A DNA stretch of 64,000 bases from NCBI GenBank assembly GCA_965220745.1, contig CBDCQT010000010.1:64001-128000 (forward strand), in the 5' to 3' direction. The notes beneath the pieces are model-generated. The model had not been told where the DNA came from. It ran no database searches and saw only the letters and a list, made by a program, of their open reading frames with translations. The stretch is from Alphaproteobacteria bacterium (GTDB lineage Bacteria > Pseudomonadota > Alphaproteobacteria > UBA828). Both the position numbers and the translations under genes were made by a program. Positions 1-64,000 of the stretch are shown here, piece by piece; within the stretch, counting starts at the first letter, position 1; every line of letters begins with the position of its first letter.

Positions 1-176
<176 letters not shown>

Positions 177-241
177 CTATGGCGCCGGGCGAAGGGTCCG
201 ACGCCGCATTCGCCGATGTCAAGCGGCCGCGCACCGGGCCA

Positions 242-1339
242 CTAGCCGCCACTTCGTCGCCATCGTTTCCAATACCGGGCCAGCACCTCGTCGAGCTCCA
301 TGCCGCCCATCAGCCCGTCCGAGCGCAGGCACATCACCAGCACGATGATGACGCCCAGCATGAGGCTGCCGAGCCCGAACAGGTCGGGCAGTTGCGCGCC
401 CAGGATGACCGGCCCGCTCTCCAGGTGGCGAATCAGCTCCATGGCGACCGAAATCAGCACCACGCCCACCACCGCGCCGGTCACCGAGCGCATACCGCCG
501 AGGATGTGCATGGCGAGCGTGAGGAACGCGGCGTGAAAGTAGAACGCGCGGGCGTTCACGGTGCCCAGGTAGTAGGCGTAGAGCGCGCCGGCGATGCCGC
601 ACACCACGCCGCCCAGCACCCAGGCGATCAGCCGGAGCGCCCGGATATTCACGCCCATCGATTCGGCCGCGAGCATGTTGGTGGCGCTAGCGCGGAGCTG
701 GACCCCGATCCGCGAGTCCTTGAACAATCGTGCGACCAGGATGACCAGGGCGGTCGCGACCATCATGGTCTCGATCCCCGCCACCTTCGGTATGCCGTAA
801 AACGCCTGGGTGCCCCGGAACAGATCGACCCAGTGCACGAAGACACCGTGGATGATGACCAGGATGGCGAGCGTCAGGATCGTCGCCGCGATCCCCGAGA
901 GCCGAACCAGAAAGAGCCCGGTCAGAGCCGCGATGATCCCGGTGATCGACACCGCGGCGACGAACGAAGGGACGATGCCGAGTTGAACCTCTCCGAGACC
1001 GAACGGCGCATTGGGAATCAGCGTCTTCTTGATCACCAGCGGCACCGCGAAGATCGACGTGAGATAGGCGCCGAGCCCCATGAAGCCCGGGTGGGCCAGG
1101 TTGGCCACGTTGGCGTTGCCCATGAATATCTGCAGGCCGAGCACGAGAATCAGGTTGATGTAGGCGGCCACGGCGAGGCGCACCTGGTAGGGCTCGCCGA
1201 ACAGCATGATGAGAAGGCCGATGCCGACCGCGAAGGCGGCGACGATCGTGGCACCCCGTACCGATCTGAGCGTCCGCGCGCCCTCCACGTGCCAGAGACG
1301 CCGGCGCGGGCGGCTGCTATCCATGGTCGGCGCGCTCAA
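242..1339 (-). CDS. Branched-chain amino acid-type ABC transporter permease (LivM-like)
   Basis: Multiple TM segments, 'AAESMGVN...LRLIAWVLGG' and 'ILGGMRSVTGAVVG' motifs; in liv-type operon. Confidence 0.9.
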   Translation of the reverse strand: MSAPTMDSSRPRRRLWHVEGARTLRSVRGATIVAAFAVGIGLLIMLFGEPYQVRLAVAAYINLILVLGLQIFMGNANVANLAHPGFMGLGAYLTSIFAVPLVIKKTLIPNAPFGLGEVQLGIVPSFVAAVSITGIIAALTGLFLVRLSGIAATILTLAILVIIHGVFVHWVDLFRGTQAFYGIPKVAGIETMMVATALVILVARLFKDSRIGVQLRASATNMLAAESMGVNIRALRLIAWVLGGVVCGIAGALYAYYLGTVNARAFYFHAAFLTLAMHILGGMRSVTGAVVGVVLISVAMELIRHLESGPVILGAQLPDLFGLGSLMLGVIIVLVMCLRSDGLMGGMELDEVLARYWKRWRRSGG

Positions 1340-2235
1340 GCGGTCTTGTCTCCCAGCTCGGCCTTCTTGCCCAAGATGCCCTGCGGCCGCCCGACCAGGA
1401 TGGCGCCGATGATGAAGAACACCGCGGCGTCGCGCAGGCCCGCGAGGAAGTCGGGCAGCAGAATAATCAGGACCACTTCGAGGATGCCCAGCACGAGACC
1501 GCCGACCACCGCGCCCGGCAGGCTGCCGAAGCCGCCCAGCACGCAGGCGACGAACGCCTTGAGCACCGGCAGCAGGCCCATGAAGGGGTCGATCGCACCG
1601 CGCCGCGCGATGAAGAAGATGGCGGCGAGGCCGGCGAGGAAGCCCGAGATCGCAAACGCCGTCGCGATCACCCGGTTGGCCCGCACGCCCATCAGACGCA
1701 CCGTGGTGAAGTCGTGGGCCGCGGCGCGCATGGCGAGGCCCAGCTTGGTCCGCCGCATGAAGATGACCAGCAGCACGATCGCGATGGCGGTCACGCCCGC
1801 CTCGAGAAACTGAAGGATGGTGAAGGTGAAGCTGCCGATATCCACCGTCGTGTTGAGCACCGCGATGGCGGGCACGGCCTTGGGCCGGGGCGAGACCCCC
1901 ATCAGGAACACGTTCTGAAGGATGATCGCGACCCCGAAGGCGGTGAGCAGCCCCGTGGTCGCCGGCGCTCGTCGAACCGGTCTGAAGGCGACGCGCTCCA
2001 GGAGCACGGCGGTGATCACCACCGTGAGCAGGCAGACCGGCAGGATCATCCAGATGTCGCCGGCGCCGAACAGCGCCATGGCGTACATGATGTAGCCGCC
2101 GACGCCGAGGAACTCGCCGTGGGCGAAGTTCACCAGCCCCATGACCGAGAACACGATGGCAAGCCCCAACGCGAGCAGCGAGTACTCGGCGCCGATGCTG
2201 AGCGCGTTGAGAGCCTGTTCGGCCACGTATTGCAT
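1336..2235 (-). CDS. Branched-chain amino acid-type ABC transporter permease (LivH-like)
   Basis: 'LALGLAIVFSVMGLVNFAHGE' LivH signature; 4-nt overlap with downstream permease. Confidence 0.92.
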   Translation of the reverse strand: MQYVAEQALNALSIGAEYSLLALGLAIVFSVMGLVNFAHGEFLGVGGYIMYAMALFGAGDIWMILPVCLLTVVITAVLLERVAFRPVRRAPATTGLLTAFGVAIILQNVFLMGVSPRPKAVPAIAVLNTTVDIGSFTFTILQFLEAGVTAIAIVLLVIFMRRTKLGLAMRAAAHDFTTVRLMGVRANRVIATAFAISGFLAGLAAIFFIARRGAIDPFMGLLPVLKAFVACVLGGFGSLPGAVVGGLVLGILEVVLIILLPDFLAGLRDAAVFFIIGAILVGRPQGILGKKAELGDKTA

Positions 2236-2252
2236 GGTCTGTCCCGCCCCCC

Positions 2253-2966
2253 TTACGAGACGCCTTCGCCGATATAGGCCTTCATCAGGTCTGCCGAGGT
2301 CCGCAACTCCTCCGCAGTGCCGGCGAATTCCAGGTTCCCGCTGCTCAGGATGTAGGCCCGATCGGCAAACTTGAGCGCTTCCTGCGCGTTCTGCTCGACC
2401 ACGAGCAAGGTGAGTCCGTGGTCCCGCAGCCCCGAGATCAACTTGAAGATCTGGTCGACGATCTGGGGCGCCAGGCCCAACGAGGGCTCGTCCAGCATCA
2501 GCAGCTTCGGCCCCGACATCAGCGCCCGGACCACCGCCAGCATCTGCTGCTCGCCGCCGGAGAGCGAGCCGCCGCTCTGCTTGAAGCGCTCACGCAGGAT
2601 GGGAAACATGTCGAGGTAGGTCTCCAGGTCCCGGGCGACACCGTCCGCATCCCGCCGGATCGCCGCGCCCAGGATCAGATTCTCCTCGACCGTCAGGTTG
2701 GCGAAGACGTGCCGCCCCTCCGGCGTCACGGTGATGCCGCGGGCGACGCGGCTTTCCGTGTCCAGCCGGTTGATGTCCTGGCCCTGGAACGACACCGTGC
2801 CTTCCGCGACGGGCACGAGCCCGATGATCGCGGACAGCATGCTCGTCTTGCCCGCCCCGTTGGGCCCCAGCAACGTCACGATCTCGCCCTCGTTGACGGA
2901 GAGCGAGACCGAATGCACGGCGCGTACCGCGCCGTAATTCACCGAGACGTTATCGACTTCGAGCAT
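2253..2966 (-). CDS. ABC transporter ATP-binding protein (LivF-like)
   Basis: Walker [26 protein letters not shown]. Confidence 0.93.
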   Translation of the reverse strand: MLEVDNVSVNYGAVRAVHSVSLSVNEGEIVTLLGPNGAGKTSMLSAIIGLVPVAEGTVSFQGQDINRLDTESRVARGITVTPEGRHVFANLTVEENLILGAAIRRDADGVARDLETYLDMFPILRERFKQSGGSLSGGEQQMLAVVRALMSGPKLLMLDEPSLGLAPQIVDQIFKLISGLRDHGLTLLVVEQNAQEALKFADRAYILSSGNLEFAGTAEELRTSADLMKAYIGEGVS

Positions 2967-3014
2967 CGGCTCTTGCCGTCTTCTACCCTCGGCACGCGGC
3001 CGTCCCCGCCGGGC

Positions 3015-3058
3015 CCGTCAGGAAAGGCAGCGCCCACAGCGCGCGCCTTCCCTGACGG
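3015..3058 (-). terminator. Intra-operon stem-loop after the substrate-binding gene (attenuator or mRNA stabiliser)
   Basis: Inverted repeat CCGTCAGGAAAGGC ... GCCTTCCCTGACGG; the single mismatch becomes a G-U pair on the minus strand. Confidence 0.5.
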
Positions 3059-3114
3059 TGTCCGGTTCATTCGGCCGGTTGGTGTCGGCGGCCGTACCGG
3101 GTCGACTGCTCGCC

Positions 3115-4299
3115 CTACTCCTCGTAATGGGGCGAGTGTGTGGGCACGAGGGCCTGGTGCAGGTACGGCTGGCCGTCCTTGAACCCGAGCACCGAGACCT
3201 CCTTGCTCGGATAGTGCCACTTGTTGGTGAAGTCGATGGAGGGCGCGGACGTCGCCGCGATCGGCCCCGCAGTGGTCAAGGCCTCAAGAACGGCGCGGGA
3301 CTCGGTCGAGCCCGCGAGTTCCACACCCTTGGCGAGGATTTGGGCAACATCGCCACCCAGCCCGAAGAACGAGCCGTTAATCTCGTAGCCCCGGCTGATG
3401 CACTCGTTCTGGAACATCTCGAGCGCGTTGCCGCCTGTGGCAAAACCGTGGGTGGCGAAAAACACGGTCCCGTCGACGCTCGGCGCGCCGCCTGCCACTT
3501 CCGGCAGCGTCGGATCGTCAAACCCGTCCGAGCCGAACACGAAGATATCGAGCCCCGCCGCACGAATCTGACGGATCAGCACGCCCACGTCGGGGTTGAT
3601 CGACGAGATGTGGATCGAGTCCGGCATCGGGTCCATTGCCTTCAGGTCGGTGATGAAGGGCGACCAGTCGGTGATCCCGAAGCCCGGATATTCCATCCGG
3701 CCGACGACCTCGCCGCCGAAGCGCCCGAACACGTCGCCGAACCATTCCGGCAGGTTTCGCGTCCAGGTCCCGTACACGTCCGAGAGGAACAGCACCACCC
3801 GACGCGCACCCAGCTCGTAGGCGACTTCGGCGGTCGCCGAGGCGTTGAACGGATCGGGCACGGCCATGGTGATGTAGTTGTCCAAGCCGACCTCGAACAT
3901 CTCGATCTGGGTGTTGACGGCCGAGAAGGTGATCGTGTCGTACTCGGCCGCGAGCTGGGAGACGGGGATCAGCGAATCCGAGGCGATCGCGGCCTCGCCC
4001 ACGGCGGTTACGCCGTCGTCCAGCATCTCCTGGGCCTGGGCGATGGCGATGGCCGGATCGCTCTTGTTGTCTTGCACGGCGAGCTCGATGGGCACGCCGT
4101 TCACGCCGCCCTGCTCGTTCATGAGCTCCGTCATGCAGCGCAGGCCGTGGGCCCCGGTGTAGGGCGCCCATTCGCCGGAGATCGAGGCCGAGATACCGAT
4201 CTTGAGCGGATCCCCGGCGGATGCCGGAGCGTTCGCGATGGCGAGCGCCAGCGCACCCGCCGCAATTGCGGTCGTGGCCAGAAGTTTCTTCGTAAACAT
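3115..4299 (-). CDS. ABC transporter substrate-binding protein (LivJ/LivK-like)
   Basis: Signal peptide, 'LKIGISASISG', 'GGVNGVPIEL..QDNKSDP'. Confidence 0.9.
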   Translation of the reverse strand: MFTKKLLATTAIAAGALALAIANAPASAGDPLKIGISASISGEWAPYTGAHGLRCMTELMNEQGGVNGVPIELAVQDNKSDPAIAIAQAQEMLDDGVTAVGEAAIASDSLIPVSQLAAEYDTITFSAVNTQIEMFEVGLDNYITMAVPDPFNASATAEVAYELGARRVVLFLSDVYGTWTRNLPEWFGDVFGRFGGEVVGRMEYPGFGITDWSPFITDLKAMDPMPDSIHISSINPDVGVLIRQIRAAGLDIFVFGSDGFDDPTLPEVAGGAPSVDGTVFFATHGFATGGNALEMFQNECISRGYEINGSFFGLGGDVAQILAKGVELAGSTESRAVLEALTTAGPIAATSAPSIDFTNKWHYPSKEVSVLGFKDGQPYLHQALVPTHSPHYEE

Positions 4300-4333
4300 T
4301 GGTTTAGCCTCCCTTGATTGTTTGACACACCCC

Positions 4334-5131
<798 letters not shown>

Positions 5132-5499
5132 GGCTCAAGCCGCAAGGGGATGGCTGCGCGGCCCGGTACTGGCGGACGCGCGTCCGACCGGCGCGGCGAT
5201 CCCTCGCTCGGGCCGCCGCCCCATGGGTCGGAAACGTTCGTTCACCGACACTCTCCCTGAGGCGTTCTTATTCTTGTCCAATCAGTTTCGATCATGGACA
5301 GCAGGTTGACAAGCCTGCCCCGGCAGCGCGGTGTGGACGCGCGACGCGGGCTGGCAGACGAGCAGACGGGATCGAAGTTATTTCCTTTCCCTCAGTCGCC
5401 GGGCGCTCACTCCGTTCGATCGTGCGCTCCGCGCGCGTGGACGCGACGCCGCTTGCCGGCGGTTGCCGCGCTTCCTATCGTGTGGTTCAGCGTCCCCCG

Positions 5500-5588
5500 G
5501 CCCGCGTGGCGGAATTTGGTAGACGCAACGGACTTAAAATCCGTTGGCCCTATGGGCCGTCCCGGTTCGAGTCCGGGCGCGGGCACCA
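5500..5588 (+). tRNA. tRNA-Leu (anticodon TAA)
   Basis: Acceptor stem GCCCGCG/CGCGGGC, D-loop GGTAGAC, anticodon arm ACGGA-CTTAAAA-TCCGT, long variable arm, T-loop GGTTCGAGTCC, encoded 3' ACCA. Confidence 0.97.
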
Positions 5589-5676
5589 CGATCCATTCCG
5601 GGGGCTTCCAACGCCTTCCTGGAAACTATTCCGCCGCACGTCTCACACTGTTTCACCTGCTCAAATCTCTGCGCAC

Positions 5677-7398
5677 TTAAGTATTGTGTGAGGTGACAAG
5701 TTTGGCCTCCGTCAGATTCTCCTGTGACTTGGAGCGCGTGACATAGCCGGCTTCGAGATCCTGGCTTCGGCGCTGATCGCAACGTTCTGCTGGGTCGCCC
5801 CATCCACCGCCGCCGGCCGTCTGCTGGCTTACTATATCCCCCATTCTTAGCGGTATCTCGGCGCCCTTGGATGCGAAATTGGGCGATGCAGGTTGGAAGC
5901 CATCGCCGCGGTCGATCAGATAGGCGCCGGGCGCGCCTTCGCCACCGCCGTCGAATCCCTTGGCCCCGAACTTACAGCGGTCAGCCACGAAGCTGAGTTC
6001 CGCGACATCGGAGAGGATCTCGTAATCTCGCCTCGTGCCGAGCCCGCCTCGGTATTTCCCGTCACCTCCAGTATCCGCCCGCAGTTCGTACCGCCTTAGC
6101 CTGACCGGAAACTTCAGCTCCAAAGCCTCTGCGGGCATGTTGCGGCAGTTCCCGACGATTGAGAACAGGGCGCTTTCGCCATCCTTCTCCGGCGTCGCCC
6201 CCCATGCACCTTCGGGATACTGGTAGAGAATTTGCATTCCAGCTTTGCCGTAGCAGGTTAGCAGCATGTTGTTGGACGACCCTTGGTCGCCAGCAATGAG
6301 ATGTGGACCGTTGGGCATGGTCGAAAGCGCCGCCATCAAGGCGTTGACAATCCGATGCGAGGTCTCGTTGCCAGCCGTGCAGGGAGCCGGAAAGGTTGGA
6401 TGCACAACCGTGCCTTCACGAGACACGATTTTGATCGGCCGATAGCAACCATGGTTGGGGGCTATTTCTGGATCGGTGGCGGCCTGCAGACAAAGGTAGG
6501 TTGCCGATGCGGTCATGTAAGGAACGGAATTGATCGGTCCACTTGCCTGCGGATCGGTGTCGCTGTAGTCGATCACCAAAGCGTCGCCGTTGACGACGAC
6601 CTTGACTCGGATCGTAATCGGCTCGTCGGTAATGCCGTCGTTGTCCATGATGTCTTCGCCGAAGTACTCTCCATCGGGCCAAGACCTGATTACCGCGCGC
6701 ATTCGAGCTTCAGAATCCGCGCGCGATCGTTCCTCCGCAGATGCAATGGTAGCCCGGCCATACCGCTTGCACAGGGCTTGATATCGCAAAGCGGCACTGC
6801 GGTTCGCGGATACCTGCGCCGCGAGATCTCCCTTCATGTTTTTTGGCACGCGGACGTTGTTGAGAATGAACTCGTAAACGTCACGTTGCCGCTCGCCCGC
6901 GCGGTACAACCAGACAGGGGGAATGCGCAGCCCTTCCATGAAGTTGTCTTTTGCCCGAGAGTAAAAGCTGCCCGGAACGGCACCTCCGACGTCGGCATGA
7001 TGAGCCCGGTTTGCAGCGAAGGCGACCAGTTCGCCATCGTAAAAGATTGGGCTGACCATCGTGAGGTCCGGAAGATGAGTTCCGCCGCGATAAGGGTCGT
7101 TTGAAATGATGGCGTCACCGGGCTTGAATTCCCGGAGGGGCGCGAGCTCCTCGATCGCCTGACGCACGGCGTACTGCAAGGCTCCAAGGTGGATCGGCAA
7201 AAACTCGCCCTGCGCTGTCAGCCGCGCCTTCGCATCGAACAGCCCGCAGGAAAAGTCGCTGCCTTCATTGAATATCTCCGAATAGGCGGTTTGCCGAAGC
7301 GTAACCCCCATCTCGCGGGAGACCGCGACAAGCGAGCTTCTGATGACACTGAACTGGATCGGATCGAAATTTCTAGCGACGGCACTCGTGTCAGTCAT
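5677..7398 (-). CDS. Hydantoinase B/oxoprolinase family protein
   Basis: 'NDPYRGGTHLPD', 'AHHADVGG', 'GGxG.YRGGLG', 'TAGGGGWGDP'. Confidence 0.92.
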   Translation of the reverse strand: MTDTSAVARNFDPIQFSVIRSSLVAVSREMGVTLRQTAYSEIFNEGSDFSCGLFDAKARLTAQGEFLPIHLGALQYAVRQAIEELAPLREFKPGDAIISNDPYRGGTHLPDLTMVSPIFYDGELVAFAANRAHHADVGGAVPGSFYSRAKDNFMEGLRIPPVWLYRAGERQRDVYEFILNNVRVPKNMKGDLAAQVSANRSAALRYQALCKRYGRATIASAEERSRADSEARMRAVIRSWPDGEYFGEDIMDNDGITDEPITIRVKVVVNGDALVIDYSDTDPQASGPINSVPYMTASATYLCLQAATDPEIAPNHGCYRPIKIVSREGTVVHPTFPAPCTAGNETSHRIVNALMAALSTMPNGPHLIAGDQGSSNNMLLTCYGKAGMQILYQYPEGAWGATPEKDGESALFSIVGNCRNMPAEALELKFPVRLRRYELRADTGGDGKYRGGLGTRRDYEILSDVAELSFVADRCKFGAKGFDGGGEGAPGAYLIDRGDGFQPASPNFASKGAEIPLRMGDIVSQQTAGGGGWGDPAERCDQRRSQDLEAGYVTRSKSQENLTEAKLVTSHNT

Positions 7399-9428
7399 TG
7401 TTTAAGCCACTTCAGTTCGAGGAAGCCCGGCTTGACCGCCGAGCAGCTGGCGTCTGGCGGAACGACGATGGTTGCGTCGGACTGTTCGATGATGGCTGGT
7501 CCAAGTGTCGTCTCTGTCGTCTCGACATCTCTACGCTTGAGAATCTGCGTCTCGAGCCAGCCCTGTTCGGGCCCCCAGTAGACTTTCCGGCTCCGAACGT
7601 CAGCCTCCAGCGATGGCCAACGAGGATCGCCGAACTCTTTGTTCTCGGCGACGCTCACGGCGGCGACACGAATATTCACAGCTTCGACCGAGCTATCACG
7701 AAGCGAATGCCCGTAACGCGCCTCATGAGAGTGATGAAAGTTCTCTGCCGCCTTGTCGGTATCGATCTGCCCCAACTCGACTGGAATGGTAATCTCGTGC
7801 GTTTGTCCGGCGTACCTGAGATCCAGTGCGGCGGAAACAACCACATTGCCATTCTTGGCGTCGTCGTGAAGCTCGGCAAGCGTTTCCTCGCTCAACTGTG
7901 TGAACATGTCGTGGAGCGCCATTGCTTCGAGATCCGCCAACGGCACAAAGATCGTCTTCAGGCGCTCGCGGCGCCCATCGGCAAGCAACATGCCTTGAGC
8001 GGATGCGACGCCTGGGTAGGCGGGAACGACCACTGAAGACATCTCCAGTTCCGCCGCAACCTCTAGGCCGTGAGCGCCCCCACCACCACCCAGTGCAACA
8101 AGGGCATAGTCGCGCGGATCACGGGAGCGTTCGATGGAGACCGACCGGATTGCATCTGCCATATTGCTGTTGACGATACGCAAGATGCCCCACGCCGTCT
8201 CTTCGCGGCTGAGGCCCAGTCGTACCGCTAACGCCTCAATGGATTTCCACGCTCGTTCCCGGTCGAGGCGGAGCCCGCCGCCGATGGACAAGCGGGGATT
8301 GTAGCGGCCGAGGGCGATCGCCGCGTCAGTCACCGTCGGCTCCACACCACCCTTCCCATAGCAGGCAGGGCCGGGAACCGCGCCGGCGGAACGAGGGCCA
8401 ACGAGGATGGTCCCACCTTGATCGACCCAAGCGATGCTGCCACCACCAGCGCCGACACTGACGATGTCGAGGCAAGGTATCTGGATCGGATACCCCACGA
8501 GCTCGATGTAGGTATTGCGATCGGGCTCACCGTTCGTGACCGCCGCCACGTCGGTGCTCGTGCCCCCCATATCGAAACTGATCACATTGCTTCGTCCGAG
8601 AGCCTTGGCGATCTCAAGTGCCAAAATCACCCCGCCAGCGGGACCGGAGAGCAGGGACTTCACCGGCACGCGACGCGCTTGAAGCGGATCTGCAAGGCCG
8701 CCGGAAGACTCCATGATCCGGAAGCCCTCTTCCGTCAAGGAATGGGGAAGCGACCTTTCCAAGCCCTCCAGATAGTTGCTCATGATGGGACGGGCAATGG
8801 CATTGATACAGGTGGTGCTTGTCCTTTCAAACTCGCGATAGTGCGGCAAAACCTCGTGGGATAAAGACACGAACACGTTGTCGCCCAGGCGTTCCGCGAT
8901 CGATTTGCCTAGCAAGAGCTCGTGTGCTGGATTTCTAAACGAGAACAACAGGCAGACCGCGACGCTGCTCACACCCGAAGCCTCGATCTCATCGACAACG
9001 CGCTTGATCTCGTCCGCCTGAAGCGGCTCGACGATACTTCCGTCCGCGGCAATTCGTTCTCGCACTTCCAATCGCTGTTTTCGCTTGATCAACGGTTCCG
9101 GCTTCTTTTGCGCGAGATTGAACAGATCTTTTCGGTCCCCGCGCATGATCTCCAAAACATCCCGGAAACCATCGGTCGTGATCAGGAGGCAATCGGGTCG
9201 ATCCGAAGTTAGAAGAGCATTCACGACGACAGTCGTACCGTGCCTTAACGTCGAAATTTCTGTCGGATTCTCGCAGACGGTGGCCAGCGCGGCCAAGAAG
9301 CCCGCTTCCAGCTTTCCTGGCGTGGTGGCAGACTTCCCAACAAACCAGGAGCCATCGGCCCGACGGGTGATGGCGTCCGTAAATGTTCCGCCCATGTCTA
9401 TTGCAATGTCCATGTGTTCGCTCGACAT
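7395..9428 (-). CDS. Hydantoinase A/oxoprolinase family protein (start reassigned to MSSEHMDIAIDMGG)
   Basis: 'IDMGGTFTD', 'HGTTV', 'SGPAGG', 'FDMGGTSTDV', 'GAGGGS'; the ORF-track extension to 10172 is non-homologous. Confidence 0.9.
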   Translation of the reverse strand: MSSEHMDIAIDMGGTFTDAITRRADGSWFVGKSATTPGKLEAGFLAALATVCENPTEISTLRHGTTVVVNALLTSDRPDCLLITTDGFRDVLEIMRGDRKDLFNLAQKKPEPLIKRKQRLEVRERIAADGSIVEPLQADEIKRVVDEIEASGVSSVAVCLLFSFRNPAHELLLGKSIAERLGDNVFVSLSHEVLPHYREFERTSTTCINAIARPIMSNYLEGLERSLPHSLTEEGFRIMESSGGLADPLQARRVPVKSLLSGPAGGVILALEIAKALGRSNVISFDMGGTSTDVAAVTNGEPDRNTYIELVGYPIQIPCLDIVSVGAGGGSIAWVDQGGTILVGPRSAGAVPGPACYGKGGVEPTVTDAAIALGRYNPRLSIGGGLRLDRERAWKSIEALAVRLGLSREETAWGILRIVNSNMADAIRSVSIERSRDPRDYALVALGGGGGAHGLEVAAELEMSSVVVPAYPGVASAQGMLLADGRRERLKTIFVPLADLEAMALHDMFTQLSEETLAELHDDAKNGNVVVSAALDLRYAGQTHEITIPVELGQIDTDKAAENFHHSHEARYGHSLRDSSVEAVNIRVAAVSVAENKEFGDPRWPSLEADVRSRKVYWGPEQGWLETQILKRRDVETTETTLGPAIIEQSDATIVVPPDASCSAVKPGFLELKWLKQ

Positions 9429-9928
9429 GACCTGCGCCCCTTGGCTCCCTCGTTCACAAGGAGAGTCCTGATTCTGTCTGCATAGCGCATCGTCGATGGG
9501 TTGGCACGCGCCGGGCACGCAGCCCTCAACCCGCTCAAGCGCTCGGCGCGCAACCCACGCGCCGAACAACAAGCGTTGGCGTTTGACCCTTTGGCATCCG
9601 ACAGTCAGTACATTGCTGAGGCGATCGGCGTTCAATCTGCGCGGTGAACAACACCGCGGGCCGCTTGTGGCACCATCCAGGCGCGGCGCCGGCGCCGACG
9701 CATCGCGTGACGGCCGGCAGGATTGTTGCTCACCCTGCTGATCGAACCCCATCCGCGTGATAACATGTTGAATCTCTTGAACGCCGAGGGATGGAACGCT
9801 GCCTGCGAACGGCACTTGATCGGAGCGGCGGATCACGCCCGCCGGCGGATCTCGACGCTCAAGCACCTGCGCAAGGGATATACGTGGGACGATCAGGAAT
9901 TCCTGCGAGGCCCCGAGGAACAGGAATC

Positions 9929-11242
9929 GTGACCAGCGGCGAGCTGATCTTTCTGGTCTGGAACGACCTCGTCGGGGTCTCGCGCACGCGCGGTGTGCCG
10001 GTGGGCGAGTACGAGCGCCGCAAGGCCCACGGGCTCGGCTGGGCGCTGGCGGGGCAGGCGATGACCCCGTTCGAGGACATTGCCGAGAACCCGTGGGGGC
10101 CGATGGACGAGGTGCGGCAAGTCCCCGATGATGAGACGCGGCGACGGATCGCGCTGCGTCCCGAGCACCCACCCCTTCATCTGGTTCTCTGCGACAGTCT
10201 CAACCTCGACGGCAGCCCCTGGGAATGCTGCACACGGAGCTTTCTGGCGGCCGCATTGGCTGACTTGAAGGCGGAAACGGGCCTCGACCTGCACATTGCC
10301 TACGAGAACGAGTTCGCGCTCTACGGCGAGGAGCTTCGTTGGGCGGCGCCGTTCTCGCTGGATGCCGTGCGCCGGATCGCGCCGTTCGCCGACCTCTGCG
10401 TGGCGGCCCTGATCGACGCCGATCTGGGGCTCGAAACCTTCGAGCCCGAATACGGCGTCGGGCAATTCGAGGTAACCAACGGTCCGGCCGCGGGGCTCGC
10501 GGGCGCGGACCGTGTCGTGCTCACCCGTGAAATCGTGCGGGAAGCCGCGCGCCAGAGCGGGCTGCGCGCAACCTTCGCCCCCAAGCCGGCCCCCGATGCG
10601 GTGGGCAACGGCTGCCACCTTCACTTGAGCCTTTGGGACGCCGACGGCAACGCGGCCGCCTACGACGCCGATGCGCCGGGCGAGCTCAGCACGGTTGCCG
10701 CGAGCTTCTGCGCGGGCGTGCAGCGGCACCTCGGCGCGCTTTGCGCCATGACGGCACCGAGCCCCACTTCCTACCTGCGCCTCGGCCCCCATCACTGGAG
10801 CTGCGGCTACGACATCGTCGGCGTCCAGAACCGCGAGGCCGCCATTCGCATCTGCCCGTCGCCCGCCGCCGATCCGGCCGACCGCGGCGAGGCCTTCAAC
10901 ATCGAGTTCCGCTTCACCGATGCCACGGCGAGCCCATACTTGGCCATCTGCGTGATCGTACGCGCGGGGCTCCAGGGCATCCGCGACGCGCTGCCGCGCC
11001 CGACCTTGGTGGAAGGCGAGCCGGACGATCTGAGCGCAGACGAGCGCAGCGCGCGCGGCATCAGCCGGCTCCCCACCTCGCTCGAAGAGGCTCTCGACGC
11101 GTTCGGCGCGGACGAGACCGTGAAGGGCTGGTTCACGCCCACCATGGTGAAGGCCTACACCGCCCTCAAGCGGCACGAGGTTCGGCTCTACGCGGAGTCG
11201 AGGCCCCAACACATGTGCGAACGATACATGCAGGTCTATTGA
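9929..11242 (+). CDS. Glutamine synthetase-like gamma-glutamyl ligase (GlnA/PuuA-like)
   Basis: 'EPEYGVGQFEV', 'GNGCHLHLSLW', 'QNREAAIRI', 'IEFRFTDATASPYL'; GTG start at 9929. Confidence 0.88.
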   Translation: MTSGELIFLVWNDLVGVSRTRGVPVGEYERRKAHGLGWALAGQAMTPFEDIAENPWGPMDEVRQVPDDETRRRIALRPEHPPLHLVLCDSLNLDGSPWECCTRSFLAAALADLKAETGLDLHIAYENEFALYGEELRWAAPFSLDAVRRIAPFADLCVAALIDADLGLETFEPEYGVGQFEVTNGPAAGLAGADRVVLTREIVREAARQSGLRATFAPKPAPDAVGNGCHLHLSLWDADGNAAAYDADAPGELSTVAASFCAGVQRHLGALCAMTAPSPTSYLRLGPHHWSCGYDIVGVQNREAAIRICPSPAADPADRGEAFNIEFRFTDATASPYLAICVIVRAGLQGIRDALPRPTLVEGEPDDLSADERSARGISRLPTSLEEALDAFGADETVKGWFTPTMVKAYTALKRHEVRLYAESRPQHMCERYMQVY

Positions 11243-11270
11243 GCCGGCCTCAACTGGGGAGACGAAAGCC

Positions 11271-11957
11271 ATGCAACGCAGCGAGATCGATGCCATTCCC
11301 CTGGAAGGCGACGTGTCGTTCAGGCAGCGGGCGGTCGAGCCCGAACGCACCGCCCTGCTCGTCGTCGACCTTCAGAAGGGCTACTACAACGATGAGATAC
11401 GCGCGCGGGAGCCGGAACACCGATACCTCTACGACCGCATCCGCGACGTTGCGATCCCGAACGGGCAACGCCTGATCGCCGCTTGCCGCAGCGCCGGCAT
11501 CGAGGTCGTCTACACGGTGGTCGAGTGCCTCACGAAGGACGGCCGCGACCGCGGCCTCGACTACAAGATCTCCGGCATCTTCGCGGCCAAGGGCTCGTGG
11601 GAAGCCGAGGTCATCGACGAGCTGGGCCCCGGAGACGACGACATCATCATCCCGAAGACCTCCTCGAGCCTCTTCAACTCCACCAACTGCGAATACGTGC
11701 TGCGCAACCTCGGCATCGAGTACGTGATGGTCATGGGGATGCTGACCGACCAATGCGTCGAGACCGCCGTGCGCGACGGCTGCGATCGCGGCTTCCTCAT
11801 GACCCTGGTGGACGACGCGTGCGCCACGCATTCGGACGAGCGCCACCGCGAGGCCCTGCAGGGCTTCAAGGGCTATTGCCGGATCCGCACCACCGCCGAG
11901 CTGCTGGAAGAGCTGGAGCACCTACGCCCCGCGCGTCCCGCGGCGGTTTCGGCCTGA
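11271..11957 (+). CDS. Isochorismatase-family cysteine hydrolase
   Basis: 'TALLVVDLQ', 'KTSSSLFNST', 'GMLTDQCVETAVRD' (Asp-Lys-Cys triad). Confidence 0.9.
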   Translation: MQRSEIDAIPLEGDVSFRQRAVEPERTALLVVDLQKGYYNDEIRAREPEHRYLYDRIRDVAIPNGQRLIAACRSAGIEVVYTVVECLTKDGRDRGLDYKISGIFAAKGSWEAEVIDELGPGDDDIIIPKTSSSLFNSTNCEYVLRNLGIEYVMVMGMLTDQCVETAVRDGCDRGFLMTLVDDACATHSDERHREALQGFKGYCRIRTTAELLEELEHLRPARPAAVSA

Positions 11958-11960
11958 CGA

Positions 11961-12854
11961 GTGAGCGAACCCTCCGACAGCTACACGCGGCACGCGGCTC
12001 ACTTCGAACGGGTCTACGACCTCGACGATCCGAGCCCATACTTCGCGACGCTGAGGCGGGCCGATTACCGCATGCCGGTGGCGCTCGCCGGCGCGCTGAA
12101 GGCGATCCACGGACCCTTGAGCGCGGCGCGCGGCGCTGGCGAGACCTTGCGGGTGATCGACTTCGCCTGCGGCTACGGGGCCATCGGCGCGTTGTTGCGT
12201 CACGACGTCTCCATCTCGGCGCTCTATGCCCACTATGCCGCGCGGCAGTGGCAGCCGGCCGACGGGCGGCGCTACTGGGCCGACGACATCGCCTTCTTCG
12301 CCGCGCGGCGCGCGGAGACGGCGCCGTTCGACATCGGCGGCATCGACATCGCCGGGAACGCGCTCGCCTACGCGGCGGCGCTCGGCTTCGTCGACCGGGC
12401 GTACCCCGAGAATCTCGTGGAGGATGCACCCAGTGCCGGGCTGGCTCGCTACCTTCAAGGTGCGCACCTGGTGGTCGAGAGCGGCGCCCTGGGCGTGCTG
12501 TTGCCGGCCGCGTTCGCGCGCGTGCTCGATTGTGCCGGCGGCGAGCGGCCGCCCTGGTTTCTCTACAGCCCCCGCCCCGACGTGAACTGGTCCGCGCTAC
12601 ATGAGCTGTGGGCCGAGCGGGGCTATCGCACGGAGAGCTTTCTCGGCGCGCCGGTCCGTTACCGCAAGCCGCTTGAGACGCAGGAGGGCGCGGACATGCG
12701 TCGCCGCTCGCGAGGCTTCGGCAAGCCCGACGAGGCGATCATGCAGGGCGGTTACTTTCTGGTCGACATGACGCTCGCGCGGCCCGAGGCCGATACCGCC
12801 AACCCACCCATCGCCCGGTTGCGGGGCCGTATGGCCGAAGAGAGTTCGGAGTAG
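11961..12854 (+). CDS. Putative SAM-dependent methyltransferase
   Basis: 'VIDFACGYG' motif I and 'GIDIAGNAL' motif II; host-like codon usage. Confidence 0.65.
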   Translation: MSEPSDSYTRHAAHFERVYDLDDPSPYFATLRRADYRMPVALAGALKAIHGPLSAARGAGETLRVIDFACGYGAIGALLRHDVSISALYAHYAARQWQPADGRRYWADDIAFFAARRAETAPFDIGGIDIAGNALAYAAALGFVDRAYPENLVEDAPSAGLARYLQGAHLVVESGALGVLLPAAFARVLDCAGGERPPWFLYSPRPDVNWSALHELWAERGYRTESFLGAPVRYRKPLETQEGADMRRRSRGFGKPDEAIMQGGYFLVDMTLARPEADTANPPIARLRGRMAEESSE

Positions 12855-12857
12855 CGC

Positions 12858-15800
12858 TCAGCGCGCCCCTCCGGTTGCTGCAGCGAGCTGGCGGGTGACG
12901 AGCTGACTGTAGAGCCCGGCACGGGCGAGCAGGGCTTCGTGGGTGCCGGTCTCGACGATGCGGCCGTCGTCGAGCACCACGATGGTGTCGGCGTCGCGCA
13001 CGGTGGAGAGGCGATGGGCGATTACCACCGTGGTGCGCTCGGCCATCAGCTCCGAGAGCGCGCGTCGCAGCATCGCCTCGTTCACCGCATCGAGGTGCGA
13101 GGTCGCCTCGTCCAGGATCAGGATCGGTGCGTTCTTGAGGACGGCGCGGGCGACCGCGACTCGCTGCCGCTGCCCGCCCGAGAGCTGCGTGCCTCGCTCG
13201 CCGACGCGGGTCTCCAGCCCCTCCGGTAGCGCCGCCACGAAATCGTCCAACGCGGCACGGCGCACCGCCTCGGCAAGCTCGGCCTCCGAGGCGTCGGGGC
13301 GGGCGATCAGGATGTTGGCGCGGAGCGTGTCGTTGAAGAGGTAGGTGTCCTGCGCCACCAGCGCGATGCGGGCGCGGAGCGCATCGAGCGTCCAGTCCCG
13401 CACGTCCTCGCCGTCCAGCCGCACCGTGCCCTCAGCCGGATCCCAGAAGCGCATGAAGAGGTGGGCGATGGTGGTCTTGCCCGCGCCGGAGGGGCCCACC
13501 AGCGCCAGCGTCTCGCCGGGGCGGACCGTGAGCGTGACGTCGTCGAGCGCCGGCCGCCTGGTGCCCACGTAGGTGAAGCTCACGCCTGCCATCTCCAGCG
13601 CCGGCGCATCCGGCGCAGGCGCGGCGCCGGGCCCGTCCGCCACCCTGACCTGTGCGCTGTGCACGGCGTGCAGCCGCCGGGTCGCGCCCAGGGTGTCGGC
13701 AAGCTGGCGGCCGATGTGGGCGATCTCGGAGACCGGCAGGAAGGTCGCCATGGCGAGGATCGCGAGAAGCGGCAGCATCGCCGCCTCCAGCCAGCCGGCG
13801 GCGATCCAGGCGGTGCCGGCCATCATCACGGCAAGCCCGCCGAGACCGGTCGCCGTCTCGATCAGCGCCATCTGGAACGTGAGGTCGCGGTAGTAAGGCA
13901 TGCGCACGCGGTGATGGCCCCGCACGAAATCCAGGAACACCTTGCGCCGCGCCGCCTGCTGGCCGAAAGCCAAAAGCTCCGTCAGCCCCTGGATCGTGTC
14001 CACCGCATGGGCGTTGAGCAGGCCCAGCATCTCGCGCGCCCGCCCGCCCAACCGGTCCAGCCGCTTGCGCAAGAAGAAGGGGCTGAGCCCCACCAGCAGG
14101 ATGAAGGGCGCGAGCGCCGCCGCCGTCGGCCAGCCGTAGACCAGCAGCGTCGCCATCACCGCCGCCGGCACCAGGATCGCGACCAGCGCCGGCGCGATCG
14201 TGTGGGCGAAGAAGTACTCCACCAGCTCCACGTCCTGCGTGGCCATGCCGACGATGTCGCCGGTGCGCCGGCGCAGCAGGTAGGCGGGCGCGAGTCGGTC
14301 CAGCTTGTCGTAGAGCGCGATCCGCATCTCGGTGAGCAGCCGGAAGGCCATGTCGTGGGCAACCCAGGATTCGAGCCAGTGCAGCAGGCCGGCAAGGGGG
14401 GCCGTGGCGTAGAGCGCGATCAGCAGCCCGCCCACCGGCGTGCCCAGCTTCAGCCCGGCCACCACCAGCGCGCTCAACACGCCGATGCCGATGAAGGCCA
14501 CCACGCGGGCGACGCCGAGCCCGAAAGCGAGGTTCACGCGGCTGCGGAAGGGCCGCACCAGGCCGAGCAGGCGCATCCAGGCGCTCCACCAGCCGAGACC
14601 CTCGGCCCGCAGCACCTCGTCATCGGGCTCGATGGCTGCGGCGGCAAGATGGCGGTCCTCGGTGGTCGGCTCGATCGCGGGCTCGGCGCCCGGCGCCGCG
14701 GGTGGCGGTGCCTCCAGCCCCTCCCGCACCTGGTCTGCCATCAGGCGGTGGTAGACGCCCTGCTTCGCCATCAGCGCCGCGTGGCGCCCGCTTTCCACCA
14801 CGCGGCCTTCGTCCAGCACGAGGATGCGGTCGGCGTCGATCACGCTGGAGAGCCGGTGCGCCATGATCAGCACCGTCCGCCCGCCCATGAGCCGGCCAAG
14901 CGCGTCCTGGATCACCGCCTCGTTCTCGGCATCGACCGAGGAGAGCGCCTCGTCCAGCAGCAGGATCGGCGCGTCGCGCAGCAGCGCGCGGGCGATGGCG
15001 ATGCGCTGGCGCTGCCCGCCCGAGAGGCGGATGCCGCGCTCGCCGATCACCGTGTCGTAGCCCTGCGGCAGCCGGGCGATGAAGCCGTGCGCGTTGGCCG
15101 CCCGCGCCGCTGCTTCCACCTCGTCGTCGCTCGCGTCCGGCTTGCCGAAGCGGATGTTCTCCGCCGCGGTGCCGTGGAACAGGTAGGTGTCCTGGTTCAC
15201 AACGCCGAAGCGCGCGCGCAAGGCCGCGCGGTCCAGCGTGCGCAAGTCCTGGCCACCGAGCAGGATGCGCCCCTCTTGCGGGTCGTCGAAGCGCATGAGC
15301 AGGCGCAGGATCGTGGACTTGCCGGCGCCGCTCGCGCCCACGATACCGACCCGCTCGCCCGCGCCGACGGTGAAGGAAAGCCCGGCGTGGGCCGCGCGTC
15401 GGCCGCCCGGATAGGCGAAGTGCACGTCCTCGAAGGCTAGGGTCGGGGCGAGCGGGGCGGCATCCGCGGCGCCGTCGGCATCCTCGATGGCGGGCCTGGT
15501 GTCGAGCAGGCGGAACAGGCTTTGGGCCGCAGACTGCCCGTGCATCCCCGTGTGCAGCAGCGCGCGCAAGTCGCGCATGGGCCGGAAAACTTCGACCCCC
15601 ATCATCAGCACGATGAGCAGCACCTCGATGCCGATGGTGCCGTCGGCGACACGGACAGCGCCGACCCCCAGCGCCGCCGCCGCACCGACCGCGATGCCGG
15701 CGTCGGTAATGCCGCGCGAGGCCGAGTTGCTGGCCAGCACCCACATGGTGCTGCGGAAGAGATCGTGCGCCTTCTCTGCCAGGAAGCGCCCTCGCGCGCT

Positions 15801-16442
15801 GCTCTGACCGAAGGCCTTGAGCGTGGCCAGCCCCTGCACGGAGTCCAGAAGCTCGGCGCCGTAGGCCGCATACGCTGCCTGCCGCGCCTTTGCCGCCCTC
15901 ATGTCCCAATGGTGGAAGGCCACGGGTGCCACGAGGGTGAGCAGGGCGAAGCCGAGGAGGACGCCGGCGAGCGGCAGGTCGAGGAAGGCGGCGAAGACGA
16001 AGATGCCGAAGGGCGTGACCGCGGCGACGACGAGCTGCGGCAGGTACTGGCCGAAATAGGTCTCAAGCTGCTCGACGCCGTCGATCACGCTGAGCAGCAC
16101 TTCGCCAGAGCGCTGCCCGCCGAACTGGCCGGGGCCGAGCGCCGCGATCTGGTCGAAGAGTCGGGCGCGAATCTGGTGCTGCACCAGGGCGGCGGTGTGA
16201 TGTGCGGCCATGGTGCGCCAGTACTCCAGCACGCCGCGCGCGAGCATGGCGGCGGCCACGGCGACGATGGGCAGGATCAGGTCGCCGAAGCTCTCGCCCT
16301 GAAAGACCCGCCCGAGCAGCCAGCCGAGCAGCGCCAGCCGCGCGATCCCGACCGCCGCAGAGAGCAGGCCGAGCACGACCGCGCCCGCGATGCGCAGCCG
16401 CAAGCCCTCGGTGAACTGCCACAACCTGGGGTCGAAATACAT
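12858..16442 (-). CDS. Fused two-half ABC exporter (TMD-NBD-TMD-NBD), CydD/CydC-like
   Basis: Two NBDs (GASGAGKS/LSGGQRQR and GPSGAGKT/LSGGQRQR); 'LETYFGQYLPQ' and 'AHDMAFRLL' CydD/CydC-like segments; start at MYFDPRLW. Confidence 0.88.
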   Translation of the reverse strand: MYFDPRLWQFTEGLRLRIAGAVVLGLLSAAVGIARLALLGWLLGRVFQGESFGDLILPIVAVAAAMLARGVLEYWRTMAAHHTAALVQHQIRARLFDQIAALGPGQFGGQRSGEVLLSVIDGVEQLETYFGQYLPQLVVAAVTPFGIFVFAAFLDLPLAGVLLGFALLTLVAPVAFHHWDMRAAKARQAAYAAYGAELLDSVQGLATLKAFGQSSARGRFLAEKAHDLFRSTMWVLASNSASRGITDAGIAVGAAAALGVGAVRVADGTIGIEVLLIVLMMGVEVFRPMRDLRALLHTGMHGQSAAQSLFRLLDTRPAIEDADGAADAAPLAPTLAFEDVHFAYPGGRRAAHAGLSFTVGAGERVGIVGASGAGKSTILRLLMRFDDPQEGRILLGGQDLRTLDRAALRARFGVVNQDTYLFHGTAAENIRFGKPDASDDEVEAAARAANAHGFIARLPQGYDTVIGERGIRLSGGQRQRIAIARALLRDAPILLLDEALSSVDAENEAVIQDALGRLMGGRTVLIMAHRLSSVIDADRILVLDEGRVVESGRHAALMAKQGVYHRLMADQVREGLEAPPPAAPGAEPAIEPTTEDRHLAAAAIEPDDEVLRAEGLGWWSAWMRLLGLVRPFRSRVNLAFGLGVARVVAFIGIGVLSALVVAGLKLGTPVGGLLIALYATAPLAGLLHWLESWVAHDMAFRLLTEMRIALYDKLDRLAPAYLLRRRTGDIVGMATQDVELVEYFFAHTIAPALVAILVPAAVMATLLVYGWPTAAALAPFILLVGLSPFFLRKRLDRLGGRAREMLGLLNAHAVDTIQGLTELLAFGQQAARRKVFLDFVRGHHRVRMPYYRDLTFQMALIETATGLGGLAVMMAGTAWIAAGWLEAAMLPLLAILAMATFLPVSEIAHIGRQLADTLGATRRLHAVHSAQVRVADGPGAAPAPDAPALEMAGVSFTYVGTRRPALDDVTLTVRPGETLALVGPSGAGKTTIAHLFMRFWDPAEGTVRLDGEDVRDWTLDALRARIALVAQDTYLFNDTLRANILIARPDASEAELAEAVRRAALDDFVAALPEGLETRVGERGTQLSGGQRQRVAVARAVLKNAPILILDEATSHLDAVNEAMLRRALSELMAERTTVVIAHRLSTVRDADTIVVLDDGRIVETGTHEALLARAGLYSQLVTRQLAAATGGAR

Positions 16443-16593
16443 GCGCGCCGTCCGTCGAACCCGCCCCCATCGACCACAAAGGCGCGGCGTTGTCCATGCC
16501 AGGAGCCGCGCCCCGCGATCACGCGGAAGTGGGATGTATGTGATCCGGGCATTGGCATAAGATGCGCGTGGTCCTGCGCTTGGGAGGATTGCC

Positions 16594-17442
16594 ATGGTTG
16601 CGCAGCTCGTCGACCGGATGGTGTCCATCGGAGACGGCATCGACCTTCACTACGTGGAGGCCGGCGAGGGCAGGCCGCTCATCATCATCCCCTCCTGGTC
16701 GCTCACCGGCGCAGCCTACCGGCACCAGCTCCAGGCGCTCTCGGGGGCGCGGCGCGTGATGGCCTTCGACATGCGGGGCCACGGGGATTCGACCACGCCG
16801 GCGGGCGGCTACCGCGTGAGCCGGCTCGCGGCCGACCTGCGCGCCGTGATCGAGCGGCTGGCACTCGACGAAGTCGACCTGATGGGCCACTCCATCGGCT
16901 CGTCGATCATCTGGAGCTACATCGACCTCTTCGGCGAAGACCGTCTGGGGCGCCTCATCTTCGTGGACCAGGCGCCGTCGGTCACCGCGAAGGCCGACTG
17001 GTCGGCGGAAGAGCGCGTAACCTACGGCTGCCTGTTGCCGGACCTGAACGCGCTCGCCGAGTTCTACCTCCAGGTGCTGGCGGCGGAGACGCCTGAGGCC
17101 ACCGTGCCGGTGATCGCGCGCCTGTTTTCACCGTCGCTACATGCGGCGGAGCTGCTCTGGTTCGCGCGCGAGATATGCAAGCTGCCGCGCCGGCACGCGG
17201 CCGACCTGCTCCACGACCACTGCGGGCTCGACTGGCGCGACGTGATCAAGCGCGTGCGGCGGCCGACGCTGGTGGTGGGCGCGGAGGCCAGCATCTTCTC
17301 GGCAGAGTCCCAGGAGTGGATCGCGGCGCAGATCCCCGGCGCCGAGGTCGAAATCTTCAATGCCGACGAGGGCGGCTCGCACTTCATGTGCTACGAGAAC
17401 CCGACCAAGTTCAACGCGCTGGTGGAGGCCTTCCTCGCTTGA
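16594..17442 (+). CDS. Alpha/beta hydrolase (non-heme haloperoxidase/esterase-like)
   Basis: 'FDMRGHGDS', GHSIG nucleophile elbow, C-terminal 'GGSHF'. Confidence 0.88.
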   Translation: MVAQLVDRMVSIGDGIDLHYVEAGEGRPLIIIPSWSLTGAAYRHQLQALSGARRVMAFDMRGHGDSTTPAGGYRVSRLAADLRAVIERLALDEVDLMGHSIGSSIIWSYIDLFGEDRLGRLIFVDQAPSVTAKADWSAEERVTYGCLLPDLNALAEFYLQVLAAETPEATVPVIARLFSPSLHAAELLWFAREICKLPRRHAADLLHDHCGLDWRDVIKRVRRPTLVVGAEASIFSAESQEWIAAQIPGAEVEIFNADEGGSHFMCYENPTKFNALVEAFLA

Positions 17443-17523
17443 TCGCGATCGGGCCAGGCTTCACGGCTCTGGTTTCACACATAATGTCACTCTATTATAT
17501 GTGATGAAATATGAGGTCGGGTC

Positions 17524-17874
17524 ATGCAGTTCCAGGATTTCGTCGCGGATCAGGTATTCTCGCCAACTCTGATTGCGGACGAGCTGCGCACCACCAAGGC
17601 CGAGATCGCCGGCACCCTGGGCCTCGGCAAGGACGCGTTCACCCGCACCTCGCGCGTCCGGGCACGCAAGACCCAGGTTCGTCTTCGCCAGATGCTAGAG
17701 ATTCTCAACCGCGTCGAGGCCGCGACCGGATCGCCGATTGCGGCCTATGCCTGGTTCCGCGCCGAGCCGCTGCCGGGCTTCGGCGGCGCCACGCCGGACC
17801 AGTTGGTGCGCGAGGGCAGAGCCGAGCACGTGCACGCGTATCTCGACCGGATCGCGGCAGGCGGTTACGCCTGA
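17524..17874 (+). CDS. Xre/MbcA/ParS-type antitoxin
   Basis: N-terminal HTH plus 'AYAWFRAEPLPGFGGATPDQLV' C-terminal motif; directly upstream of a RES gene. Confidence 0.88.
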   Translation: MQFQDFVADQVFSPTLIADELRTTKAEIAGTLGLGKDAFTRTSRVRARKTQVRLRQMLEILNRVEAATGSPIAAYAWFRAEPLPGFGGATPDQLVREGRAEHVHAYLDRIAAGGYA

Positions 17875-17889
17875 GCCCAAACCGTTCCG

Positions 17890-18402
17890 ATGCGATTCCG
17901 GGGGCTGGTCTACCGGGCGCACAACCCGCAGTGGTCGTGGACGCCGCTCTCCGGCGAGGGTGCGCGCCGTCACGGCGGGCGTTTCAACCGGCGCGGCGTG
18001 CCGGCGCTCTATACATCGCTCGATCCCCTCACAGCGATACGCGAAGCGCAACCCCTGGGCCGCCCGATGCAGCCGCTTACCCTTTGCGCCTACGAGGTCG
18101 ATGTCGAATCTGTCTTCGACGCGCTAAACGAAGTGAGCCGTCGGGACCAGGGCTTGAGCGATGCCGATCTGGCCTGCCCAACCTGGGAGGCGGACATGCT
18201 GGCCGGCGCCGTCCCCGCATCGCAGGCTCTCGCGGATCGTCTGATCGCCGCAGGCTACGCCGGTATGCGGGTCCGAAGCTTTGCCATTGGCGCCGGCGCC
18301 GACGATGTCAATCTCGTGATGTGGCGATGGGGCGCCGACCCGCCCGCTCGCGTGGCCCTGATCGACGATGAGGACCGGCTCTCCGGCAGGGAGGAGCGTT
18401 GA
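17890..18402 (+). CDS. RES-domain toxin (NAD+ phosphorylase family)
   Basis: 'SGEGARRHGGRFN...ALYTSLD..TAIRE', 'GMRVRSFA'. Confidence 0.88.
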   Translation: MRFRGLVYRAHNPQWSWTPLSGEGARRHGGRFNRRGVPALYTSLDPLTAIREAQPLGRPMQPLTLCAYEVDVESVFDALNEVSRRDQGLSDADLACPTWEADMLAGAVPASQALADRLIAAGYAGMRVRSFAIGAGADDVNLVMWRWGADPPARVALIDDEDRLSGREER

Positions 18403-18588
18403 TCGGGCGCCGGCCCCTCGCGGCGCGGGGTCGAAGAGAAACGTGCCGCCGGTGAGTCCGGTCCAACCGTGACTTGCCGGGGTGAGCCGGTATATTGCGG
18501 CGCGAGCCGCCGCCCATCAGCGGCTAGCGGCCGGCGATGACGTCCTGACCTTTCGCCGAGACGGGCAGCACGAGCAAGGGAGACATTG

Positions 18589-19554
18589 ATGCAACTGAGC
18601 AGGGACGAACTGCTGAGCGCGTATCGCACGATGGCGACGGCCCGGCACTTCGAGGAGAGCGTTTTTCAGAACTTCTCGGACGGCAAGATTCCGGGCTTCG
18701 TTCACCTCTCCGCCGGACAGGAGGCGACGGCGGCCGGCGTCTACATGGCGCTGGACGACCGGGACTGGATCGCGACGACCCATCGCGCCCACGGCCAGTG
18801 CATCGCCCGCGGCCTGGATCTGCAGGAGACCATGGACGAAATCTACGGCGCGACCACCGGCGTCTGCGGCGGCAAGGGCGGCTCGATGCACATTGCGGAC
18901 CTCGACAAGGGGATGCTGGGCGCGAACGGGATCATCGGCGCGACCGGTCCTCTGGCGGTGGGCGCCGGCCTCTCGGCCAGAGCGAAGGGCGAGAACGGCG
19001 TCGCCGTGGCCTTCTACGGCGATGGCGGTTCCAACCAGGGCTTGATCTTCGAAGCCTACAACCTGGCGAACATCTGGAAGCTGCCCGTGATCTTCATTTG
19101 CGAAGACAACGGCTATGCCGAGGCGACTCCCTCATCCTATTCGGTCGCAGGCTCGCAGGTGGCCCGCGCGAACGGCTTCGGCATGCCGGCCGTCGAGGTT
19201 GACGGCTTCGATTTCTTCGCGGTCTACGACGCGATGAGAGACGCGGTCGAACGCGCCCGCAATGGCGAGGGCCCGAGCCTGATTCACATCAAGACCGCCC
19301 GCTTCTACGGCCACTTCGTCGGCGATGCGCAGACCTACCGGGGGGACGGAGAAATCGACAAGCTTCGCGCCGAGAAGGACTGCCTGAACATGTTCCGCGA
19401 GAAGGTCGTCGAGACGGGTCTGCTGACCGGCGAACAGCTCGATGAGATTTTCGAGGAGGAGAGAGCGCGGGTGGCAGATGCCGCGTCAGTCGCTCAGGTC
19501 GCGCCGCGTGCCACCGAGGCCGATCTCATGACCGACGTTTACGCCTCTTACTGA
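18589..19554 (+). CDS. acoA: TPP-dependent dehydrogenase E1 alpha subunit, acetoin dehydrogenase-like
   Basis: 'IPGFVHLSAGQEA', '[10 protein letters not shown]', TPP motif 'GDGGSNQG...EDNGYAE', 'GHFVGDAQTYR'. Confidence 0.8.
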   Translation: MQLSRDELLSAYRTMATARHFEESVFQNFSDGKIPGFVHLSAGQEATAAGVYMALDDRDWIATTHRAHGQCIARGLDLQETMDEIYGATTGVCGGKGGSMHIADLDKGMLGANGIIGATGPLAVGAGLSARAKGENGVAVAFYGDGGSNQGLIFEAYNLANIWKLPVIFICEDNGYAEATPSSYSVAGSQVARANGFGMPAVEVDGFDFFAVYDAMRDAVERARNGEGPSLIHIKTARFYGHFVGDAQTYRGDGEIDKLRAEKDCLNMFREKVVETGLLTGEQLDEIFEEERARVADAASVAQVAPRATEADLMTDVYASY

Positions 19555-19568
19555 GCGGGGGACCGACA

Positions 19569-20573
19569 ATGCCGATGAAATCATACAGGGCCGCCATCAA
19601 CGAGGCGATGGCAGGCGAGATGCGGCGCGATTCCTCGGTCATCGTGATGGGCGAGGACGTGTCCGGCGGAACCGGCGCTCCCGGCGAGGACGATGCCTGG
19701 GGCGGCCCGCTTGGCGTGACCAAGGGGCTTCATACCGAGTTCGGACCGACGCGGGTGCTGGACACGCCGATCGCGGAAGGCGGCTTCATCGGGGCAGCGG
19801 CCGGCGCGGCGGTAACCGGCATGCGCCCCATCGTCGATCTAATGTTCGTCGACTTCCTCGGGGTCTGCTTCGACGCGATCTACAACCAGGCGGGGAAGTT
19901 CCGCTACATGTTCGGCGGCAAGGCCGAGACCCCGCTGGTGGTCAGGACGATGTATGGCGCAGGCCTCAGGGCTGCGTCGCAGCACAGCCAGGTGCTCTAT
20001 TCGCTCTTCACCCATGTGCCCGGCGTGAAGGTGGTCGTTCCCTCGAACCCCTATGACGCCAAGGGGCTGATGATCCAGTCCATTCGCGACAACGATCCCG
20101 TCGTCTTCTTCGAGCACAAGGCGATGTACGACGACGAGGCCGACGTTCCCGACGAGGCCTACACGGTCCCCTTCGGCGAAGCGAACGTGGTTCGCGAAGG
20201 CGAGGACGTCACCATCGTCGCGATCGGCAAGATGGTGCATCTGGCCAATGAGGCAGCCGACAATCTGGCGAAGGACGGCATTTCCTGCACGGTGATCGAC
20301 CCGCGCACGGTCTCGCCGCTGGACGAGGAAACCATCCTCGAAGAGGTCGAGGCGACCGGCCGTCTGGTCGTTGTGGACGAGAGCCATCCCCGCTGCTCCA
20401 TGGCGGCCGATATTTCGTCCATCGTGGCGCAGAAGGCGTTCAAGTCGTTGAAGGCCGCCATCGAGAAGGTCACGGCGCCGCACTGCCCGGTCCCCTTCGC
20501 GCCCGAGCTCGAGGACCTCTACATCCCGAAGGTGGAGGACGTGGAGGCGGCCGTTCGGCGCACCATGGCCTGA
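19569..20573 (+). CDS. acoB: TPP-dependent dehydrogenase E1 beta subunit, acetoin dehydrogenase-like
   Basis: 'DDAWGGPLGVTKGL' AcoB-type insert, 'DTPIAE', 'AASQHSQ'. Confidence 0.8.
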   Translation: MPMKSYRAAINEAMAGEMRRDSSVIVMGEDVSGGTGAPGEDDAWGGPLGVTKGLHTEFGPTRVLDTPIAEGGFIGAAAGAAVTGMRPIVDLMFVDFLGVCFDAIYNQAGKFRYMFGGKAETPLVVRTMYGAGLRAASQHSQVLYSLFTHVPGVKVVVPSNPYDAKGLMIQSIRDNDPVVFFEHKAMYDDEADVPDEAYTVPFGEANVVREGEDVTIVAIGKMVHLANEAADNLAKDGISCTVIDPRTVSPLDEETILEEVEATGRLVVVDESHPRCSMAADISSIVAQKAFKSLKAAIEKVTAPHCPVPFAPELEDLYIPKVEDVEAAVRRTMA

Positions 20574-20702
20574 GCGGGGGTTTGCCCCGACCGAGAGCGC
20601 GTGCCGTTTGACAGGTTTCGGCCTTTTTCCTAGCGTCGCGCACCGGCACGCGGCTCGCCGGCGCCGGGGGAGGGCCCTGGGGATAGCCCAAGGGATGGCG
20701 AT

Positions 20703-21383
20703 GTGACGATCGGGGCGGTCCTTCCGGTCAAGGACACGGGCGACGCCAAGCAGCGGCTGTCGGGCTTCCTTCGCGCGGCCGAGCGCCAGCGCCTCGCCCT
20801 CGCGATGGCGGAAGACGTGCTGGAGACCCTTGCGCGCGTTGTGGGACTGTCGGACATCGTCGTGGTGACGCGGGACGAGCGGGCGGCTGCGCTCGCCGCA
20901 CGCCACGGGGCGCGGGTGCTCACTGAGCCCTCCAACGATGGCCAGAGCGCGGCGGTGGAGCGGGCCGCTGCGGCGCTCAGCCGCGACGGGGCCGACGGCC
21001 TGCTCCAGGTTCCCGGTGACGTGCCCGGCGCGAGCGTGGACGAGATCGAGGCGGTGCTGGCGGCGCACGAGGTCGCGCGCGACAACGGGCCGGCCGTCAC
21101 TCTGGTGCCGTCGCACGACCGGCGTGGCACCAACTGCGTGCTCTGTTCACCGCCCGGCGTGTTGCGCTTCGCCTTCGGCCACGACAGTTTCCAGCCCCAC
21201 CGTGAAGCCGCGCGGGCGCAAGGCATCGCACCGCGGATCCTGCCGCTGCCGGGTCTCGGCCTGGACATCGACACACCCGAGGACCTCCGCGCCTTCATCG
21301 CGCGGCCGACGGCGGGCCGCACGCTCGACTATCTGCGCGACAGCGGGATCGCAGAGCGACTTCTGGTGACCGACGCGGCCTGA
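20703..21383 (+). CDS. cofC: F420 biosynthesis guanylyltransferase CofC/FbiD
   Basis: 'VLPVKDTGDAKQRLS', 'GTN', 'FAFGHDSFQPH', 'LDIDTPEDL'; adjacent to fbiC. Confidence 0.88.
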   Translation: MTIGAVLPVKDTGDAKQRLSGFLRAAERQRLALAMAEDVLETLARVVGLSDIVVVTRDERAAALAARHGARVLTEPSNDGQSAAVERAAAALSRDGADGLLQVPGDVPGASVDEIEAVLAAHEVARDNGPAVTLVPSHDRRGTNCVLCSPPGVLRFAFGHDSFQPHREAARAQGIAPRILPLPGLGLDIDTPEDLRAFIARPTAGRTLDYLRDSGIAERLLVTDAA

Positions 21384-21388
21384 GACGG

Positions 21389-23857
21389 ATGCAAGGCGCA
21401 ACCCGAGATTTGCTCGAAGCGGTGCAGGGCGGCCGCCGCCCCGATGCGGCGGAGGCTCTCGCGCTCGCTGCCGAGGACGACCTCGCGCCGCTGCTGGACT
21501 GCGCGGCCGCGCTCCGCGACCGGGCGCATCCCGACGTCGTGACCTACTCACGCAAGGTCTTCATCCCGCTCACCCATCTCTGCCGCGACGTCTGCCACTA
21601 CTGCACCTTCGCCCGGCCGCCGCGCCGGGGCGAGACCGCCTTCATGACGCCGGATGAGGTGCTGCGGGTCGCTGAAGCCGGCGCCGCCGCCGGCTGCAAG
21701 GAGGCGCTCTTCACCCTCGGCGACAAGCCGGAGCTGCGCTATCGCGCGGCGCGCGAAGGGCTGGGGGCGCTGGGCTACGACAGCACGCTCGCCTACCTCG
21801 CGGACATGGCCAAGCTGGTGCTGGAGAAGACACCGCTGCTGCCGCATCTCAACCCCGGCGTTCTGGGCCGCGTGGATTTGCGTGCGCTGCGCGAGGTCTC
21901 GGCCTCACAGGGCATGATGCTGGAGAGCGCGTCCGAGCGCCTCTCCGCCAAGGGCGGGCCGCACTACGGCTCGCCCGACAAGCGCCCGAGCGTGCGGCTG
22001 GAGACACTCCGCCTCTCCGGCGAGGAGGCGGTGCCCTTCACCTCCGGCATCCTCATCGGCATCGGCGAGACGCGGGAAGAGCGGATCGAGGCCCTGCTCG
22101 CGCTCCGTGATGCCCACGACGCCCACGGGCACATTCAGGAGATCATCGTCCAGAATTTCCGGGCCAAGCCTGGGACGCGCATGGCCGATGCGCCCGAGCC
22201 GAGCCTCGACGAGCTGCTCTGGACCATCGCAACGGCCCGCATCCTCTTTGGGCCGGAGGCGAACATCCAGGCGCCGCCCAACCTGAGTCCCGGCGCGCTG
22301 CCGCAGCTGGTCGCCGCCGGGATCAACGACTGGGGCGGCGTCTCGCCGGTGACGCAGGACTACGTCAATCCCGAGGCGCCCTGGCCCCATCTCGACGCGC
22401 TCGCGCGCGAGACCGCCGCCGCCGGCAAGACCCTGGCCGAGCGGCTCACCATCTATCCGTCCTACGCGATTGAGGGAGAGCGCTGGCTCGATCCGGCGCT
22501 GCAAACGCGCGTCCTCAAGCTGATCGACTCCGAGGGCTATCCCCGCACCGACGCCTGGATCACGGGCGCGGGCGAGCCCCCGCCGGCGGAGCGCACGCCG
22601 GTCTCGGCCATCATCGCACCCGACATCGAGCGCCTATTGGCTCAAGCCGAGGCGGGAGAGGGGCTAGGCGAGGACGCGCTGGTGCGGCTCTTCGGCGCGC
22701 GGGGCGGCGCGTTCGACGCGGTCTGCGCCGCGGCCGACGCGCTGCGCGCGAGGGTGAGCGGGCCGCAGGTCAGCTACGTGGTAAACCGCAACATCAACTA
22801 CACCAACGTCTGCTACTTCCGCTGCCAGTTCTGCGCCTTCTCCAAGGGCAAGCTGAGCGAGAACCTGCGCGGCCGGCCCTACGACCTGACGATCGACGAG
22901 ATCGTGCGCCGGGTGCGGGAGGCCTGGGAGCGCGGCGCGACAGAGGTCTGCCTCCAGGGCGGCATCCATCCCGACTACACCGGCGAGACCTATCTCGCGA
23001 TCTGCCGCGCCATCAAGCAGGCGGAGCCCGCGATCCACGTCCACGCCCTCTCGCCGCTGGAGATCTGGCAGGGCGCAGCGACGCTCGGCCGAACCGTGCC
23101 CGACTTCCTCGCTGCGCTGCAGGAGGCCGGGTTGGGGTCGCTGCCCGGCACCGCCGCCGAGATCCTCGACGACGAGGTGCGCGCCGTCATCTGCCCCGAC
23201 AAGATCGTGACCGACCAGTGGCTTTCGGTGATGGAGGCGGCGCACGCGCTGGGCCTGCGCAGCACCGCCACGATCATGTTCGGCCACGTGGACGGGCCGC
23301 GTCACTGGGCGCGCCACCTGCTCCGCGTCCGCGCCTTGCAGGAGCACACCGGCGGCTTCACCGAGTTCGTGCCGCTCCCCTTCGTGGCATTGGAGGCGCC
23401 GCTCTACCTCAAGGGGCGCGCTAGGCGGGGGCCGACCTGGCGCGAGGCGGTGCTCATGCACGCGGTGGCGCGGCTCGCGCTGCACCCCGTCATCCCCAAC
23501 ATCCAGACCTCGTGGGTCAAGATGGGGCGGGAGGGTGCCGCCGCCTGCCTCCGCGCCGGCGCCAACGACATCGGCGGCACCTTGATGAACGAATCGATCA
23601 CCCGCGCCGCCGGCGCGAGCCACGGCCAGGAATTCCCGGCCGACGAGATCGAGGCGCTGGTCGAGCGGCTGGGGCGCACGCCGGTGCAGCGGACCACGCT
23701 CTACGAGCCCGCGCCCGCTACACGCCGCGCCGCCGCCCGCGCTGCAGCGCCGCTTGCCCCTGTCGTGAACGCACCCGCCCGGCGCTACGAGCGGCGCGCC
23801 GCAGCAAGCGACCTGGTCCGGCCCGGGCTCGACGCCGCCGCACCGGTAGGGAAGTGA
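21389..23857 (+). CDS. fbiC: Bifunctional FO synthase (CofG-CofH fusion)
   Basis: Two radical-SAM CxxxCxxC motifs (CRDVCHYC; CYFRCQFC), 'NDWGGVSP', 'LPGTAAEILDD'. Confidence 0.95.
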   Translation: MQGATRDLLEAVQGGRRPDAAEALALAAEDDLAPLLDCAAALRDRAHPDVVTYSRKVFIPLTHLCRDVCHYCTFARPPRRGETAFMTPDEVLRVAEAGAAAGCKEALFTLGDKPELRYRAAREGLGALGYDSTLAYLADMAKLVLEKTPLLPHLNPGVLGRVDLRALREVSASQGMMLESASERLSAKGGPHYGSPDKRPSVRLETLRLSGEEAVPFTSGILIGIGETREERIEALLALRDAHDAHGHIQEIIVQNFRAKPGTRMADAPEPSLDELLWTIATARILFGPEANIQAPPNLSPGALPQLVAAGINDWGGVSPVTQDYVNPEAPWPHLDALARETAAAGKTLAERLTIYPSYAIEGERWLDPALQTRVLKLIDSEGYPRTDAWITGAGEPPPAERTPVSAIIAPDIERLLAQAEAGEGLGEDALVRLFGARGGAFDAVCAAADALRARVSGPQVSYVVNRNINYTNVCYFRCQFCAFSKGKLSENLRGRPYDLTIDEIVRRVREAWERGATEVCLQGGIHPDYTGETYLAICRAIKQAEPAIHVHALSPLEIWQGAATLGRTVPDFLAALQEAGLGSLPGTAAEILDDEVRAVICPDKIVTDQWLSVMEAAHALGLRSTATIMFGHVDGPRHWARHLLRVRALQEHTGGFTEFVPLPFVALEAPLYLKGRARRGPTWREAVLMHAVARLALHPVIPNIQTSWVKMGREGAAACLRAGANDIGGTLMNESITRAAGASHGQEFPADEIEALVERLGRTPVQRTTLYEPAPATRRAAARAAAPLAPVVNAPARRYERRAAASDLVRPGLDAAAPVGK

Positions 23858-23892
23858 GCGCGGGCGCCCTTAGCCAGAATCCTCGGCCTCGA

Positions 23893-24249
23893 TCACGAGC
23901 CGTCGTCTTCGAGCAACCGGGCCAGCATGTGCCGCACGTGATCCTGCCCGCCGAAGAACACCGCCAGGATACGGACCGTCTCGTTCGCCTCGTCCACGTC
24001 GAACCAATAGATCGCCCGACCGATCGCCAGGTGCCGTGCGCCGGACAGGATATCGTCGTGGCGTTCGCCCCGGTGAGGTGCGGTTGGGATGCGCTCCGCC
24101 TCGGAACGAATTTCCAGCACCCGAGCCGCCGCGTGATCGAACGCACTCTCCGGGCTTTCGCCGAAGTCGAGGTAGCTGCGCAGGAGGTGGTCGAAGATCA
24201 GACCGAAGTCGCGTTCGGCCTCGGCCGAGAACTCAAGACGAAAGGCCAT
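23893..24249 (-). CDS. RelE/ParE-family toxin
   Basis: 'FRLEFSAEAERDFGLI...VRILAVFFGGQD'; overlaps upstream antitoxin. Confidence 0.85.
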   Translation of the reverse strand: MAFRLEFSAEAERDFGLIFDHLLRSYLDFGESPESAFDHAAARVLEIRSEAERIPTAPHRGERHDDILSGARHLAIGRAIYWFDVDEANETVRILAVFFGGQDHVRHMLARLLEDDGS

Positions 24250-24508
24250 GCGCTCGGCGCTTGTCGGCAATCATCGCTTTCAGCCGCGCGTCCATCTCTT
24301 CCGCGCCGACGAACGCGCCCTCGCGGCGGCGCGCGAGGAGCGCACGCAGCGCCGTGGTTTCCGCTTCCTCCGCGTCCATCCGCTGGCGCAGCAGGTCGAC
24401 GCCTTGCTGCAGGACCGCGCTGACACTGGCGTAGCGCCCGGCCTCGACCAGCGCCCTGGCAAAGGCGTGCTGCTCGTCGGTGAGAGAGATCGAGGATTTG
24501 ACCGTCAC
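24233..24508 (-). CDS. ParD-like ribbon-helix-helix antitoxin
   Basis: 'SISLTDEQHAFARALVEAGRYASVSAVLQ' ParD/CC2985-type motif. Confidence 0.88.
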   Translation of the reverse strand: MTVKSSISLTDEQHAFARALVEAGRYASVSAVLQQGVDLLRQRMDAEEAETTALRALLARRREGAFVGAEEMDARLKAMIADKRRAHGLSS

Positions 24509-24527
24509 GGGAGCCTCCTTGACGCAA

Positions 24528-24538
24528 GAGTATTACTC
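24528..24538. promoter_or_regulatory. Probable antitoxin operator palindrome
   Basis: GAGTA-T-TACTC, 20 bp upstream of the parD-like start. Confidence 0.5.
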
Positions 24539-24655
24539 AGTAGCACCGCAGTCAACGGACCGGCGCTGCGGTGCGTCTACCATCGGGAGAGAGGCCGATC
24601 CGTGTGATAGGCTCGGCGCGCGCGCAGGCGCGGCCACAGGGGAGGAGCAGGGACG

Positions 24656-25111
24656 ATGGCAGGGTTCACGATCACGGCGACCAATCACACCAGCTTCACG
24701 GTCTCCAGCCTGGACCGCGCGATCGGGCTCTTCCAGGGCGCCCTCGGCTTCACGCTGCTGAACCGCTCGCCGCGCGATCCCAAGTTCATCGAGCAGGTGG
24801 TCGGCGTCGACGGCGCGGACATCGAGGTCGCCTACCTGCAGGCGCCCGGCCATCGCCTCGAGCTGATCGAGTATCGCGGCCCCGCCGATCGCGGCCGGGT
24901 CGACTCGCGCCCCTGCGACGCGGGCTTCGCCCACATCGCCTTCGACGTGGACGACATCCACGAGGCGATCGCGGCGGTGCGGGACGCGGGCTCCGAGCCG
25001 CTGGGCGATCCCATCACCGTCAACGCCGGGCCCAACAAGGGCGGCCTCGTGGTCTACACGCGCGATCCCGACGGCATCACGGTGGAGTTCATCCAGCGGC
25101 CGAAGGCGTAG
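24656..25111 (+). CDS. VOC/glyoxalase superfamily protein
   Basis: 'NHTSFTVSSLD', 'LELIEY', 'HIAFDVDD', 'RDPDGITVEF'. Confidence 0.88.
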   Translation: MAGFTITATNHTSFTVSSLDRAIGLFQGALGFTLLNRSPRDPKFIEQVVGVDGADIEVAYLQAPGHRLELIEYRGPADRGRVDSRPCDAGFAHIAFDVDDIHEAIAAVRDAGSEPLGDPITVNAGPNKGGLVVYTRDPDGITVEFIQRPKA

Positions 25112-25118
25112 GCGCCGG

Positions 25119-25739
25119 ATGTTCTACGAGACCGCGCGCAACGATCACGGCCTGCCGCACGACCCCTTCAAGTCCTGCGTGGTGCCGCGCCCGATCGGGT
25201 GGATCACCACGATCGACGCGGCCGGCGGGCTCAACCTCGCGCCCTTCAGCTACTTCAACGCCTGTGGCGACCACCCGCCGCAGGTGATGTACGCGCCGAG
25301 CGGCCCGCACGCGGCCGAAGGCGGCGCCAAGGACAGCCTGCACAACGTGCAGGAGACCGGCGAGTTCGTCGCCAACTTAGCCACCTGGGAGCAGCGCGAG
25401 GCGATGCGCCTCTCGTCGAGCGGGGTGCCGAGCAGCGTCGACGAGTTCGCGCTGACCGGGCTCGAGACCGAGCCCGCGCGGCTGGTGCGCCCGCCCAGGG
25501 TCAAGGGCGCGCCGATCCACCTCGAATGCCGGCTCCACAAGGTGATCGAGCTGCTGGCCGACGAGCCCGCGCGCTTCCGCAACTGGCTCGTGCTGGGCGA
25601 GGTGGTCGGCGTTCACATCGACGATTCGATCATCACCGACGGGCGCGTGGACCAGTCCAAGTTCCGGCCCATCGCGCGGCTCGGCTACGCCGACTACACC
25701 ACCGTGGACAGCCACTTCGCGATGCCCTTCCCGGACTGA
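25119..25739 (+). CDS. Flavin reductase-like (DIM6/NTAB family) protein
   Basis: 'VVPRPIGWITT...NLAPFSYFN', 'KDSLHNV..TGEFV', 'IARLGY'. Confidence 0.88.
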   Translation: MFYETARNDHGLPHDPFKSCVVPRPIGWITTIDAAGGLNLAPFSYFNACGDHPPQVMYAPSGPHAAEGGAKDSLHNVQETGEFVANLATWEQREAMRLSSSGVPSSVDEFALTGLETEPARLVRPPRVKGAPIHLECRLHKVIELLADEPARFRNWLVLGEVVGVHIDDSIITDGRVDQSKFRPIARLGYADYTTVDSHFAMPFPD

Positions 25740-25959
25740 GGCGACGAGCCGGGTACTGGCTGGCCTAGGGTTGACGGAACGATTACCAGTGGCAATACCA
25801 CAGCGCACACAAAAGCTCTAAACCGGACAAGGATCTGACACTTATAAACTTGACCTCAATCCCTAGCCCGCTACCAAGGCTAAATCAATAGCCGCTCCGT
25901 AACCCCTGTGCCATACAATAGTTCATATTTTCCTTCTATACTCCGCAAGTTCATCCCTC

Positions 25960-27774
25960 TCAGTTGTCACGAGATAGATATTCTACTATCTCCTCCATAA
26001 GCGGTTGAAAGTTTGTCATTCTCCTCCTAAACTTCTCTGGCTCCCACTGACAGATATGGCGGGCAATTTGGGCTTTTGCCGGTTGGGTGAACCTATTCAG
26101 CACAAATACAGACCAGTCTTCGCTCAAATGTTCTCGCAATTCTGTATCCCCGAGCAGTATTTTCTGGGCCAAATCCGTTCGAATAACGTTACCCAACTCA
26201 CGCTCCTCCAGCTTGTCGTTCTTCCTAGCCCATTCCCATACCTTTCGATCATACATCAACTCAAGATCCGTTTCTATCTTGAACCCCGCAGCCCGCGCTT
26301 TTCTAACATTTCGAGTTTCTGGCAACCTAAAGCACTTCGCGTATTTGATTCGATTTGGTTCCGCGTTAAATTCCTTCTGGTGCTTAACGGCGTCTTTATC
26401 AGCGTCCACCAACCCTGCGCAGCGCGGAAGTTCCGTTCCATGCTTTGCTTCATAGCACCAACTACTTAGCATATCGATCACGTACCGATAGCCACCGCCA
26501 CTGCTCTTAGTCTCTACTATTATGTTGTCTGATTCATCCGGGCAAAACATTTCCAAAGCACGCTCGACAATCATTTTGTCCGAAGGACCTTCGACGAAGA
26601 GTACGTGACGTCCTTCATGTACCAACATCCTTGCATTGGCTCTAGACTCTTCCAATCGCCTGATCCTTAGTTCCAATTGGTGTACTAGCGGCGCGACTAG
26701 AGCGGTTGTTCCCATTCTATCATCCAAGTCGTCAGAGGCAGACTTACATTGACTGCCCTCCTCTTCCTTGTCCTTAAAGACGTGGTGGTTAGCAACTTCT
26801 TCGTGCTTCTGCTTCTCTCCTCGATGCAAATTGTAGAAGACTGGTGAGTGGGTTGTAAGAAATATTTGACAAATTCCATGATCTAAAAAGTCGCAGAACT
26901 GATCCGCCAACTCTACACATCCGGAAAATTCAAGATTGTTCTCTGGTTCCTCATATCCCCAGATAAAGCTATGTGGCGGAGCTCCATGGTGTTGAAGTCC
27001 ACGTTTCTTGTCAGCAATAAACTTCAGGATGATGGGGATATGTCTAGCCTTGATTCCGTCTCCGCGAGCGTCAAGAGAAATATCCTGCTCGTCGGTGAGA
27101 AAATCCAGACTCTCGAAAACATGGCTAAGGTCCCTCGGCAAGGCTAGTCGAGATGTGAAGCCCATTGTTTCAGTTATTTCGTCCGTTAGGTCGCTAAGGT
27201 GAGTAGCGATCGAACTTTCGAACTCCTGGCTGGACTTGCGAAATGTGCGAGCGGCTTCTGATATAGCCCCAAAAATACTAGCACGGAGGTGAGCGATGTA
27301 GTTTCGATCCTTAATGGCCGGTACATACATAAACGTGATATTTCTTAGCAGTGCGTGGACATTGGAGTTGTCCGGAATCGGCACTTGGGTTGACTTTATC
27401 GTGCCATTTCGACCAATACTTATTCTCTTTCCAAAGTAGTGACTCTTATGAAGACCATTTTTTCTCCATGATTTTTTCCAAACAATGAAATCTCCATTGG
27501 TCTTTGTGTAGGTTTTTGGAAGAGCGATAGTCAACGCTATTACAATTTCCTTGGCCCTTCGGTTAGGCTTATTGAATGTATTGTGATCGTCTTCAAATAC
27601 TAGGTGTCGGTGGGGGTCAGTTTCTTCATTAAAGAATAGATTTAGTGCCCGGAGAATATTGGATTTTCCGGAGTCATTTTTCCCGACAAACACGGTTAGC
27701 TGTGTCGAAGATAAGCGCATGTGGCGTATGGAGCGAAAGTTGGTTACTTCAATTTCGGTAATGGAGAGAGCCAT
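25960..27774 (-). CDS. OLD-family ABC-ATPase + TOPRIM nuclease (AT-rich, likely acquired, possible anti-phage)
   Basis: Walker A GKNDSGKS, Walker B 'WGYEEPENNL', H-loop 'LTTHSP', TOPRIM 'LFVEGPSD' and 'VDAD'; visibly much more AT-rich than flanks. Confidence 0.8.
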   Translation of the reverse strand: MALSITEIEVTNFRSIRHMRLSSTQLTVFVGKNDSGKSNILRALNLFFNEETDPHRHLVFEDDHNTFNKPNRRAKEIVIALTIALPKTYTKTNGDFIVWKKSWRKNGLHKSHYFGKRISIGRNGTIKSTQVPIPDNSNVHALLRNITFMYVPAIKDRNYIAHLRASIFGAISEAARTFRKSSQEFESSIATHLSDLTDEITETMGFTSRLALPRDLSHVFESLDFLTDEQDISLDARGDGIKARHIPIILKFIADKKRGLQHHGAPPHSFIWGYEEPENNLEFSGCVELADQFCDFLDHGICQIFLTTHSPVFYNLHRGEKQKHEEVANHHVFKDKEEEGSQCKSASDDLDDRMGTTALVAPLVHQLELRIRRLEESRANARMLVHEGRHVLFVEGPSDKMIVERALEMFCPDESDNIIVETKSSGGGYRYVIDMLSSWCYEAKHGTELPRCAGLVDADKDAVKHQKEFNAEPNRIKYAKCFRLPETRNVRKARAAGFKIETDLELMYDRKVWEWARKNDKLEERELGNVIRTDLAQKILLGDTELREHLSEDWSVFVLNRFTQPAKAQIARHICQWEPEKFRRRMTNFQPLMEEIVEYLSRDN

Positions 27775-28133
27775 GGCGCACCTTAGTCGATTGAGTTTAG
27801 AGTTGCGGAGACGGTAGGAAGGCAGTGAAGCACCGTGGGCAAGGGGCGAAAGCAGGACTTGTCTGAGGAGCTGTGCGTCTAGATGGTGTGTTTAGGTGAT
27901 GGCTTCGCGCGAGGATCACGAAAGGGGTGGGGGAATTGTGGGCAAAGTTTGTCTGAGGGTGGGTATGTGGGCGACTCGTCGCGGTAGGGATAGAATATCA
28001 GATCAACGCCGTTTGCGCCCCACCTGTCCGTTGACGAGGGAATTATCTCGAAGCACCAACCGGTTGATTTCGAGCAGCGAAACCCGGGAGCGTAGAGAAG
28101 AAGAAGGTCAGAGCGGCGATTTTCCCAATTCTT

Positions 28134-28187
28134 CCGGACCATGGTGCGGTGCACGACGCGCCGGGGCCGTGACAGGATCCCGCCATG
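28134..28187 (+). promoter_or_regulatory. Putative Mor/C-type activator-dependent leaderless promoter, copy D (orphan)
   Basis: CCGGACCATGGTGCGG (28134-28149) + N23 + CAGGAT (28173-28178) + N6 + ATG (28185); same spacing as three copies before phage-derived genes. Confidence 0.6.
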
Positions 28188-28230
28188 CGGTGGGCGAGCG
28201 AATGGGTCGTAGCCGGTGGGGTTGCCATAT

Positions 28231-28684
28231 GGATGCGCGGATACCCGGAACGAGTCCGGGCATGTCCGCGCATGACGGGATGGGGCATCGCGTGCGACGG
28301 ATGTTGCGGGGCGCGACACAATGTCCACGCGCGTTGGGTGCGCGATGACGGGAACGTCGGGCGGGCACTTGGGCGACTCTCGGGCGGAAAACGTTGCCGT
28401 GGAATGCCACTCATCCCAGCCGTCCCGCCTAATCCCGGCGCGTCCCGCATGAAATTAAGTTGTCGCATCCCACTTTCGTCACGGGGCGTTCTTTCGGCCC
28501 ACCCGTTCTCCCACATCGTCATGCCCCGACTTGTTCGGGGCATCCACGTGCTCGCCCAACGCATGGCGGGCCCGGCTGAGAAAGATGCCCGGAACGAGTC
28601 CGGGCATGACGGTATGTGGGGGAGCGCGGTTGCTGGAGATGCGCGGATGCCCGGAAAGAGTCCGGGCATGTCCGCGCATGACGG
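28231..28684. repeat. Cluster of alphaproteobacterial-type palindromic (REP/RPE-like) repeats
   Basis: Units GATGCCCGG..CCGGGCATGACG / CGTCATG..GCATCCACG at ~28231-28278, 28517-28550, 28584-28612, 28638-28684. Confidence 0.8.
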
Positions 28685-28714
28685 TTTGGGGGCGTAAGGG
28701 CGTGGCCGGCGCGG

Positions 28715-30709
28715 TTACAGCAGCTCCCTTATCGCCTCCACGATGCGGTCCTGCGAGGGGATGACCTCGAGCTCGAGGCGGTCGTTGTAGGGCATCGGCG
28801 TGTGCGGGGCGCCGAGGCGGGCGACCGGCGCGTCGAGATAGTCGAAGGCCTTGTCCACCACCATGGCCGCCACCTCGGCGCCGAAGCCGCCGCGCACCCA
28901 GGCCTCGTGCACGATGAGGAGGCGGTTGGTCTTGCGCACGCTGGCGAGGATTGTCTCCTCGTCCAGCGGCTGCAGGGTGCGGGGGTCGATCACCTCGACG
29001 CTGATGCCGTCCCGCTCCAGCACCGTGGCGGCGCTCAGCGCGCGCGGCACCATGGCGGACGTCGCCACCACGGTCACGTCCGTGCCCGCGCGCTTGATGT
29101 CGGCCTTGCCGAGGGGGATGGCGTAGAGCTCCTCCGGCACCGGGCCGTTGCCGCCGAGGTAGAGCAGCTTCTGCTCCAGGAAGACCACGGGGTTCTCGTC
29201 GCGGATCGCGGCGACCAGCAGTCCCTTGGCGTCGTAAGGGGTGGACGGCGCCGCCACCACCAGCCCCGGCACGTGGGTGAACCAGGCCTCCAGGCTCTGG
29301 CTGTGCTGGGCCGCGAGCCGGATGCCGCCGCCCTGCGGGCCGCGCACCACCAGCGGCACCGAGGGCTTGCCCCCAAGCATGAAGCGGAACTTGGCCGCCT
29401 GGTTGACCAGCATGTCCATGGTGAGCGCCACGAAGTCGAAGATCTGGATCTCCACCACGGGGCGCATGCCGGCGATGGCGGCGCCGACGCCGCAGCCGAC
29501 GAAGGTCGCCTCGGAGATCGGCGTGTCGCGCACGCGCTCAGGCCCGTAGCGGTCCATCAGCCCCTTGGAGACGCCGAAGATGCCGCCGGTGGCGCCGACA
29601 TCCTCGCCCATGAGGAAGACCCTGTCGTCGCGCAGCATCTCCTGGTCCAGCGCCTCGTTGAGCGCCTCGGGGTAGGAGAGCTCGCGCTCGGTCTCCGGCC
29701 CCGGCTCGGTGTGCGCCGCGTGGGGGGCGTAGACGGCATCGAGCATGACGTGCACCGGGGGCTCCGGGCTCTCGCGGCCGTAGGAGACGGCGGTCTCGAT
29801 CTCATCGTCCACGGCCTGCGTGGTCTCGTCGAACTGCTCGTCGGAGAAGCTGGCTTCGGAGGTCAGGCGCCTCTCCATGCGCGCGATGGGATCGCGATCG
29901 AGCCACGACTCAAGCTCATCCTCCGGCCGCGGGTCGCGCAGGTTGACCCGGAGCGAGTGCTGGCCGTGGCGGTAGGTCATGGCCTCGATCAGCGTCGGTC
30001 CCTCGCCGGCGCGGGCGCGGTCCACCGCCTCGCGCAGCACGAGGTAGACCTCGACGCCGTCGTTGCCGTCCACGGTGATGCCGGGGATCTCGTAGGAGGC
30101 CGCGCGGTTCGAGACCTGGGAGACCGCCGTGGTGTTCCGATAGGAGGTCGACAGCGCGTACTGGTTGTTCTCGCAGACGAAGATCACCGGCAGCTTCCAC
30201 ACCGCCGCCAGGTTGAGGGATTCGTGGAAGACGCCCTGGTTCGACGCACCGTCACCGAAGAAGGCCACGGCGACCCGATCCGTCCCCTGCAGCTTGGCGG
30301 CGAGGCCCGCGCCGGTGGCGAGCGGCATGGCGGCACCCACGATGCCGTTGGCGCCCATGATGTTGAGCTCCATGTCGGCGATGTGCATGGAGCCGCCGAG
30401 GCCCTGGCAGTAGCCGGTCTGGCGGCCCATCAGCTCCGCCATCATGCGGTCGATGCGCGCGCCCTTGGCGATGCAGTGGCCGTGGCCGCGGTGGTAGGAG
30501 GCGATGATGTCGTCATCGCGCAGCGCCGCGCAGACGCCGGCGGCGATGGCCTCCTCGCCCTTGTAGCTGTGGGCCGTGCCCTTGACGACGCCCTCCTGGA
30601 AGAGGTCGGCGGTCTTGTCCTCGAAGGCGCGGATGCGGCGCATGGTGACGTAGAGGTCGCGGAGGGTCTCCGCCTCCACGGTGATATTGCTGGTCGCGCT
30701 CTCGTTCAT
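28715..30709 (-). CDS. Fused E1 alpha/beta TPP-dependent 2-oxoacid dehydrogenase
   Basis: Alpha part 'GGSMHIAD', '[14 protein letters not shown]'; beta part 'DTPISE', 'AAQHSQ' in one frame; start MNESATS. Confidence 0.9.
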
Positions 30710-30923
30710 CGCCCTTCGCCTCCCTGGCGTGCCGCTCTGGCCCCGACGCATTGTTCACGACTGCAGCGCGCCACGCCAGCCCAAGTGTGCCGGCCGTTCA
30801 TGCCCCCTGCTCCCGGAAAGTCTGCCGGAAGGAACGAAATGATTTGACCGGTGCACCGGGCAGTCGAAGGATCGACGCCCGCGACGCCTTGCCGCGCGCG
30901 AGAGGTGCGATGGACCGGATGCC

Positions 30924-32159
30924 GTGATCGCTCAGGCCATACTGCGGAGGCCGCCGGCGTTGATCGCCGTGATGTGCCTCGCCGAGGTGCTCGCGATGAC
31001 CGGCTTCGCGGCCTACTGGTCGCTGCTGCCAGTGCTCCAGGCCGAGTGGCACATGAGCAATGCCCTGGCCGGCTGGCTTTCGGGCGCATTCTTCGGCGGC
31101 TATGTCCTCGTGGTCGCGTTTCTGACCGCGATGACGGACCGGGTCGATGCCCGCTACGTCTTCATCCTGGGTGCGGCGCTGTCTGCCGCCGGCCTGGTCG
31201 GGCTGGCGCTGCTGGCAACGGGATTCTGGTCGGCTCTGCCGTGGCGCGTGATCGCGGGCGCGGGCCTCGCCGGCACCTACATGCCGGGCCTCAAGGTGCT
31301 CACCGACCGCCTGCCGCAAGAACGACAGGCGCGTGCCGTCGCCTTCTACACGTCCTCCTTCAGCATCGGCACGGCCGTGTCCTATTCCCTCGCGGGCGGC
31401 GCGCTGGAGTGGTTCGGCTGGCGCGGCGCCCTGCTGTTCACGGCCGCCGGCCCGGTCCTTGCCGGCATCGCGCTTGCGACGATCGTTGCACCAAAGCAGC
31501 CGGAAGCGGCCACCGAGGAACGCGGCCACGTGCTCGACTTCCGCCCGGTGCTGCGCTCGCGGGAGACCATGGCCTACATCATGGCTTACGCCGGCCACGG
31601 GGCCGAGCTCTTCGCCATGCGCTCCTGGATCGTGCCCTTCCTGGTGTTCTGCCTGGGCAGCGGCAGCGGACGCGAACTCAACGCCACGCTCTTCGCCACG
31701 GCGATCGCCCTCGCCGCGGTGGTGTCGAGCATCGGCGGAGCGGAGCTCGCGTTGCGAATCGGCCGCGTGCGTCTGCTCACGTGGGTGATGCTGGCGACCT
31801 TTGCGATCAGCGTCGCGGTCGGCTTTTCCTCGCCGCTGCCCTTCGCCGCAGTGGTGGTGCTTTGCCTGATTTATTCTGCCGCGATTCAGGCCGATTCTGC
31901 GGCGCTTACCGCCGGTGCCGTCGCGACCTCGCCGGTGGGTCATCGCGGCGCGACGCTGGCGGTGCATTCGACGCTGGGGTTCGGTGGCTCGCTGTTCGCG
32001 CCGGCGCTCGTGGGCGTAGTGCTCGACGTTGCCGCGCCACTGGGCGGCACGACCGCGTGGGGTCTCGCTTTCCTTTCAATGGGATCGATGGCGCTGCTCG
32101 GCTACGTTTTTTTCCTGCTGGTACGCCGACGCCCGGCTCATGGGTCGACCTGGGGATAG
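30924..32159 (+). CDS. MFS transporter
   Basis: About 12 hydrophobic segments, motif A-like 'AMTDRVDAR'. Confidence 0.88.
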   Translation: MIAQAILRRPPALIAVMCLAEVLAMTGFAAYWSLLPVLQAEWHMSNALAGWLSGAFFGGYVLVVAFLTAMTDRVDARYVFILGAALSAAGLVGLALLATGFWSALPWRVIAGAGLAGTYMPGLKVLTDRLPQERQARAVAFYTSSFSIGTAVSYSLAGGALEWFGWRGALLFTAAGPVLAGIALATIVAPKQPEAATEERGHVLDFRPVLRSRETMAYIMAYAGHGAELFAMRSWIVPFLVFCLGSGSGRELNATLFATAIALAAVVSSIGGAELALRIGRVRLLTWVMLATFAISVAVGFSSPLPFAAVVVLCLIYSAAIQADSAALTAGAVATSPVGHRGATLAVHSTLGFGGSLFAPALVGVVLDVAAPLGGTTAWGLAFLSMGSMALLGYVFFLLVRRRPAHGSTWG

Positions 32160-32474
32160 ATCGCGACCAAACGCGCCGCTCCAATCCGAACCAAGATTTC
32201 GCGAAAGCGTGAGGCTCTATGTCGATTTGGACATACCATTTTATCTGTTCTATATGGCTTATTTACATGATAATGGAGTGTTCTGCCGCCGGTATCCCTG
32301 TCCTCGCTGGGCCGGTCGCAGCGTAGTCGCGGCGCCGCGTCCGATCCCGGGCCGGCGGCGGACAAGGCCCCGGTGCCGCTGGCGGCCACTGTTTGCCTCC
32401 TGGGCTCTCGGCGGTCCGGTGGCGCCGGGGCCGGCTTTACTTGCTGGGGACATCCACTGCGCCCGCGACTCCGC

Positions 32475-32861
32475 TCAGGCGCCCCCTCCCAGTAGATGTG
32501 CGTTGATCTGATCGAGCTGCTTGTCGAGCCCGGCGATCATCTTGTCCATGCCGTCGAGGGTCGCGCGGAGCGCCGCGATCTCCCCCTGAACCGCCGTGAC
32601 AGAGCGTCCGAGAGTTGCGAACTCACGGGCGTCGGGAAGGGATTCGAGCGCGGTGGAGAGCTTGACCAGACCGCGCTCGACGGTCTCCATGCGCGCGCCC
32701 AGGGCGCCGACGCCGGTGTCGCGCCTCTCCAGGTCGCTGACGCTCTTGGTGGTAACGGCGCCGGCGGATTCGAGCCGGCGCACGCGCACGAAGAGGCCGA
32801 CGCAGGCGGCGACGATGGCGCCGACCACGCCGCGCGCGACCCACGTCTCGAGATCGCTCAT
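32475..32861 (-). CDS. Mu-like gp25/DUF2730-type membrane-anchored coiled-coil protein
   Basis: N-terminal TM, 'LESLPDAREF...VQGEIAAL...LDQINAHLL' pattern; ATGA-coupled to the holin. Confidence 0.6.
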   Translation of the reverse strand: MSDLETWVARGVVGAIVAACVGLFVRVRRLESAGAVTTKSVSDLERRDTGVGALGARMETVERGLVKLSTALESLPDAREFATLGRSVTAVQGEIAALRATLDGMDKMIAGLDKQLDQINAHLLGGGA

Positions 32862-33388
32862 CGACCGGCCGCCCCGCCCTCGCGCGAACGCCGCTTCTCG
32901 ATCTGACGGGCGCCGAACCACCAGAGCATCGCGGCGGTGAAGAGATAGAGCACGGTCTCGACGATGCGGGGCCGGAGGCTTACGGCCGCGAGATCGGAGG
33001 CGCCGAGCAGGAAGTAGATCGCGCCCACGAGGGCGAAGAGGCTCCAGGTGAGCGCCGGCCGCGTGAGGCCCCGCACCACGTCGACGAGCTGCATGGCCCA
33101 GCCCTCGCCGGGTTTGGACCAGCGCCGGGCGGCTTCGCGGTAGGAAGCCTCCATGGCCTCCCACTCGGCCCGCTCGCGGGTGGCCTGAGCCTCGATGGCG
33201 GCATGGGCGGCCGCACCCTCTGCCTCGGCCTTGGCGAGCTCGATGTCGAGACGGCGCAGGTCCAGCTCCTGGGCGTGCCGCTGGCGCGACTGGAAGAAGT
33301 CGACCACGGCCGACAGCGCCGTGCCGAGCAGCCCGGTTGCGCCGCCGGTGAGCACCGAGACGCCGAAGTTGAAAAGCGTTTCAAGCAT
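32858..33388 (-). CDS. Putative holin (3-TM GTA-holin-like)
   Basis: N-terminal hydrophobic helix, coiled coil, 'VRGLTRPALTW...WWFGAR' motif; coupled to endolysin candidate. Confidence 0.65.
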   Translation of the reverse strand: MLETLFNFGVSVLTGGATGLLGTALSAVVDFFQSRQRHAQELDLRRLDIELAKAEAEGAAAHAAIEAQATRERAEWEAMEASYREAARRWSKPGEGWAMQLVDVVRGLTRPALTWSLFALVGAIYFLLGASDLAAVSLRPRIVETVLYLFTAAMLWWFGARQIEKRRSREGGAAGR

Positions 33389-33854
33389 GGGACTCTCCTA
33401 TGCGCCCTACCGCTTCGCTACTTGAGGGCGGGTTGATCTCCAGTTCGAAGGGTTGGTCCGCGGCCCAGTCCATGAGGTGGCGGAAGGCCGTGCGCGAGGC
33501 GAGCACCGCCACCTGCTGGCGCCCCTTCACGCTCAACCGCCCCCGGCGGAGACCGGGGAGCAGGCAGCCCTGGGTGTGGGTATGCCAGCCGCGCTCGACG
33601 TCGCCGCCGAGATTGCCGGCGTGGAAGAGGATGTAGCTGCGGCCCGGTACCTGAGTCACCAGCAGGCAGCGCCGGTGGCGCGGCGAAAGGTGCGGCACCA
33701 CCTCGTAGAGCCCGGCCGGGATGCAGGAGCGGTTGCGCCGGTTGCCGCGCCAGGGCGGTTCCATGATCCAGGTGGGCGAGAGGCCGGGGCCGCTCAGGAC
33801 CCCGAGTGTGCCCTGGTCGCTTTCGTGCCGCCGTGTGAGGGTCGCCCGTTGCAT
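33381..33854 (-). CDS. DUF5675-type phage protein, putative endolysin (peptidase)
   Basis: 'GTLGVL..MEPPW..N....SCIPAGLY...VPGRSYILFHAGN......TQGCLLPG'; start reassigned to ATG at 33854. Confidence 0.75.
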   Translation of the reverse strand: MQRATLTRRHESDQGTLGVLSGPGLSPTWIMEPPWRGNRRNRSCIPAGLYEVVPHLSPRHRRCLLVTQVPGRSYILFHAGNLGGDVERGWHTHTQGCLLPGLRRGRLSVKGRQQVAVLASRTAFRHLMDWAADQPFELEINPPSSSEAVGRIGESHA

Positions 33855-33905
33855 GGGGCGATCATGGCGGGGTGCGCCCCGCCCGTGCACCGCACCATGG
33901 TCCGG
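33852..33905 (-). promoter_or_regulatory. Putative Mor/C-type leaderless late promoter, copy A (lysis cassette)
   Basis: Minus strand: CCGGACCATGGTGCGG (33905-33890) + N23 + CATGAT + N6 + ATG (33854). Confidence 0.75.
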
Positions 33906-33937
33906 GTTCTACCGACCGCGTGCGCGTCGCCTTGCGG

Positions 33938-34480
33938 TCAGTCTACCAACCACTTCTTGCGCCAGAACTCGATCGCGTTGAGCGCCATGGTCGGGCCGAT
34001 AAGGTCGGGTGAGGCGCCGAGCGCCATGCGGCGCGGCGGGGGCGTGTCCGCGCCTTCCCAGGGTAACGGGCCCTCCCAGACGATCTTGTTCTCGATCGCG
34101 TAGAGCGCACAGTCGGGCCGCGCGGCGGGGTAAGCCTTCGCAACAGCCTCGCGGCACTGCTTGAGCGCCCGGTGCTCGTATTGGACATCCCTGATCGGCC
34201 CGGCCCAGATGTGGTCGAGGAGATGGCAGCCGCCTGTCGCGCAATAGACGTACCAGCCGCCCCGCCCGTTGCGGTCGAGCGCGAGCACGGCGTAGCCGCC
34301 GGGCCGCGCATGGCGCAGGTAGTCGCCCCACCACGCCGTGAACCAGGCGGGCGCACCGGCATGCAGCGCATCCGCGGAGGCTGCGGTGGCGCGAATCTTG
34401 TGGCCCTCGACGTGCGTGATCGGCGTGCAGGCGGCGAGCGCGACGGCCGCCAGAACGCCGATCAGAGCTGCGCGGCGCAT
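33938..34480 (-). CDS. Lipoprotein of unknown function, coupled to the repressor gene
   Basis: MRRAALIGVLAAVALAA|C lipobox; ATG overlaps repressor stop (TGATG). Confidence 0.7.
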   Translation of the reverse strand: MRRAALIGVLAAVALAACTPITHVEGHKIRATAASADALHAGAPAWFTAWWGDYLRHARPGGYAVLALDRNGRGGWYVYCATGGCHLLDHIWAGPIRDVQYEHRALKQCREAVAKAYPAARPDCALYAIENKIVWEGPLPWEGADTPPPRRMALGASPDLIGPTMALNAIEFWRKKWLVD

Positions 34481-35382
34481 CACTCGAAGGTGCGAGAGGC
34501 CCAGCGCACCTCGCCGATCACCTCCGCCTCCCGCGGCCACGGCACCGGCTGCCAGGACGGGTGATCGCTCGCGAGGAACCATTGCCGGCCGCGCCGCTCC
34601 AGCCGCTTCACGACCAGGCCCTCGCCGGTGGTGACCACGAAGATGCGCCCGGAACGGCGGCGGGTGCGGTCGCGGTCCACCAGGATCTTGGAGCCGGCCG
34701 GCAGCGTGGGCTCCATCGACTCGCCCCGCACCGAAATCACCACGCAGCGCGTCGGGTCGATGCCTTGGCCATCGAGCCAGTCACGGCGGAACCAGACCGG
34801 ACCCTTGACCGGTGCATCGTCGAGATTGACCGTGCCGCCGCCTGCCGCCGCTGCGACCTCGCGCGTCCCCACCGAGCGCGCGCCGGGCGGCACGCCGTTC
34901 TCGTTCGCTGCAGCGACCGGCCGGGCGTCGGAGTCGGTGAAGCCCGCCACAGGGGGCGCGCCCAGCTCCTCCGGGATCGGGTCGCCGCCAGCGTCTGCGA
35001 CGAGCCCCACCAGCGCCCGGACCGGCCCCTCCAGGCTGAATATCGGCACCGCCGGCGGGGCTGCCGGCAATGCACCGCCCCACTCCGTACCCGTCAATTC
35101 CGACAGTGCTCCCGCTCCCCCCAGGCCGACCTCGTCGTCCTCATCGTTGGCGCGCGCATCGGCAGGCGGACCGATCGAAAGTGTGAGCCCGAGCGCAGCA
35201 CAGATCTCGGCCGCGCGGTCCACCGAGGGCGCCTGTTGGCGGGTCGGGTCCAGAATTCCCCGCAGCGTCCAGGGCCGGAGCCCGCGGGCCGCCTCGAAGC
35301 GCCGCGCGCCCACGCCGGCGGCCGCCAGCGCCTCGCGCACGGCACGGCGGATCTGCTCGCTCGGTCGAGTCGATTCGTTCAT
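34480..35382 (-). CDS. CI-like repressor with HTH and S24 autopeptidase domain
   Basis: N-terminal HTH ('PSVDRAAEICAALG'), A-G site 'AAAAGGG', catalytic 'VRGESMEP' Ser and 'LVVKRL' Lys; TATATT-N6-ATG suggests a leaderless start at 35382. Confidence 0.88.
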   Translation of the reverse strand: MNESTRPSEQIRRAVREALAAAGVGARRFEAARGLRPWTLRGILDPTRQQAPSVDRAAEICAALGLTLSIGPPADARANDEDDEVGLGGAGALSELTGTEWGGALPAAPPAVPIFSLEGPVRALVGLVADAGGDPIPEELGAPPVAGFTDSDARPVAAANENGVPPGARSVGTREVAAAAGGGTVNLDDAPVKGPVWFRRDWLDGQGIDPTRCVVISVRGESMEPTLPAGSKILVDRDRTRRRSGRIFVVTTGEGLVVKRLERRGRQWFLASDHPSWQPVPWPREAEVIGEVRWASRTFE

Positions 35383-35456
35383 GTGCACAATATAGCACAA
35401 ACGGTTGTGCATAAAAGTGCTTGATATCGTCATGTGTGATCGTGCATATATGTCTT
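35383..35456. promoter_or_regulatory. Divergent cI/cro promoter-operator region
   Basis: AT-rich gap with dyad GCACAA-ACGG-TTGTGC (35395-35410), further TGCAC/GTGCA half-sites, and TTGATA -35-like at 35421. Confidence 0.7.
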
Positions 35457-35708
35457 ATGGTGCACAGTGACCAACTGCTCGTTACCCTCATCCACGCCTT
35501 TGCGGACGCCCGCAGCCTCTCCGTCTCCTACGCGTCGCGCCTCTTGACCGGCAGCGGCGACACGGTCGACCGCGTCACCGCCGGCGCGAGCATCACCGCG
35601 CGCCGTGCCGAGACCATCCTCCGCCGCGCCTCGCAGAACTGGCCCGCCGATCGCGCCTGGCCGGCGGACATTCCCCGCCCCGCGCCCGCGCCGAAAACCA
35701 ATAAGTAA
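35457..35708 (+). CDS. Cro-like small DNA-binding protein
   Basis: 83 aa, divergent from repressor, C-terminal 'NWPADRAWPADIPRP' motif typical of alphaproteobacterial prophage Cro-like proteins. Confidence 0.7.
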   Translation: MVHSDQLLVTLIHAFADARSLSVSYASRLLTGSGDTVDRVTAGASITARRAETILRRASQNWPADRAWPADIPRPAPAPKTNK

Positions 35709-35730
35709 TGGATTTGAAAGGGAGAACCCA

Positions 35731-36276
35731 ATGGCCGGAACCCATGCGCCACCAGTGACCTCTATGGAGGACATCGTCGCCTTCGCCCGGAGCTTCGCCG
35801 CTGCGCGGGCGACGACCGAGGCGCTGGCCGAAGACATCAAGGCGTTGCAACGCAAGGCCCTGGCTGGCCGGCTTCGTGCGCTGCGTAACCGCATTGCCGA
35901 GCAGTCGGCATCCGAAGACGCGCTGCGCACCGCAATCCTGGCCCGGCCGGACCTCTTCGTCAGCCCGCGCACGATTACGGTGGACGGCATCAGGCTCGGG
36001 CTCCGCAAGCAGCCCGGCGCCATTTCGCTGGACGACGAGGCGCTGACCATCGAGCGGCTGCGCGCGCGCTTTCCAGACCAAGCCGAGGCGCTGATCCGGG
36101 TCAAGGAGACGCTCGACCGCAGCGCGCTCCGCAAGCTCCCTGCGGGCGAGCTCGCGCAGATCGGCGTCACCATCGCGAAGGCGTCCGACGAAGTGACCAT
36201 TGTCGCCGCGCAAGGCGATCTCGACCGCATCGTCGCCGCCTTGCTGGACGACCACGCACCGGCGGAGGCGGCATGA
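35731..36276 (+). CDS. Mu Gam-like host-nuclease inhibitor
   Basis: Coiled coil then 'PDLFVSPRTITVDGIRLGLRKQPG...LIRVKETLDRSAL...LAQIGV'; SD GGAG upstream. Confidence 0.75.
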   Translation: MAGTHAPPVTSMEDIVAFARSFAAARATTEALAEDIKALQRKALAGRLRALRNRIAEQSASEDALRTAILARPDLFVSPRTITVDGIRLGLRKQPGAISLDDEALTIERLRARFPDQAEALIRVKETLDRSALRKLPAGELAQIGVTIAKASDEVTIVAAQGDLDRIVAALLDDHAPAEAA

Positions 36277-36902
36277 GGAGCGGACGCCAGCGCACCATGC
36301 GGCGGGAGGAGGCGCGGCCGGCGGCAGTGCCGGGCGCCCGCGCCCGCGCCGAGCGGCTGTGGGACGAAACGATCGTGCAGCCCTACGCAGCCGAGAGCGA
36401 TGCGAGCGAATCAAACGGCGCTCCCCTCCCTTCCGGGCCGGCGACGCGCAAGCTGCGGGCGCTCTGGCACAGCGCGTACCACCTGGGCCTGATCCACGAC
36501 CGCTCGGACGACGCGCTCGGTGCTTGGCTCCGTCGCCTCGCGCACCTCGATGGGAACGCCTGCGCCGAACCGGCCCGCCTCGACCGCCCCATCCAGGCAC
36601 TCAAGGCCTGGCTCGCGCGCGGCGCCGGGGTGGACTGGCGGCCGCACGTCTCCCTCGGGCAGGACGGGCGGGTGCGGGAGACGCGCCGCCCGCGGGCGCG
36701 CGTTCTGGAGGCGCAGTGGCGCCTGCTGCATCGCCAGGGGCGGGTGCGGATCGGAAGTGACGCGGCTCTCGGCGCCTACGCCGCCCGCCTTGTCGGCCTG
36801 GGCCGCACTGATTCGCATCTCGCTCTCAGCAACGCTCAGACCGATGCCCTGATCCGCCACTTCGGCAAGTGCATCCGCGCGGCGAGCGAACGCCATGACT
36901 GA
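36273..36902 (+). CDS. Mu gp16/GemA-like (DUF1018) protein, atypical N-terminus
   Basis: 'RKLRALWHSAYHLGLIHDRSDDALGAWLRR...IQALKAWLAR' GemA C-terminal pattern. Confidence 0.7.
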   Translation: MRSGRQRTMRREEARPAAVPGARARAERLWDETIVQPYAAESDASESNGAPLPSGPATRKLRALWHSAYHLGLIHDRSDDALGAWLRRLAHLDGNACAEPARLDRPIQALKAWLARGAGVDWRPHVSLGQDGRVRETRRPRARVLEAQWRLLHRQGRVRIGSDAALGAYAARLVGLGRTDSHLALSNAQTDALIRHFGKCIRAASERHD

Positions 36903-37242
36903 TGCCGCGCCTCTCCCCGGCGTGCTGGAGGAGATTGCGGATATCGCGGGCAGGCCGACGGCGATCGCGATGGCGCTGGCCTGGGGCGGGCGGGAGGTTC
37001 ACATCCCCAAACCGCGCTATCTGGCGCGACACCCCGACCACCCCCTCGCCCGCCTGCTGGAGGCCGAGGGGACCGCGTTCCAGGTCGCCGACTATCTCGG
37101 CGGTTCCGGCGTCTACCTGCCGCGGGCGCGCCGTGCCTGCGCCGTCCACCTCGCCGCCGCCGGCGCGACCGCCGTCGAGATCGCGGCGCGCCTCTCCCTC
37201 TCCCCCAGCGCGGCGCGGCGCTACATCAGGGGCGTGTCCTGA
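36895..37242 (+). CDS. Mor/C-family transcription activator
   Basis: 'LPGVLEEIADIAG...AWGGREVHIP...HPLARLL...GGSGVYLP' plus C-terminal HTH 'AVEIAARLSLSPSAARRY'; follows gemA as in Mu-like phages. Confidence 0.72.
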   Translation: MTDAAPLPGVLEEIADIAGRPTAIAMALAWGGREVHIPKPRYLARHPDHPLARLLEAEGTAFQVADYLGGSGVYLPRARRACAVHLAAAGATAVEIAARLSLSPSAARRYIRGVS

Positions 37243-37456
37243 GGCAGCCGCCGCGCGCATGAGTGCTATGCTTGAGAGGTAGCCCGTCCGGCGTTGCACA
37301 TTAGTCGCGTCATAACCACATCACGGGTGGCGGCGCAGTGCCCACATTCCCGCGTGGGAGCGGGCCGTGCCGCCACAGAGTCAACAAGGGCCACGCACCA
37401 GCGAGAGGTCCATCGAGCGGCAGCCACCGCAGCCCGGTCAGAAAAGGAACGTCGTC

Positions 37457-37951
37457 ATGTCCCAGACATTGCACCCCACGAAGATCGACATTGCCGACAA
37501 CACGCGTGCCGCGATGGTCGCGCTGCTCAACGCCCGCCTGGCTGACGCGGTGGACCTCGCCACCCAGATGAAGCAGGCCCATTGGAACGTGAAGGGCCCC
37601 TCCTTCATCGCGCTGCACGAGCTCTTCGACGCGATCCACGTGGCGGTTCAGGGCCATGTCGACAACCTCGCGGAGCGCATTACGGTGCTGGGCGGCACCG
37701 CGCGGGGAACTGCGGCCGTGGCCGCGGCGGCCTCAGGGCTCCCCGCCTATCCGCTGGAGATCACGGCGGGCACCGACCACGTGGAGGCCGTGAGCGTGGC
37801 GCTGGCCACCTTCGGCAAGGGCATCCGCGCCGCCATCGCCGAAGCGGGCGATGCCGGTGATGCCGACACCGAGGACCTGTTCGTCGAGGTCTCGCGCGAC
37901 ATCGACAAGAACCTCTGGCTGGTCGAGGCCCACGCCCAGGCGCAACGCTAG
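37457..37951 (+). CDS. dps: DNA protection during starvation protein Dps
   Basis: 'KQAHWNVKGPSFIALHELFD', 'DNLAERI', 'DKNLWLVEAH'. Confidence 0.95.
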   Translation: MSQTLHPTKIDIADNTRAAMVALLNARLADAVDLATQMKQAHWNVKGPSFIALHELFDAIHVAVQGHVDNLAERITVLGGTARGTAAVAAAASGLPAYPLEITAGTDHVEAVSVALATFGKGIRAAIAEAGDAGDADTEDLFVEVSRDIDKNLWLVEAHAQAQR

Positions 37952-37986
37952 AGCACGACCTGATGGGATCGCATCCGCTCGTTGCG

Positions 37987-38002
37987 CGGCACGCTTCTTG
38001 CA
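37987..38002 (+). promoter_or_regulatory. Possible sigma-54 -24/-12 element
   Basis: CGGCACG-CTTC-TTGCA matches the GG-N10-GC consensus; intergenic upstream of the XRE regulator. Confidence 0.3.
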
Positions 38003-38020
38003 TGCAGCGTGACCCGAGAA

Positions 38021-38069
38021 CCCCCCACCTCACCCCGGCCCTCTCCGCCCCCAGGGGCGGAGAGGGAGA
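38021..38069. repeat. REP-like palindrome (CCCTCTCC...GGAGAGGG family); partial copy at ~44410-44440
   Basis: CCTCACCCCGGCCCTCTCCGCCCCCAGGGGCGGAGAGGG hairpin; CCTCACCCCGGCCCTCTCC recurs near 44416. Confidence 0.65.
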
Positions 38070-38328
38070 GTAAGCCGGCGCCGCCTGGAATCCCGCCTGT
38101 CTCACTTATCTCACTTATCCCACTGGTCTCACCGAATCCCGGCGAATCCCGCCTGAACTTTTGGCGTGCCCGTCTCACGCGGGAGAGCGCGATGCCGCGT
38201 GGGACGCGACTCTCTTTCCTCGCTGACGCTGCCGGTAGCGATCCCGCTGCCAGCGAAGAGCGGTTGACTTGGCGCCGCCCGATGCGTCAGGATTTTACCC
38301 AGAGTGAAATCAGGGGGCGCCTCGGGAG

Positions 38329-38949
38329 ATGGCCAAGAGTTCGGCGAAGGCACAGTCGGCGGAGGCGGATGCCCCCTTGGGAAAGCGGCTGCGCGACCGC
38401 CGCCAGCAGCTCGGGCTGACCCTCAAGCAGGTCGCCGACGGGGCCGGGCTTTCGGTCGGCTTCATCTCCCAGATTGAACGAGGACTAAACGCGCCCTCGC
38501 TTTCGTCGCTTGCCGCCATCTCCGGCGTGCTGGGCACGCACGTCACCGAGTTTCTCGCCCCGCCGCGCCCCGATGCGCCGTTTACGCTGATGGGAGAGCG
38601 GCCGAGCTTCACCATTGAGAAGCTCGCGCTCCGCTACGAGCGCATTTCGGCGTCCTTCCCCGGCAGCGTTCTCAACTGCGTCATCATCCACAAGCCGCCG
38701 GGTCATCGCTCCGAATGGATACGGCACGAGGGCGAGGAGCTGTTCTACATCCTGGAAGGAGCCATCACGGTGGAGACCGAGGACGAGAGCACCGTGCTCG
38801 AGGCCGGCTCCTCCATCCATTTCAAGTCCACGCGGCGGCATTCGAGCTGGAACCACGGCACGTCGACGGCCGTGATTCTGCACGTCTGCACATCGGACAT
38901 TTTTGGGGACCACAACAGGCGGCCACAGGCGGCCGAGATCGAAGAGTGA
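38329..38949 (+). CDS. XRE-family HTH + cupin transcriptional regulator
   Basis: 'LTLKQVADGAGLSVGFISQIERG..PSLSSL', 'HEGEELFYILEG'. Confidence 0.92.
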   Translation: MAKSSAKAQSAEADAPLGKRLRDRRQQLGLTLKQVADGAGLSVGFISQIERGLNAPSLSSLAAISGVLGTHVTEFLAPPRPDAPFTLMGERPSFTIEKLALRYERISASFPGSVLNCVIIHKPPGHRSEWIRHEGEELFYILEGAITVETEDESTVLEAGSSIHFKSTRRHSSWNHGTSTAVILHVCTSDIFGDHNRRPQAAEIEE

Positions 38950-38997
38950 GACTAGTGACCCGTTCGAGAAGTTTCTATTTGTCCACGCCGCCCCTCA

Positions 38998-39106
38998 CGT
39001 CATGGCCGGGCTTGTCCCGGCCATCCACGTGTTTTTCGTGCGGCAGGGGCAAAGAACGTGGATGCCCGGAACACCCCCGGACTTGATCCGGGGGCCGGGC
39101 ATGACG
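38998..39106. repeat. Paired palindromic REP/RPE-like element
   Basis: CGTCATGGCCGGGCTTGTCCCGGCCATCCACG ... GTGGATGCCCGG..CCGGGCATGACG; same family as the 28.2-28.7 kb repeats. Confidence 0.8.
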
Positions 39107-39198
39107 ACGTGAGAGAGAGGCGCGGTTGTTGAGATCGCTCTCCGGCATGACCGTATGCGAATTAACTTCAAAAGCAGGAGACAAGGGAGAACCATGAC

Positions 39199-40791
39199 AT
39201 GAGAACACTACTGAAGTTGCTGTCGGCAGCCTCGCTGGTGGCGGCCCTGGGGGCAATTCCCCAGATCGTCCAGGCCGGCGGTGTGTTGCGTCTGGACGAG
39301 GTCGCGGTCGGCGAGCTCGACCCGGCCAAGGCGACCGACTACGCCGACTCCATCCTGATGTTCAACGTCTACGACACCCTCGTCATCCCGCAGCAGGGCG
39401 CGCCCGGCCACGATCCGCATCTGGCCGCGAGCTGGTCCGGCGAGGGGACGAGCTTCACCTTCACGCTGCGCGATGACGTGACGTTCCAGAGCGGCAATCC
39501 ACTCACCGCCGAGGACGTGGTCTTCTCGCTCGACCGCATGAAGACCATCGGCCAGGGACTTTCCTACCTGTTCGTGAGCGTGGAAGGCGCCGAGGCGGTG
39601 GACTCGCACACCGTGCGCTTCACGCTCTCCGAGCCCTACGCGCCCTTCGTCTCGTCGCTGGTGCGCCTCCCCATCGTCGACAAGCAGCTCGTCATGGCCA
39701 ATCTCGGCGAGGGCGAGGGCGAGATGGGCGACTGGGGCCAGGCCTTCCTTTCCCAGAACGGGGGCGGGACGGGTGCCTATCGGGTGGTCTCGCACAACCC
39801 GCAGGAAGAGACGGTGATGGAGAAGAACGCCGGCTACTTCCTGCCCATCGCCGAGGCGGCGCCGGATACGGCGCGCCTTCGCTACGGGCTCGAGGCGGCG
39901 ACGGTGCGCACGCTCATCGCCCAGGGCGAGCACGACATCTCCTCGCAGTGGGTGCCGCCGGAGGTTCTGGGGGCGCTTGCCGGGGAGGGTGCGCAGCTCC
40001 TCACCGAGGGCGGCGTGACCGGCTTTTACATGAAGCTGAACACGACCAAGCCGCCGCTCGACGACGTGAACTGCCGTCTCGCGCTGGCCAAGGCCTTCGA
40101 CTACGAAGGCGGGGTCAAGATCATCGCGGTCACCGACGAGGTCTCGCAGGGGACGCTCTCCACGGGCGCGATCCCGGCCGCGATGCTGGGCGCCAACCCG
40201 CGCGAGAAGGCGCAGACGCGCGATCTCGATGCGGCGCGGCAGCATCTGGCTGACTGCAAGTACTCGCCGGACGAGTTCACCCTGGAGCTCACCTGGATCG
40301 GCGAGGTGCCGCTGGAAGAGCGCTTCGCGCTGCTCATGCAGGCGAACTTCGCGGAGATCGGCATCAACTCCGAAATCCGCAGGATCCCGTGGGCGCTGTT
40401 CGCCGAGCAGGTGTCGAACTCGGAGACCACGCCGAACGTGTCGCAGGTCTACGTCACCGCGGTGACCGGCGATACCGATACGCTGCTCTACGGCATGTAC
40501 CACTCCAGCGCAGCCGGGACGTGGCAGTCGCCCGAACACCTCAATGACCCCGAGGTGGACCGCCTGCTGGATGCCGGGCGCACAGGAGCGACGCCGGAGG
40601 CGCGGCAGGAGGCCTACTCCGCACTCAACGACAGGCTGATCGCGATCTCGCCCACCATCTACGCGCACGATTCGCAGTCGGTCTTCGCGGCGTCCAACCG
40701 GGTCAAGGTGCCGGCGCTGAGCGATCCGGCGATGGCCTTCGGCCTCGACGGATTCGGCTTCAGCTTCCGCCTCATGGAAATGACCGAGTAA
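39199..40791 (+). CDS. Peptide/nickel-type (family 5) ABC substrate-binding protein
   Basis: Signal peptide, 'LDPA...NVYDTLV', 'FTLRDDVTFQSGNPLTAEDVVFS'. Confidence 0.92.
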   Translation: MRTLLKLLSAASLVAALGAIPQIVQAGGVLRLDEVAVGELDPAKATDYADSILMFNVYDTLVIPQQGAPGHDPHLAASWSGEGTSFTFTLRDDVTFQSGNPLTAEDVVFSLDRMKTIGQGLSYLFVSVEGAEAVDSHTVRFTLSEPYAPFVSSLVRLPIVDKQLVMANLGEGEGEMGDWGQAFLSQNGGGTGAYRVVSHNPQEETVMEKNAGYFLPIAEAAPDTARLRYGLEAATVRTLIAQGEHDISSQWVPPEVLGALAGEGAQLLTEGGVTGFYMKLNTTKPPLDDVNCRLALAKAFDYEGGVKIIAVTDEVSQGTLSTGAIPAAMLGANPREKAQTRDLDAARQHLADCKYSPDEFTLELTWIGEVPLEERFALLMQANFAEIGINSEIRRIPWALFAEQVSNSETTPNVSQVYVTAVTGDTDTLLYGMYHSSAAGTWQSPEHLNDPEVDRLLDAGRTGATPEARQEAYSALNDRLIAISPTIYAHDSQSVFAASNRVKVPALSDPAMAFGLDGFGFSFRLMEMTE

Positions 40792-40851
40792 CGGTCAACG
40801 ACGGGGCGGGCATGCTGTCGACCTGCCCGCCCCGTCGTTTAGAGTGGGGGC

Positions 40852-41877
40852 GTGACGCCGACGATCCTCATTTTTGTACGACGCGTCGGGATCTCCTGCA
40901 TCGTCCTGCTGGGGGTCTCGATGCTGATCTTCGCGATCGCCCGGGTCATCCCGGGCGATCCCGCGCGCATTGCGCTCGGGCCGAGCGCCACCGCAGAGCA
41001 GGTCGCCAAGCTGCGCGCGGAGCTCCGCCTCGACGAGCCGATCACGACCCAGTACGGGCACTTCCTGAGCGAGCTCGCGCAGGGCGACCTCGGCATCTCG
41101 CTCTACACCAACCGGCCCGTGGTGGTGGACATCGCGCAGTTTCTGCCGGCCACGCTGGAGCTGATCTTCGTTGCCGGCGCGATGATGATCGTGATCGGGC
41201 TTCCGCTCGGCATCGCGTCCGCCCGCTGGCGAGGCACCTGGATCGACAACGCCATCCGAATGATCGCCCTGCTCGGGGTCTCGGCGCCGAGCTTCGTCTG
41301 GGCCGTGATTCTGATGCTGCTGTTCGCGTACTTCCTGCCGCTCTTCCCCATCGCCGGCCGCATCTCCGACACCTTTGCCATCGAGCAGGTCACCGGCTTC
41401 CTGTTCCTCGACACGCTGATCGCCGGCAACCTCGCGGCCTTCGGCAACGCCGCCTGGCACGTCATCCTGCCTGCCTTCGCGCTCGCGCTCTCGGGCATCG
41501 GGCAGACCGCGCGGCTCACGCGCGCCAACATGGTGGAGACCTACGACAAGCCCTACGTCGAGATGGCGCGCTCCTACGGCGTGCCGGACCGCCGCATCGC
41601 CAACCGATACGCCTTCAAGCCCTCGCTGATTCCGTCGCTCACGATCATCGGGCTCGACTTCGCGGCCATGCTCGGCAACGCATTTCTGGTGGAGGCGGTG
41701 TTCGCCTGGCCCGGCCTCTCGCGCTACGGCGTCTCGGTGATCCTGCGCAAGGACCTGGATGCCATCGTCGGCACGGTGCTCATCATCTCGGCGACCTTCC
41801 TGATCATGAACCTGATCGTCGATGTGCTGGTCACCATCATCAACCCGCGCATCCGCTATTCGAGGACCGCGTCGTGA
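40852..41877 (+). CDS. ABC permease (DppB-like)
   Basis: 'IPGDPARIALG', 'GDLGISLY', EAA loop 'YVEMARSYG'. Confidence 0.92.
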   Translation: MTPTILIFVRRVGISCIVLLGVSMLIFAIARVIPGDPARIALGPSATAEQVAKLRAELRLDEPITTQYGHFLSELAQGDLGISLYTNRPVVVDIAQFLPATLELIFVAGAMMIVIGLPLGIASARWRGTWIDNAIRMIALLGVSAPSFVWAVILMLLFAYFLPLFPIAGRISDTFAIEQVTGFLFLDTLIAGNLAAFGNAAWHVILPAFALALSGIGQTARLTRANMVETYDKPYVEMARSYGVPDRRIANRYAFKPSLIPSLTIIGLDFAAMLGNAFLVEAVFAWPGLSRYGVSVILRKDLDAIVGTVLIISATFLIMNLIVDVLVTIINPRIRYSRTAS

Positions 41878-42707
41878 GGCGAGCGTTCGCGATACTGGCC
41901 TCGAATCCGCTCTCGCTGCTCGGGCTGATCCTGATCGGCATCATCCTGATCTGCGCCATCTTCGCGGACTTCATTGCGCCCTTCCCGGAGCATCGCGGCG
42001 CGGTGGTCGACTTCGCGAACTTCAATCAGGCGCCGCGTTGGCCGCACCTGATGGGGACCGACCTGGTCGGCCGCGATCTTTTCAGCCGTGTCATCTACGC
42101 CTACCGGATCTCGCTGATCCTGGGCGTGGTGGTGCTCGGCATCGCCGTTCCCGTGGGCGTCACGGTCGGGCTGATCGCCGGCTACTTCGGACGCTACACC
42201 GAGTTCGCGCTGATGCGCGTGACCGATGTCTTCCTCTCGATCCCGCCGCTGGTCCTCGCCATGTCGATCATGGGCGTGCTGGAGCCGACGCTAATCAACG
42301 GAATGCTGGCGGTCACCGCGATGTGGTGGCCGTGGTACGCCAGGCTCGTCTACAACATGACGCGAGGGGAGAAGGAGGAGGGCTACGTGCTCGCGGCCGA
42401 GCTGATCGGCGCCTCGCGCCTGCACGTGATGTTCCGCGAGGTTCTGCCCAACTGCTTCCCCTCCATCGTCACCAAGATGACGCTCGATCTCGGCTTTATC
42501 ATCCTGATCGCGTCGTCGCTCTCCTTCCTCGGCCTCGGCGTGCAGCCGCCGACACCGGACCTCGGCTCGATGGTGGCCGACGGCGCGAAGTACCTGCCCG
42601 ATTCCTGGTGGCTCACCATCTTTCCGAGCCTTGCGATCCTGATTGCGGTGTTCGGCTTCAACCTCATCGGCGACGCCTTGCGCGAGCTCTTTGGGGCCGA
42701 TCAATGA
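41874..42707 (+). CDS. ABC permease (DppC-like)
   Basis: 'HLMGTDLVGRDLFSRV', 'LSFLGLGVQPPTPDLG'; GTG start overlapping upstream stop. Confidence 0.92.
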   Translation: MRRAFAILASNPLSLLGLILIGIILICAIFADFIAPFPEHRGAVVDFANFNQAPRWPHLMGTDLVGRDLFSRVIYAYRISLILGVVVLGIAVPVGVTVGLIAGYFGRYTEFALMRVTDVFLSIPPLVLAMSIMGVLEPTLINGMLAVTAMWWPWYARLVYNMTRGEKEEGYVLAAELIGASRLHVMFREVLPNCFPSIVTKMTLDLGFIILIASSLSFLGLGVQPPTPDLGSMVADGAKYLPDSWWLTIFPSLAILIAVFGFNLIGDALRELFGADQ

Positions 42708-43582
42708 CCGTGCCGACGCTGGACATCCGCGACCTCTGGCTGGGCTTCAGAACCTACGAGGCCTATGTCGAGGTGCTGCACGGGATCTCGCTCACCATCC
42801 AGCCGGGCGAGCGGGTGGCGCTGGTGGGCGAATCCGGCTCGGGCAAGTCGGTCACCGCGCGCATCGTCCTCGGCCTGCTGCAACTGCTGCGCTCGGCGCG
42901 GATTTCCGGGAACGTCGTCTTCGAGGGGCGCGATCTCGACCGGCTGTCGGCGCGAGAGCGCCAGCGGCTGCGCGGCACCCGCATGACCATGGTGTTCCAG
43001 GACCCGACCTCGTCGCTCAACCCGGTCTATCGGATCGGCACCCAGTTCCACGAAGTGCTGAGACGGGCAGAGCCCAAAATCAACGAGCACGCGGCCAGGG
43101 AGCGCGCGGCGCAGATGCTGCTGGAGGTCTCCATCGACGACCCGGACCGGGTGTTCGAGTCCTATCCCTTCCAGCTTTCGGGCGGCATGAACCAGCGGGT
43201 GATGATCGCGATGGCGCTCGCCAACGAGCCTGCGCTGCTCATCGCCGACGAGCCCGGCACCGCGCTCGACGTGACCGTGCAGGCCCAGACGCTCAAGCTG
43301 ATGCGCGAACTGGTTGAGCATCACCACACGTCGGTGCTGTTCATCTCCCACAACCTCGGTGTGGTGCGTGAATTCGCGGACCGGGTCTACGTGATCTACA
43401 AGGGCCGGATCGTCGAGCAAGGGCCCTGCGCTTCAGTTTTCGAGCGCCCCGGCCACGCCTACACGCGTGCGCTCATGGCGGCGGTGCCGCGTATCACCGG
43501 CGGCGGGCTGCCGGACATCGGCGACGAGCCGCGCGACTTCTCGCAGCCCCTGGTCGTCCACGAGAGCGGAGGCTACGCATGA
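42704..43582 (+). CDS. ABC ATP-binding protein (DppD-like)
   Basis: GESGSGKS, 'FQDPTSSLNP', LSGGMNQR. Confidence 0.92.
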   Translation: MTVPTLDIRDLWLGFRTYEAYVEVLHGISLTIQPGERVALVGESGSGKSVTARIVLGLLQLLRSARISGNVVFEGRDLDRLSARERQRLRGTRMTMVFQDPTSSLNPVYRIGTQFHEVLRRAEPKINEHAARERAAQMLLEVSIDDPDRVFESYPFQLSGGMNQRVMIAMALANEPALLIADEPGTALDVTVQAQTLKLMRELVEHHHTSVLFISHNLGVVREFADRVYVIYKGRIVEQGPCASVFERPGHAYTRALMAAVPRITGGGLPDIGDEPRDFSQPLVVHESGGYA

Positions 43583-44391
43583 GCCCGCCGCTGCTCGAAG
43601 TGCACGGCGCGAGCAAGGTGTTCCGGCTGGAGGATCGCGAGGTCCCTGCCCTGCTCGATGTCTCGTTCGATGTCCGGGAGGGCGAGTGTCTCGCCATCGT
43701 GGGCGAATCCGGTGCCGGCAAGACCACGGTCGCCAACCTGATCCTCGGTGTCTATCCGCCGACCGCCGGCGCCATCCTGATGCACGGCGAGCCTTTGCCC
43801 GCCCGCCGGCGCCGCGAGCACCGGCGCGCCATCCAGCTGGTGCAGCAGAACCCGCTTTCCACGCTCAACCCGAAACGCACCGTCGGCGCCTCGCTCCGCC
43901 TTGCGCTGGATGTGCACCGCATCGGCGAGCGGCGCGAGCGGCCTGAGATCGTGGCGACGCTGCTGGAAGAGGTGGGCCTACCCGGCGACTTCGCGCGGCG
44001 CTATCCCGCAGCGCTCTCCGGCGGGCAGCGGCAGCGGGTCGCGGTCGCCCGCGCGCTGGCCTGCCGCTCGGAGCTGGTGGTGCTGGACGAGCCCACCTCC
44101 TCGCTAGACGTGCTGGTGCAGGCGCGCGTGCTGCGGCTGCTGGAGGAGCTGAAGCCGCGGCGCGGGCTCACCTATCTCTTCATCACCCACGATCTCTCAG
44201 TGGTGCGCAACTTCGCCGATCGTGTCGCGGTGTTCGAGAAGGGCCGCCTGCTGGAAATCGGCGTGACTGAGGCGCTGTTCGCAGAACCCGAGCACCCCTA
44301 CACGCGGCGCCTCATCAGCGCCGTGCCGGTGATCTCCCGCGAGGAGGAGATGGTCCGCGACCGGCTCGCAGAAGGAAGGCTCGACGCATGA
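43579..44391 (+). CDS. ABC ATP-binding protein (DppF-like)
   Basis: GESGAGKT, LSGGQRQR, 'PEHPYTRRL'. Confidence 0.92.
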   Translation: MSPPLLEVHGASKVFRLEDREVPALLDVSFDVREGECLAIVGESGAGKTTVANLILGVYPPTAGAILMHGEPLPARRRREHRRAIQLVQQNPLSTLNPKRTVGASLRLALDVHRIGERRERPEIVATLLEEVGLPGDFARRYPAALSGGQRQRVAVARALACRSELVVLDEPTSSLDVLVQARVLRLLEELKPRRGLTYLFITHDLSVVRNFADRVAVFEKGRLLEIGVTEALFAEPEHPYTRRLISAVPVISREEEMVRDRLAEGRLDA

Positions 44392-44470
44392 ACCCGTCGA
44401 TGACTGTCGCCCCCTCCTCACCCCGGCCCTCTCCTCCCCTCGATTTCCCTTGCCCCGAGGAAGTCCGCTG

Positions 44471-46543
44471 ATGACCAAGACCATCCGCGTCGCCACCGAT
44501 GTCGGCGGCACGTTCACCGATCTTCTGGTTCTCGAATCCGACGACGCCAATGGCACGTCGACCGTCCGCAGCGCCAAGGCCGACACCACCCCCGGCGGCT
44601 ACGAGGAGGGCGTGTTCGACGTGATGGCCAAGGGTGGCGTCGCTGCGGACGCGATCGACTTCCTCGCCCACGGCACCACGGTGGTCATCAACGCGCTGAC
44701 CGAGCGCACCGGCGTCAAGGTCGGGCTGGTTACCACGCAGGGCTTTCGCGACACGCTGGAGATCGCGCGCGGCAACCGACCCGACTTCTTCAACCTGCAT
44801 TATCAGAAGCCCGCGCCCTTCGTGCCGCGCAGCCTGCGCCGCGAGCTGCCGGGCCGTATGGACTACCACGGGCAGGAAATGCAGCCTCTTGACCTCCGCC
44901 CCTTGCCGGAGATCGTCGCCGACTTCCAGGCGGAAGGCGTGGAGGCGGTCGCGGTCTGCTTCATCCACGCCTACGCCAATCCGGCGCACGAGCAGGCGGC
45001 GCTCGCGGAACTCGAGCGGCTCTGGCCGGAGGTCTCCGCCATCTCCTCCCACCAGATCACGCGCGAATGGCGGGAATATGAGCGCACCAGCACCGCCGTG
45101 CTCTCGGCCTACGTGCAGCCGGTAGCGGAGCGCTACCTGCAGCGCCTCGATGCCGGCCTCGCGGAGCGCGATTTCGGCGGCGGGCTCTACATCATGCAGT
45201 CCAACTGCGGCGTCGATTCGGTGGACACGGTCTCGCGCATCCCGATCACGATGGTGGAATCGGGGCCGGCCTCGGGCGTCTGGGGCGCGGCCGAGCTTGG
45301 CCGCCTGATCGGCGAGCCCAACGTGCTCGCGCTCGACATCGGCGGCACCACCGCCAAGTGCTCGCTGATCGAGGACGCGCGCGTGCGCATCAAGACCGAC
45401 TACTGGATCGGGCGGAGCCGCGCCACGGCCGGCTATCCGATCATGGTGCCGGTGGTCGATCTGGTGGAGATCGGCAACGGCGGCGGCTCCATCGCCTGGG
45501 TCGACGACTTCGGCAAGCTGCGGGTGGGGCCGCGCTCCGCAGGCGCCATGCCGGGCCCGGCGGCCTACGGGCGCGGCGGGATGGAAGCGACCACGACCGA
45601 CGCCAACCTCTGGCTCGGCCGCATCAACCGCGACTACTTCTGCGGCGGGGCGGTGGAGGCCGACATGGACGCGGTGCAGAAGGCCATCGAGGCGGTGGGC
45701 GCCCGGCTCGGCGTGGACGCCGACGAGGCCGCCCGCGGCATCGTGCGCATCGCCAACAACAACATGGTCAACGCGCTCAAGCTGGTCTCGGTCAACCGGG
45801 GCTTCGATCCGCGCGACTTCACCCTGATCGCCTTCGGCGGCGGCGGCGCGATGCACGCGGTGGCGCTGGCGCAGGAGCTGGGCGTGACCAAGGTGGTGGT
45901 GCCGGCCGATGCCTCGGTGTTCTCCGCCTGGGGCATGATGATGTCCGACCTGCGCCGCGACGACGTGGTGACGCTGCTCGTGGATCTCGACGCCGAACAC
46001 GCGGACGCCATCGAGGCTGCGTTCGCCGAGACCGAGGAGCGCGCCCGCGACCGCTTCGCCTCGGAAGGCGTCGATGCCGGCGCGGTCCGGCTCTCGCGCT
46101 TCGGCCGCTTCCGCTACCAGAACCAGGAGCACACCACCGAGGTGCCCCTGGGCGCGGACCCGGTGACGGCGGAGCGCGTCGCCGCCATCGAGGCCGACTT
46201 CCACGAGACCTACGAGCGCGAATACACTTACAGGCTGGATGCGCCGGTGGAGATGGTGGGCTTCCACGTCGTTGCCAGGGTCGAGATCGGCAAGCTCACC
46301 ATGACGCGGCGCGAGGTCACGGGACGGGCGCTCGACGAGGCACGGAAGGGGAACCGCCCCGTCGATTACGCGCTCGAAGGCGTGCGCGAGGCGGCCATCT
46401 ACGACGGCGAGAGGCTGGAGCCTGGCATGGCCTTCGACGGGCCGGCCATCGTCGAGGATCCGGGGACGACCGTGGTGGTGCATCCGGGCAACCACGCCGA
46501 GGTCGACGACTTCGGTAACATTCGCATTCACATCCGCAACTGA
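44471..46543 (+). CDS. Hydantoinase A/oxoprolinase family protein
   Basis: 'TDVGGTFTD', 'HGTTV', 'ESGPASG', 'DIGGTT', 'GNGGGS'. Confidence 0.92.
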   Translation: MTKTIRVATDVGGTFTDLLVLESDDANGTSTVRSAKADTTPGGYEEGVFDVMAKGGVAADAIDFLAHGTTVVINALTERTGVKVGLVTTQGFRDTLEIARGNRPDFFNLHYQKPAPFVPRSLRRELPGRMDYHGQEMQPLDLRPLPEIVADFQAEGVEAVAVCFIHAYANPAHEQAALAELERLWPEVSAISSHQITREWREYERTSTAVLSAYVQPVAERYLQRLDAGLAERDFGGGLYIMQSNCGVDSVDTVSRIPITMVESGPASGVWGAAELGRLIGEPNVLALDIGGTTAKCSLIEDARVRIKTDYWIGRSRATAGYPIMVPVVDLVEIGNGGGSIAWVDDFGKLRVGPRSAGAMPGPAAYGRGGMEATTTDANLWLGRINRDYFCGGAVEADMDAVQKAIEAVGARLGVDADEAARGIVRIANNNMVNALKLVSVNRGFDPRDFTLIAFGGGGAMHAVALAQELGVTKVVVPADASVFSAWGMMMSDLRRDDVVTLLVDLDAEHADAIEAAFAETEERARDRFASEGVDAGAVRLSRFGRFRYQNQEHTTEVPLGADPVTAERVAAIEADFHETYEREYTYRLDAPVEMVGFHVVARVEIGKLTMTRREVTGRALDEARKGNRPVDYALEGVREAAIYDGERLEPGMAFDGPAIVEDPGTTVVVHPGNHAEVDDFGNIRIHIRN

Positions 46544-46562
46544 GCGAGACGGCGGCAGCACG

Positions 46563-48230
46563 ATGAACGCGATGACCAACGATCCGATCACCCTCGAGAT
46601 CATCCAGAACTCGCTGCAGAGCGCAGCCGACGAGATGTTCGCCGCCATGAGGAAGACGGCGATGAGTTCGATCATCTACGAGGTGCTCGACATGGGCACC
46701 GGAATTACCGACGCCAGGGGCGAGATCGCCTGCTCCGGCGCCGGCATCCCGGCCTTCGTCGGCGTGCTCGACAAGGCGGTGGCGGTGATCGTGGAGAAGT
46801 TCGACGAGCCCGGCGCCATCGAGCCCGGCGACGTCTTCGTCACCAACGACCCCTACTACGGCGGGGTGACGCACCTGAACGACATCGTGGTCGCGATGCC
46901 GGTCTTCGCCGACGGCCGGATCATCGCCTGGACCTCGAACATCGCGCACAACTCCGACGTGGGCGGCATGGCGCCGGGCTCGCTCACAGGCGAGGCGACG
47001 GAGATCTTCCAGGAAGGACTCAGGCTGCCGGCCATCAAGATGATCTCCAGGGGCGAGCCGATCCGGCCGGTGTTCGAGATCATCAAGGTCAACTCGCGCA
47101 TGCCCGACGTGCTCGAAGGCGACGTCTGGGCGGCGATCGCGTCCGTCCGTATCGGCACCGCGCGGCTCACGGAGATCGCCGAAAAATATGGCGCCGCCAC
47201 CTTCGAGCAGGCGATGACGGCCTTCATGGAATACGGCGAGTGGGTCTCCCGCGCGGCGCTCACGACGCTGCCCAAGGGCACCTTCTCGCTCGCGGAAGAG
47301 CAGGACGACGGCCAGGTGTACAACGTCGAGATCGCCATCCGGGACGAGGAGTTCGTGGTCGATCTCAGGAACAACCCCGACCAGGCAACCAACCCGGTCA
47401 ACACCAGCCGGGACGGGGTGATGGTGGCGGCGCAGATGATCTTCAAGTCGCTGACCGACCCCTATTCGCCGTGCAACGCGGGCTCCTTCCGCCCGATCCG
47501 CCTGCTGACGCGCGAGGGCTCGGTGTTCCACGCCGAGGAGCCGGCGCCCATCGGCTTCTATTACGAGATCGACCTGCGCGCCTACGATCTGATGTGGCGC
47601 TGCCTCGCCCAGCACATGCCGGAGCGCCTGGCGGCGGGGCATTTCGCCTCGGTGTGCGGCACCTTCATCGGCGGCATCCACCCGGATACCGGCCGCCAGT
47701 ACACGATCATCGAGCCGCAGCTCGGCGGCTGGGGCGGCCGCGAGGGCCGCGACGGCAACAATGCGATGTTCTGCGGCTTCCACGGCGAGACCTTCAACTG
47801 CCCGGCTGAGGTCAACGAAGCCCGCAACGGCCTCTACGTCGACCAGATGGCGCTCAACCTGGAGCCCGGCGGCGAGGGCCAGTACACCGGCGGGCGCGGC
47901 ATCGTCATGGACTATCGCGTGCGCGCCAACGACGGATTCCTGACAGTCGGCTACACGCGCTCCAAGTTCCCCGCCTGGGCGCTCGACGGCGGCAACGAGG
48001 GCTCGCCCAACTACGTCGAGTTCATTCCGAACGAGGGCGAGCGCCAGCGCTTCGCCTTCGTCTCCGGCCTCAAGACGCAGCGGGACGACGTGATCCGCGT
48101 GGTGACCGGCAACGGCGGCGGATTCGGCGACCCGAAGAAGCGCGATCCTGCGCGCGTGCGCCGGGACGTGCGGAACGGCCTGATCAGCGCCGAGCGCGCG
48201 CGGGAGGTCTACGGCGTGACGATTGAGTAA
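46563..48230 (+). CDS. Hydantoinase B/oxoprolinase family protein
   Basis: 'NDPYYGGVTHLND', 'AHNSDVGG', 'TGNGGGFGDP'. Confidence 0.92.
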   Translation: MNAMTNDPITLEIIQNSLQSAADEMFAAMRKTAMSSIIYEVLDMGTGITDARGEIACSGAGIPAFVGVLDKAVAVIVEKFDEPGAIEPGDVFVTNDPYYGGVTHLNDIVVAMPVFADGRIIAWTSNIAHNSDVGGMAPGSLTGEATEIFQEGLRLPAIKMISRGEPIRPVFEIIKVNSRMPDVLEGDVWAAIASVRIGTARLTEIAEKYGAATFEQAMTAFMEYGEWVSRAALTTLPKGTFSLAEEQDDGQVYNVEIAIRDEEFVVDLRNNPDQATNPVNTSRDGVMVAAQMIFKSLTDPYSPCNAGSFRPIRLLTREGSVFHAEEPAPIGFYYEIDLRAYDLMWRCLAQHMPERLAAGHFASVCGTFIGGIHPDTGRQYTIIEPQLGGWGGREGRDGNNAMFCGFHGETFNCPAEVNEARNGLYVDQMALNLEPGGEGQYTGGRGIVMDYRVRANDGFLTVGYTRSKFPAWALDGGNEGSPNYVEFIPNEGERQRFAFVSGLKTQRDDVIRVVTGNGGGFGDPKKRDPARVRRDVRNGLISAERAREVYGVTIE

Positions 48231-48265
48231 TTCGAGACAGTCGATTCGGACAACGGGAGGACCGC

Positions 48266-49075
48266 ATGAAGGCCAACGCCCCCCTCAAGCTGATGTACCT
48301 CAACCCGGTCGGCACCGATGCCTACGATGCCGTCTTCGCCGACATGGCACGCACCTACAAGCAGCCCGGCACGGAGGTGCACATCACCTGCCTTGCGGAT
48401 CCGGGCGGCAGCTTCACCCACATCGAATACCGCGCCTACGAGACCATCGTCTCGCGCGGGATCATCCGGGCGACGCGGCAGGCGGCGCGCGAGGGCTTCG
48501 ATGCGCTCGCCATCGGCTGCTTCTACGACACCGGGCTGCACGATGCCCGCGAGATTTCGGGCGAGATGATCGTGACCGCGCCCTGCCTCGCCTCCTGCGA
48601 GATCGCGGCGAGCCTCGCCAACCGCTTCGGCATCATCGTCGGCCGGCGCAAGTGGGTGAACCAGATGAACGCGGTTGCGCGCGAACACGGCTACGGCGAG
48701 CGCCTCAGCGGCTTCTACCACGTGGAGCTCGGGGTCAACGACTTCCAGACCGATCACGCGGAGACCGAGCGCCGGCTGGTCGCGGCGGGGCGCAAGGCGG
48801 TGGAAGAGGACTACGCCGAGGCGCTCATCCTCGGCTGCACGCTGGAGATCGGATTCTACCGCGAGGTGGAAAGGGCGGTCGGTGTCCCCGTCATCGACCC
48901 CTCCATCGCGGCTATGAAGCGCGCCGAGTACGCCGCGAACCTCAAGCGCCAGTGCGGCTGGGTGCCGAGCCGCATGTGGTCCTGCGAGGCGCCGCCGGAG
49001 GAGGAGATCGCGCGCTTCGGCGGCTTCGACGATGGCGATGCCTTCGCCCAGCGTCTCGTCGTTGAGGCGGAGTGA
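48266..49075 (+). CDS. Asp/Glu/hydantoin racemase family protein
   Basis: Two catalytic Cys: 'IGCFYDTG' and 'ILGCT', plus 'GVPVIDP'. Confidence 0.88.
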   Translation: MKANAPLKLMYLNPVGTDAYDAVFADMARTYKQPGTEVHITCLADPGGSFTHIEYRAYETIVSRGIIRATRQAAREGFDALAIGCFYDTGLHDAREISGEMIVTAPCLASCEIAASLANRFGIIVGRRKWVNQMNAVAREHGYGERLSGFYHVELGVNDFQTDHAETERRLVAAGRKAVEEDYAEALILGCTLEIGFYREVERAVGVPVIDPSIAAMKRAEYAANLKRQCGWVPSRMWSCEAPPEEEIARFGGFDDGDAFAQRLVVEAE

Positions 49076-49195
49076 CGGATGGATGGCGTAACAATCGCGT
49101 GTGATACGCCGATAAGACGACCCTTCCCAGGTGCAGGAGGCGTTTGGAGGCGCCATACTTGACCCGCTGAGGCAATCGAGCGGCATGATCCGGTC

Positions 49196-50290
49196 ATGCG
49201 TGGACTGATCTTCGGTGTCGTCGCGCTGCTCGCGGCCAGCTTGCTCCCCCTTTCCGCGACGCAGGCGGCATTCAAGCTGGAAGGCAGGCCCAAGGTCGCG
49301 ATGCTCCATCTCGGCACCGTCAACGACGGCGGCTGGTCGGAGGCGCTCGACCGCGCACGGGTCAAGACCGAGGAGGCGCTGAGGCTCAAGATCGCTGTCA
49401 GCCAGCGGGTGCCCGAGGAGTGGGCGATCATCCTGCAGCTCGTCGATCGCTATGTGCGCGAGGGCTACAACATCATCATCGGCACCTCCTGGGGCCACAG
49501 CGACGCCTTGCGCGAGGCCGCGCGCAGGTACCCCAACGTGGCCTTCCTGAACTGCGCCGGTGCGACCACGGCGCCCAATCTGGAGAGCTTCTACGCCCGC
49601 ACGTATCAGGGCTGGTACCTGGCCGGGATCATCGCCGGTCATCTGACCCGGACCGAGAAAATCGGCGCCCTCGGCGGCTATCGGCTGGGTCCCGTGACCT
49701 GGGACCTCAACGCCTTCTTGCGCGGGGCCCAGTCGGTCAATCCCGCCGTCGAGATGATTGGCATCTACGTCAACACCTGGTTCGACCCGAGCAAGGAAAC
49801 GCAGGCGGCCGAGAGCCTGCTGGCGCAGGGAGTCGACGTGCTGGGATCGAACCTGAGCGCGCCGGGGCCGCACCGCGCCTTCGAGGATCGCGGCAAGTGG
49901 TCGATCGGCTTTCAGATCGACATGTCCGAGGAGGCGCCGAAGGGCGTCGCGGCCTCGATGGTCTACACGTGGGAGGCGTACCTGATTCCCACCATTCAGG
50001 CGATCGTCGAAGGCACCTGGACGCCCGAGAGGCCGAGCTGGTGGAGGGGCATCGAGACCGGCGTCTTCGACGTGGAGCCCATCGCGGCGTGGGTGCCACG
50101 CGCGGCGGTGGCGGACGTCGAGCGGGCGCGCGCGAAGATGATCGCGGGCGAGCTCGATCCCTTCGAGGGACCGCTCTACCGCAACAACGGCACGCTCGCG
50201 GTGCCGGAAGGCAAGGTTCCCTCCGACCGAGAGCTGTGGGGGATGGACTACCTGATCGAGGGCGCCGTCGACATCTCACTTGCGGAGTGA
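49196..50290 (+). CDS. BMP-family (nucleoside-type) ABC substrate-binding protein
   Basis: 'DGGWSEAL', 'IIGTSWG', 'VNTWFDPSKE', 'FEGPLY'. Confidence 0.85.
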   Translation: MRGLIFGVVALLAASLLPLSATQAAFKLEGRPKVAMLHLGTVNDGGWSEALDRARVKTEEALRLKIAVSQRVPEEWAIILQLVDRYVREGYNIIIGTSWGHSDALREAARRYPNVAFLNCAGATTAPNLESFYARTYQGWYLAGIIAGHLTRTEKIGALGGYRLGPVTWDLNAFLRGAQSVNPAVEMIGIYVNTWFDPSKETQAAESLLAQGVDVLGSNLSAPGPHRAFEDRGKWSIGFQIDMSEEAPKGVAASMVYTWEAYLIPTIQAIVEGTWTPERPSWWRGIETGVFDVEPIAAWVPRAAVADVERARAKMIAGELDPFEGPLYRNNGTLAVPEGKVPSDRELWGMDYLIEGAVDISLAE

Positions 50291-50329
50291 AGCGGTCAGA
50301 CGACCGAGAGGTACCTCGCGGACCCGTCG

Positions 50330-50515
50330 TCAGGCGGCCTCTCCCTCCTGCACGGGATCGAAGTCGGCCTTGGGCGCCCGGCAATCGGGGCAGCACCAGT
50401 CATCCGGGAGGTCCGCGAACGGCGTGTCCGGCGGCGTCTCGCGCTGCGCTTCGCCCTTGGCGGGATCGTAGACGTAGCCGCACCAGCGGCACCGATAGCG
50501 CGTCATGGGAGACAT
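50330..50515 (-). CDS. Rubredoxin
   Basis: 'YRCRWCGYVYDP...TPFADLPDDWCCPDC..PKADF', two CxxC motifs; start could be 50506. Confidence 0.92.
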   Translation of the reverse strand: MSPMTRYRCRWCGYVYDPAKGEAQRETPPDTPFADLPDDWCCPDCRAPKADFDPVQEGEAA

Positions 50516-50585
50516 CGCCGCGGCATGGCCGTGGGAGAAACGCGCGGCCGGCCCGTCTCGGACCGGCCGCAAGTCGTCAACTTGA

Positions 50586-51755
50586 CTAGTGAATGCCGAG
50601 CTTCTCCGCAGCCATCTGCGTTCCCTTGATGCGGGACTCGATCTTCTGGAACGCCACGTCGCGGGCGTAATCGGGCGAGCCGTGGTTGGGCTTCACGTCG
50701 ATGCTGAAGGGCGAGAAGCCGCAGTCGTCGGTAGACGCAATCTGCTCCTTCGGCAGGTGATTGGCGGCCGCGATGAGCTGCTCGCACACCTCTTCGGGCG
50801 ATTCCACCCGCGGGTTCTGCGGGTTGATGACGCCGATGTAGGCCATCTGCGTGACGCCGTTGGCGTCGGTGCGGATGCTCGCCGCGATGTCCTTGTAGAC
50901 CTGCTCCTGGTTCCGCTCGCTCTTGAACTGGATCATGAAATAGCCGGCATTGAGCTGGAACATGCTCGGCAGCAGGTCGTTGTAGGGCACGTCGGCGCTG
51001 TGCACCGAATCGCAGTCGCCGCCCGGGCAGGTGTGGATGCCGATGTTCACCCGCTCCTCCGCCGTGAAGCGGTCGAGCACCGCGTTGATCAGATCGATGA
51101 AGTGGGGAAGCATCTGGCGGCCGGTCCAGGGATTGCGCGAATCGTTGCGGCAGGAGAGCCGGCCCTCGGTGAAGTCGATGGAGACCCGTACCGCGCCGGC
51201 AGCGAAGGCCTCGCGCACGTCCTTCTCGCACTCGTCGATCAGGTCGGCCTCGAACGCCTCGCGCGAGTAGCCCTCGATCTCCTCGTCGAGGGGGTAGAGC
51301 AGCGCGAGCATCGAGGGCGCGATCACCGCCTGCTTCATCGGCTTGGTCGCGGACTTGATCGAGAGCTTGAGGGAATCGGCCGCGAAGCTCTTGTAGCGGA
51401 ACGGGCCGCCGGTGAGACGCGGCAGCTGGCGATGGTGGCCATCGGCGAAGATGGCGAAGTACTGGCCGCCGCCCGCAAGATGGTCGGCGAGGCCCGTTCC
51501 CGCCAGGGTGTCGGTGATGGGATAGGTGGCGAAGCTCGACCAGCGTTGCTCTCCGTCGGAGACGATAGGCGAGCCGGCGGCCTCCATGCGCGAAATCGAA
51601 TCGCGCACCGCCTCCTCCTGCTCGGCCTCGAGATCGGCTTTCGAAATGTCGCCCGCATCGTAGGCGGCGTAGGCGGCCTGAAGCTTGGACGGGCGGGGCA
51701 GCGAGCCCACGGGTTCGGTCGGAATTCCGGTGGCAGTACGGGGATCGTAGGTCAT
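50586..51755 (-). CDS. Cobalamin-independent methionine synthase II-family protein (single MetE barrel)
   Basis: 'VGSLPRP', 'SDGEQR', Zn ligands 'HTCPG' and 'DDCGFS'. Confidence 0.85.
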   Translation of the reverse strand: MTYDPRTATGIPTEPVGSLPRPSKLQAAYAAYDAGDISKADLEAEQEEAVRDSISRMEAAGSPIVSDGEQRWSSFATYPITDTLAGTGLADHLAGGGQYFAIFADGHHRQLPRLTGGPFRYKSFAADSLKLSIKSATKPMKQAVIAPSMLALLYPLDEEIEGYSREAFEADLIDECEKDVREAFAAGAVRVSIDFTEGRLSCRNDSRNPWTGRQMLPHFIDLINAVLDRFTAEERVNIGIHTCPGGDCDSVHSADVPYNDLLPSMFQLNAGYFMIQFKSERNQEQVYKDIAASIRTDANGVTQMAYIGVINPQNPRVESPEEVCEQLIAAANHLPKEQIASTDDCGFSPFSIDVKPNHGSPDYARDVAFQKIESRIKGTQMAAEKLGIH

Positions 51756-51861
51756 CGGTCATCTCCCGGTATTCGTTGATGCTTGCCGCCATCGTCCCAT
51801 AGGAGCGGTGCTGCGTTCAACGCATAGGCAGCGCGACGGGACTCGCGCCCGATCGCGTGCC

Positions 51862-51915
51862 CCGCACCTTGGTGCGATGGTCGTTGGCGCCGGGTGCCGT
51901 CATGGTAAGGGCATG
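51862..51915 (+). promoter_or_regulatory. Putative Mor/C-type leaderless late promoter, copy C (terminase)
   Basis: CCGCACCTTGGTGCGA (51862-51877) + N23 + CATGGT (51901-51906) + N6 + ATG (51913). Confidence 0.72.
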
Positions 51916-53289
51916 GTTGGCCCTGCTTCTAGCGAATCGCTCCACCTCTCCCTCCTCCCCTATCAGGCCCGCTGGGTGTCGGACCCGGCAGGTTTCAAGG
52001 TGATCGAAAAGGCGCGGCGCATCGGCATCTCCTGGGCCGAGGCCTACGACGCGGTAATGCACGCGGGCTCGAAATGGGGCGGCAACGTCTATTACCAGGC
52101 CTACAACCTGGAGATGACCCGGGGCTTCATCGAGGACTGCGCCGGCTGGGCAGAGAGGTTGCAGAGCAGGGCCGGTGCGCTCGGCGAGACCTTGATGGTG
52201 GAGGATGGGCGTGCCGTGCGGGCCTTCCGCATCGCCTTCGGCTCAGGCAACGAAATCCTCGCCATGACTTCGGCGCCGCGCGCCTTCCGCTCCAAGGGCC
52301 GGCCCGGCGATCTTGCCATCGTCGACGAAGCGGCCTTCGTCGACGACCTCGGCGAAGTGCTGAAGGCGGCGCTCGCCTTCCGCGTCTGGGGCGGGCGGGC
52401 GCACGTCATCAGCACCCACAACGGCGAGGCCAACCCCTTCGCGACGCTCTGCCGCGAGATCGACGAGGGCGCGCGGCCGGGCACGCTGCACCGCACCACG
52501 CTCAAGGAGGCGCTGGCGCAGGGTCTCTTTCGCCGCATCGTCGAGGGGCAGGGCCGCCCCTGGTCGGCCGCCGCCGAGGCCGAATGGGAGGGCGCGCTCA
52601 GGGCCGAATACGGCAGCCATTCGGGCGAAGAACTCGACTGCATCCCCGCCGCCGGTGGCGGGGCCTGGCTCGCGTGGGAGGCGATCCGCGCCTGCGAAGA
52701 CCCCACCGCAGGCGATCCCGCCGCCTTCGCCGGCGGCGGCGCCACCGTCGGCGTGGACGTGGCGCGGCGGCGTGACCTCTGGGTCGCAGCGGTACTCGAG
52801 CAGGTGGGCGACGTGCTCTGGCTGCGCGAGCTGGCGGTCCGCCAGGGCATCCCCTTCAGCCAGCAGCGGGCGATCGTGGGCGACCTTGCGGCGCGCTATC
52901 GGCCGGTGCGCATCGCCGTGGACCAGACCGGCATGGGAGAGGCCGTGGTGGAGCAGCTGCAGGAAGACCTGGGCCGGACCGCGGTCGAGGGTGTGCTGAT
53001 GTCCGGGCCGCGCAGGCTCGATGTGGCAACGGCGCTGCGCGAGGCGGTGGAGGATCGCCGCCTCCGCATCCCACCCGACGCGGAGCTTAGGCGCGATCTC
53101 CATGCCGTCCGCGCCGAGGCCGGGCCGACCGGGGCGCCGCGGCTGCTTGCCGAACGCTCGGGCACCGACGGCCACGCCGACCGATTCTGGGCTCTGGCGC
53201 TGGCCTGCACCGCCGCCCGCGACGGCAGTGCGACCATTGGGGGTGCCAGCGCCGGCCCGCGCGCTGCTTCGCTTGCGGGGTTCTACTGA
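51913..53289 (+). CDS. Mu gp28-like terminase large subunit
   Basis: 'LLPYQARW...IEKARRIGISWAEA', Walker B 'IVDEAAF', 'ISTHNG', nuclease 'GVDVAR..D', 'DQTGMGE', 'HADRFWALALA'. Confidence 0.9.
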   Translation: MVGPASSESLHLSLLPYQARWVSDPAGFKVIEKARRIGISWAEAYDAVMHAGSKWGGNVYYQAYNLEMTRGFIEDCAGWAERLQSRAGALGETLMVEDGRAVRAFRIAFGSGNEILAMTSAPRAFRSKGRPGDLAIVDEAAFVDDLGEVLKAALAFRVWGGRAHVISTHNGEANPFATLCREIDEGARPGTLHRTTLKEALAQGLFRRIVEGQGRPWSAAAEAEWEGALRAEYGSHSGEELDCIPAAGGGAWLAWEAIRACEDPTAGDPAAFAGGGATVGVDVARRRDLWVAAVLEQVGDVLWLRELAVRQGIPFSQQRAIVGDLAARYRPVRIAVDQTGMGEAVVEQLQEDLGRTAVEGVLMSGPRRLDVATALREAVEDRRLRIPPDAELRRDLHAVRAEAGPTGAPRLLAERSGTDGHADRFWALALACTAARDGSATIGGASAGPRAASLAGFY

Positions 53290-53323
53290 CCGGCAGAAGG
53301 CGACCGAGGCGGGCGAAGAGGCC

Positions 53324-53377
53324 CCGCACCATGGTCCGGTGCACAGGCCGGGCCGGAGTCCCGATGATCGGGGCATG
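53324..53377 (+). promoter_or_regulatory. Putative Mor/C-type leaderless late promoter, copy B (portal)
   Basis: CCGCACCATGGTCCGG (53324-53339) + N23 + GATGAT (53363-53368) + N6 + ATG (53375). Confidence 0.75.
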
Positions 53378-53427
53378 ATGATTGCCCGATCCTCCGCGTC
53401 TCTACCGGCCAACCGGAGCCTCGTCTG

Positions 53428-54666
53428 ATGGCGGCGGCCCTCGCGACCCGGCTCCGCCGGCTGCTCTCTCCCTCCCGTGCTGGCACGCCGGCAGGGCCGC
53501 CCTCTGGCGAGGTCGCCGCAGCCAGCATCGCTGGCCGCCTCCAGCCCTATATCGGTGAGCTGCCGCTCAACCCGCGCCAGCCCTCGCGCTATGCCGAACG
53601 CTACCGCGACGAGGGCGCGGCACTCCGCATCTACCGCGACATCCTGCGGGACGAGCGCTGCCAGGCTGCGCTCGACCAGCGCCTCGATGCCGCCATCGCG
53701 CGGCCCTGGACGGTCGAGCCCGGCGGCGACGGCCCGGACGATCGTGCCGCGGCCGACGACCTCGCCCGCCAGCTCGATGGCGTCGGCTTCGATGCCGTCA
53801 GCCGCCAGCTCCTGCACGGGGTCTGGTACGGCTACGCCATCGCCGAGGCGCTCTGGGCCCGCGCGGGCGACCGCGTCGTGCTCGACCGCCTCGTGGTGCG
53901 CGCGCCCGACCGCTTCCGCTGGTCGGCGGAGGGCCAGCCCCTGCTCCGCACCGACGCCCACCCCCTGGGCGAGCCGCTGCCGGAAGCAAAATTCGTGATC
54001 CTTCGCCGCCCCGGCGAGCACGGCGACCTGCCCCACGGGCCGGGCCTCGCGCGCTGGTGCTTCTGGCCGGTCTGGCTCAAGCGCCACGGGCTCAAGTTCT
54101 GGTCCGTCGCGCTCGAAAAGTTCGGCGCTCCCGGCGTCAAGGGCACCTATCCCAGGAACGCGAGCGCCGAGCAGAAGGCCGACCTGCTCGACCTGGTGCA
54201 GTCCTTCGCCACCAGCCTCGGCGTCATCCTGCCCGAGGGCCAGGAGATCGAGATCGTCGAGAGCGCGCGCCGCGCCGGCGGCGACTTCCAGGCCTTCGTC
54301 GCCTATCTCGACCGTGCCATCGCGACCACGATCCTCGGGCAGTCCGCCACCACCGACATGGGGCCCTGGCGCGGCACCGCCGAAGTGCAGCGCGACGTGC
54401 GCGACGAGACCGTCGCCGCCGACTGCCGCCTGCTCGACGACGCGCTGGGCGGCACCGTCGCCCGCTGGCTCACTGCCTGGAACTTTCCGGGTGCGGCGAC
54501 GCCCCGCATCCGCCGCGACGCATCACCGCCGGAGGACCTCGACGCCCGCGCCCGCCGCGAGGCCGTCATCGCCAGCACCAGCGGCCTGCGTCCCACCCGA
54601 TCCCACATCGAACGCACCTATGGCGGGAAGTGGGAGGCGGCGCCGCCTGCATCTGGGGCGGCGTAA
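53428..54666 (+). CDS. Mu gp29-like portal protein (DUF935)
   Basis: 'YRDILRDE..QAALDQR', 'HGVWYGYAIAE', 'GLARWCFWPVWLKR..LKFW...EKFGAP', 'ILGQSAT'. Confidence 0.88.
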   Translation: MAAALATRLRRLLSPSRAGTPAGPPSGEVAAASIAGRLQPYIGELPLNPRQPSRYAERYRDEGAALRIYRDILRDERCQAALDQRLDAAIARPWTVEPGGDGPDDRAAADDLARQLDGVGFDAVSRQLLHGVWYGYAIAEALWARAGDRVVLDRLVVRAPDRFRWSAEGQPLLRTDAHPLGEPLPEAKFVILRRPGEHGDLPHGPGLARWCFWPVWLKRHGLKFWSVALEKFGAPGVKGTYPRNASAEQKADLLDLVQSFATSLGVILPEGQEIEIVESARRAGGDFQAFVAYLDRAIATTILGQSATTDMGPWRGTAEVQRDVRDETVAADCRLLDDALGGTVARWLTAWNFPGAATPRIRRDASPPEDLDARARREAVIASTSGLRPTRSHIERTYGGKWEAAPPASGAA

Positions 54667-54687
54667 GGAGATAGCGCCGGGGCTGGC

Positions 54688-54731
54688 TCAAGCCTCGGCG
54701 TATTCGAGCAGGAGGTCCTTGGCTTCGACCG
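54688..54731 (-). repeat. Duplicated 3' end of pyc (44-bp direct repeat of 55202-55245)
   Basis: 42/44 identical; both differences synonymous in the pyc frame (GAG/GAA, CTC/CTG). Confidence 0.9.
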
Positions 54732-54772
54732 TTGTTAAGCGTCGAATTTTGACCCCTCAGAGTTCAGCCCTC

Positions 54773-54841
54773 TCAACGGATTCCCGCGCCGATCGCCATC
54801 AGATCGGCGACCGCCATGGCCTTCCATTCAAGTTCGTGCAC
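54773..54841 (-). pseudogene. Truncated RelE/ParE-type toxin
   Basis: GTG overlapping the antitoxin 3' end gives MHELEWKAMAVADLMAI.. (RelE/ParE-like N-terminus), then a stop after 22 codons. Confidence 0.6.
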
Positions 54842-55127
54842 GGCGCTTCCCGTCGATGAGCGCCTGCGTGCCGGTCATAACTTGTTCATGCGGAACCGCG
54901 GGGCGCGGATCGTCCAGGGCTTCCCGTACCTTGGCGCGGAACCACGCGTCATAGGCTTCGGGATCGGCGGTCAGTCCCGCCGGCAAACCGCCCTCCGCAG
55001 CAACACGGGTCAACAGGATGCGCACGGCATCGGAGAGTGTCAGGCCGACGCCGGCCAGCGTGTCGGCCGCTTTCGCCTTGAGCCGATCGTCCACACGGAC
55101 ATGGAGCATCGAAGTCTGAGCTGGCAT
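54828..55127 (-). CDS. RelB/DinJ-family antitoxin
   Basis: 'LHVRVDDRLKAKAADTLAGVGLTLSDAVRILL.RVAAEGGLP', 'YDAWFRAKVREALDDPRP'. Confidence 0.88.
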   Translation of the reverse strand: MPAQTSMLHVRVDDRLKAKAADTLAGVGLTLSDAVRILLTRVAAEGGLPAGLTADPEAYDAWFRAKVREALDDPRPAVPHEQVMTGTQALIDGKRRART

Positions 55128-55156
55128 GGGACATCCTCCGTCGCTGCCAACGGTAT

Positions 55157-55174
55157 GCATCTCAATTGAGATGC
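55157..55174. promoter_or_regulatory. Probable antitoxin operator
   Basis: Perfect 18-bp palindrome GCATCTCAATTGAGATGC, 30 bp upstream of the antitoxin start. Confidence 0.65.
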
Positions 55175-55201
55175 GTCAAGCGAAACGACGGAGGCCCAAG
55201 A

Positions 55202-58200
55202 TCAAGCCTCGGCGTATTCGAGGAGGAGGTCCTTGGCCTCGACCGATTGCCCGGCCGCCACGTGCAGGGCCGCGACGGTGCCGTCGCGCTCGGCGTGGAG
55301 GGCGGTCTCCATCTTCATGGCTTCGACGGTCATCAGCAGGTCGCCGGCCACGACGTGGCGCCCGCTCGCCACCGCGACCGAGGCCACCACGCCCGGCATC
55401 GGGGCCGAGACGTGCCGCGGGTTAGCGGGATCGGCCTTGGGCCGGCGCACCACGCTCGCAGAGGCCTCGCGGTTCTCCACCTTGACCGTGCGGGGCTGGC
55501 CGTTCAGCTCGAAGAAGACGCGCACCGCGCCCTCCTCGTCGGTCTCGCCGACGGCGAGGCAGCGGATGACCAGGGTGTGCCCGCGCTCGATCTCGACCGA
55601 GACCTCGCGCCTGGGCGCAAGCCCGTAGAAGTACACGTCGGTCGGCAGCGCGGAGACCGGCCCGTAAAGCTCGTTGCGCGCCGCGTAATCCGTGAACACC
55701 TTGGGGTAGAAGAGCCAGGAATAGAGGTCCTCGTCCGAGAGCGACCAGCCGGTCTCCTCCTCCGCCCGCGCGCGCTCGGCCTCCAGGTCGGCGGGCGGGA
55801 GCACGGCGCCGGGGCGCCCTTCGATGGGCGCCTCGCCCTTCAGGATCTTGCTCGAAAGCGGCTCGGGGAAGCCGCCCGGCATACGGCCAAGCTCGCCCCG
55901 GAAGAGCCCGACCACCGATTCCGGGAAGGCGATCTCGCGATCCAGGTCCTCGACATCGGCCCGCGTGAGGCCGCCGGAGACCATCACCAGCGCCATGTCG
56001 CCCACCACCTTGGAGGTGGGCGTCACCTTGACGATGTCGCCGAACATCCGGTTGACCTCGGCGTAGGCTTCGGCCACCTCGTGCCAGCGCTCGGCTAGGC
56101 CGAGGGAGCGCGCCTGCTCGCGCAGGTTGGTGAACTGCCCGCCCGGCATCTCGTGCAGGTAGACCTCCGACGCCGGCGCCCGCATGTCGGTCTCGAACGC
56201 GGCGTACTGCGCGCGCACCACCTCCCAGTAGTCGGAAATCTCGCGTACGTGGGCCGGGTCGAGGCCGGTCTCGCGCGGCTGGCCGCGCAGCGCCTCCACC
56301 ACCGAGCCGAGGCAGGGCTGGGAGGTGAAGCCGGAGAGGCTGTCCATGGCGAGGTCCACCGCGTCGACGCCCGCGTCGACCGCCGTCAACACGCTGGCGG
56401 CTGCAATGCCGGAGGTGTCGTGGGTGTGGAAGTGGACCGGAAGCCCGGTCTCCTCCTTCAACGCATGGACCAGCTCGCGGGCGGCGGCGGGCTTGACCAG
56501 CCCCGCCATGTCCTTGATGCCGAGGATGTGGGTGCCGGCATCGCGCAGCTCGCGGGCCATGCGGCGGTAATACTCGATGTCGTAGCGGCTGCGGCTCTCG
56601 TCGTGGAGGTCGCCCGTGTAGCAGATCGCCGCCTCGCAGAGCCGCCCGGTCTCCAGCACCGCGTCGACCGCAACCCGCATGTTCTCGACCGAGTTCAGCG
56701 GATCGAAGATGCGGAAGACGTCGATGCCCGAGTCCGCGGCGCGGGCCACGAAGCCCCGGACCACGTTGTCCGGGTAGTTGGTGTAGCCCACGCCGTTGGA
56801 GGCACGCAGCAGCATCTGCAGCAGGATGTTCGGGACCTGCGTGCGCAAGCGCTCCAGTCGCTCCCACGGGCACTCGTTGAGGAAGCGCAGCGCTACGTCG
56901 AAGGTGGCGCCGCCCCAGCATTCCAGCGAGAAGAGCTGCGGCAGGTTGTAGGCATAGGCATCGGCGATCTGGCAGAGGTCGTAGGTGCGCATCCGGGTCG
57001 CCAGCAGCGACTGGTGCGCGTCCCGCATGGTGGTGTCGGTGACCAGCGTGCGCTCCTGCGCCAGCATCCAGGCCACGACCGCTTCGGGCCCCTCGGCATC
57101 GAGCTGCGCCTTCGCGCCGGCCGCGGGCTCCTTGGCGTGGAGCGGCGGCGGGCTGGGATTGCGGGCATGGGCCGGCGGCGCAGGCCGATCCTTCACCTCC
57201 GGGTGGCCGTTGACCGTGGTCTCGGCGATGTAGCGCAGCAGGCGGCTCGCACGATCGCGCGGGCGGGCGAAGGTGAGCAGCTCCGGGTTGTCGTCGATGA
57301 AGCGGGTGGTCACCTGGCCCTGACGAAAGGCCTCGTCGCCGACCAGGCGTTCGAGAAAGTCGATGTTGGTGGCGACCCCCCTAATGCGGAACTCCTGGAG
57401 CGCGCGCCGCATGCGGTCGATGGCGCCTTCGCGCGAGGAGGCCCAGGCGGTGACCTTCTCCAGCAGCGAATCGTAGTGGCGGGTGATGACCGCGCCGGTG
57501 TACGCGGTGCCGCCATCGAGGCGGATGCCGAAGCCGGTGGCGGCGCGGTAGGCGGTGATGCGCCCGTAGTCGGGGATGAAGCGGTCGAGCGGATCCTCGG
57601 TGGTGATCCGGCACTGCACCGCGTGGCCGCGCAGTGCGATCTCGTCCTGCGGCGGGCAGGCGTCGTCCGGCTCCTCCCCTATGGCGCCGCCTTCGGCAAC
57701 GCGGATCTGGGCCCGCACCAGGTCGACGCCGGTCACCTGCTCGGTGACGGTGTGCTCGACCTGGATGCGCGGATTGACCTCGATGAAGTGAAAGCCATTG
57801 GTGTCGAGATCGTGCAGGAACTCCACCGTGCCCGCGTTAAGGTAGTCGGCGGTGCGGGCGATGGCGAGCGCATGGCCGGTGAGCTCGTCGCGCTGCGCGG
57901 CCGTGAGGCCGGGGGCCGGCGCGCACTCCACGATCTTCTGGTTGCGCCGTTGCACGGAGCAATCGCGCTCGAAGAGGTGGACGATCCGGCCGTGACCGTC
58001 CGCCAGAATCTGGACCTCCAGGTGCCGGGCCCGGCGGATGAAGCGCTCGAAATAGACGTCGTCCTTGCCGAAGGCGGCGTCCGCCTCGCGCCGTGCGGCG
58101 AGCAGAGCGGCCTCGAACTCGTCCTCGGCCTCGACCGTGCGCATGCCGCGCCCGCCGCCACCCCAGCTCGCCTTGAGTATCCCGGGGAATCCCACGTCTC

Positions 58201-58654
58201 TTGCCAGCGCGAGCGCTGCTGCAGGCTCCACAGGCAGCGCGTCGGTCGCGGGCACCGTGGGCACGCCGGCCTGGGCCGCGATGGCGCGCGCGGAGACCTT
58301 GTCGCCGAGCAGGCGCAGCGTCTCCGGCCGGGGGCCGATGAAGGCGATCTCCGCCTCGGCGCAGGCCTCCGCGAACTCGGGCGATTCGGAGAGGAAGCCG
58401 TAGCCGGGGTGGATGGCATCGCTGCGGGTCTCGACCGCGACGCGGATGATGTCGTCCACCGCCAGGTAGGCGGTGACGGGGCCGCGATTTTCGCCGATGC
58501 GGTACGATTGGTCGGCCTTGAAGCGGTGGAGCGAGAGGTGGTCTTCCTCTGCGTAGACCGCGACCGTGGCCTTGCCCATCTCGTAGGCGGCGCGCAGGAC
58601 GCGAATGGCGATCTCGCCCCGGTTCGCCACCAGCACTCGTTCGAAGCCGCTCAT
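55202..58654 (-). CDS. pyc: Pyruvate carboxylase
   Basis: 'VANRGEIAIR' BC domain, 'RDAHQSLLATR', 'WGGATFDV' CT domain, biotin site 'EAMKME'. Confidence 0.97.
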   Translation of the reverse strand: MSGFERVLVANRGEIAIRVLRAAYEMGKATVAVYAEEDHLSLHRFKADQSYRIGENRGPVTAYLAVDDIIRVAVETRSDAIHPGYGFLSESPEFAEACAEAEIAFIGPRPETLRLLGDKVSARAIAAQAGVPTVPATDALPVEPAAALALARDVGFPGILKASWGGGGRGMRTVEAEDEFEAALLAARREADAAFGKDDVYFERFIRRARHLEVQILADGHGRIVHLFERDCSVQRRNQKIVECAPAPGLTAAQRDELTGHALAIARTADYLNAGTVEFLHDLDTNGFHFIEVNPRIQVEHTVTEQVTGVDLVRAQIRVAEGGAIGEEPDDACPPQDEIALRGHAVQCRITTEDPLDRFIPDYGRITAYRAATGFGIRLDGGTAYTGAVITRHYDSLLEKVTAWASSREGAIDRMRRALQEFRIRGVATNIDFLERLVGDEAFRQGQVTTRFIDDNPELLTFARPRDRASRLLRYIAETTVNGHPEVKDRPAPPAHARNPSPPPLHAKEPAAGAKAQLDAEGPEAVVAWMLAQERTLVTDTTMRDAHQSLLATRMRTYDLCQIADAYAYNLPQLFSLECWGGATFDVALRFLNECPWERLERLRTQVPNILLQMLLRASNGVGYTNYPDNVVRGFVARAADSGIDVFRIFDPLNSVENMRVAVDAVLETGRLCEAAICYTGDLHDESRSRYDIEYYRRMARELRDAGTHILGIKDMAGLVKPAAARELVHALKEETGLPVHFHTHDTSGIAAASVLTAVDAGVDAVDLAMDSLSGFTSQPCLGSVVEALRGQPRETGLDPAHVREISDYWEVVRAQYAAFETDMRAPASEVYLHEMPGGQFTNLREQARSLGLAERWHEVAEAYAEVNRMFGDIVKVTPTSKVVGDMALVMVSGGLTRADVEDLDREIAFPESVVGLFRGELGRMPGGFPEPLSSKILKGEAPIEGRPGAVLPPADLEAERARAEEETGWSLSDEDLYSWLFYPKVFTDYAARNELYGPVSALPTDVYFYGLAPRREVSVEIERGHTLVIRCLAVGETDEEGAVRVFFELNGQPRTVKVENREASASVVRRPKADPANPRHVSAPMPGVVASVAVASGRHVVAGDLLMTVEAMKMETALHAERDGTVAALHVAAGQSVEAKDLLLEYAEA

Positions 58655-58705
58655 CGATCCGCTCGCTCACCCGACCGCCGGGTGCGGGCGTTCTACACGG
58701 ATGTC

Positions 58706-59884
58706 CTAGTCTGTGGAAGACGGTGGCGCGGGCACACCGTTGGCAACGCCCATCTCGCGCAGCACGGCTCCCGTCGCCTCGACGAAGCGGGTCATGGTGT
58801 CGGCGCGGAAGGCGCCGATGCAGCCGACGCGAAAACTCTCCACCCGCGCGAGCTTGCCGGGATAGATCACGAAACCCCGTGCCGCGAGCCGGTCGTAGAA
58901 CGTCTGGAATTGCCAGGCGGGATCGGCGGGCGCCCGGAAGGTCACGATGATCGGCGCCTGCACGGCGTCCTCCAGCAGCGTCTCGAAGCCGAGGCCGCGC
59001 ATGCCGTCCACCAGGGTACGGCAGGTCTCCCAATAGCGGGCGAAGCGGCCGGCGACGCCGCCCTCGTCATCGAGCGCATCGAGCGCCCGGTCGAGCGCGG
59101 CGAGGACATGGGTGGGCGGCGTGAAGCGCCACTGGCCGTTGGCCTGCAGACCCGCCCACTGGGCGTGGAGGTCGAGGCTCACGGCATGGGCGTTCTCGGC
59201 GCAACCCGCGAGGTGGTCGGCGCGCACGATGACGAAGCCGACGCCGGGCACCCCTTCGAGGCACTTGTTGGCGGAGGCGGCGAGGCTCGCGACCGGGAGG
59301 CGCGCGAGGTCGATGGGGATGCCGCCGAAGGAGCTCATGGCGTCCACGTGCAGGCGGCGCCCGGCGCCGCTCACGGCATCGGCGAGCTCGGAGAGCGGGT
59401 TGAGGATGCCGGTGGTGGTTTCGCAGTGGACCAGCGCGACATCGGTGACGGCGGGCTCGGCCTCAAGCCGCTCGGCCAGCGCCGCCGCCCTCCTGGGCGG
59501 CTCGGTCTCGCCGGTCTCCAGCACGCTGTGGGCGCGGCCCGCGCGGCGGCAGATCTCCGCCATGCGCCGGCCGTAGGCGCCGTTGACGAGGATCAGCAGA
59601 TGGCCGTCGCGCGGCACCAGGGTGCCGAGCTGGGCTTCCACCGCGAAGGTGCCACTGCCCTGCATCGGCACGCAGGTGAAGGCCTCGCCCGCGTTGGCGA
59701 GCGCGAGCAGGCGCCGACGCACGCGCGCCGTGAGAGCGATGAACGCGGGGTCGCGCGAGCCCCAGTCGCGGTCCATGGCCGCGCGGGTCTCGGGCCGGGT
59801 GGTGAGCGGGCCGGGGGTGAGGAGGACGGACTCGGCGCCTACGCCGGCTCCGCGGTCAGCGGGCGGCGGCGCGGCTGAGGGCAT
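58706..59884 (-). CDS. phnW: 2-aminoethylphosphonate-pyruvate transaminase
   Basis: 'LLTPGPLTT', 'DWGSRD', 'HCETTTG', 'SANKCLEGVPG', 'WRFTPPTH', 'FVIYPGKL'. Confidence 0.9.
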   Translation of the reverse strand: MPSAAPPPADRGAGVGAESVLLTPGPLTTRPETRAAMDRDWGSRDPAFIALTARVRRRLLALANAGEAFTCVPMQGSGTFAVEAQLGTLVPRDGHLLILVNGAYGRRMAEICRRAGRAHSVLETGETEPPRRAAALAERLEAEPAVTDVALVHCETTTGILNPLSELADAVSGAGRRLHVDAMSSFGGIPIDLARLPVASLAASANKCLEGVPGVGFVIVRADHLAGCAENAHAVSLDLHAQWAGLQANGQWRFTPPTHVLAALDRALDALDDEGGVAGRFARYWETCRTLVDGMRGLGFETLLEDAVQAPIIVTFRAPADPAWQFQTFYDRLAARGFVIYPGKLARVESFRVGCIGAFRADTMTRFVEATGAVLREMGVANGVPAPPSSTD

Positions 59885-61523
59885 CCAGGGCCTCGGGCGT
59901 GTCCACGTCGATGGTCACGGAGTGATCGGGGCTCTCGACCTCGTACACCGCGTCCGCGTGGTCGCCGATCAGGTGGCGCGCGCCAACATCGCCGGAGAGG
60001 TTGCGGATCTCGCCGAAGAAGCGCGCCGCCCACAACACGGGATTGCCGCGCTTGCCGCGATAGGTGGGGACGCCGATGGCGCGGCCTTCCAGCGGGTTGA
60101 AGCCCGCGATCAGGCGGTCGATCAGGTCCGCCGAGGTGCGCGGCATGTCGCCGAGGCAGACCACGGCGCCGTCGATTTCCGGGGCTCGCGCTGGGTCGAG
60201 CGCGTCGACGCCGCACTGGAGCGAGCTGCTCATGCCCTCGGCGTAGTCGGGATTGTGGGCGAAGGTCACGTCGAGCCCGGCGAGCGCCGCCTGCACGCGC
60301 TCCGCCTCGTGGCCGGTCACGACAACCACCGGCGCGGCCCTGGAGGCGAGAGCGGCCGCAGCGACGCGGCGCACCATCGGCTCGCCATCGACCTCGATCA
60401 GGAGCTTGTTGAGCGCGCCCATGCGCCGCGACTGCCCGGCCGCGAGCACCACCGCCGCGATGCGTGGCGGCGCCGCGGGGGCCACCGCCTCATCCTTGCG
60501 ATCCGCGCTCCTGGGCGAGGCGCGGTTGCGGGGCAAGGGCCGGCTCGGGATCTCCATCAGCAGGCCGCCCGCCCCCATGCGCATGATATCGGAGGCGGTA
60601 ACCTCGACGCCCGCGAAGATGCGCTGCAGCACCCAGTCGAAGCCGTTGAGCTTGAGCGAGCGGGCGCAGCCGGGCAGCCCGAGCACCCGCGTCTCGCCGA
60701 GGCGGGCGAGGAGGAGGAGATTGCCGGGATCGACGGGCATGCCGAAATGGTCGATGGCGCCGCCGGCTTCCACGACCGCTGCCGGCACCACGTCGCGCCG
60801 GTCGACGATGGCGGACGCGCCCGCGATGAGGATGATGTCGCATCCTTTCCCGTGAAGCTGACCCACCGCCTCCGCCACCTCGACGCGGCTGTGGGCGCAG
60901 CGGACCTCGGCGGCGAGCGCGCCGTCGAGCTGGGCGAGGCGCGTGGCGACCGCGCCCGTGGTGGAATCGAGCACGCTCTCCCGCGTCCCCGGCAGGCGGG
61001 TCTGGATCAGCCCGACCGTGCGCGCCTTGAGGGGCGCGAGGCCCAGCATCGGCCCGCCGTCCGCCGCGATCTCGATGCAGCGATCGACCACCGCGCGCGA
61101 GGCCGCGAAGGGGATGACCTTGACGGTCGCCACCATCTGGCCCGCCTCGACCAGGGCGTGTGGGGCGACGGTGCCGAGGGTCATGGCCTCGTCGAGGAGA
61201 TTGAGCCGGTCCACCCGCGCATCGTCGATCACGGCGAGGCCGTGGCCTTCGGCGAAGATGTTGCAGCGTCCGGTGAAGGCGTCGCCCAGCGTGAGCCCCG
61301 GCCCGGCGACCGCACGCGCGACGGCTTGCGCCGCCTCGTCCTCGCCCACGTCGTCGGGCTCCAGCCGGGCGCCGGAGACGGTCTCGATTTTCGCTGCCAG
61401 CAGCACCCGGACGTCATCGGCGGAGAGCACGCGCCCCTTCTTGAAGGCGCCGCCTGGCAGACGCACGCTGTGAGCGAGGATCAGCCCTTCGGCCTTTGCG
61501 ACCGGCACGTCGCCGAAGATCAT
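59856..61523 (-). CDS. Molybdopterin-binding domain / MocA-like nucleotidyltransferase fusion
   Basis: MoeA-like N-terminal part ('GMPVDPGNL', 'GLPGCARS') plus 'LAAGQSRRMG', 'CLGDMP', 'GNPVLW', 'GDVGAR'; start MIFGDV. Confidence 0.88.
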   Translation of the reverse strand: MIFGDVPVAKAEGLILAHSVRLPGGAFKKGRVLSADDVRVLLAAKIETVSGARLEPDDVGEDEAAQAVARAVAGPGLTLGDAFTGRCNIFAEGHGLAVIDDARVDRLNLLDEAMTLGTVAPHALVEAGQMVATVKVIPFAASRAVVDRCIEIAADGGPMLGLAPLKARTVGLIQTRLPGTRESVLDSTTGAVATRLAQLDGALAAEVRCAHSRVEVAEAVGQLHGKGCDIILIAGASAIVDRRDVVPAAVVEAGGAIDHFGMPVDPGNLLLLARLGETRVLGLPGCARSLKLNGFDWVLQRIFAGVEVTASDIMRMGAGGLLMEIPSRPLPRNRASPRSADRKDEAVAPAAPPRIAAVVLAAGQSRRMGALNKLLIEVDGEPMVRRVAAAALASRAAPVVVVTGHEAERVQAALAGLDVTFAHNPDYAEGMSSSLQCGVDALDPARAPEIDGAVVCLGDMPRTSADLIDRLIAGFNPLEGRAIGVPTYRGKRGNPVLWAARFFGEIRNLSGDVGARHLIGDHADAVYEVESPDHSVTIDVDTPEALDALSRAAAR

Positions 61524-61533
61524 GGGGCGACGG

Positions 61534-62244
61534 TCACTTGGCGTTGCCTCCGCGCGGCTGGCGGCGCACCTGCGTGACCTCGGCCATGATGGAGACCGCG
61601 ATCTCGGCCGGCGAGCGCGCGCCGATGGCAAGGCCGATGGGCGCGTGGATGCGCCCGAGCTCGTCGTCGGAGAAGCCCTTCTCGCGCAGGCGCTCCAGCC
61701 GCTTGCCGTGGGTCCGCCGGCTGCCCAGCGCGCCGATGTAGAAGACCGGCGCGCGCACCGCGACCTCCAGCGCCGGGTCGTCGATCTTGGGGTCGTGGGT
61801 AAGCGTCACCACGGCGGTGCGGTGATCGGGCACGAGCCGGTTCAGCGCGTCGTCGGGCCACTCGGTCGAGACCTCGATGGCGGGGAAGCGCGCGGCATCG
61901 GCGAAGGCGCGGCGCGGATCGCAGACGATCACGGAGTAGCCAGCGGCCTCGGCCATGCCTGCCAAGGCCTGCGTGATGTGGACCGCGCCGACGATGACCA
62001 TGCGGGCCGGCGGGTTGTGGACGTGGACGAACCAGGTCTCGCCGCCGACCTCCACCTGCTGGCTCTTGTCGGCACGGAGCGCGGCGCGGGCTTCGTCTGC
62101 CACCGCATCGGGCAGCGCATCGCCCGCCGTCTCGCCATCGGCGTAGACCAGCGCCTGCGCACCATTGGTGAGCGCCGTGACCAGGGCGACCGCGCGGTCC
62201 GCGGCGCGATCGCCGTTCAGCTGGTCGAGGATCGTGCGTTGCAT
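61534..62244 (-). CDS. XdhC/CoxF C-terminal (Rossmann) domain protein
   Basis: 'IVGAVHI', 'LTHDPKIDD', 'YIGALGSRR', 'HAPIGLAIGARSPAEIA'. Confidence 0.9.
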   Translation of the reverse strand: MQRTILDQLNGDRAADRAVALVTALTNGAQALVYADGETAGDALPDAVADEARAALRADKSQQVEVGGETWFVHVHNPPARMVIVGAVHITQALAGMAEAAGYSVIVCDPRRAFADAARFPAIEVSTEWPDDALNRLVPDHRTAVVTLTHDPKIDDPALEVAVRAPVFYIGALGSRRTHGKRLERLREKGFSDDELGRIHAPIGLAIGARSPAEIAVSIMAEVTQVRRQPRGGNAK

Positions 62245-62254
62245 CGCTGCCCGC

Positions 62255-62587
62255 TCACTCGACCTTCTCGACCAGCACGCGAACGGTGCCGCCGCAAGCC
62301 AGGCCCACTTCCCACGCCTGCTCGTTGGAGACGCCGAATTCGAGCACGCTGGGCGCGCCCGAACCCATGACCTTGCGCGCCTCCTCGATTACCGCGCCCT
62401 CGATGCAGCCGCCGGAGACGGAGCCTTCAAAATGGCCGTCGCCGTCGGCGACGAGCTGGCTGCCGACCGGGCGGGGCGAGGAGCCCCAGGTGGCGATGAC
62501 GGTGGCGAGCGCCACCTGCTTGCCCTCGTCGCGCCAGCGGGCGGCGGTGCCCAGAATGTCTTCCTGTGCGGCCTGCTGCGAACTCAT
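62255..62587 (-). CDS. XdhC/CoxI N-terminal domain protein
   Basis: 'ATVIATWGSSPRPVG', 'GSVSGGCIE', 'VGLACGG'. Confidence 0.9.
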   Translation of the reverse strand: MSSQQAAQEDILGTAARWRDEGKQVALATVIATWGSSPRPVGSQLVADGDGHFEGSVSGGCIEGAVIEEARKVMGSGAPSVLEFGVSNEQAWEVGLACGGTVRVLVEKVE

Positions 62588-62635
62588 CGCTGCTCTCCCC
62601 TGCTGCGCCGATTACGGGCGGCGGGCGCCTGCGCC

Positions 62636-63562
62636 TCACTCCGCGACGGCGGTCATCCCGGTGCCGACATCCGCAAGGATACGCTGCGTCTCGCCGCCGC
62701 GCGCCTTGTCGATATCGTCCTGGTACTTCAGGAGGACGCCGAGGGTCTGATCGACGATCGCGGGATCGAGACTCTCCTGCGCGAGCGTGGAGAGCGCGCG
62801 CAGCCAGTCGATGCTCTCGGCGACGCCCGGCGCCTTGAAGAAATCGACCTCGCGGAGCTGCTGCACGAAGGCCACCACCTCGTGGGTCAGGCGCGGGTCG
62901 GCATCGGGCACGCGCACGCGCAGGATCTCGCGCTCGCGCTGGGCATCCGGGTAGTCGATCCAGTGATAGAGGCAGCGCCGCTTGAGCGCGTCGTGAATCT
63001 CGCGGGTGCGGTTGGAGGTGATGAGCACGATGGGGGGCTCTGCCGCGCGGATGGTGCCGATCTCCGGGATCGTGATCTGGTAGTCGGCGAGCACCTCCAG
63101 CAGGAAGGCCTCGAAGGGCTCGTCGGCGCGGTCGAGCTCGTCGATCAGCAGCACCGGCGGGCCTGCATCGTGCGGGCGGAGCGCCTCCAACAGCGGCCGG
63201 CTGATGAGGAAGCGCTCGGAGAAGATATCGCCGGCGAGGGTCTGGCGGTCGCGGTCGCCCATCGCCTCCGACAGGCGAATTTCGATCATCTGCCGCGCGT
63301 AGTTCCATTCGTAGACGGCGGACGAGACGTCGAGCCCCTCGTAGCACTGGAGGCGCAGGAGCGAGCGCCCGAGGCGCTCGGCCAGCACGGCAGCCAGCGC
63401 GGTCTTGCCGACGCCGGCCTCGCCCTCCAGGAACAGCGGGCGGCTCAGGCGGAACGCGATGAACAGGCTGGTCGCCAGGTTGCGATCCGCCACGTAGTCG
63501 CCGCCGGAGAGCAGCGCGAGCGTCTCGTCGACGGAGTCGGGGATCGCCACGCCGTCACTCAT
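62636..63562 (-). CDS. MoxR-family AAA+ ATPase (CoxD-like)
   Basis: 'LEGEAGVGKT', 'LQCYEGLD', 'LIDELDRAD', 'HDALKRRC'. Confidence 0.9.
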   Translation of the reverse strand: MSDGVAIPDSVDETLALLSGGDYVADRNLATSLFIAFRLSRPLFLEGEAGVGKTALAAVLAERLGRSLLRLQCYEGLDVSSAVYEWNYARQMIEIRLSEAMGDRDRQTLAGDIFSERFLISRPLLEALRPHDAGPPVLLIDELDRADEPFEAFLLEVLADYQITIPEIGTIRAAEPPIVLITSNRTREIHDALKRRCLYHWIDYPDAQREREILRVRVPDADPRLTHEVVAFVQQLREVDFFKAPGVAESIDWLRALSTLAQESLDPAIVDQTLGVLLKYQDDIDKARGGETQRILADVGTGMTAVAE

Positions 63563-64000
63563 TCTGGGAACTTTCCTCGGAAAGACGCTCGATCAGATCG
63601 GCGATCGCCTCCGGCTTGTCAAGGCGAAAGGCCGGCCGGCGGCCGTCTTCGGCCAGCACCCGCAGCCCTGCGTCGGCCTCGCCTTCGGGGCCAGGCTCGA
63701 CCGTGAGCCGGGGAGTGGCGTGATCCTCGAAACCGAGCGCCAGCACCACGTCCGCATCGTCTGCGAGTGCCGCGAGGGCGGCGGCGCGCGGGGGTGCCGG
63801 CGGGTCGTTGCGGTGCACGCGGGCCCAGCGCCGGCCCGAGACCACGACCACATCGCGGGCGCCGGCGGCGGCGTGCTCGTAGCTGTCCTTGCCCGGCTCG
63901 TCGATGGCGAGCGGGCCGGGGCTCGCCGCGATCACGGCGACGCTGCGGCCGCGGGCCGCTAGAGTCTCGATCAGCTGCGTCGCCATCGCGTCCCGCTGCT
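63555..64000 (-). CDS. MobB-like molybdopterin-guanine dinucleotide biosynthesis protein (5' end probably beyond window)
   Basis: 'LIETLAARGRSVAVI...IDEPGKDSYEHAAAGA..VVVVS', 'DVVLALGF'; degenerate relative to canonical MobB. Confidence 0.65.
   Translation of the reverse strand, partial: QRDAMATQLIETLAARGRSVAVIAASPGPLAIDEPGKDSYEHAAAGARDVVVVSGRRWARVHRNDPPAPPRAAALAALADDADVVLALGFEDHATPRLTVEPGPEGEADAGLRVLAEDGRRPAFRLDKPEAIADLIERLSEESSQNE

Follow-up and report, generated by a model that had tools for sequence, protein, structure and literature searches.

The genes of the window analysed here, a stretch of 64,000 nucleotides, read as parts of a scattered, Mu-derived and domesticated regulon that is most likely gene transfer agent (GTA)-like, and it is carried by the majority of species in one uncultured genus of Alphaproteobacteria. 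The scattered Mu-type blocks are a strong candidate for a new kind of GTA. In the reading we favour, to which we assign a probability of about 0.6, an ancient prophage of the Mu family has lost its transposase genes (A and B) together with Mu F, is vertically inherited, has been kept intact by selection, is co-regulated and would produce GTA-like particles. Directly observed are which genes are present and how they are laid out, their conservation, the purifying selection on them, the geometry of the promoters and the absence of a transposase. The initial annotation had proposed a domesticated, distributed Mu-derived regulon, and gene content, conservation and module geometry lend support to that proposal.

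The window belongs to a metagenome-type assembly with an estimated contamination of 5.18% (G000). Profile matches for both blocks and their neighbours confirm the two intact Mu-like blocks split by host genes that had been described at the outset: block 1 lies, together with dps, at 32.4-37.9 kb, and the genes for the large terminase (TerL) and the portal lie at 51.9-54.7 kb (Table 1). The genes between and around the blocks are ordinary host genes, encoding Dps, an HTH-cupin protein, a peptide ABC transporter, hydantoinase A/B, a racemase, a Bmp-type binding protein, a rubredoxin, a MetE-like protein and pyruvate carboxylase. The G+C content of the blocks (0.67-0.75) is similar to that of the neighbouring genes, in line with the host-like composition noted before, and of the 30 further window ORFs that were scanned, none matched a transposase, integrase, capsid or tail family, as the initial annotation had stated. 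The contiguity of the layout holds up, since the block junctions are spanned by contigs from two studies and since independent genomes, among which are single-contig ones, repeat the layout.

Table 1. Features of the window, with family matches and dN/dS ranges; the last three rows give gene groups for comparison.
Feature	Position	Strand	Match or detail	dN/dS
Non-coding module	28134-28520	+	palindrome 28134-28149, TGCAC, -10-like hexamer, ATG 28185, heptamer iterons 28413-28448, AT-rich core	
DUF2730-like, last gene of lysis-position cassette	32475-32906	-	E 2.9e-4, below Pfam cut-off; phrog_736	0.03-0.28
Membrane protein	32858-33388	-	phrog_6637, E 1.2e-21	0-0.27
DUF5675 gene, first in cassette	33381-33854	-	E 6.7e-25; start is module ATG (33854)	0.23-0.33
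Palindrome of lysis-position cassette module	33890-33905	-	upstream of DUF5675 gene in G000, G011, G014, G018, G003	
Lipoprotein-like gene	33938-34582	-	downstream of repressor; conserved at 58-80% aa	0.33-0.50
S24 repressor	34480-35433	-	LexA-type self-cleavage domain; Peptidase_S24 E 1.7e-16; phrog_4 transcriptional repressor	0.14-0.33
Small early gene, ner/cro position	35421-35708	+	phrog_7669, E 1.7e-17	0.16-0.33
Gam, DNA-end binding	about 35731-36276	+	Phage_Mu_Gam E 8.4e-7; phrog_491	0.24-0.37
GemA	36273-36902	+	E 2.8e-17	0.25-0.46
Mor/C-family activator	36895-37242	+	Mor E 2.8e-6; phrog_836 'late transcriptional activator' E 7.9e-14	0.05-0.21
dps (ferritin-like)	37367-37951	+	domain match; directly after mor	
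Seven heptamers RTCYCRS	38090-38152	+	10-bp spacing, no palindrome upstream; after dps	
Variant palindrome of TerL module	51862-51877	+	exact palindrome, TGGTC follows instead of TGCAC; ATG 35 nt on	
TerL, large terminase	51913-53289	+	Terminase_6C E 1.8e-20; start is module ATG (51913)	0.14-0.28
Palindrome of portal module	53324-53339	+	kept upstream of portal in G000, G009, G014, G003	
Mu-type portal	53428-54666	+	Portal_Mu E 7.3e-89	0.09-0.25
Major capsid				0.04-0.13
Tail genes				0.13-0.51
Host neighbours				0.01-0.26

Within block 1, the ner/cro-position gene is divergent from the repressor gene, and dps is the next gene after mor in all nine species examined, including the compact layouts of G003, G018 and G002. 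The phrog_6637 membrane protein is inferred from its position to be holin-like, the DUF2730-like protein retains 80-99% amino acid identity in five species, and the lipoprotein-like protein found no family match in domain and PHROG profile searches. A tblastn search detected no paralogous second Mor-type activator in the genome; the count of one activator relies on tblastn, because a genome search with the Pfam Mor profile failed to recover the mor of the window itself at E <= 0.001.

Particle genes extend beyond the window. A module-headed cluster of head and siphovirus-tail genes of about 15 kb, which is complete, begins 54 kb to the left of the window (C10:9964 to 1, continuing on C13:1-5043). 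It encodes a protease/scaffold (phrog_976, E 1.4e-46), a cement protein, the major head protein (phrog_1005, E 2e-70), a Gp36 adaptor, a virion morphogenesis protein, a tail terminator, a major tail protein and a tape measure, along with DUF1833, NlpC/P60-like, GpJ-like and collar fibre proteins. In addition, nine solo cassettes with Mu gp27 small-terminase genes are scattered over the genome. The genome-wide motif scan suggested initially found the module ahead of the head-tail cluster and of all nine gp27 genes.

Searches of the G000 genome found no MuA, MuB, Mu F or gpT-family protein and no HK97 capsid elsewhere. The only Mu-transpos_C matches, three in all, were rejected as MuA, being IS21-like IstA/IstB copies. 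In the compact arrangement of G003 there is no space for A and B, because the ner-position gene directly adjoins gam. Mu F is assumed to be dispensable, as in related phages. A complete cognate prophage of which the blocks might be fragments, a possibility raised beforehand, was not detected in G000 by tblastn: the 11 Mu-like block proteins and two unassigned ORFs were without paralogue, with the exception of weak matches (31-37% identity) for the S24 repressor and the ner-position protein. G002, G013, G006 and G010 carry Mu-like prophages that are related at 42-81% identity; that of G002 (C1:178-212 kb) is a real Mu-like prophage with MuA, Mu F and a tail sheath, and it shares 64-81% identity with the G000 element in its lysis, TerL, portal and capsid proteins.

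Among 20 other genomes of the genus, orthologues are present in 13-16 species. The portal is conserved near full length in 15 (84-96% amino acid identity), Mor in 14 (76-99%) and the major capsid in 16 (92-100%), while TerL is unbroken in 13 (78-98%), split by an insertion in one more (G008) and ended by a contig edge in another. The split layout with the same intervening host genes recurs in G004, G005, G008, G009 and G014. G011 has the host segment, TerL and the portal at this site and block 1 at a distance of 1.66 Mb on the same contig, with the block 1 neighbours of the window (E1dh and MFS on the left, dps after mor); G003, G018 and G002 show block arrangements that differ from those of the G000 clade. 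The head-tail cluster is syntenic in eight species and partly so in two. Pairwise NG86 estimates against G000, made in up to nine species for 33 genes, 21 of them phage-like, gave dN/dS values of about 0-0.5, the non-synonymous rate being 2-25 times below the synonymous rate in all 33; weaker constraint (0.24-0.50) is seen for the protease/scaffold, gemA, gam and the lipoprotein-like gene. The synonymous divergence amounts to 0.1-0.8 per site and is comparable for phage-like and host genes, in most species the compared genes are free of frame-breaking changes, and concatenated host and phage-like trees have three of four internal splits in common. The expectation of conserved synteny and of dN/dS far below 1 at host-like dS is thus borne out.

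In the modules ahead of the lysis cassette, TerL and the portal, a 16-bp palindrome is separated by 23 nt from a -10-like hexamer, and an ATG comes 6 nt after the hexamer. If this ATG is counted as +1, the centre of the palindrome falls at -43.5 and the hexamer spans -12 to -7, while a -35 hexamer is missing. This geometry resembles that of Mu Mor/C promoters, where a 16-bp element bound by a Mor dimer has its centre at -43.5 (PMC4390567) and late promoters have -10 hexamers and lack -35 hexamers (PMC2582627). Four exact palindromes occur in the window, each ending exactly 35 nt before an ATG; with up to two mismatches on both strands there are 10 matches against 1.25 expected, a number reached in none of 100 shuffles. 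The portal module differs in that its ATG (53375) opens a frame of 17 codons only, the portal ATG following 53 nt downstream in a different frame, and the frame from ATG 28185 is non-coding-like (GC3 0.68). TerL is preceded by a palindrome in G018 and G014 as well, and modules at orthologous positions are conserved across species with a variable spacer between conserved blocks.

From this arrangement we infer Mor binding, transcription start, induction, particle formation and DNA transfer. The S24 repressor would keep the early operon closed; once it is cleaved or inactivated, the ner-position gene, gam, gemA, mor and probably dps would be transcribed. A Mor dimer would then bind the palindrome of each module and recruit RNA polymerase, and transcripts would begin at or near the module ATG, which predicts leaderless messages for the lysis cassette and TerL. 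In this way, separate loci could simultaneously produce heads, tails, portal, terminase and lysis functions. Any particle would have to carry host DNA, as with a GTA, because nothing able to transpose or replicate the genes is present and because they are scattered, spanning about 100 kb in G000 and megabases in other species. Contigs from RNA libraries match gam, TerL and portal, but they stem from relatives at 91-97% identity and are no proof of transcription.

The initial annotation had regarded the promoter element as one that the fragments share, and as an argument against decay since each fragment owns a copy. The element does stand ahead of the lysis cassette, TerL and the portal and is conserved at orthologous sites; it is not private to them, with about 45 dispersed copies, so that repeat spread could partly explain the pattern. 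Palindrome plus TGCAC occurs 43 times in G000 with at most one mismatch, and 46 oriented modules have an ATG at +35/+36, one of them being the reverse reading of the TerL site. Since 22 of the 46 are non-coding units and 23 have a convergently oriented gene downstream, many copies do not serve as promoters for protein genes. It is conceivable, if unlikely, that the modules are a MITE-like repeat derived from a phage late promoter and a small-terminase cassette, the TerL and portal copies being tolerated by chance and the regulon only apparent; these two modules could have arrived by such spread. The intergenic units (185-378 nt) end in heptamer arrays with 10-bp spacing and have both ends in common with the gp27 cassettes, like the deletion derivatives of an autonomous element, and 36 of the 46 copies lie just downstream of a same-strand gene, as at insertion-tolerant sites. 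Copy number varies by species (8-63 modules in the 18 genomes with the genes, 1-15 gp27 genes in the 17 other element-carrying genomes of the genus), and the array after dps is found in G000 and G009 and is missing at the same site in G004, G008, G014 and G002. The G011 orthologue of the unit at 28134-28520 has its 5' end interrupted by different inserted DNA. Furthermore, the G002 prophage has a related palindrome, CGGGACCATGGTCCCG, at two places only, one immediately behind mor and the other in the interval that separates the protease gene from the early genes, and none ahead of terL or portal. Against mobility as a repeat, no transposase partner or terminal inverted repeats of the units were identified, and single-strand structure in the modules is not in excess (z-scores -1.09 to +0.13). 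The lysis, portal, TerL and head modules occupy orthologous sites at which spacing is kept while spacers vary, as expected of constrained promoters, the module ATG is the own start codon of TerL and of the DUF5675 gene, a coincidence that would be rare by random insertion, and the gp27 paralogues have open frames with a nearly invariant core. Modules and gp27 genes are both absent from G012, G016 and G017, which are without the element and also have no pyc orthologue; these three probably form a separate deep clade, so that the co-occurrence of modules and genes counts as one event rather than three. A reversed-pattern control gave no copies in any genome.

Very improbable is a decaying Mu-like prophage, whose rearranged leftovers would be without function and conserved merely because too little time has elapsed. 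The loss of A, B and F, the differing rearrangements, a partial portal with a stop in G020, a portal fragment in G013, a partial mor and no detected capsid in G018, the split TerL of G008, and insertions in G005 and within the tail cluster of G009 would all fit such decay. However, neutral decay over the synonymous distances observed would have scattered stops and frameshifts throughout, whereas frames in most species, the capsid sequence and also the promoter modules are conserved. Domestication for another purpose, such as a stress-induced device for killing or lysis, a helper exploited by satellites, or a decoy or defence against related Mu-type phages, appears rather improbable, too. For the defence variant, in which repressor immunity would combine with terminase interference through the many gp27 copies, speak the intact repressor with the lipoprotein gene in immunity position and the related prophages as a target, and a simple GTA leaves many small-terminase paralogues unexplained. 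Yet capsid, portal, TerL, head-completion proteins and a full fibre-bearing tail are all under purifying selection, a set that matches the needs of DNA-filled particles and goes beyond those of immunity or of a tailocin; a DNA-free killing particle has no use for a terminase and a portal.

The GTA of Rhodobacter capsulatus (RcGTA) is described in PMC5026251 as having a multi-locus 'genome'. Judging by the genes, the element resembles it in having phage-derived head, tail, terminase and lysis genes fixed in the chromosome over several loci, in clade-wide vertical inheritance under purifying selection, and in that not all of its own genes can be packaged. It differs in its Mu-type origin (portal, gp27/TerL, Gp36, virion morphogenesis protein, Gam, GemA, Mor) with no HK97-family capsid found, and in its nine small-terminase paralogues and about 45 promoter modules, which have no counterpart in RcGTA. 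RcGTA is under GafA/CtrA-type control, whereas a phage-type control by an S24 repressor and a Mor-family activator acting at the 16-bp palindrome is predicted here.

With Mu and Mu-like prophages the element shares the order of the early operon (ner-position gene, gam, gemA, mor), which ends in a small Mor/C-family activator gene as in the Mu system of middle and late promoters, the order of the lysis genes, gp27, TerL and portal thereafter, and, with the Mu-like prophages, the late operator palindrome (core GGACCATGGTCC). Unlike them it lacks MuA, MuB and Mu F, is non-contiguous, has additional modules before TerL and portal, and sits at syntenic chromosomal sites in many species instead of variable transposition sites; its tail is of siphovirus type in contrast to the sheath-bearing tail of the G002 prophage. 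The units share short intergenic length, dozens of copies and full and deleted forms with common ends with MITE/REP-like repeats, from which the lack of terminal inverted repeats, of excess hairpin stability, of an Rfam match and of an identified transposase partner, and a promoter-like 5' end of phage origin, set them apart. Phage satellites borrow terminase small subunits, and a solo terS behind a helper-type late promoter is similar, but the units here are chromosomal, numerous, mostly without a gene and not adjoined by integrase or replication genes. Some phage pac sites consist of iterated short repeats and lie in or next to terS genes; the arrays of three to seven heptamers, one helical turn apart and flanking an AT-rich core at the 3' end of the small-terminase gene, may resemble them in general design. 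Finally, Mu has two activators (Mor and C) and five such promoter sites, compared with one activator gene and about 45 sites per genome here, two of which have predicted leaderless transcripts that distinguish them from the Mu promoters.

The Mu-like genes of the window lie in two blocks split by host genes, and family searches upheld both this layout and the contents that the initial annotation had assigned to it (see table). The genes of block 1 lie on both strands around a divergent control region and comprise regulatory genes and a three-gene cassette, a putative lysis cassette judging by its position after mor in related layouts; block 2 consists of the genes for the large terminase (TerL) and the portal. 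A scan of the window's ORFs found ordinary metabolism and transport genes between and around the blocks, and G+C content is even across the phage-like and host genes; beyond the family searches, genes were called with a crude GC3-based ORF filter. Elsewhere in the window, the region 5500-10172 opens with a tRNA-Leu gene (5500-5588, TAA anticodon), behind which a stretch of lower G+C (58-61%) encodes another hydantoinase B/A pair, a paralogue of the one between the blocks.

A genome-wide scan for the promoter motif, proposed in the initial annotation, placed copies ahead of the cluster of head protease, capsid and tail genes and ahead of all nine gp27 genes of the genome (G000), which we take to encode the small terminase subunit as in Mu. 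The copy 54 kb to the left of the window heads a complete morphogenesis cluster that leaves contig C10 at its start and resumes at the start of contig C13. A gene for a 556-aa DUF1833 tail protein is split over the starts of C10 (reverse strand) and C13, and since this one gene spans both contig ends, C10:1 and C13:1 adjoin in the real genome. The capsid protein, which also matches Phage_cap_E weakly, was located only by following the motif; family searches of the genome returned no Mu gpT-family capsid, no HK97 capsid and no Mu F, and capsid family searches alone would have given the false reading that there are no head genes. Of the Mu-type morphogenesis set, G000 has gp27, TerL, Portal_Mu, Gp36 and the protease, with Mu F absent and a capsid outside the gpT family. 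As is expected of a gene transfer agent (GTA), the host chromosome encodes phage-derived structural, packaging and lysis-position genes.

Genes and modules of the Mu-like element, with identity and occurrence among 20 other genomes of the genus (one genome per species) and pairwise dN/dS against G000
Feature	Location (window unless a contig is named)	Direction	Match or remark	Other genus genomes	dN/dS
Exact palindrome CCGSACCWTGGTSCGR	28134, 33890, 51862, 53324
Module copy at head cluster	C10:9964	(-)
S24-domain repressor	34480-35433	leftward	family match		0.14-0.33
Lipoprotein-like gene	33938-34582	leftward	no assigned family		0.33-0.50
phrog_7669 gene	ner/cro position	rightward	first of the early genes, before Gam
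Gam	after ner-position gene	rightward			0.24-0.37
GemA	after Gam	rightward			0.25-0.46
Mor-family activator	after GemA, 36895-37242	rightward		76-99% in 14/20	0.05-0.21
dps	37367-37951		ferritin-like
DUF5675, membrane protein (phrog_6637), weak DUF2730 match	33854 down to 32475	minus	three-gene cassette at lysis position		0-0.33
TerL	51913-53289		block 2	78-98%, unbroken in 13/20; split by ~5 kb in G008; cut by contig end in G001	0.14-0.28
Mu-type portal	53428-54666		Portal_Mu, E 7.3e-89	84-96%, near full length in 15/20; partial with a stop in G020; fragment in G013	0.09-0.25
Head maturation protease/scaffold	C10 cluster, first gene		phrog_976, E 1.4e-46		0.28-0.44
Cement protein	C10 cluster, after protease/scaffold				0.11-0.17
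Major head (capsid) protein	C10 cluster		phrog_1005, E 2e-70	92-100% in 16/20	0.04-0.13
Gene without assigned function, then Mu Gp36 adaptor	C10 cluster
Virion-morphogenesis protein, tail terminator, major tail protein	C10 cluster
Short tape-measure protein and two further virion proteins	C10 cluster
DUF1833 protein, NlpC/P60-like protein, GpJ-like host-specificity protein, collar-domain fibre	C13 start
Tail genes					0.13-0.51
gp27 genes				1-15 per genome in 17 other carrier genomes
Host neighbours					0.01-0.26

The absence of MuA and MuB, noted earlier for the window, extends to all of G000 (marker-gene completeness 99.96%, contamination 5.18%). Three proteins of 532-578 aa with rve and Mu-transpos_C_2 domains are the only matches to Mu-transpos_C in G000, one copy being slightly different from the other two and the copy on contig C1 having an IstB-like neighbour; the three MuA candidates were set aside as elements that we assume to be of the IS21 family. 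These IS21-like copies (IstA plus an IstB-like gene) lie at C10:140337-142073 and C10:184225-185961, 12 and 56 kb to the right of the window, and at C1:303-2674. In both the window and the more divergent species G003, the ner-position gene abuts gam at the place where a Mu-like prophage has MuA and MuB. A tblastn search of G000 with 13 window queries (11 Mu-like block proteins and two unassigned ORFs) detected no further copy of any Mu-like gene and hence no cognate prophage elsewhere in the genome, for which the initial annotation had advised a check; there were only weak matches, at 34-37% for the S24 repressor, 32% for the ner-position protein and 37% for one of the unassigned ORFs. A Pfam Mor search of G000 missed the window's own mor and is uninformative on further activators. 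Rather than a single contiguous prophage, the element, by which we mean all Mu-like loci together, comprises at least three separate loci and nine small-terminase (terS) cassettes. Its loci lie 86-104 kb apart in G000, and in G004 the capsid gene is at 3.33 Mb and TerL and portal at 5.00 Mb. Judged from such locus distances, the genes would be too dispersed for one headful, and the element appears to have no replication or transposition module.

A sister prophage is available for comparison in G002 (C1:178000-212000; L100-L103), an apparently complete Mu-like myovirus whose genes include those for a GcrA-domain protein, a tail sheath and Mu F. Its genome follows the same overall plan as the element, with heads and tails leftward and early genes, lysis, gp27, TerL, portal and F rightward, whereas an 846-aa MuA (rve and Mu-transpos_C) stands where the ner-position gene of the element abuts gam. 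Its lysis, TerL, portal and capsid proteins share 64-81% identity with those of the element, and it is the closest bona fide phage relative of the element. Since the prophage carries a related palindrome, CGGGACCATGGTCCCG, at two places only, one just behind mor and the other separating the protease gene from the early genes, the palindrome is the putative late operator of this phage lineage, and the ancestral state would have been one with two late promoters. The modules ahead of TerL and portal would then be additions that accompanied the break-up of the late operon.

In the window, the palindrome has 10 matches on both strands at up to two mismatches, where 1.25 are expected. At all four exact sites an ATG lies exactly 35 nt 3' of the palindrome, and a hexamer (CATGAT, GATGAT, CATGGT or CAGGAT) ends 6 nt ahead of this ATG. 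Were the A of the module ATG the transcription start, the hexamer would fall at -12 to -7 and the palindrome at -51 to -36, with its centre at -43.5. In the Mu middle promoter, a 16-bp element centred at -43.5 is bound by a Mor dimer (PMC4390567), and Mu late promoters have -10 hexamers but no -35 hexamers (PMC2582627). Provided that the start is the module ATG, the predicted geometry fits a Mor/C-dependent promoter exactly. The initial annotation had given the lysis cassette, TerL and portal one identically spaced promoter element each; all three are preceded by it with the same internal spacing, but the motif is not confined to them. The module ATG is the start codon of the DUF5675 gene and of TerL, the portal start codon lies 53 nt 3' of it, and the module at 28134 has no coding sequence after it. 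The idea that the ATG at +35 always opens a gene was rejected, as most frames are short and have a GC3 of 0.55-0.77 against 0.85-0.95 for real genes. On contig C12 (343899-345110, minus strand; L010), a 403-aa beta-lactamase-family (serine hydrolase) gene with a coding-like GC3 of 0.88 starts exactly at a module ATG, the only non-phage protein gene seen to do so.

Three of the 20 other genus genomes (G012, G016 and G017, each 100% complete) have none of portal, TerL, Mor, capsid and gp27, and the pyc orthologue is missing from them as well. Module copies number 0 in these three and 8-63 in the carriers, and a reversed-pattern control gave 0 everywhere. The association of modules with phage genes is clean but represents a single event, because the three genomes probably make up a single deep branch. 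A search of 40 genomes beyond the genus recovered the portal in two, at 24-31% identity. Among the carriers, a ~5 kb insertion splits terL in G008 (C3:301399-307947), a 4.5 kb insertion separates the morphogenesis gene from the tail-terminator gene on C8 of G009 (L092 5780-10275), and one of 5.4 kb follows dps in G005 (L038 3045-8506).

The window layout, including the host genes that separate the blocks, recurs in five genomes (G004, G005, G008, G009 and G014). In G011, TerL and portal remain with the host segment, but block 1 with dps is 1.66 Mb off on the same contig. Throughout the G000 clade the head-tail cluster is apart from the blocks, by as much as 1.7 Mb in G004, whose chromosome is a single contig. 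G003 has a compact layout, in which a module leads leftward into the protease-capsid-tail cluster, followed by the lipoprotein-like gene and repressor, the early operon to mor, dps, another module, the lysis cassette, a gp27 gene and TerL; its portal is on a separate contig with its own module. The order in G018 is mor, dps, module, lysis cassette, module and TerL, and in G002 TerL adjoins the lipoprotein-like gene. The dps gene stands directly 3' of mor in all nine species examined, even where all other neighbours differ, and behaves like a member of the element; the G002 prophage has no dps at that place.

The synteny and selection comparisons called for at the outset gave this shared layout in relatives, together with dN/dS of about 0-0.5 and host-like dS; the dN/dS values are simple pairwise NG86 estimates against G000 in up to nine species, made on orthologues defined as the best tblastn match within fetched loci, and the strong GC3 bias may distort dS. 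In each species, the dS of the phage-like genes keeps in step with host dS. Trees of concatenated proteins from seven species (eight host and eleven phage-like proteins) have three of four internal splits in common, the difference being the placement of G005 and G009; branches in the phage-like tree exceed those in the host tree roughly three- to fourfold in length. Vertical inheritance in the clade with purifying selection, as expected of a GTA, is what these genes appear to record.

Contiguity, a further concern of the initial annotation, is borne out by assembled contigs and by other genomes in which the layout recurs. DNA run X2, which is possibly the window's own sample and not independent support, has contigs that match the window without differences and bridge the junctions mor-dps, MetE-like-TerL and TerL-portal; the MetE-like-TerL junction is also spanned, with 10 differences, by a contig of run X6 of another study. 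Misassembly is countered more strongly by the recurrence (the window layout on the single-contig chromosome of G004, the compact loci of G003 and G018) than by the X2 contigs. Contigs of the RNA-library run X1, at 91-97% identity, cover gam, TerL, portal and host genes and do not show transcription; all three runs were available as contigs, which hold no information on transcript starts, strands or levels, and the 10% word share of X1 supports no habitat or strain inference.

Across G000, the palindrome followed by TGCAC occurs in 43 copies at up to one mismatch, and 46 oriented copies have an ATG at +35 or +36, one of them being the reverse reading of the TerL site. Members of the module family begin abruptly at the palindrome and are conserved over ~55 nt as far as the ATG, behind which three classes are found: phage modules (DUF5675 and TerL as coding starts, portal and the head-cluster copy), small-terminase cassettes and non-coding units. 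All nine Phage_Mu_Gp27 genes lie within 150 nt downstream of a module, six of them being paralogues at 82-90% identity with a nearly invariant core. The 22 non-coding units, of 185-378 nt each, consist of the module, a variable stretch and heptamer arrays (RTCCCRS) 10 bp apart around an AT-rich core. Because such arrays also end the gp27 cassettes, the non-coding units look like gp27 cassettes minus the gene. The compact G003 and G018 loci have no iteron arrays beside terS or terL and the G002 prophage has none inside it, and the arrays are therefore a feature of the dispersed cassettes rather than of the ancestral layout; the single array of the G002 stretch is ~14 kb past the last prophage gene, next to a dispersed palindrome module. 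In the window, arrays stand at 28413-28448 and, behind dps, at 38090-38152. The array behind dps is present in G000 and G009 and absent in G004, G008, G014 and G002, so that arrays are gained and lost between species, and at least one non-coding unit is positionally conserved between G000 and G011.

Several readings of the non-coding units can be weighed against these features. That the module is the promoter of the next protein gene was rejected for them, since 23 of the 46 copies are followed by a convergent gene and 23 by a co-directional one, the same-strand genes being ordinary housekeeping genes. A described RNA family is ruled out by Rfam searches, in which the window at gathering thresholds gave tRNA-Leu alone and eight units gave one chance-level match at E up to 1. 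A mobile repeat of the MITE or REP type would have terminal inverted repeats or a stable hairpin; the units have a sharp 5' boundary at the palindrome and a 3' end unrelated to it. A hairpin, REP or IS200/IS605-type mechanism was dropped, as single-stranded DNA folds of the four modules in the window are no stabler than those of shuffles (z-scores -1.09 to +0.13). The dispersed units may instead be selfish derivatives of the terS cassette, or they may be functional sites.

As to the element as a whole, the evidence agrees with domestication of a Mu-type phage, the modules of which would be co-regulated by one Mor-family activator under the S24 repressor. The element is predicted to be unable to move or package itself, an architecture like that of a GTA. 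Known GTAs are few and arose independently, and we know of none from a transposable Mu-type phage. Titles and abstracts of the literature on GTAs and Mu-like phages reveal no evident Mu-derived GTA, and at a similar depth no such system is evident in that on small terminases, pac sites and domesticated GTAs, nor such a case in that on domesticated Mu-like prophages under purifying selection; a passage search of PMC7947584 gave no relevant mention. A bolder proposal, drawn by analogy and which we hold to be unlikely, at roughly one chance in seven, is that the ~45 modules are more than promoters and that, among them, the nine gp27 cassettes and at least 22 non-coding units make up a dispersed set of Mor-switched packaging start sites, where gp27 paralogues would bind the heptamer arrays and pass DNA to the single TerL for headful packaging from dozens of chromosomal positions. 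If true, a GTA would have gained genome-wide coverage via scattered pac sites and terS genes and not via lost sequence specificity. A multiplied small terminase with ~45 modules per genome might tie regulation to the choice of packaged DNA. On the main reading, the loci are a sequence record of the taming of a transposable phage through transposase loss, late-operon break-up and an activator-dependent promoter copy per fragment, with intermediate layouts kept in related species from the compact G003 to the scattered G000. The hosts are uncultured, and a built-in gene-exchange device would bear on gene sharing in such populations.

Directly upstream of the palindrome at 28134, a low-G+C island (47% G+C, 26-28 kb) carries a gene for a 604-aa ATPase (25960-27774, minus strand). 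This ATPase is most similar to the defence protein AriA (E 9.8e-30), followed by GajA and Old. At the same junction in G011, other AT-rich DNA truncates the palindrome of the orthologous unit, and because the two genomes differ in the DNA found there, the junction may be an insertion hotspot. A hairpin repeat of the type ATGCCCGGACTTGATCCGGGCAT occurs in dozens of copies genome-wide, for instance at 28540-28700 of the window, and a ~100-nt repeat (…GGCAAACGCCTCGTTGGCTGCCGG…), likewise in dozens of copies, flanks gp27 cassettes and many modules.

Follow-up and report, generated by a model that had tools for sequence, protein, structure and literature searches.

The closest described counterpart of the element reported here is the Mu promoter Pm. 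One passage of the published account centers the Mor site of Pm at -43.5, where Mor replaces the -35 contact (PMC4390567), and a tetramer mode has been reported for Mor/C in an excerpt of a preprint (bioRxiv 10.1101/2025.05.02.651988).

The window, which is the whole stretch of 64,000 nucleotides of alphaproteobacterial DNA analyzed here, had been described in a preliminary description as containing four sites with the exact order dyad, N23, hexamer, N6 and ATG, matching Mor/C promoters. Reading of the sequence bears out this arrangement at all four sites, as well as the TGCAC directly 3' of the dyad in copies A, B and D. We refer to the oriented 54-bp element CCGGACCATGGTGCGG-TGCAC-N18-CAnnAT-N6-ATG as E1. 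Its copies in the window are as follows.

28134..28187, plus strand: E1 copy D (dyad 28134-28149, TGCAC 28150-28154, -10-like CAGGAT 28173-28178, ATG 28185-28187)
33852..33905, minus strand: E1 copy A (dyad 33905-33890, -10-like CATGAT 33866-33861, ATG 33854-33852, the DUF5675 start codon)
51862..51915, plus strand: E1 copy C (dyad CCGCACCTTGGTGCGA, -10-like CATGGT 51901-51906, ATG 51913)
53324..53377, plus strand: E1 copy B (dyad inverted (CCGCACCATGGTCCGG), then TGCAC, GATGAT 53363-53368, ATG 53375)

Mismatches to the ideal dyad CCGCACCATGGTGCGG number 1, 1, 2 and 1 at the four named sites. Copy C is the most diverged copy of the window, with TGGTC replacing TGCAC. When up to 3 mismatches are allowed, the window holds 8 matches to the ideal dyad, against a shuffle mean of 1.16 (largest 4; 0/100 shuffles reach 8). 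On neither strand do the remaining four dyads, each with 3 mismatches (5216, 36290, 54924 and 59612), have a hexamer or an ATG at the required spacing, and they are therefore regarded as chance matches. With the A of the ATG taken as +1, the 16-bp dyad occupies -51 to -36, centered at -43.5, and the -10-like CAnnAT lies at -12 to -7. The match to a -35 sequence is weak, and the first base of the hexamer is C where T is usual, which counts against a promoter.

The explanation that we favor, with a probability of roughly 0.6, is that E1 represents a sigma-70-type promoter of the Mu Pm or late-promoter kind that depends on an activator, and that it belongs to remnant prophage parts that became fixed in the genus. 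A dimer or tetramer of the Mor-like protein would bind the 16-bp dyad centered at -43.5 and recruit RNA polymerase to CAnnAT at -12 to -7, with the conserved TGCAC occupying the weak -35 position. Transcription is predicted to start at the A of the conserved ATG, which would yield leaderless mRNAs for DUF5675, the large terminase, most gp27-like genes and a 17-codon frame before the portal gene. GemA, DUF5675 with its membrane protein, terminase, portal, 1-15 gp27-like genes, E1 and the activator would all be remnants of Mu-like prophages, fixed and vertically inherited in the genus, and E1 would have multiplied mostly as short units in which it is followed by a variable stretch and then by an ATCCCRC repeat array. 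The genes and repeat blocks concerned are, in the window:

28393..28480, plus strand: short-repeat ("iteron") block ending unit D, ATCCCAGCC GTCCCGCC TAATCCCGGCG CGTCCCGC, AT-rich ATGAAATTAAGTT, then ..ATCCCAC
32858-33388, minus strand: membrane protein, phrog_6637, second gene of the operon behind copy A
33381-33854, minus strand: DUF5675 / phrog_1501, first gene of the two-gene operon 32858..33854 behind copy A
34480..35433, minus strand: LexA/CI-like S24 peptidase repressor homologue (phrog_4, "transcriptional repressor")
36273-36902, plus strand: GemA homologue, in 36273..37242
36895-37242, plus strand: Mor-like activator of 115 aa, proposed E1-binding protein (Pfam Mor and HTH_23, phrog_836)
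38088..38175, plus strand: orphan repeat array after the Dps gene, GGAATCCCGCC TGTCTCAC TTATCTCAC TTATCCCAC TGGTCTCAC CGAATCCCGGCG AATCCCGCC TGAACTTTT..
51913..53289, plus strand: large terminase subunit (Terminase_6C; phrog_2), by Pfam/PHROG match
53375..53428, plus strand: upstream reading frame of 17 codons from the ATG of copy B, with its TGA overlapping the portal ATG 53428 (cTGATGg)
53428..54666, plus strand: Mu-type portal protein (Portal_Mu, E 7.3e-89)

The proposed activator is encoded directly behind GemA, as in a prophage with MuA transposase, DUF3164 and GemA whose Mor-like protein is 42% identical (E 5e-17). Its product matches phrog_836, "late transcriptional activator", over the full length (E 7.9e-14) and reaches 27.7 bits against Pfam Mor (cut-off 24.9), with no single Pfam stretch passing. 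A six-frame genome search with PF08765 returned nothing at E <= 0.001, Mu Mor (1rr7) was matched by profile at E 0.5, and comparison of the confidently predicted model (pLDDT 91.8) with 1rr7 and 9l0y gave Foldseek E of 0.84-1.7 and TM ~0.2. These searches place the protein at the border of the Mor family. In 22 homologues, the C-terminal motif ARRYxR is invariant or conserved to at least 90%, which fits the shared dyad core. One conserved copy (76-99% identical) occurs in 12 genus relatives; G002 and G006 harbor an additional prophage copy (~52% identical), and G013 has a 47%-identical homologue only. GemA, Mor and Dps are neighbors in 11/11 loci, and dN/dS of the Mor-like gene is 0.04-0.23. 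Behind the Mor-like gene of the window itself, no dyad was found. The S24 repressor homologue may be the switch that acts upstream on the GemA/Mor-like operon; cleavage of this neighboring repressor, or a homologous activator delivered by an infecting Mu-like phage, might serve as the trigger.

Mu-like prophages (G031-G035, G002:C1, G006:C24, G013:C6) and IMG/VR contigs (L130, L132, L134, L139-L142, L146) allow for a comparison with phage elements proper. In genuine Mu-like prophages and viral contigs, NNGGACCATGGTCCNN stands at the same distance from a -10 hexamer as the E1 dyad does. The phage dyad, (G/T/C)(C/G)GGACCAT(G/T)GTCC.. followed by TGC/TGA, N19-20 and (T/C)AnnnT, precedes the late operons (gp27, terminase, portal) and is found 2-5 times per prophage. 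In seven elements (G006:C24, G013:C6, G002:C1 and 4/4 IMG/VR contigs with a Mor-like match), it lies 15-270 nt behind the Mor-like gene, and some phage copies also display hexamer-N6-ATG (L064, L134, L140). The gene order in G002:C1, a genuine Mu-like prophage of a genus-mate, is Mor-like (205294), DUF5675 (206490), gp27 (208198) and portal (210329), with DUF5675 lying ~850 nt past the dyad, behind an unannotated stretch. Our literature search found no paper describing this dyad motif.

In the genome under study, E1 is located upstream of all 9 Mu gp27 (small-terminase-like) genes, the large terminase gene, the portal gene (via the 17-codon frame) and DUF5675. The distance is 90-170 nt at 9/9 gp27 loci, and genomes of the genus contain 1-15 such gp27 genes. 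Copy A putatively drives the operon of DUF5675 and the phrog_6637 membrane protein. The first of these genes had been taken for an endolysin; it annotates as a family of unknown function and has no endolysin annotation. The idea that the ATGs of the elements fix the start codons of genes holds for DUF5675, where dyad, hexamer, N6 and ATG start are kept in 10/11 relatives' loci with a varying N18 spacer, and likely for the large terminase, with ATG 51913 as its start. Copy C and its ATG are kept in L061 and L058; L055 keeps dyad and hexamer and has no ATG at that place. The same idea fails for copies B and D. The ATG of copy B (53375) does not share the portal reading frame and instead opens the upstream frame, which comprises 17 codons in 8/9 genomes and 20 codons in one (+9 nt, frame kept). 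This frame overlaps the portal start by TGATG in 9/9 genomes, several of which have GGAG 9-11 nt ahead of the portal ATG. Copy B itself, housed in the 138-bp gap between terminase and portal, is kept in 8/8 closely related portal loci. The ATG of copy D opens a 170-codon frame without coding bias (GC by codon position 0.68/0.60/0.67 vs ~0.7/0.5/0.9 in real genes of this DNA), and copy D drives no gene.

The window contains neither an intact nor a contiguous prophage. The Mu-derived genes form small islands among housekeeping genes; the same positions are occupied throughout the genus, and purifying selection acts on these genes. The terminase-portal pair stands alone between housekeeping genes; the portal protein is 84-96% identical in 8 related records, and dN/dS of its gene is 0.14-0.26. 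The conserved activator gene, E1 and the leftover packaging genes are a fixed feature of the whole genus.

The count of four copies applies to the window only, as the 4.8-Mb genome contains ~46-50. A 21-mer search with up to 4 mismatches gave 78 genome matches; in 53 of them the hexamer position reads nA...T, and 46 of these also have the ATG. In the profile of 50 genomic copies, the informative columns are the dyad, TGCAC, hexamer C/A/A/T and CATG, and the N18 spacer is uninformative. E1 is present in 17/20 other genomes of the genus, at 9-69 copies per genome, and in 0/12 genomes outside it. E1 and gp27 co-occur in the same 15/18 genus relatives, and the Mor-like gene was detected in 13/15 E1-bearing relatives (the two misses are assemblies 92% and 67% complete) and in none of 3 complete genus genomes without E1; the genomes are close kin, so these counts are not independent, and since gp27 (15/15) tracks E1 better than the Mor-like gene does, the profile does not identify the binder. 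Of the preliminary description, the Mor/C-type promoter is largely supported by geometry, phage parallels and the PHROG activator match, and the four-site prophage regulon gives way to ~50 copies per genome, spread genus-wide and mostly before non-coding DNA. The abundant generic repeat that had been set against the promoter reading is found in part: E1 is abundant and mostly precedes non-coding DNA, and it is tied to Mu genes.

About 35 of the ~46 copies head non-coding units that end in short-repeat arrays, and half of these ~35 face a convergent gene. Because the DNA behind them is non-coding, these would be promoters without an obvious product, a point against the promoter reading. E1 copies are intergenic, many of them 2-63 nt past the preceding gene's stop codon, and they are overrepresented in the gaps of convergent gene pairs. 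Ten co-oriented genes behind E1, at distances of 126-384 nt, comprise 9 of housekeeping or unknown families and one IS1595 transposase, with no phage-like gene among them. Copy D heads such a unit and points at the 3' terminus of the E1-dehydrogenase gene, which is convergent with it on the minus strand (28715-30751). Its orthologous site carries an E1 unit in G006 and a partial one in G011; beside the dehydrogenase gene of G015 and G008, none was found at this place. The repeat block that ends unit D also lies 113-544 nt 3' of 21 E1 copies and also 3' of gp27-like genes, and the repeat number differs between species at one orthologous site. No E1 lies within 600 nt upstream of the orphan array, and 509,471 bases of Mu-like prophage loci contain no repeat block of the E1-unit type. 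Behind the divergent gp27 paralogue C10_709858, different repeats of the CTTGGGCC type are present. Units also recur at orthologous sites, with L037 in 5/5 relatives and L029 colinear in G006 and changed in its interior in G008 (5 searched).

These non-coding copies might be inert relics of a duplicated cassette (late promoter, gp27, repeat block) that mostly lost its gene, with only the gene-fronting copies being active, an explanation that we consider unlikely. It agrees with the two ends, E1 and repeat block, that gp27 cassettes and non-coding units have in common, with intermediates harboring partial gp27 domains (C12_719052 and C13_1007003) or a 96-codon fragment (C10_695513), and with a rearrangement breakpoint of G011 inside an E1 dyad, as expected for recombination between dispersed repeats. 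However, most units have no trace of gp27, and nhmmer with the cassette profile gave internal matches in only 3 units. The ATG and the -10 letters are moreover kept in 46/53 copies. At one orthologous non-coding site, matched in 5/5 relatives, E1 is near letter-for-letter the same in the window genome and four relatives, while the interior is rewritten and the length changes. Retention of E1 while the interior of the unit is replaced argues for selection on E1 itself.

Binding of the dyad by a protein other than the activator, with E1 being not primarily an activator site but an operator of the S24 repressor, a packaging or autoregulation site of gp27 or a ParB/SopB-type centromere, is likewise improbable. 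Such binding would suit the presence of gp27 with E1 in 15/15 genomes, the E1 upstream of every gp27 gene and the S24 repressor gene adjoining copy A. GGACCATGGTCC, the 12-bp core of the prophage dyad, recurs as the core of the sopC consensus of the F plasmid with which SopB was co-crystallized (PMC2910045). Yet sopC is a tandem plasmid array, whereas copies of E1 are scattered and keep a set orientation and spacing to a -10 hexamer and ATG, and this fixed distance and orientation would be needless for a centromere or packaging site. In the seven phage elements, the dyad follows the Mor-like gene and precedes late operons, rather than residing at the repressor/early-promoter region, and binding by gp27 is more plausible at the short repeats that close the units. 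Very improbable is a structured RNA (small RNA, riboswitch, terminator) or miniature transposable element with accidental promoter likeness: the intergenic copies enriched between convergent genes, the GC-rich spacer often seen to be capable of a short hairpin and the variable presence at the site of copy D would fit, but no Rfam family passes the gathering score, a consensus structure is lacking (0 pairs predicted over +1..+100 in 26 units), no T-run lies behind E1, no terminal inverted repeat was seen in unit alignments read by eye, the conserved letters are those of dyad, hexamer and ATG rather than of the hairpin-capable spacer, and units are fixed at orthologous sites (L037, 5/5 relatives).

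As an activator-dependent promoter, E1 would share with Mu Pm the 16-bp dyad centered at -43.5 in place of the -35 contact, as that passage of PMC4390567 has it. The phages compared here also resemble Mu in having the activator gene after gemA, the first dyad after the activator gene and several sites per phage. To our knowledge, the sequence of the E1 dyad is unrelated to Mu's sites. E1 further differs from Mu in a hexamer that begins with C, a start that coincides with the ATG (predicted leaderless mRNAs) and ~50 chromosomal copies vs 1+4; its activator, in contrast to Mu Mor, is encoded by a gene fixed in the host, its similarity in sequence to Mu Mor is borderline, and the fold comparison gave no significant match.

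With late promoters of alphaproteobacterial Mu-like phages, E1 shares the core GGACCATGGTCC and N23 to the -10 hexamer, and the prophages likewise possess an adjacent Mor-like homologue (35-64% identical) with DUF5675, gp27, terminase and portal downstream. The phage copies depart from E1 in that the dyad, as a rule a perfect palindrome (GCGGACCATGGTCCGC), runs on into TGCC or TGA, TAnnnT predominates among the hexamers, and a leader of 35-40 nt containing GGAG is present in the majority of copies.

Satellite or domesticated modules answering a phage late activator include P4 with P2 Ogr/delta, PICI-type islands and gene transfer agents. Whereas the E1 system differs from these in having no integrase-bounded island, in its parts being scattered over the chromosome, in yielding no capsid gene in searches with three capsid or head families and in being known from genes alone, it presumably resembles them in keeping chromosomal packaging genes under a promoter type that the activator of a related infecting phage could switch on, and we take its extra small-terminase genes to be a further likeness.

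The four copies of the oriented 54-bp element (E1) in the window, A (33852-33905, minus strand), B (53324-53377, plus), C (51862-51915, plus) and D (28134-28187, plus), all display the layout read from the sequence in the preliminary description: a 16-bp dyad, a 23-base spacer, a hexamer, a 6-base spacer and an ATG, and A, B and D continue from the dyad straight into TGCAC. At three or fewer mismatches, the ideal dyad has 8 matches in the window; shuffled sequences average 1.16, and none of 100 shuffles reaches 8. Sites A-D deviate from the ideal dyad by one to two mismatches each; the four other matches, with three mismatches, lack a hexamer and an ATG at the expected distance.

Genes around the E1 copies in the window (Pfam/PHROG assignments)
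25960-27774, minus strand: AAA_15 ATPase, in a 47% GC islet
28715-30751, minus strand: E1 dehydrogenase
30924-32159, plus strand: MFS transporter
32858-33388, minus strand: membrane protein
33381-33854, minus strand: DUF5675
34480-35433, minus strand: S24 repressor
36273-36902, plus strand: GemA
36895-37242, plus strand: Mor-like protein
37367-37951, plus strand: Dps
about 12 kb on from Dps: metabolic genes
51913-53289, plus strand: terminase
53428-54666, plus strand: portal
55202-58654, minus strand: pyruvate carboxylase

Housekeeping genes are interspersed among the phage genes, also on both sides of the terminase-portal pair, and the window therefore holds no intact prophage. A search of the genome for three capsid families (Mu gpT, Mu F and HK97-type) gave no match; for these families, the capsid that a gene transfer agent or complete prophage would have together with tail, terminase and portal genes was thus not found. 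GemA, the Mor-like gene and Dps adjoin in 11 of 11 relatives' loci, and in six relatives the Mor-like and portal genes share a contig at a distance of 17-23 kb. Across 8 related records, the identity of the portal protein is 84-96%, with dN/dS values of 0.14-0.26 for its gene and 0.04-0.23 for the Mor-like gene. The layout is thus old, and the phage-derived genes are domesticated remnants and not a recent insertion.

The 47% GC islet (GC profile 26001-28000; genome 67% GC) directly flanks copy D, and its product, a 604-aa AAA_15/DUF2813/AAA_21 ATPase, resembles a defence-type ATPase. Two copies of a 54-bp hairpin-type repeat (28232-28285 and 28638-28691, 92.6% identical, containing GATGCCCGGAACGAGTCCGGGCATG) belong to a second, REP-like family, which recurs elsewhere in the genome and is unrelated to E1.

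E1 had been described as a four-copy element; scanning of the whole genome (4.82 Mb in 13 contigs, 99.96% complete), in which the window is C10:64001-128000, reveals a much larger family. The 16-mer dyad has 65 matches at two or fewer mismatches, and the oriented 21-mer CCGGACCATGGTGCGGTGCAC has 78 at four or fewer, 53 of them with nA...T at the hexamer place and 46 of these also with the ATG. The ungapped profile of 50 copies reads cc-CCGGACCATGGTGCGG-TGCAC-GGcGCGcGGCGg..GcG.-CAggAT-CGCGcC-ATG, with weaker conservation for ~20 bases beyond the ATG. Its informative columns are the dyad, TGCAC, the C/A/A/T of the hexamer and CATG, with little in the spacer.

At two or fewer mismatches, E1 is present in 15 of 18 same-genus genomes (9-69 copies each) and in none of 12 genomes from other genera. 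A second draw from the genus added two positive genomes, bringing the count to 17 of 20 relatives, and the three negative relatives (G012, G016 and G017) are all complete genomes. Read backwards as a control, the pattern has no match in the same genome set; with zero in the own genome and all 30 relatives, and with the shuffles, a chance origin is ruled out. The 15 genus relatives (of 18) that have E1 are also the ones with the gp27 family, and DUF5675 occurs in 12 of 18. The Mor-like gene was found in 13 of the 15 E1-positive relatives, both misses being incomplete assemblies (92% and 67% complete), and was not found in any of the three complete genomes that lack E1. As these genomes are kin, the co-occurrence is consistent with the activator reading rather than proof of it.

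For copy A, the dyad, TGCAC, hexamer, N6 and ATG are kept in 10 of 11 relatives' DUF5675 loci, with a differing 18-base spacer and a hexamer reading CATGAT, CATCAT, CAAGAT or AATGAT; the protein begins MQRAIL at the E1 ATG. The eleventh locus lies within the prophage of relative G002 and has that prophage's own dyad. Copy B is kept in 8 of 8 loci, and copy C in two (L061 and L058), with a third (L055) lacking the ATG. At the site of D, a unit (E1, a variable stretch and a short-repeat array) is present in relative G006 and partially in G011; in G015 and G008, no unit was found beside the dehydrogenase gene. The non-coding unit L037 has a match at its orthologous site in 5 of 5 relatives. When the window's genome is aligned with four of these, E1 shows hardly any change, the interior has been replaced and the array ranges from ~3 to ~13 repeat units. 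For the unit L029, G006 is colinear, G008 differs in the interior, and G011 has a rearrangement breakpoint inside the E1 dyad. The flanks of L029 in G011 lie 43 kb apart (C1:2685543-2685956 and 2728671-2729566), and since both pieces end in the same 10 dyad bases, E1 copies may serve as recombination points. Contigs from one metatranscriptome and one likely source run, matched to window positions 28001-48000, represent a mixture of relatives at 90-99% likeness.

Most frames opened by the E1 ATG display no coding bias, with a third-position GC of 0.55-0.77 versus 0.83-0.96 in real genes, and D's 170-codon frame is ruled out as a gene by codon-position GC. The real genes at or just after the ATG are DUF5675 (A), the large terminase (C) and seven intact or partial Mu gp27-family genes, and a 96-codon gp27 fragment is similarly placed. 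All 9 gp27 matches of the genome have an E1 90-170 nt upstream. A beta-lactamase-family gene also lies behind an E1 ATG; because the Pfam domain does not begin until residue 65, the actual start codon probably lies further downstream. The ten co-oriented downstream genes examined comprise nine of housekeeping or unknown families (groES, pyrB, purQ-like, acyl-CoA dehydrogenase and others) and one IS1595 transposase, and with 0 of 10 phage-like, the idea that they form a phage regulon is ruled out.

The proposal that these elements mark start codons stands for DUF5675 at A's ATG (33854) and likely for the terminase at C's ATG (51913), and does not extend to B, whose ATG is not in the reading frame of the portal gene. 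Instead, it opens a 17-codon frame (53375-53428; loci L055-L062), the stop of which overlaps the portal ATG. Position and frame of this small frame are kept in 9 of 9 genomes, as is the cTGATG stop-start overlap; in one genome it is longer by 9 nt, which keeps the reading frame. Its predicted product has an M(M/T/S)NARS-like N-terminus and a variable C-terminus across the 9 genomes. Besides DUF5675 and the terminase, the corrected gene starts thus include the portal at 53428, behind the 17-codon upstream frame.

Comparison with phage loci offers a view of where E1 comes from. The more distant portal loci belong to true Mu-like prophages in other Alphaproteobacteria and contain the perfect palindrome GCGGACCATGGTCCGC; after it come TGCC, 19 bases and one of TAGTGT, TAATGT or CAAGGT. 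The palindrome sits ~2.7 kb before the portal gene, heading an operon that runs through gp27 and terminase, and five such genomes have clusters of 2-5 perfect dyads within 15-25 kb. The prophage of genome G032 displays the order MuA-type transposase, DUF3164, GemA, 129-aa protein, dyad, gp27, terminase, portal; its 129-aa protein has the same weak Mor and HTH_23 signature as the window's Mor-like protein and is 42% identical to it (E 5e-17). In true prophages within the genus, the dyad lies 15-22 nt after the Mor-like gene and is followed by N23 and a hexamer.

Dyads and hexamers of true prophages within the genus
G006:C24: dyad TCGGACCATGGTCCGA, hexamer CACAAT
G013:C6: dyad GCGGACCATTGTCCGC, hexamer CATGGT
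G002:C1: dyad CGGGACCATGGTCCCG, hexamer TACCAT

Among IMG/VR contigs, 20 have the perfect dyad and 9 the TG(C/A)-N19-20-hexamer geometry, eight of the hexamers reading as TAnnnT-like; three dyad copies are of the hexamer-N6-ATG kind. Where these contigs have a Mor-like match, the dyad follows the Mor-like gene by 40-270 nt (4 of 4), with gp27 700-800 nt beyond. Overall, the dyad lies 15-270 nt after a Mor-like gene in 7 independent elements. Given this matching architecture in true Mu-like prophages and viral contigs, E1 is best read as a local version of the late (or middle) promoter belonging to a widespread Mu-like phage group. This dyad was not found described in the portions of the literature on Mu-like phages available to us.

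Seemingly intact Mu-like prophages are present in some genus-mates (G002:C1:205294-211327, G006:C24:8834-16428 and G013:C6:356485 onward). Each has a separate Mor-like gene (47-52% identical) and a distinct dyad variant, so cross-talk with the host's E1 copies is conceivable. The prophage dyad core GGACCATGGTCC (e.g. L152:644, a prophage locus) is identical to that of the F-plasmid sopC repeat in SopB-DNA crystals (PMC2910045), which is probably a coincidence.

About 35 E1 copies head non-coding units. The copies are intergenic, often 2-63 nt past the stop of the preceding gene, and in a hand tally of 37, ~16 lie between convergent and 3 between divergent genes. In 21 non-coding units, a block of short direct repeats follows 113-544 nt downstream of E1, in which (A/T)ATCCCRC recurs every ~10 bp and gives way to an AT-rich ATGAAATT-like patch followed by GTCCCRC; the same block also follows gp27 genes. 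It is absent from the 509,471 bases of true Mu-like phage loci searched. That the units are recent deletion products of gp27 cassettes was rejected, as only three hold internal gp27 remnants. RNAalifold predicts no pairs (0 over 26 units) for a conserved RNA fold after the ATG, and E1 units match no Rfam family; at gathering score, the window has only a tRNA-Leu (anticodon TAA, 5500-5588, plus strand), the sole RNA gene detected there. With regard to a miniature mobile element of the MITE/REP type, no terminal inverted repeats were seen by eye in the unit alignments, and comparison of unit sites among relatives yielded neither precise insertion junctions nor exact empty sites.

A divergent gp27 paralogue (L014, G000:C10 709236-709724 in the window's genome) is followed by CTTGGGCC-type instead of ATCCCRC-type repeats, and likewise one E1 unit (L042, C13_395079), which hints that repeat type goes with gp27 type. 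The helical spacing, variable number and AT-rich patch, together with the differing repeat at this paralogue and this unit, a single anecdote, suggest that the repeats are putative binding arrays for gp27-like proteins. An orphan unit-type array lies after Dps at 38088-38175 (plus strand), reading TTATCTCAC, TTATCCCAC, AATCCCGGCG, AATCCCGCC and then TGAACTTTT, with no E1 within 600 nt upstream.

A wider and, in our judgement, improbable reading is that of a satellite of Mu-like phages, dispersed over the whole chromosome and maintained by the genus, which would package host DNA into phage-supplied capsids. The ~50 late-promoter copies would then answer a Mor-type activator, either their own or that of an infecting Mu-like phage, and activation would switch on up to 15 small-terminase paralogues along with the retained terminase-portal pair and a lysis-like pair. 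The ATCCCRC arrays with their AT-rich patch (~30 units) would be the paralogues' recognition sites, packaging-start or origin-like, from which host DNA might be packaged at many points. The outcome would be phage interference, gene transfer or both. Apart from this reading, the combination of repeat arrays with many small-terminase paralogues may represent a new kind of phage-host interplay.

Should the reading of E1 as a promoter be true, it would provide a sequence-defined regulon, with ~50 sites in each of 17 genomes, for studying the domestication of a phage activator. It would likewise supply a recognition sequence for widespread Mu-like phages of Alphaproteobacteria and a clean natural set of leaderless transcripts.

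The proposed activator is the 115-aa product of 36895-37242, filed as Mor-like by its position and PHROG family and not as a proven member of Pfam Mor; its gene sits after GemA. It matches phrog_836, 'late transcriptional activator', over its full length (E 7.9e-14). Against Pfam Mor (PF08765), the whole protein scores 27.7 bits versus a cut-off of 24.9, with no single stretch passing, and a six-frame genome search with PF08765 gave nothing at E ≤ 0.001; many homologues carry a precomputed PF08765 match. Among 22 homologues, the C-terminal motif ARRYxR varies little or not at all (at least 90%). Profile comparison with the PDB gives no significant match to Mu Mor (E 0.5). For the predicted model (pLDDT 91.8), the Foldseek matches to 1rr7 (E 0.84, TM 0.20-0.22) and 9l0y_J (E 1.7) are not significant either, and the best matches are generic helix-turn-helix domains. 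A fold like that of Mu Mor, with N-terminal dimerisation and C-terminal helix-turn-helix, was thus not recovered by Foldseek on the model. Mor has reportedly been crystallised as an intertwined dimer, which may defeat a comparison of monomer folds.

The likeness to the Mor-activated middle promoter of phage Mu (Pm) becomes clearer upon numbering E1 from the A of its ATG, an assumed start, as in the preliminary description. The dyad then spans -51 to -36, TGCAC -35 to -31 and the hexamer -12 to -7, and the dyad centre at -43.5 would correspond to the 16-bp inverted repeat centred at about -43.5 in Pm-type promoters; on that assumption, the geometric fit to a Mor site would be exact. The distance from dyad to ATG is fixed, and that from hexamer over N6 fits a start at the ATG. 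Like Pm, E1 has a -10 hexamer without a good -35: CAnnAT, with A2 and T6 in 53 of 78 candidates, accompanies TGCACG at the -35 place, a 3 of 6 match to TTGACA as read from the profile. The Pm-type placement of the site beside the activator gene and before late genes is found in the Mu-like prophages compared. The site geometry and the predicted Mor-type promoter hold up well against the comparative evidence. New are the genus-wide scale (~50 copies), the domesticated setting, the predicted leaderless design and the attached repeat arrays. To our knowledge, Mor/C-type activation is known from one phage and five promoters; here, a host lineage seems to have adopted this promoter design and expanded it tenfold; it stays coupled to packaging genes without a capsid and to a conserved activator gene.

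Follow-up and report, generated by a model that had tools for sequence, protein, structure and literature searches.

The question raised by this locus is whether a Mu-type control module that has lost its transposition genes still governs anything in the genome that carries it. Within the 64,000-nucleotide stretch of DNA analysed here (the window), an S24 (LexA/CI-type) repressor gene (34480..35382, reverse strand) diverges from a forward-strand series consisting of a cro-like small protein gene (35457..35708, in an open reading frame beginning at 35421 or 35457), a Mu Gam-like protein gene (gam, 35731..36276), a GemA-family gene (gemA, 36273..36902) and a Mor/C-family activator gene (mor, 36895..37242), after which comes the host gene for Dps (37457..37951, forward strand; Pfam Ferritin, 88.8 bits). 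Open reading frames and family scores bear out the sequence-only reading of this region as a repressor/cro/gam/gemA/mor module without transposition genes, and the junctions are as it described them: 22 nt (35709-35730) separate cro from gam, with the SD sequence AAGGGAG 7 nt upstream of the gam ATG; gam and gemA overlap by ATGA, and gemA and mor by ATGACTGA. The module is not free-standing: the repressor gene is coupled to a lipoprotein gene, a lysis cassette lies next to that on the same strand, and other phage genes occupy two further loci, with terL and portal at a distance of 14 kb and the head and tail genes at about 86 kb. These scattered virus-particle and cell-bursting genes are probably still switched on by the module after DNA damage.

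Comparison with transposable relatives indicates what the 22-bp gap once held. Two prophages in a congener (G002; L046/L047 and L051) have the order cro, ~1.8 kb, MuA, MuB, ~2.2 kb, gam, ~1.7 kb, gemA, mor and lysis genes, so that MuA, MuB and ~6 kb of other small genes stand exactly where the module has its 22 bp. In phages RS1 and Mwe-Yong1, as in the congener relatives, A and B have the cro-like gene(s) on one side and gam or gemA on the other; the related A/B-bearing prophages are found in G002 and G013. As these relatives carry A and B within the cro-gam/gemA interval, we regard the transposition genes of the module as missing rather than relocated. As queries for transposase remnants we used 25 ORF translations, MuA included, of the DNA separating cro and gam in two A/B-bearing relatives; these gave no tblastn matches in the islands of the source genome and nine congeners, and against the whole source genome one unrelated short match only. 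A Pfam DDE_2 search of the source genome was empty, though its control was silent too. By these comparisons the element appears to lack both the MuA DDE transposase and the MuB ATPase that mark a transposable phage.

The two G002 prophages resemble the element well beyond the control genes (repressor 37-55%, cro 38-39%, gam 56-60%, gemA 48-49% and mor 51% identical; DUF5675 protein 72%, holin-like protein 64%, terL 68-69%, portal 68% and MCP 77% identical); they share its two-armed arrangement, in which the head genes lie to the left of the repressor, and their palindromic late-promoter elements have the GGACCATGGTCC core in common with it. They differ in retaining, in the cro-gam interval, MuA, MuB and the ~6 kb of small early genes, in having additional genes between gam, gemA and mor, and in being contiguous, with a gp27 gene ahead of terL and a 397-aa gene behind portal. 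No homologue of the 397-aa gene was found for the source genome, which has no gp27 gene beside terL, no adjacent terS and no MuF-like gene.

An HMM check places Gam, GemA and Mor above their Pfam cut-offs. Gam matches Phage_Mu_Gam (PF07352) over residues 24-157 at 30.4 bits (cut-off 28.3) and phrog_491 at 1.9e-10; a profile of 10 sequences found no relative of it in the PDB. GemA, identified by Pfam and PHROGs searches (PF06252, 64.2 bits; cut-off 27), is the sole GemA match in the source genome, and its N-terminal ~50 residues differ between species. The 115-aa Mor protein matches PF08765 marginally, over N-terminal residues 11-42 only (27.7 bits; cut-off 24.9), and phrog_836, 'late transcriptional activator', at 8e-14 over residues 2-113, its full length; PF08765 is found on most of its 66 homologues. 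The Mor model (pLDDT 92.8) has a C-terminal HTH at residues 79-115. Mu Mor, an intertwined dimer in its crystal form (1RR7), ranks 32nd among the fold matches of this model (E 2.1) and is absent from the VIA list at Z >= 2, so the model has no significant fold match to it. tblastn found a single copy of the Mor/C-family gene in the genome. The cro-like protein matches phrog_7669 (2e-17), a PHROG of no known function, and its model of four helices (pLDDT 83) has XRE/HipB-type HTH proteins as best fold rows at E of 0.9 or more, so the fold match is not significant; the name 'cro' is tentative, reflecting only position and a weak XRE-type likeness.

The repressor (300 aa; Peptidase_S24, 60.4 bits, cut-off 23.3; phrog_4 at 1e-26) is encoded in an open reading frame extending over 34480..35433, and its most likely start is the methionine at 35382, since 10 orthologues begin there. 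Alignment with LexA sets Ser222 (GESMEP) and Lys259 (VVKRL) 37 residues apart, the LexA spacing, and a sequence test for an Ala-Gly site ~35-45 residues before the Ser points to AAAA|GGG at 177-183 as the predicted cleavage stretch. Ser222, Lys259 and the AAAG at 178-181, within which the Ala-Gly bond lies, do not differ among any of the 10 orthologues compared, in agreement with the claim that cleavage site and Ser/Lys dyad are retained; positions 177 and 182 vary. Residues 1-73 are conserved, as is the S24 domain; the linker varies. A recA gene is present in the source genome. The divergent control region between the repressor and cro-like genes (35383..35456) is mostly invariant across 10 species and contains the dyad expected there, a 6-4-6 arrangement GCACAAACGGTTGTGC at 35395-35410, as well as four GTGCA[CT] sites; four such sites within 91 bp compare with 0.057 expected from the window average (40 sites in 64 kb); no 91-bp stretch elsewhere in the window exceeds four. 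Read by eye, -10-like TATATT and ATATAT lie 6-8 nt upstream of the two divergent ATGs; a scan for consensus promoters yielded no sigma-70 site. The adjoining lipoprotein gene (orf214, 33938..34480, reverse strand) is joined to the repressor gene by TGATG translational coupling (GAG TGA TG CGC), and its translation there gives MRRAALIGVLAAVALAAC, which looks lipobox-like by eye. Pfam and PHROGs family searches gave no match for this protein, which is the fastest-evolving of the island (dN/dS 0.33-0.52).

The lysis cassette, on the reverse strand, comprises a DUF5675 protein gene at the endolysin position of related phages (33381..33854; Pfam DUF5675, 87.6 bits), a gene for a holin-like membrane protein with three hydrophobic segments (32858..33388; phrog_6637 at 1e-21, with a weak holin match to phrog_3427; dN/dS 0-0.20) and, last, a gene for a DUF2730-like small protein (32475..32840, the start at 32840 being read by eye) that scores 21.3 bits against a Pfam DUF2730 cut-off of 24.9, matches phrog_736 at 4.5e-7 and is 82-99% identical in 10 congeners (dN/dS 0.02-0.19). 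In Mwe-Yong1 a lysozyme gene comes after mor. Structural genes are located at C10:2-9925 with C13:1-4270 and at window positions 51751-54666, where the forward-strand large terminase gene (terL, 51751..53289, likely start 51877-51913; Terminase_6C, 73.8 bits), whose conservation starts at LLPYQ (77-96% identity in eight congeners, dN/dS 0.19-0.39), precedes a forward-strand Mu-type portal gene (53428..54666; Portal_Mu, 298.6 bits; dN/dS 0.12-0.27). The three loci span more than 118 kb of contig C10 of the source genome, running into C13, and in G004, whose genome is a single contig, 1.65 Mb separates them; the genes for particle production are thus too widely spaced to share one head, as in a gene transfer agent (GTA).

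A short element recurs at these loci. The lysis, portal and head operons are each preceded by a near-dyad of 16 nt, CCATGGTGCGGTGCAC, which is accompanied by a -10-like hexamer and a conserved ATG. In the copy before the lysis cassette (P_lys, 33855..33907, reverse strand) the 16-mer occupies 33885-33900 and is followed by an 18-nt spacer, CATGAT (33861-33866), 6 nt and the ATG at 33852-33854, which is the start codon of the DUF5675 gene; all 11 species compared have this 16-mer unchanged, despite differing upstream sequence. The copy before portal (53329..53377, forward strand) reads CCATGGTCCGGTGCAC, with one mismatch, and has the same position in six other genomes checked. All six genomes that hold the lysis, portal and head-protease genes have the 16-mer before each of them; for terL of the source genome, no motif was found in the correct orientation. 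Counting at most one mismatch, the source genome has 39 copies, built as 16-mer, 17-18 nt, CAnnAT, 6 nt and ATG; 37 of these place the ATG at +45 to +47. About nine copies stand ahead of scattered genes for the Mu gp27 small terminase; about 25 precede no recognisable phage gene, and several of the 39 lie inside other short repeats. The 17 congeners that carry the element have 10-66 copies, the three that do not have 1, 0 and 1, and 20 genomes of other genera have 0-1. In the A/B-bearing relatives, whose Mor proteins are 45-51% identical to that of the module, two homologous places are occupied by perfect palindromes that share this core (GTTCACGGGACCATGGTCCCGTGAAC and TCAGGGGACCATGGTCCCCTGA) and bear no relation to the rep-cro operators of those relatives. 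The binding site of Mu Mor is a 16-bp inverted repeat whose centre lies at -43.5 (PMC4390567). If the transcript starts at the A of the conserved ATG, the dyad centre of the 16-mer is likewise at -43.5, and its geometry (dyad, -10 hexamer, no -35) would be that of Mu Mor at Pm.

The genus consists of uncultured bacteria represented by metagenome-assembled genomes only; contigs from relatives occur in one metatranscriptome library, a presence that does not demonstrate transcription. Of 20 congeners, 13 share long stretches of matching DNA with the island. The five-gene order, which the sequence-only reading had proposed to check in relatives, is retained beside Dps in all nine congener islands examined gene by gene with tblastn (rep/cro/gam/gemA/mor/Dps); Dps adjoins mor in these nine intact islands, lies near a truncated mor in G018 and occurs at 73-76% identity in two congeners without the element. 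The head-tail genes and the terL/portal genes are each present in 17 of the 20 congeners, the element being absent from three. The five module genes have dN/dS of 0.04-0.40 (gam 0.19-0.37, mor 0.04-0.24) at dS of 0.05-0.61, a dS similar to that of flanking host genes, and the capsid, portal, terminase and tail genes are under purifying selection (dN/dS 0.07-0.53, MCP 0.07-0.24; dS up to ~0.6). From these comparisons, the structural genes appear to be vertically inherited under purifying selection. At least one part is broken in six of ten closely examined congeners (G004, G006, G008, G009, G020 and G018): gam is interrupted by a transposon in G009; gemA is interrupted by an IS in G006 and broken or lost in G020; terL is split in G008; portal and protease are partial in G020; protease and MCP are shortened in G004; and in G018 rep through gemA, Mor residues 1-37 and the head-tail genes up to J are all gone, the 16-mer persisting ahead of both remaining late operons and in 32 copies across the genome. 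The proposal that Gam was kept to protect DNA ends finds no support, gam being interrupted in one of nine species and gemA lost or interrupted in two.

The reading that we favour, with somewhat better than even confidence, is a cascade from DNA damage through the repressor to Mor that drives a multi-locus, GTA-like, transposase-less derivative of a Mu-like siphophage. In the resting state, the S24 repressor would bind the GTGCA[CT] sites and silence the rightward operon, and the coupled lipoprotein, co-expressed with it, may exclude superinfecting phage. Upon DNA damage, activated RecA would promote self-cleavage of the repressor at Ala-Gly through Ser222 and Lys259, and the cro-like/gam/gemA/mor operon would then be transcribed and translated as a single coupled unit. 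A Mor dimer on the near-dyad (GTGCCCC)GGACCATGGTGCGGTGCAC, centred at -43.5, would recruit RNA polymerase to promoters with a -10-like hexamer and no -35; transcripts would begin at the conserved ATG before the lysis cassette, the portal gene and the head-tail operon, and the same kind of promoter may serve the roughly nine scattered gp27 copies. Of the earlier suggestion that the module was streamlined into a damage-responsive cascade, the streamlining and its candidate output stand, through the loss of A and B, purifying selection and candidate Mor-type promoters at three late operons; cleavage, induction, binding, the transcript start and particle production are predicted steps.

The same genes could instead belong to an old defective prophage in slow decay, its switch kept solely for immunity or exclusion by repressor and lipoprotein against circulating Mu-like phages and its late genes no longer used together. 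Related prophages with A and B do reside in G002 and G013, the lipoprotein evolves fastest, as an arms race predicts, components are broken in six of the ten closely examined congeners, three congeners have no element, and the source genome has neither an adjacent terS nor a MuF-like gene. We nevertheless think this account unlikely, as it leaves unexplained why purifying selection acts on the cro-like gene and on gam, gemA and mor, why it acts likewise on the genes for capsid, portal, terminase and tail at other loci, and why the late element is unchanged at three separated operons in six of six genomes.

Less likely again is that the 16-mer is no target of Mor, being a genus-specific MITE/REP-like unit or a host-factor promoter that stands before late genes by chance, which would leave the cascade without a defined output. 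Most of the 39 copies are not before phage genes and several are embedded in short repeats, G018 keeps its 32 copies with a truncated mor, GGTGCAC is common to the 16-mer and the site at the cro start, and Mor binding to the 16-mer is a prediction. Against this stand the occupation of the three functional positions in every one of the six genomes, the relatives' own palindromic variants at homologous positions and their absence from the relatives' rep-cro operators, the near absence of the motif where the element is absent, in congeners and other genera alike, and a geometry that agrees with Mu Pm (PMC4390567).

The cascade proposed here has parallels in three known systems. The control region of phage Mu (c, ner, A, B, ..., gam, ..., gemA, mor) likewise has a repressor gene divergent from an early operon and genes of the Gam, GemA and Mor families arranged as in the module, and its activator dyad at -43.5, -10 hexamer and lack of a -35 (PMC4390567, PMC2582627) are matched by the candidate late promoters. 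The module differs from Mu in having neither A nor B and in having its late genes distributed over three loci. In Mu, moreover, the c repressor is not known to be of the S24 autocleaving type to which the module repressor belongs, and Mor acts at Pm and C at late promoters; with a single Mor/C-family gene found, the element probably has one activation step instead of Mu's two. In Pseudomonas aeruginosa, the RecA-sensitive S24-type repressor PrtR holds down PrtN, the activator of the phage-derived pyocin apparatus and its lysis genes, and the logic of repressor, activator and domesticated phage is the same here; the activator differs, being of the Mor/C family and not PrtN, as the Pfam scan gave no PrtN-family match, and the product would be a DNA-packaging particle rather than a tail-only bacteriocin, since heads, portal and terminase are retained. 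RcGTA of Rhodobacter capsulatus is HK97-type in ancestry and is controlled by the host's CtrA/GafA, whereas the element's portal, protease and capsid are Mu-type and its control is apparently exerted by the phage's own repressor and Mor. RcGTA is a GTA with a multi-locus 'genome' (PMC5026251), and the element resembles it in having phage-derived structural and lysis genes at several chromosomal loci that are vertically inherited.

To our knowledge, only a few phage types gave rise to the known GTAs, and the best-studied GTA is under host regulators. It is rather doubtful that the element is a previously undescribed Mu-derived GTA with an SOS-sensitive repressor, a single Mor, ~40 late-promoter copies and 1-15 scattered gp27 copies per genome as packaging start sites; if it is, the gp27 copies around the chromosome would allow headful packaging from many defined places. 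The element would then be a Mu-type GTA that retains the damage-sensing switch of the phage, minus the replication-transposition genes. Its wiring would be simple, with one repressor, one activator and one 16-nt site, and the amplified small-terminase genes and promoter copies offer a testable idea for how the host DNA to be packaged could be chosen. If the element is instead a decaying prophage, it would be a case of a phage regulon surviving chromosomal scattering.

The window, a 64-kb stretch of contig C10 in a genome of 4.8 Mb in 13 contigs, contains the genes that the sequence-only reading described: a 300-residue S24-family repressor (34480..35382, minus strand) and, facing it across a 74-bp control region (35383-35456), a rightward operon on the plus strand consisting of a cro-like gene (35457..35708), gam (35731..36276), gemA (36273..36902) and mor (36895..37242). 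The 22-nt gap between cro and gam bears AAGGGAG, and the next two junctions overlap, by ATGA (gam/gemA) and by ATGACTGA (gemA/mor). Searches with hidden Markov models upheld the Gam, GemA and Mor assignments; with the repressor, four of the five proteins exceed the curated cut-offs of Pfam (S24, 60.4 bits; Gam, 30.4 bits; GemA, 64.2 bits; Mor, 27.7 bits). PHROGs agree with Pfam, matching the Mor-like protein over its full length to a 'late transcriptional activator' family and placing the cro-like protein in a family of unknown function. The predicted model of the cro-like protein has four helices, and its best, non-significant fold matches are XRE-type helix-turn-helix proteins; fold searches returned no significant match for either Mor or the cro-like protein and did not tie Mor to the solved structure of Mu Mor, and a search of NCBIfam added no further family assignment. 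Profile scans found no relatives of GemA in viral contigs and, with a smaller alignment, only same-genus members plus one doubtful match for Mor in genome contigs.

The transposition genes, said from the sequence to be missing, are indeed absent: none lies between cro and gam, and none was found in the genome with the proteins of relatives or by family search, in which the control search was also silent. Filtered tblastn of 25 open reading frame translations from the cro-gam stretches of two A/B-bearing relatives gave no match in the islands of 10 genomes; it was used instead of a tblastx search for transposase remnants, of which the 21,911 matches were of low complexity and were discarded. 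Two prophages of congener G002, with genes 37% to 77% identical to those of the present element, have the order cro, small genes spanning ~1.8 kb, MuA, MuB, ~2.2 kb, gam, ~1.7 kb, gemA, mor and lysis genes, and the gene order of phages RS1 and Mwe-Yong1 is the same. MuA and MuB lie between the cro-like gene or genes and gam or gemA in all of these relatives, not elsewhere; measured against them, the switch is short of the ~6 kb that separate cro from gam, and of other genes that stand between gam, gemA and mor. The cro-gam gap that remains varies from ~20 to ~430 bp among congeners.

Alignment of the repressor with LexA places the Ser in GESMEP and the Lys in VVKRL, spaced 37 residues apart, on the catalytic pair, with an AAAA|GGG stretch ~40 residues upstream of the catalytic Ser. 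The A-G site and Ser/Lys dyad to which the sequence-only reading pointed are both present: all 10 of the 10 orthologues keep Ser, Lys and the AAAG at residues 178-181, which includes the Ala-Gly bond, and differ in the linker. The genome encodes RecA; self-cleavage of the repressor is a prediction. The dyad reported between the divergent genes was also found, as a 6-4-6 dyad in a control region that is mostly invariant among 10 species and that is the densest GTGCA[CT] stretch of the 64 kb, with four sites within 91 bp (0.057 expected from the window); it is the putative site of repressor binding. By our reading of the sequence, -10-like elements may lie 6-8 nt ahead of both divergent ATGs; a consensus promoter scan identified no promoters in the control region, and the alphaproteobacterial SOS box (GAAC-N7-GAAC) is absent from the island. 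One metatranscriptome run contains contigs 90-97% alike to parts of the lysis genes, the repressor gene, the control region, gam and gemA, which we do not claim as evidence of expression, as the contigs belong to relatives and the library may hold DNA; the uncovered parts mean nothing.

A candidate target for Mor is found ahead of the structural and lysis operons. Upstream of the DUF5675 gene of the lysis cassette, CCATGGTGCGGTGCAC is identical in all 11 aligned species and is followed by a spacer that varies in sequence but not in length, a CATGAT-like hexamer and the ATG start codon, an arrangement kept in congeners G003 and G018 despite a different upstream neighbour. In each of the 6 genomes with all three operons, the 16-mer (up to 1 mismatch) also stands ahead of the genes for portal and head protease, and it stands ahead of both operons retained by G018. 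The present genome holds 24 exact copies, 39 with up to 1 mismatch and 58 with up to 2 mismatches, against 1 match at the last threshold for a reversed control pattern. The layout over the 39 copies is the 16-mer, 17-18 nt, CAnnAT, 6 nt and ATG, the ATG falling at +45 to +47 in 37 of them. If transcripts started at the A of this ATG, the hexamer would occupy -12 to -7, with GGACCA|TGGTGC centred at -43.5; one study (PMC4390567) reports a Mor dimer binding the inverted repeats of a 16-bp element in the Mu promoter Pm, centred at -43.5, and another (PMC2582627) describes Mu late promoters as having -10 hexamers and lacking a typical -35. The A/B-bearing relatives carry perfect palindromes with the same core directly after mor and directly before the protease gene.

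Two other readings of the motif were considered. It shares GGTGCAC with the control region, as it might if it were bound by the repressor or Cro; the late palindromes are absent from the rep-cro regions of the A/B-bearing relatives, where the operators are unrelated to them, and this reading was rejected. The whole 55-nt element could instead act as a structured RNA, its outer arms being pairable; its 5' arm never varies, leaving no covariation to test, and because the variable spacer has a fixed length and is followed by a -10-like hexamer, the element is better read as a promoter. Copies of the motif number 10-66 in the 17 element-bearing congeners, 1, 0 and 1 in the three without the element, and 0-1 in each of 20 genomes from other genera; the count tracks the presence of the element, a correlation that is only suggestive because related genomes lack independence. 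In the clade of the present genome, terL has no correctly oriented copy ahead of it; a degenerate copy, CCAAGGTGCGGGGCAC, faces the other way at the terL 5' end (51857-51872, minus strand), a position at which it is conserved in G004 and G014.

About nine of the copies sit ahead of paralogous small-terminase genes of the Mu gp27 family (PF11985, 96 bits); the genome has nine such paralogues, among them C7:307538-308326, C3:16215-16991, C10:399330-399812, C12:349456-349941 and C13:415167-415652, outside the window. Most of these paralogues occupy cassettes of ~1 kb that are 88-92% alike, each with the late promoter-like element ahead; none in this genome is next to terL. Each of the 17 congeners with the element has 1-15 copies of gp27, and the three without it have 0. 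Some 25 other copies of the motif have no recognisable phage gene downstream, and some stand ahead of host genes, among them groES (358 nt upstream, C10:679408). The copy at 28139-28154 (plus strand) and ~35 more sites in the genome precede short or absent open reading frames, often near other repeats of ~100 nt. A ~100-nt repeat in the head protease region of contig C10 (L028:9137-9253) recurs with 88-96% identity at many sites in several congeners; a further match falls on the N-terminal 40 residues encoded by the terL reading frame of G003. Elsewhere in the window, GC content falls to 47% at 26001-28000, compared with ~68-70% for the genome, and antitoxin-type genes encode an Xre/MbcA/ParS C-terminal domain (17515-17871) and a ParD-like protein (24236-24532).

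The genus is known solely from metagenome-assembled genomes. Of 20 congeners, 13 have long DNA matches to the island, 17 have head-tail genes and 17 have terL/portal; the island, head-tail genes and terL/portal are all absent from G012, G016 and G017. Conservation of the five-gene order was borne out by tblastn mapping in nine congeners, all of which have lipoprotein and repressor genes leftward and cro, gam, gemA, mor and Dps rightward; in eight, as here, the lysis cassette is to the left of the lipoprotein gene, and in G003 it is beyond Dps, and an MFS gene adjoins the lysis side in five. Pairwise Nei-Gojobori comparison with the present genome gave dS of 0.05-0.61 for island genes, resembling host flanks, and dN/dS of 0.12-0.33 for the repressor, 0.18-0.38 for the cro-like gene, 0.19-0.37 for gam, 0.23-0.40 for gemA, 0.04-0.24 for mor, 0-0.20 for the holin-like and DUF2730-like genes, 0.07-0.24 for capsid, 0.12-0.27 for portal and 0.19-0.39 for terL, with 0.02-0.18 for Dps as host flank. 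In contrast to this selection, several species have broken parts: gam of G009 is split by a 4.4-kb TniA/TniB-like transposon (L016:9928-14337) encoding a DDE transposase, a TniB-like ATPase and one more ATPase; gemA of G006 contains a 1.3-kb insertion sequence (L018:14683-15985) with a transposase of 419 residues; G020 lacks gemA and has partial portal and protease genes; G008 has a split terL; G004 has shortened protease and capsid genes; and G018 has lost everything from the repressor gene through the first 37 residues of Mor, and likewise the head-tail genes up to J. In G018, a low-GC gene (L023:13224-14318) for a 364-residue protein resembling, by eye, a RelA/SpoT-type nucleotidyltransferase is inserted between the truncated mor and Dps.

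The switch module is not free-standing. The repressor stop codon overlaps the ATG of the next gene (TGATG), which encodes a 180-residue protein with a lipobox-like signal peptide; after a 47-nt gap, genes for DUF5675, a three-helix membrane protein and a DUF2730-like protein follow on the same strand, in the position of the lysis genes of the A/B-bearing relatives and phage Mwe-Yong1. The Dps gene to the right of mor is a host gene and not phage-borne, because congeners without the element also have Dps; its neighbours in those congeners show no synteny with the present locus and do not fix the ancestral insertion site. An Rfam search of the island gave only a sub-threshold match to P10, which was rejected.

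The rest of the element, which may direct particle production, lies farther away. The only Mu-type portal gene in the genome (53428..54666) directly follows the large terminase gene and is separated from mor by 14 kb of ordinary metabolic genes; genes for head protease, capsid, tail, tape measure and fibre run from the start of C10 into C13, ~86 kb leftward. In the literature searched, we found neither a gene transfer agent of Mu ancestry nor a conserved Mu-like element lacking transposase. The three loci are likewise apart (3.33, 4.98 and 5.00 Mb) in the single-contig genome G004; therefore, the scattering is not an artefact of assembly. G003 has a contiguous version, in which genes from J to capsid, protease, lipoprotein and repressor extend leftward, and cro to mor, Dps, lysis genes, gp27 and terL rightward, with portal on another contig. 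One of the prophages of G002 also has head genes leftward of its repressor; thus, the two-armed layout of the type seen in G003 is native to the lineage.
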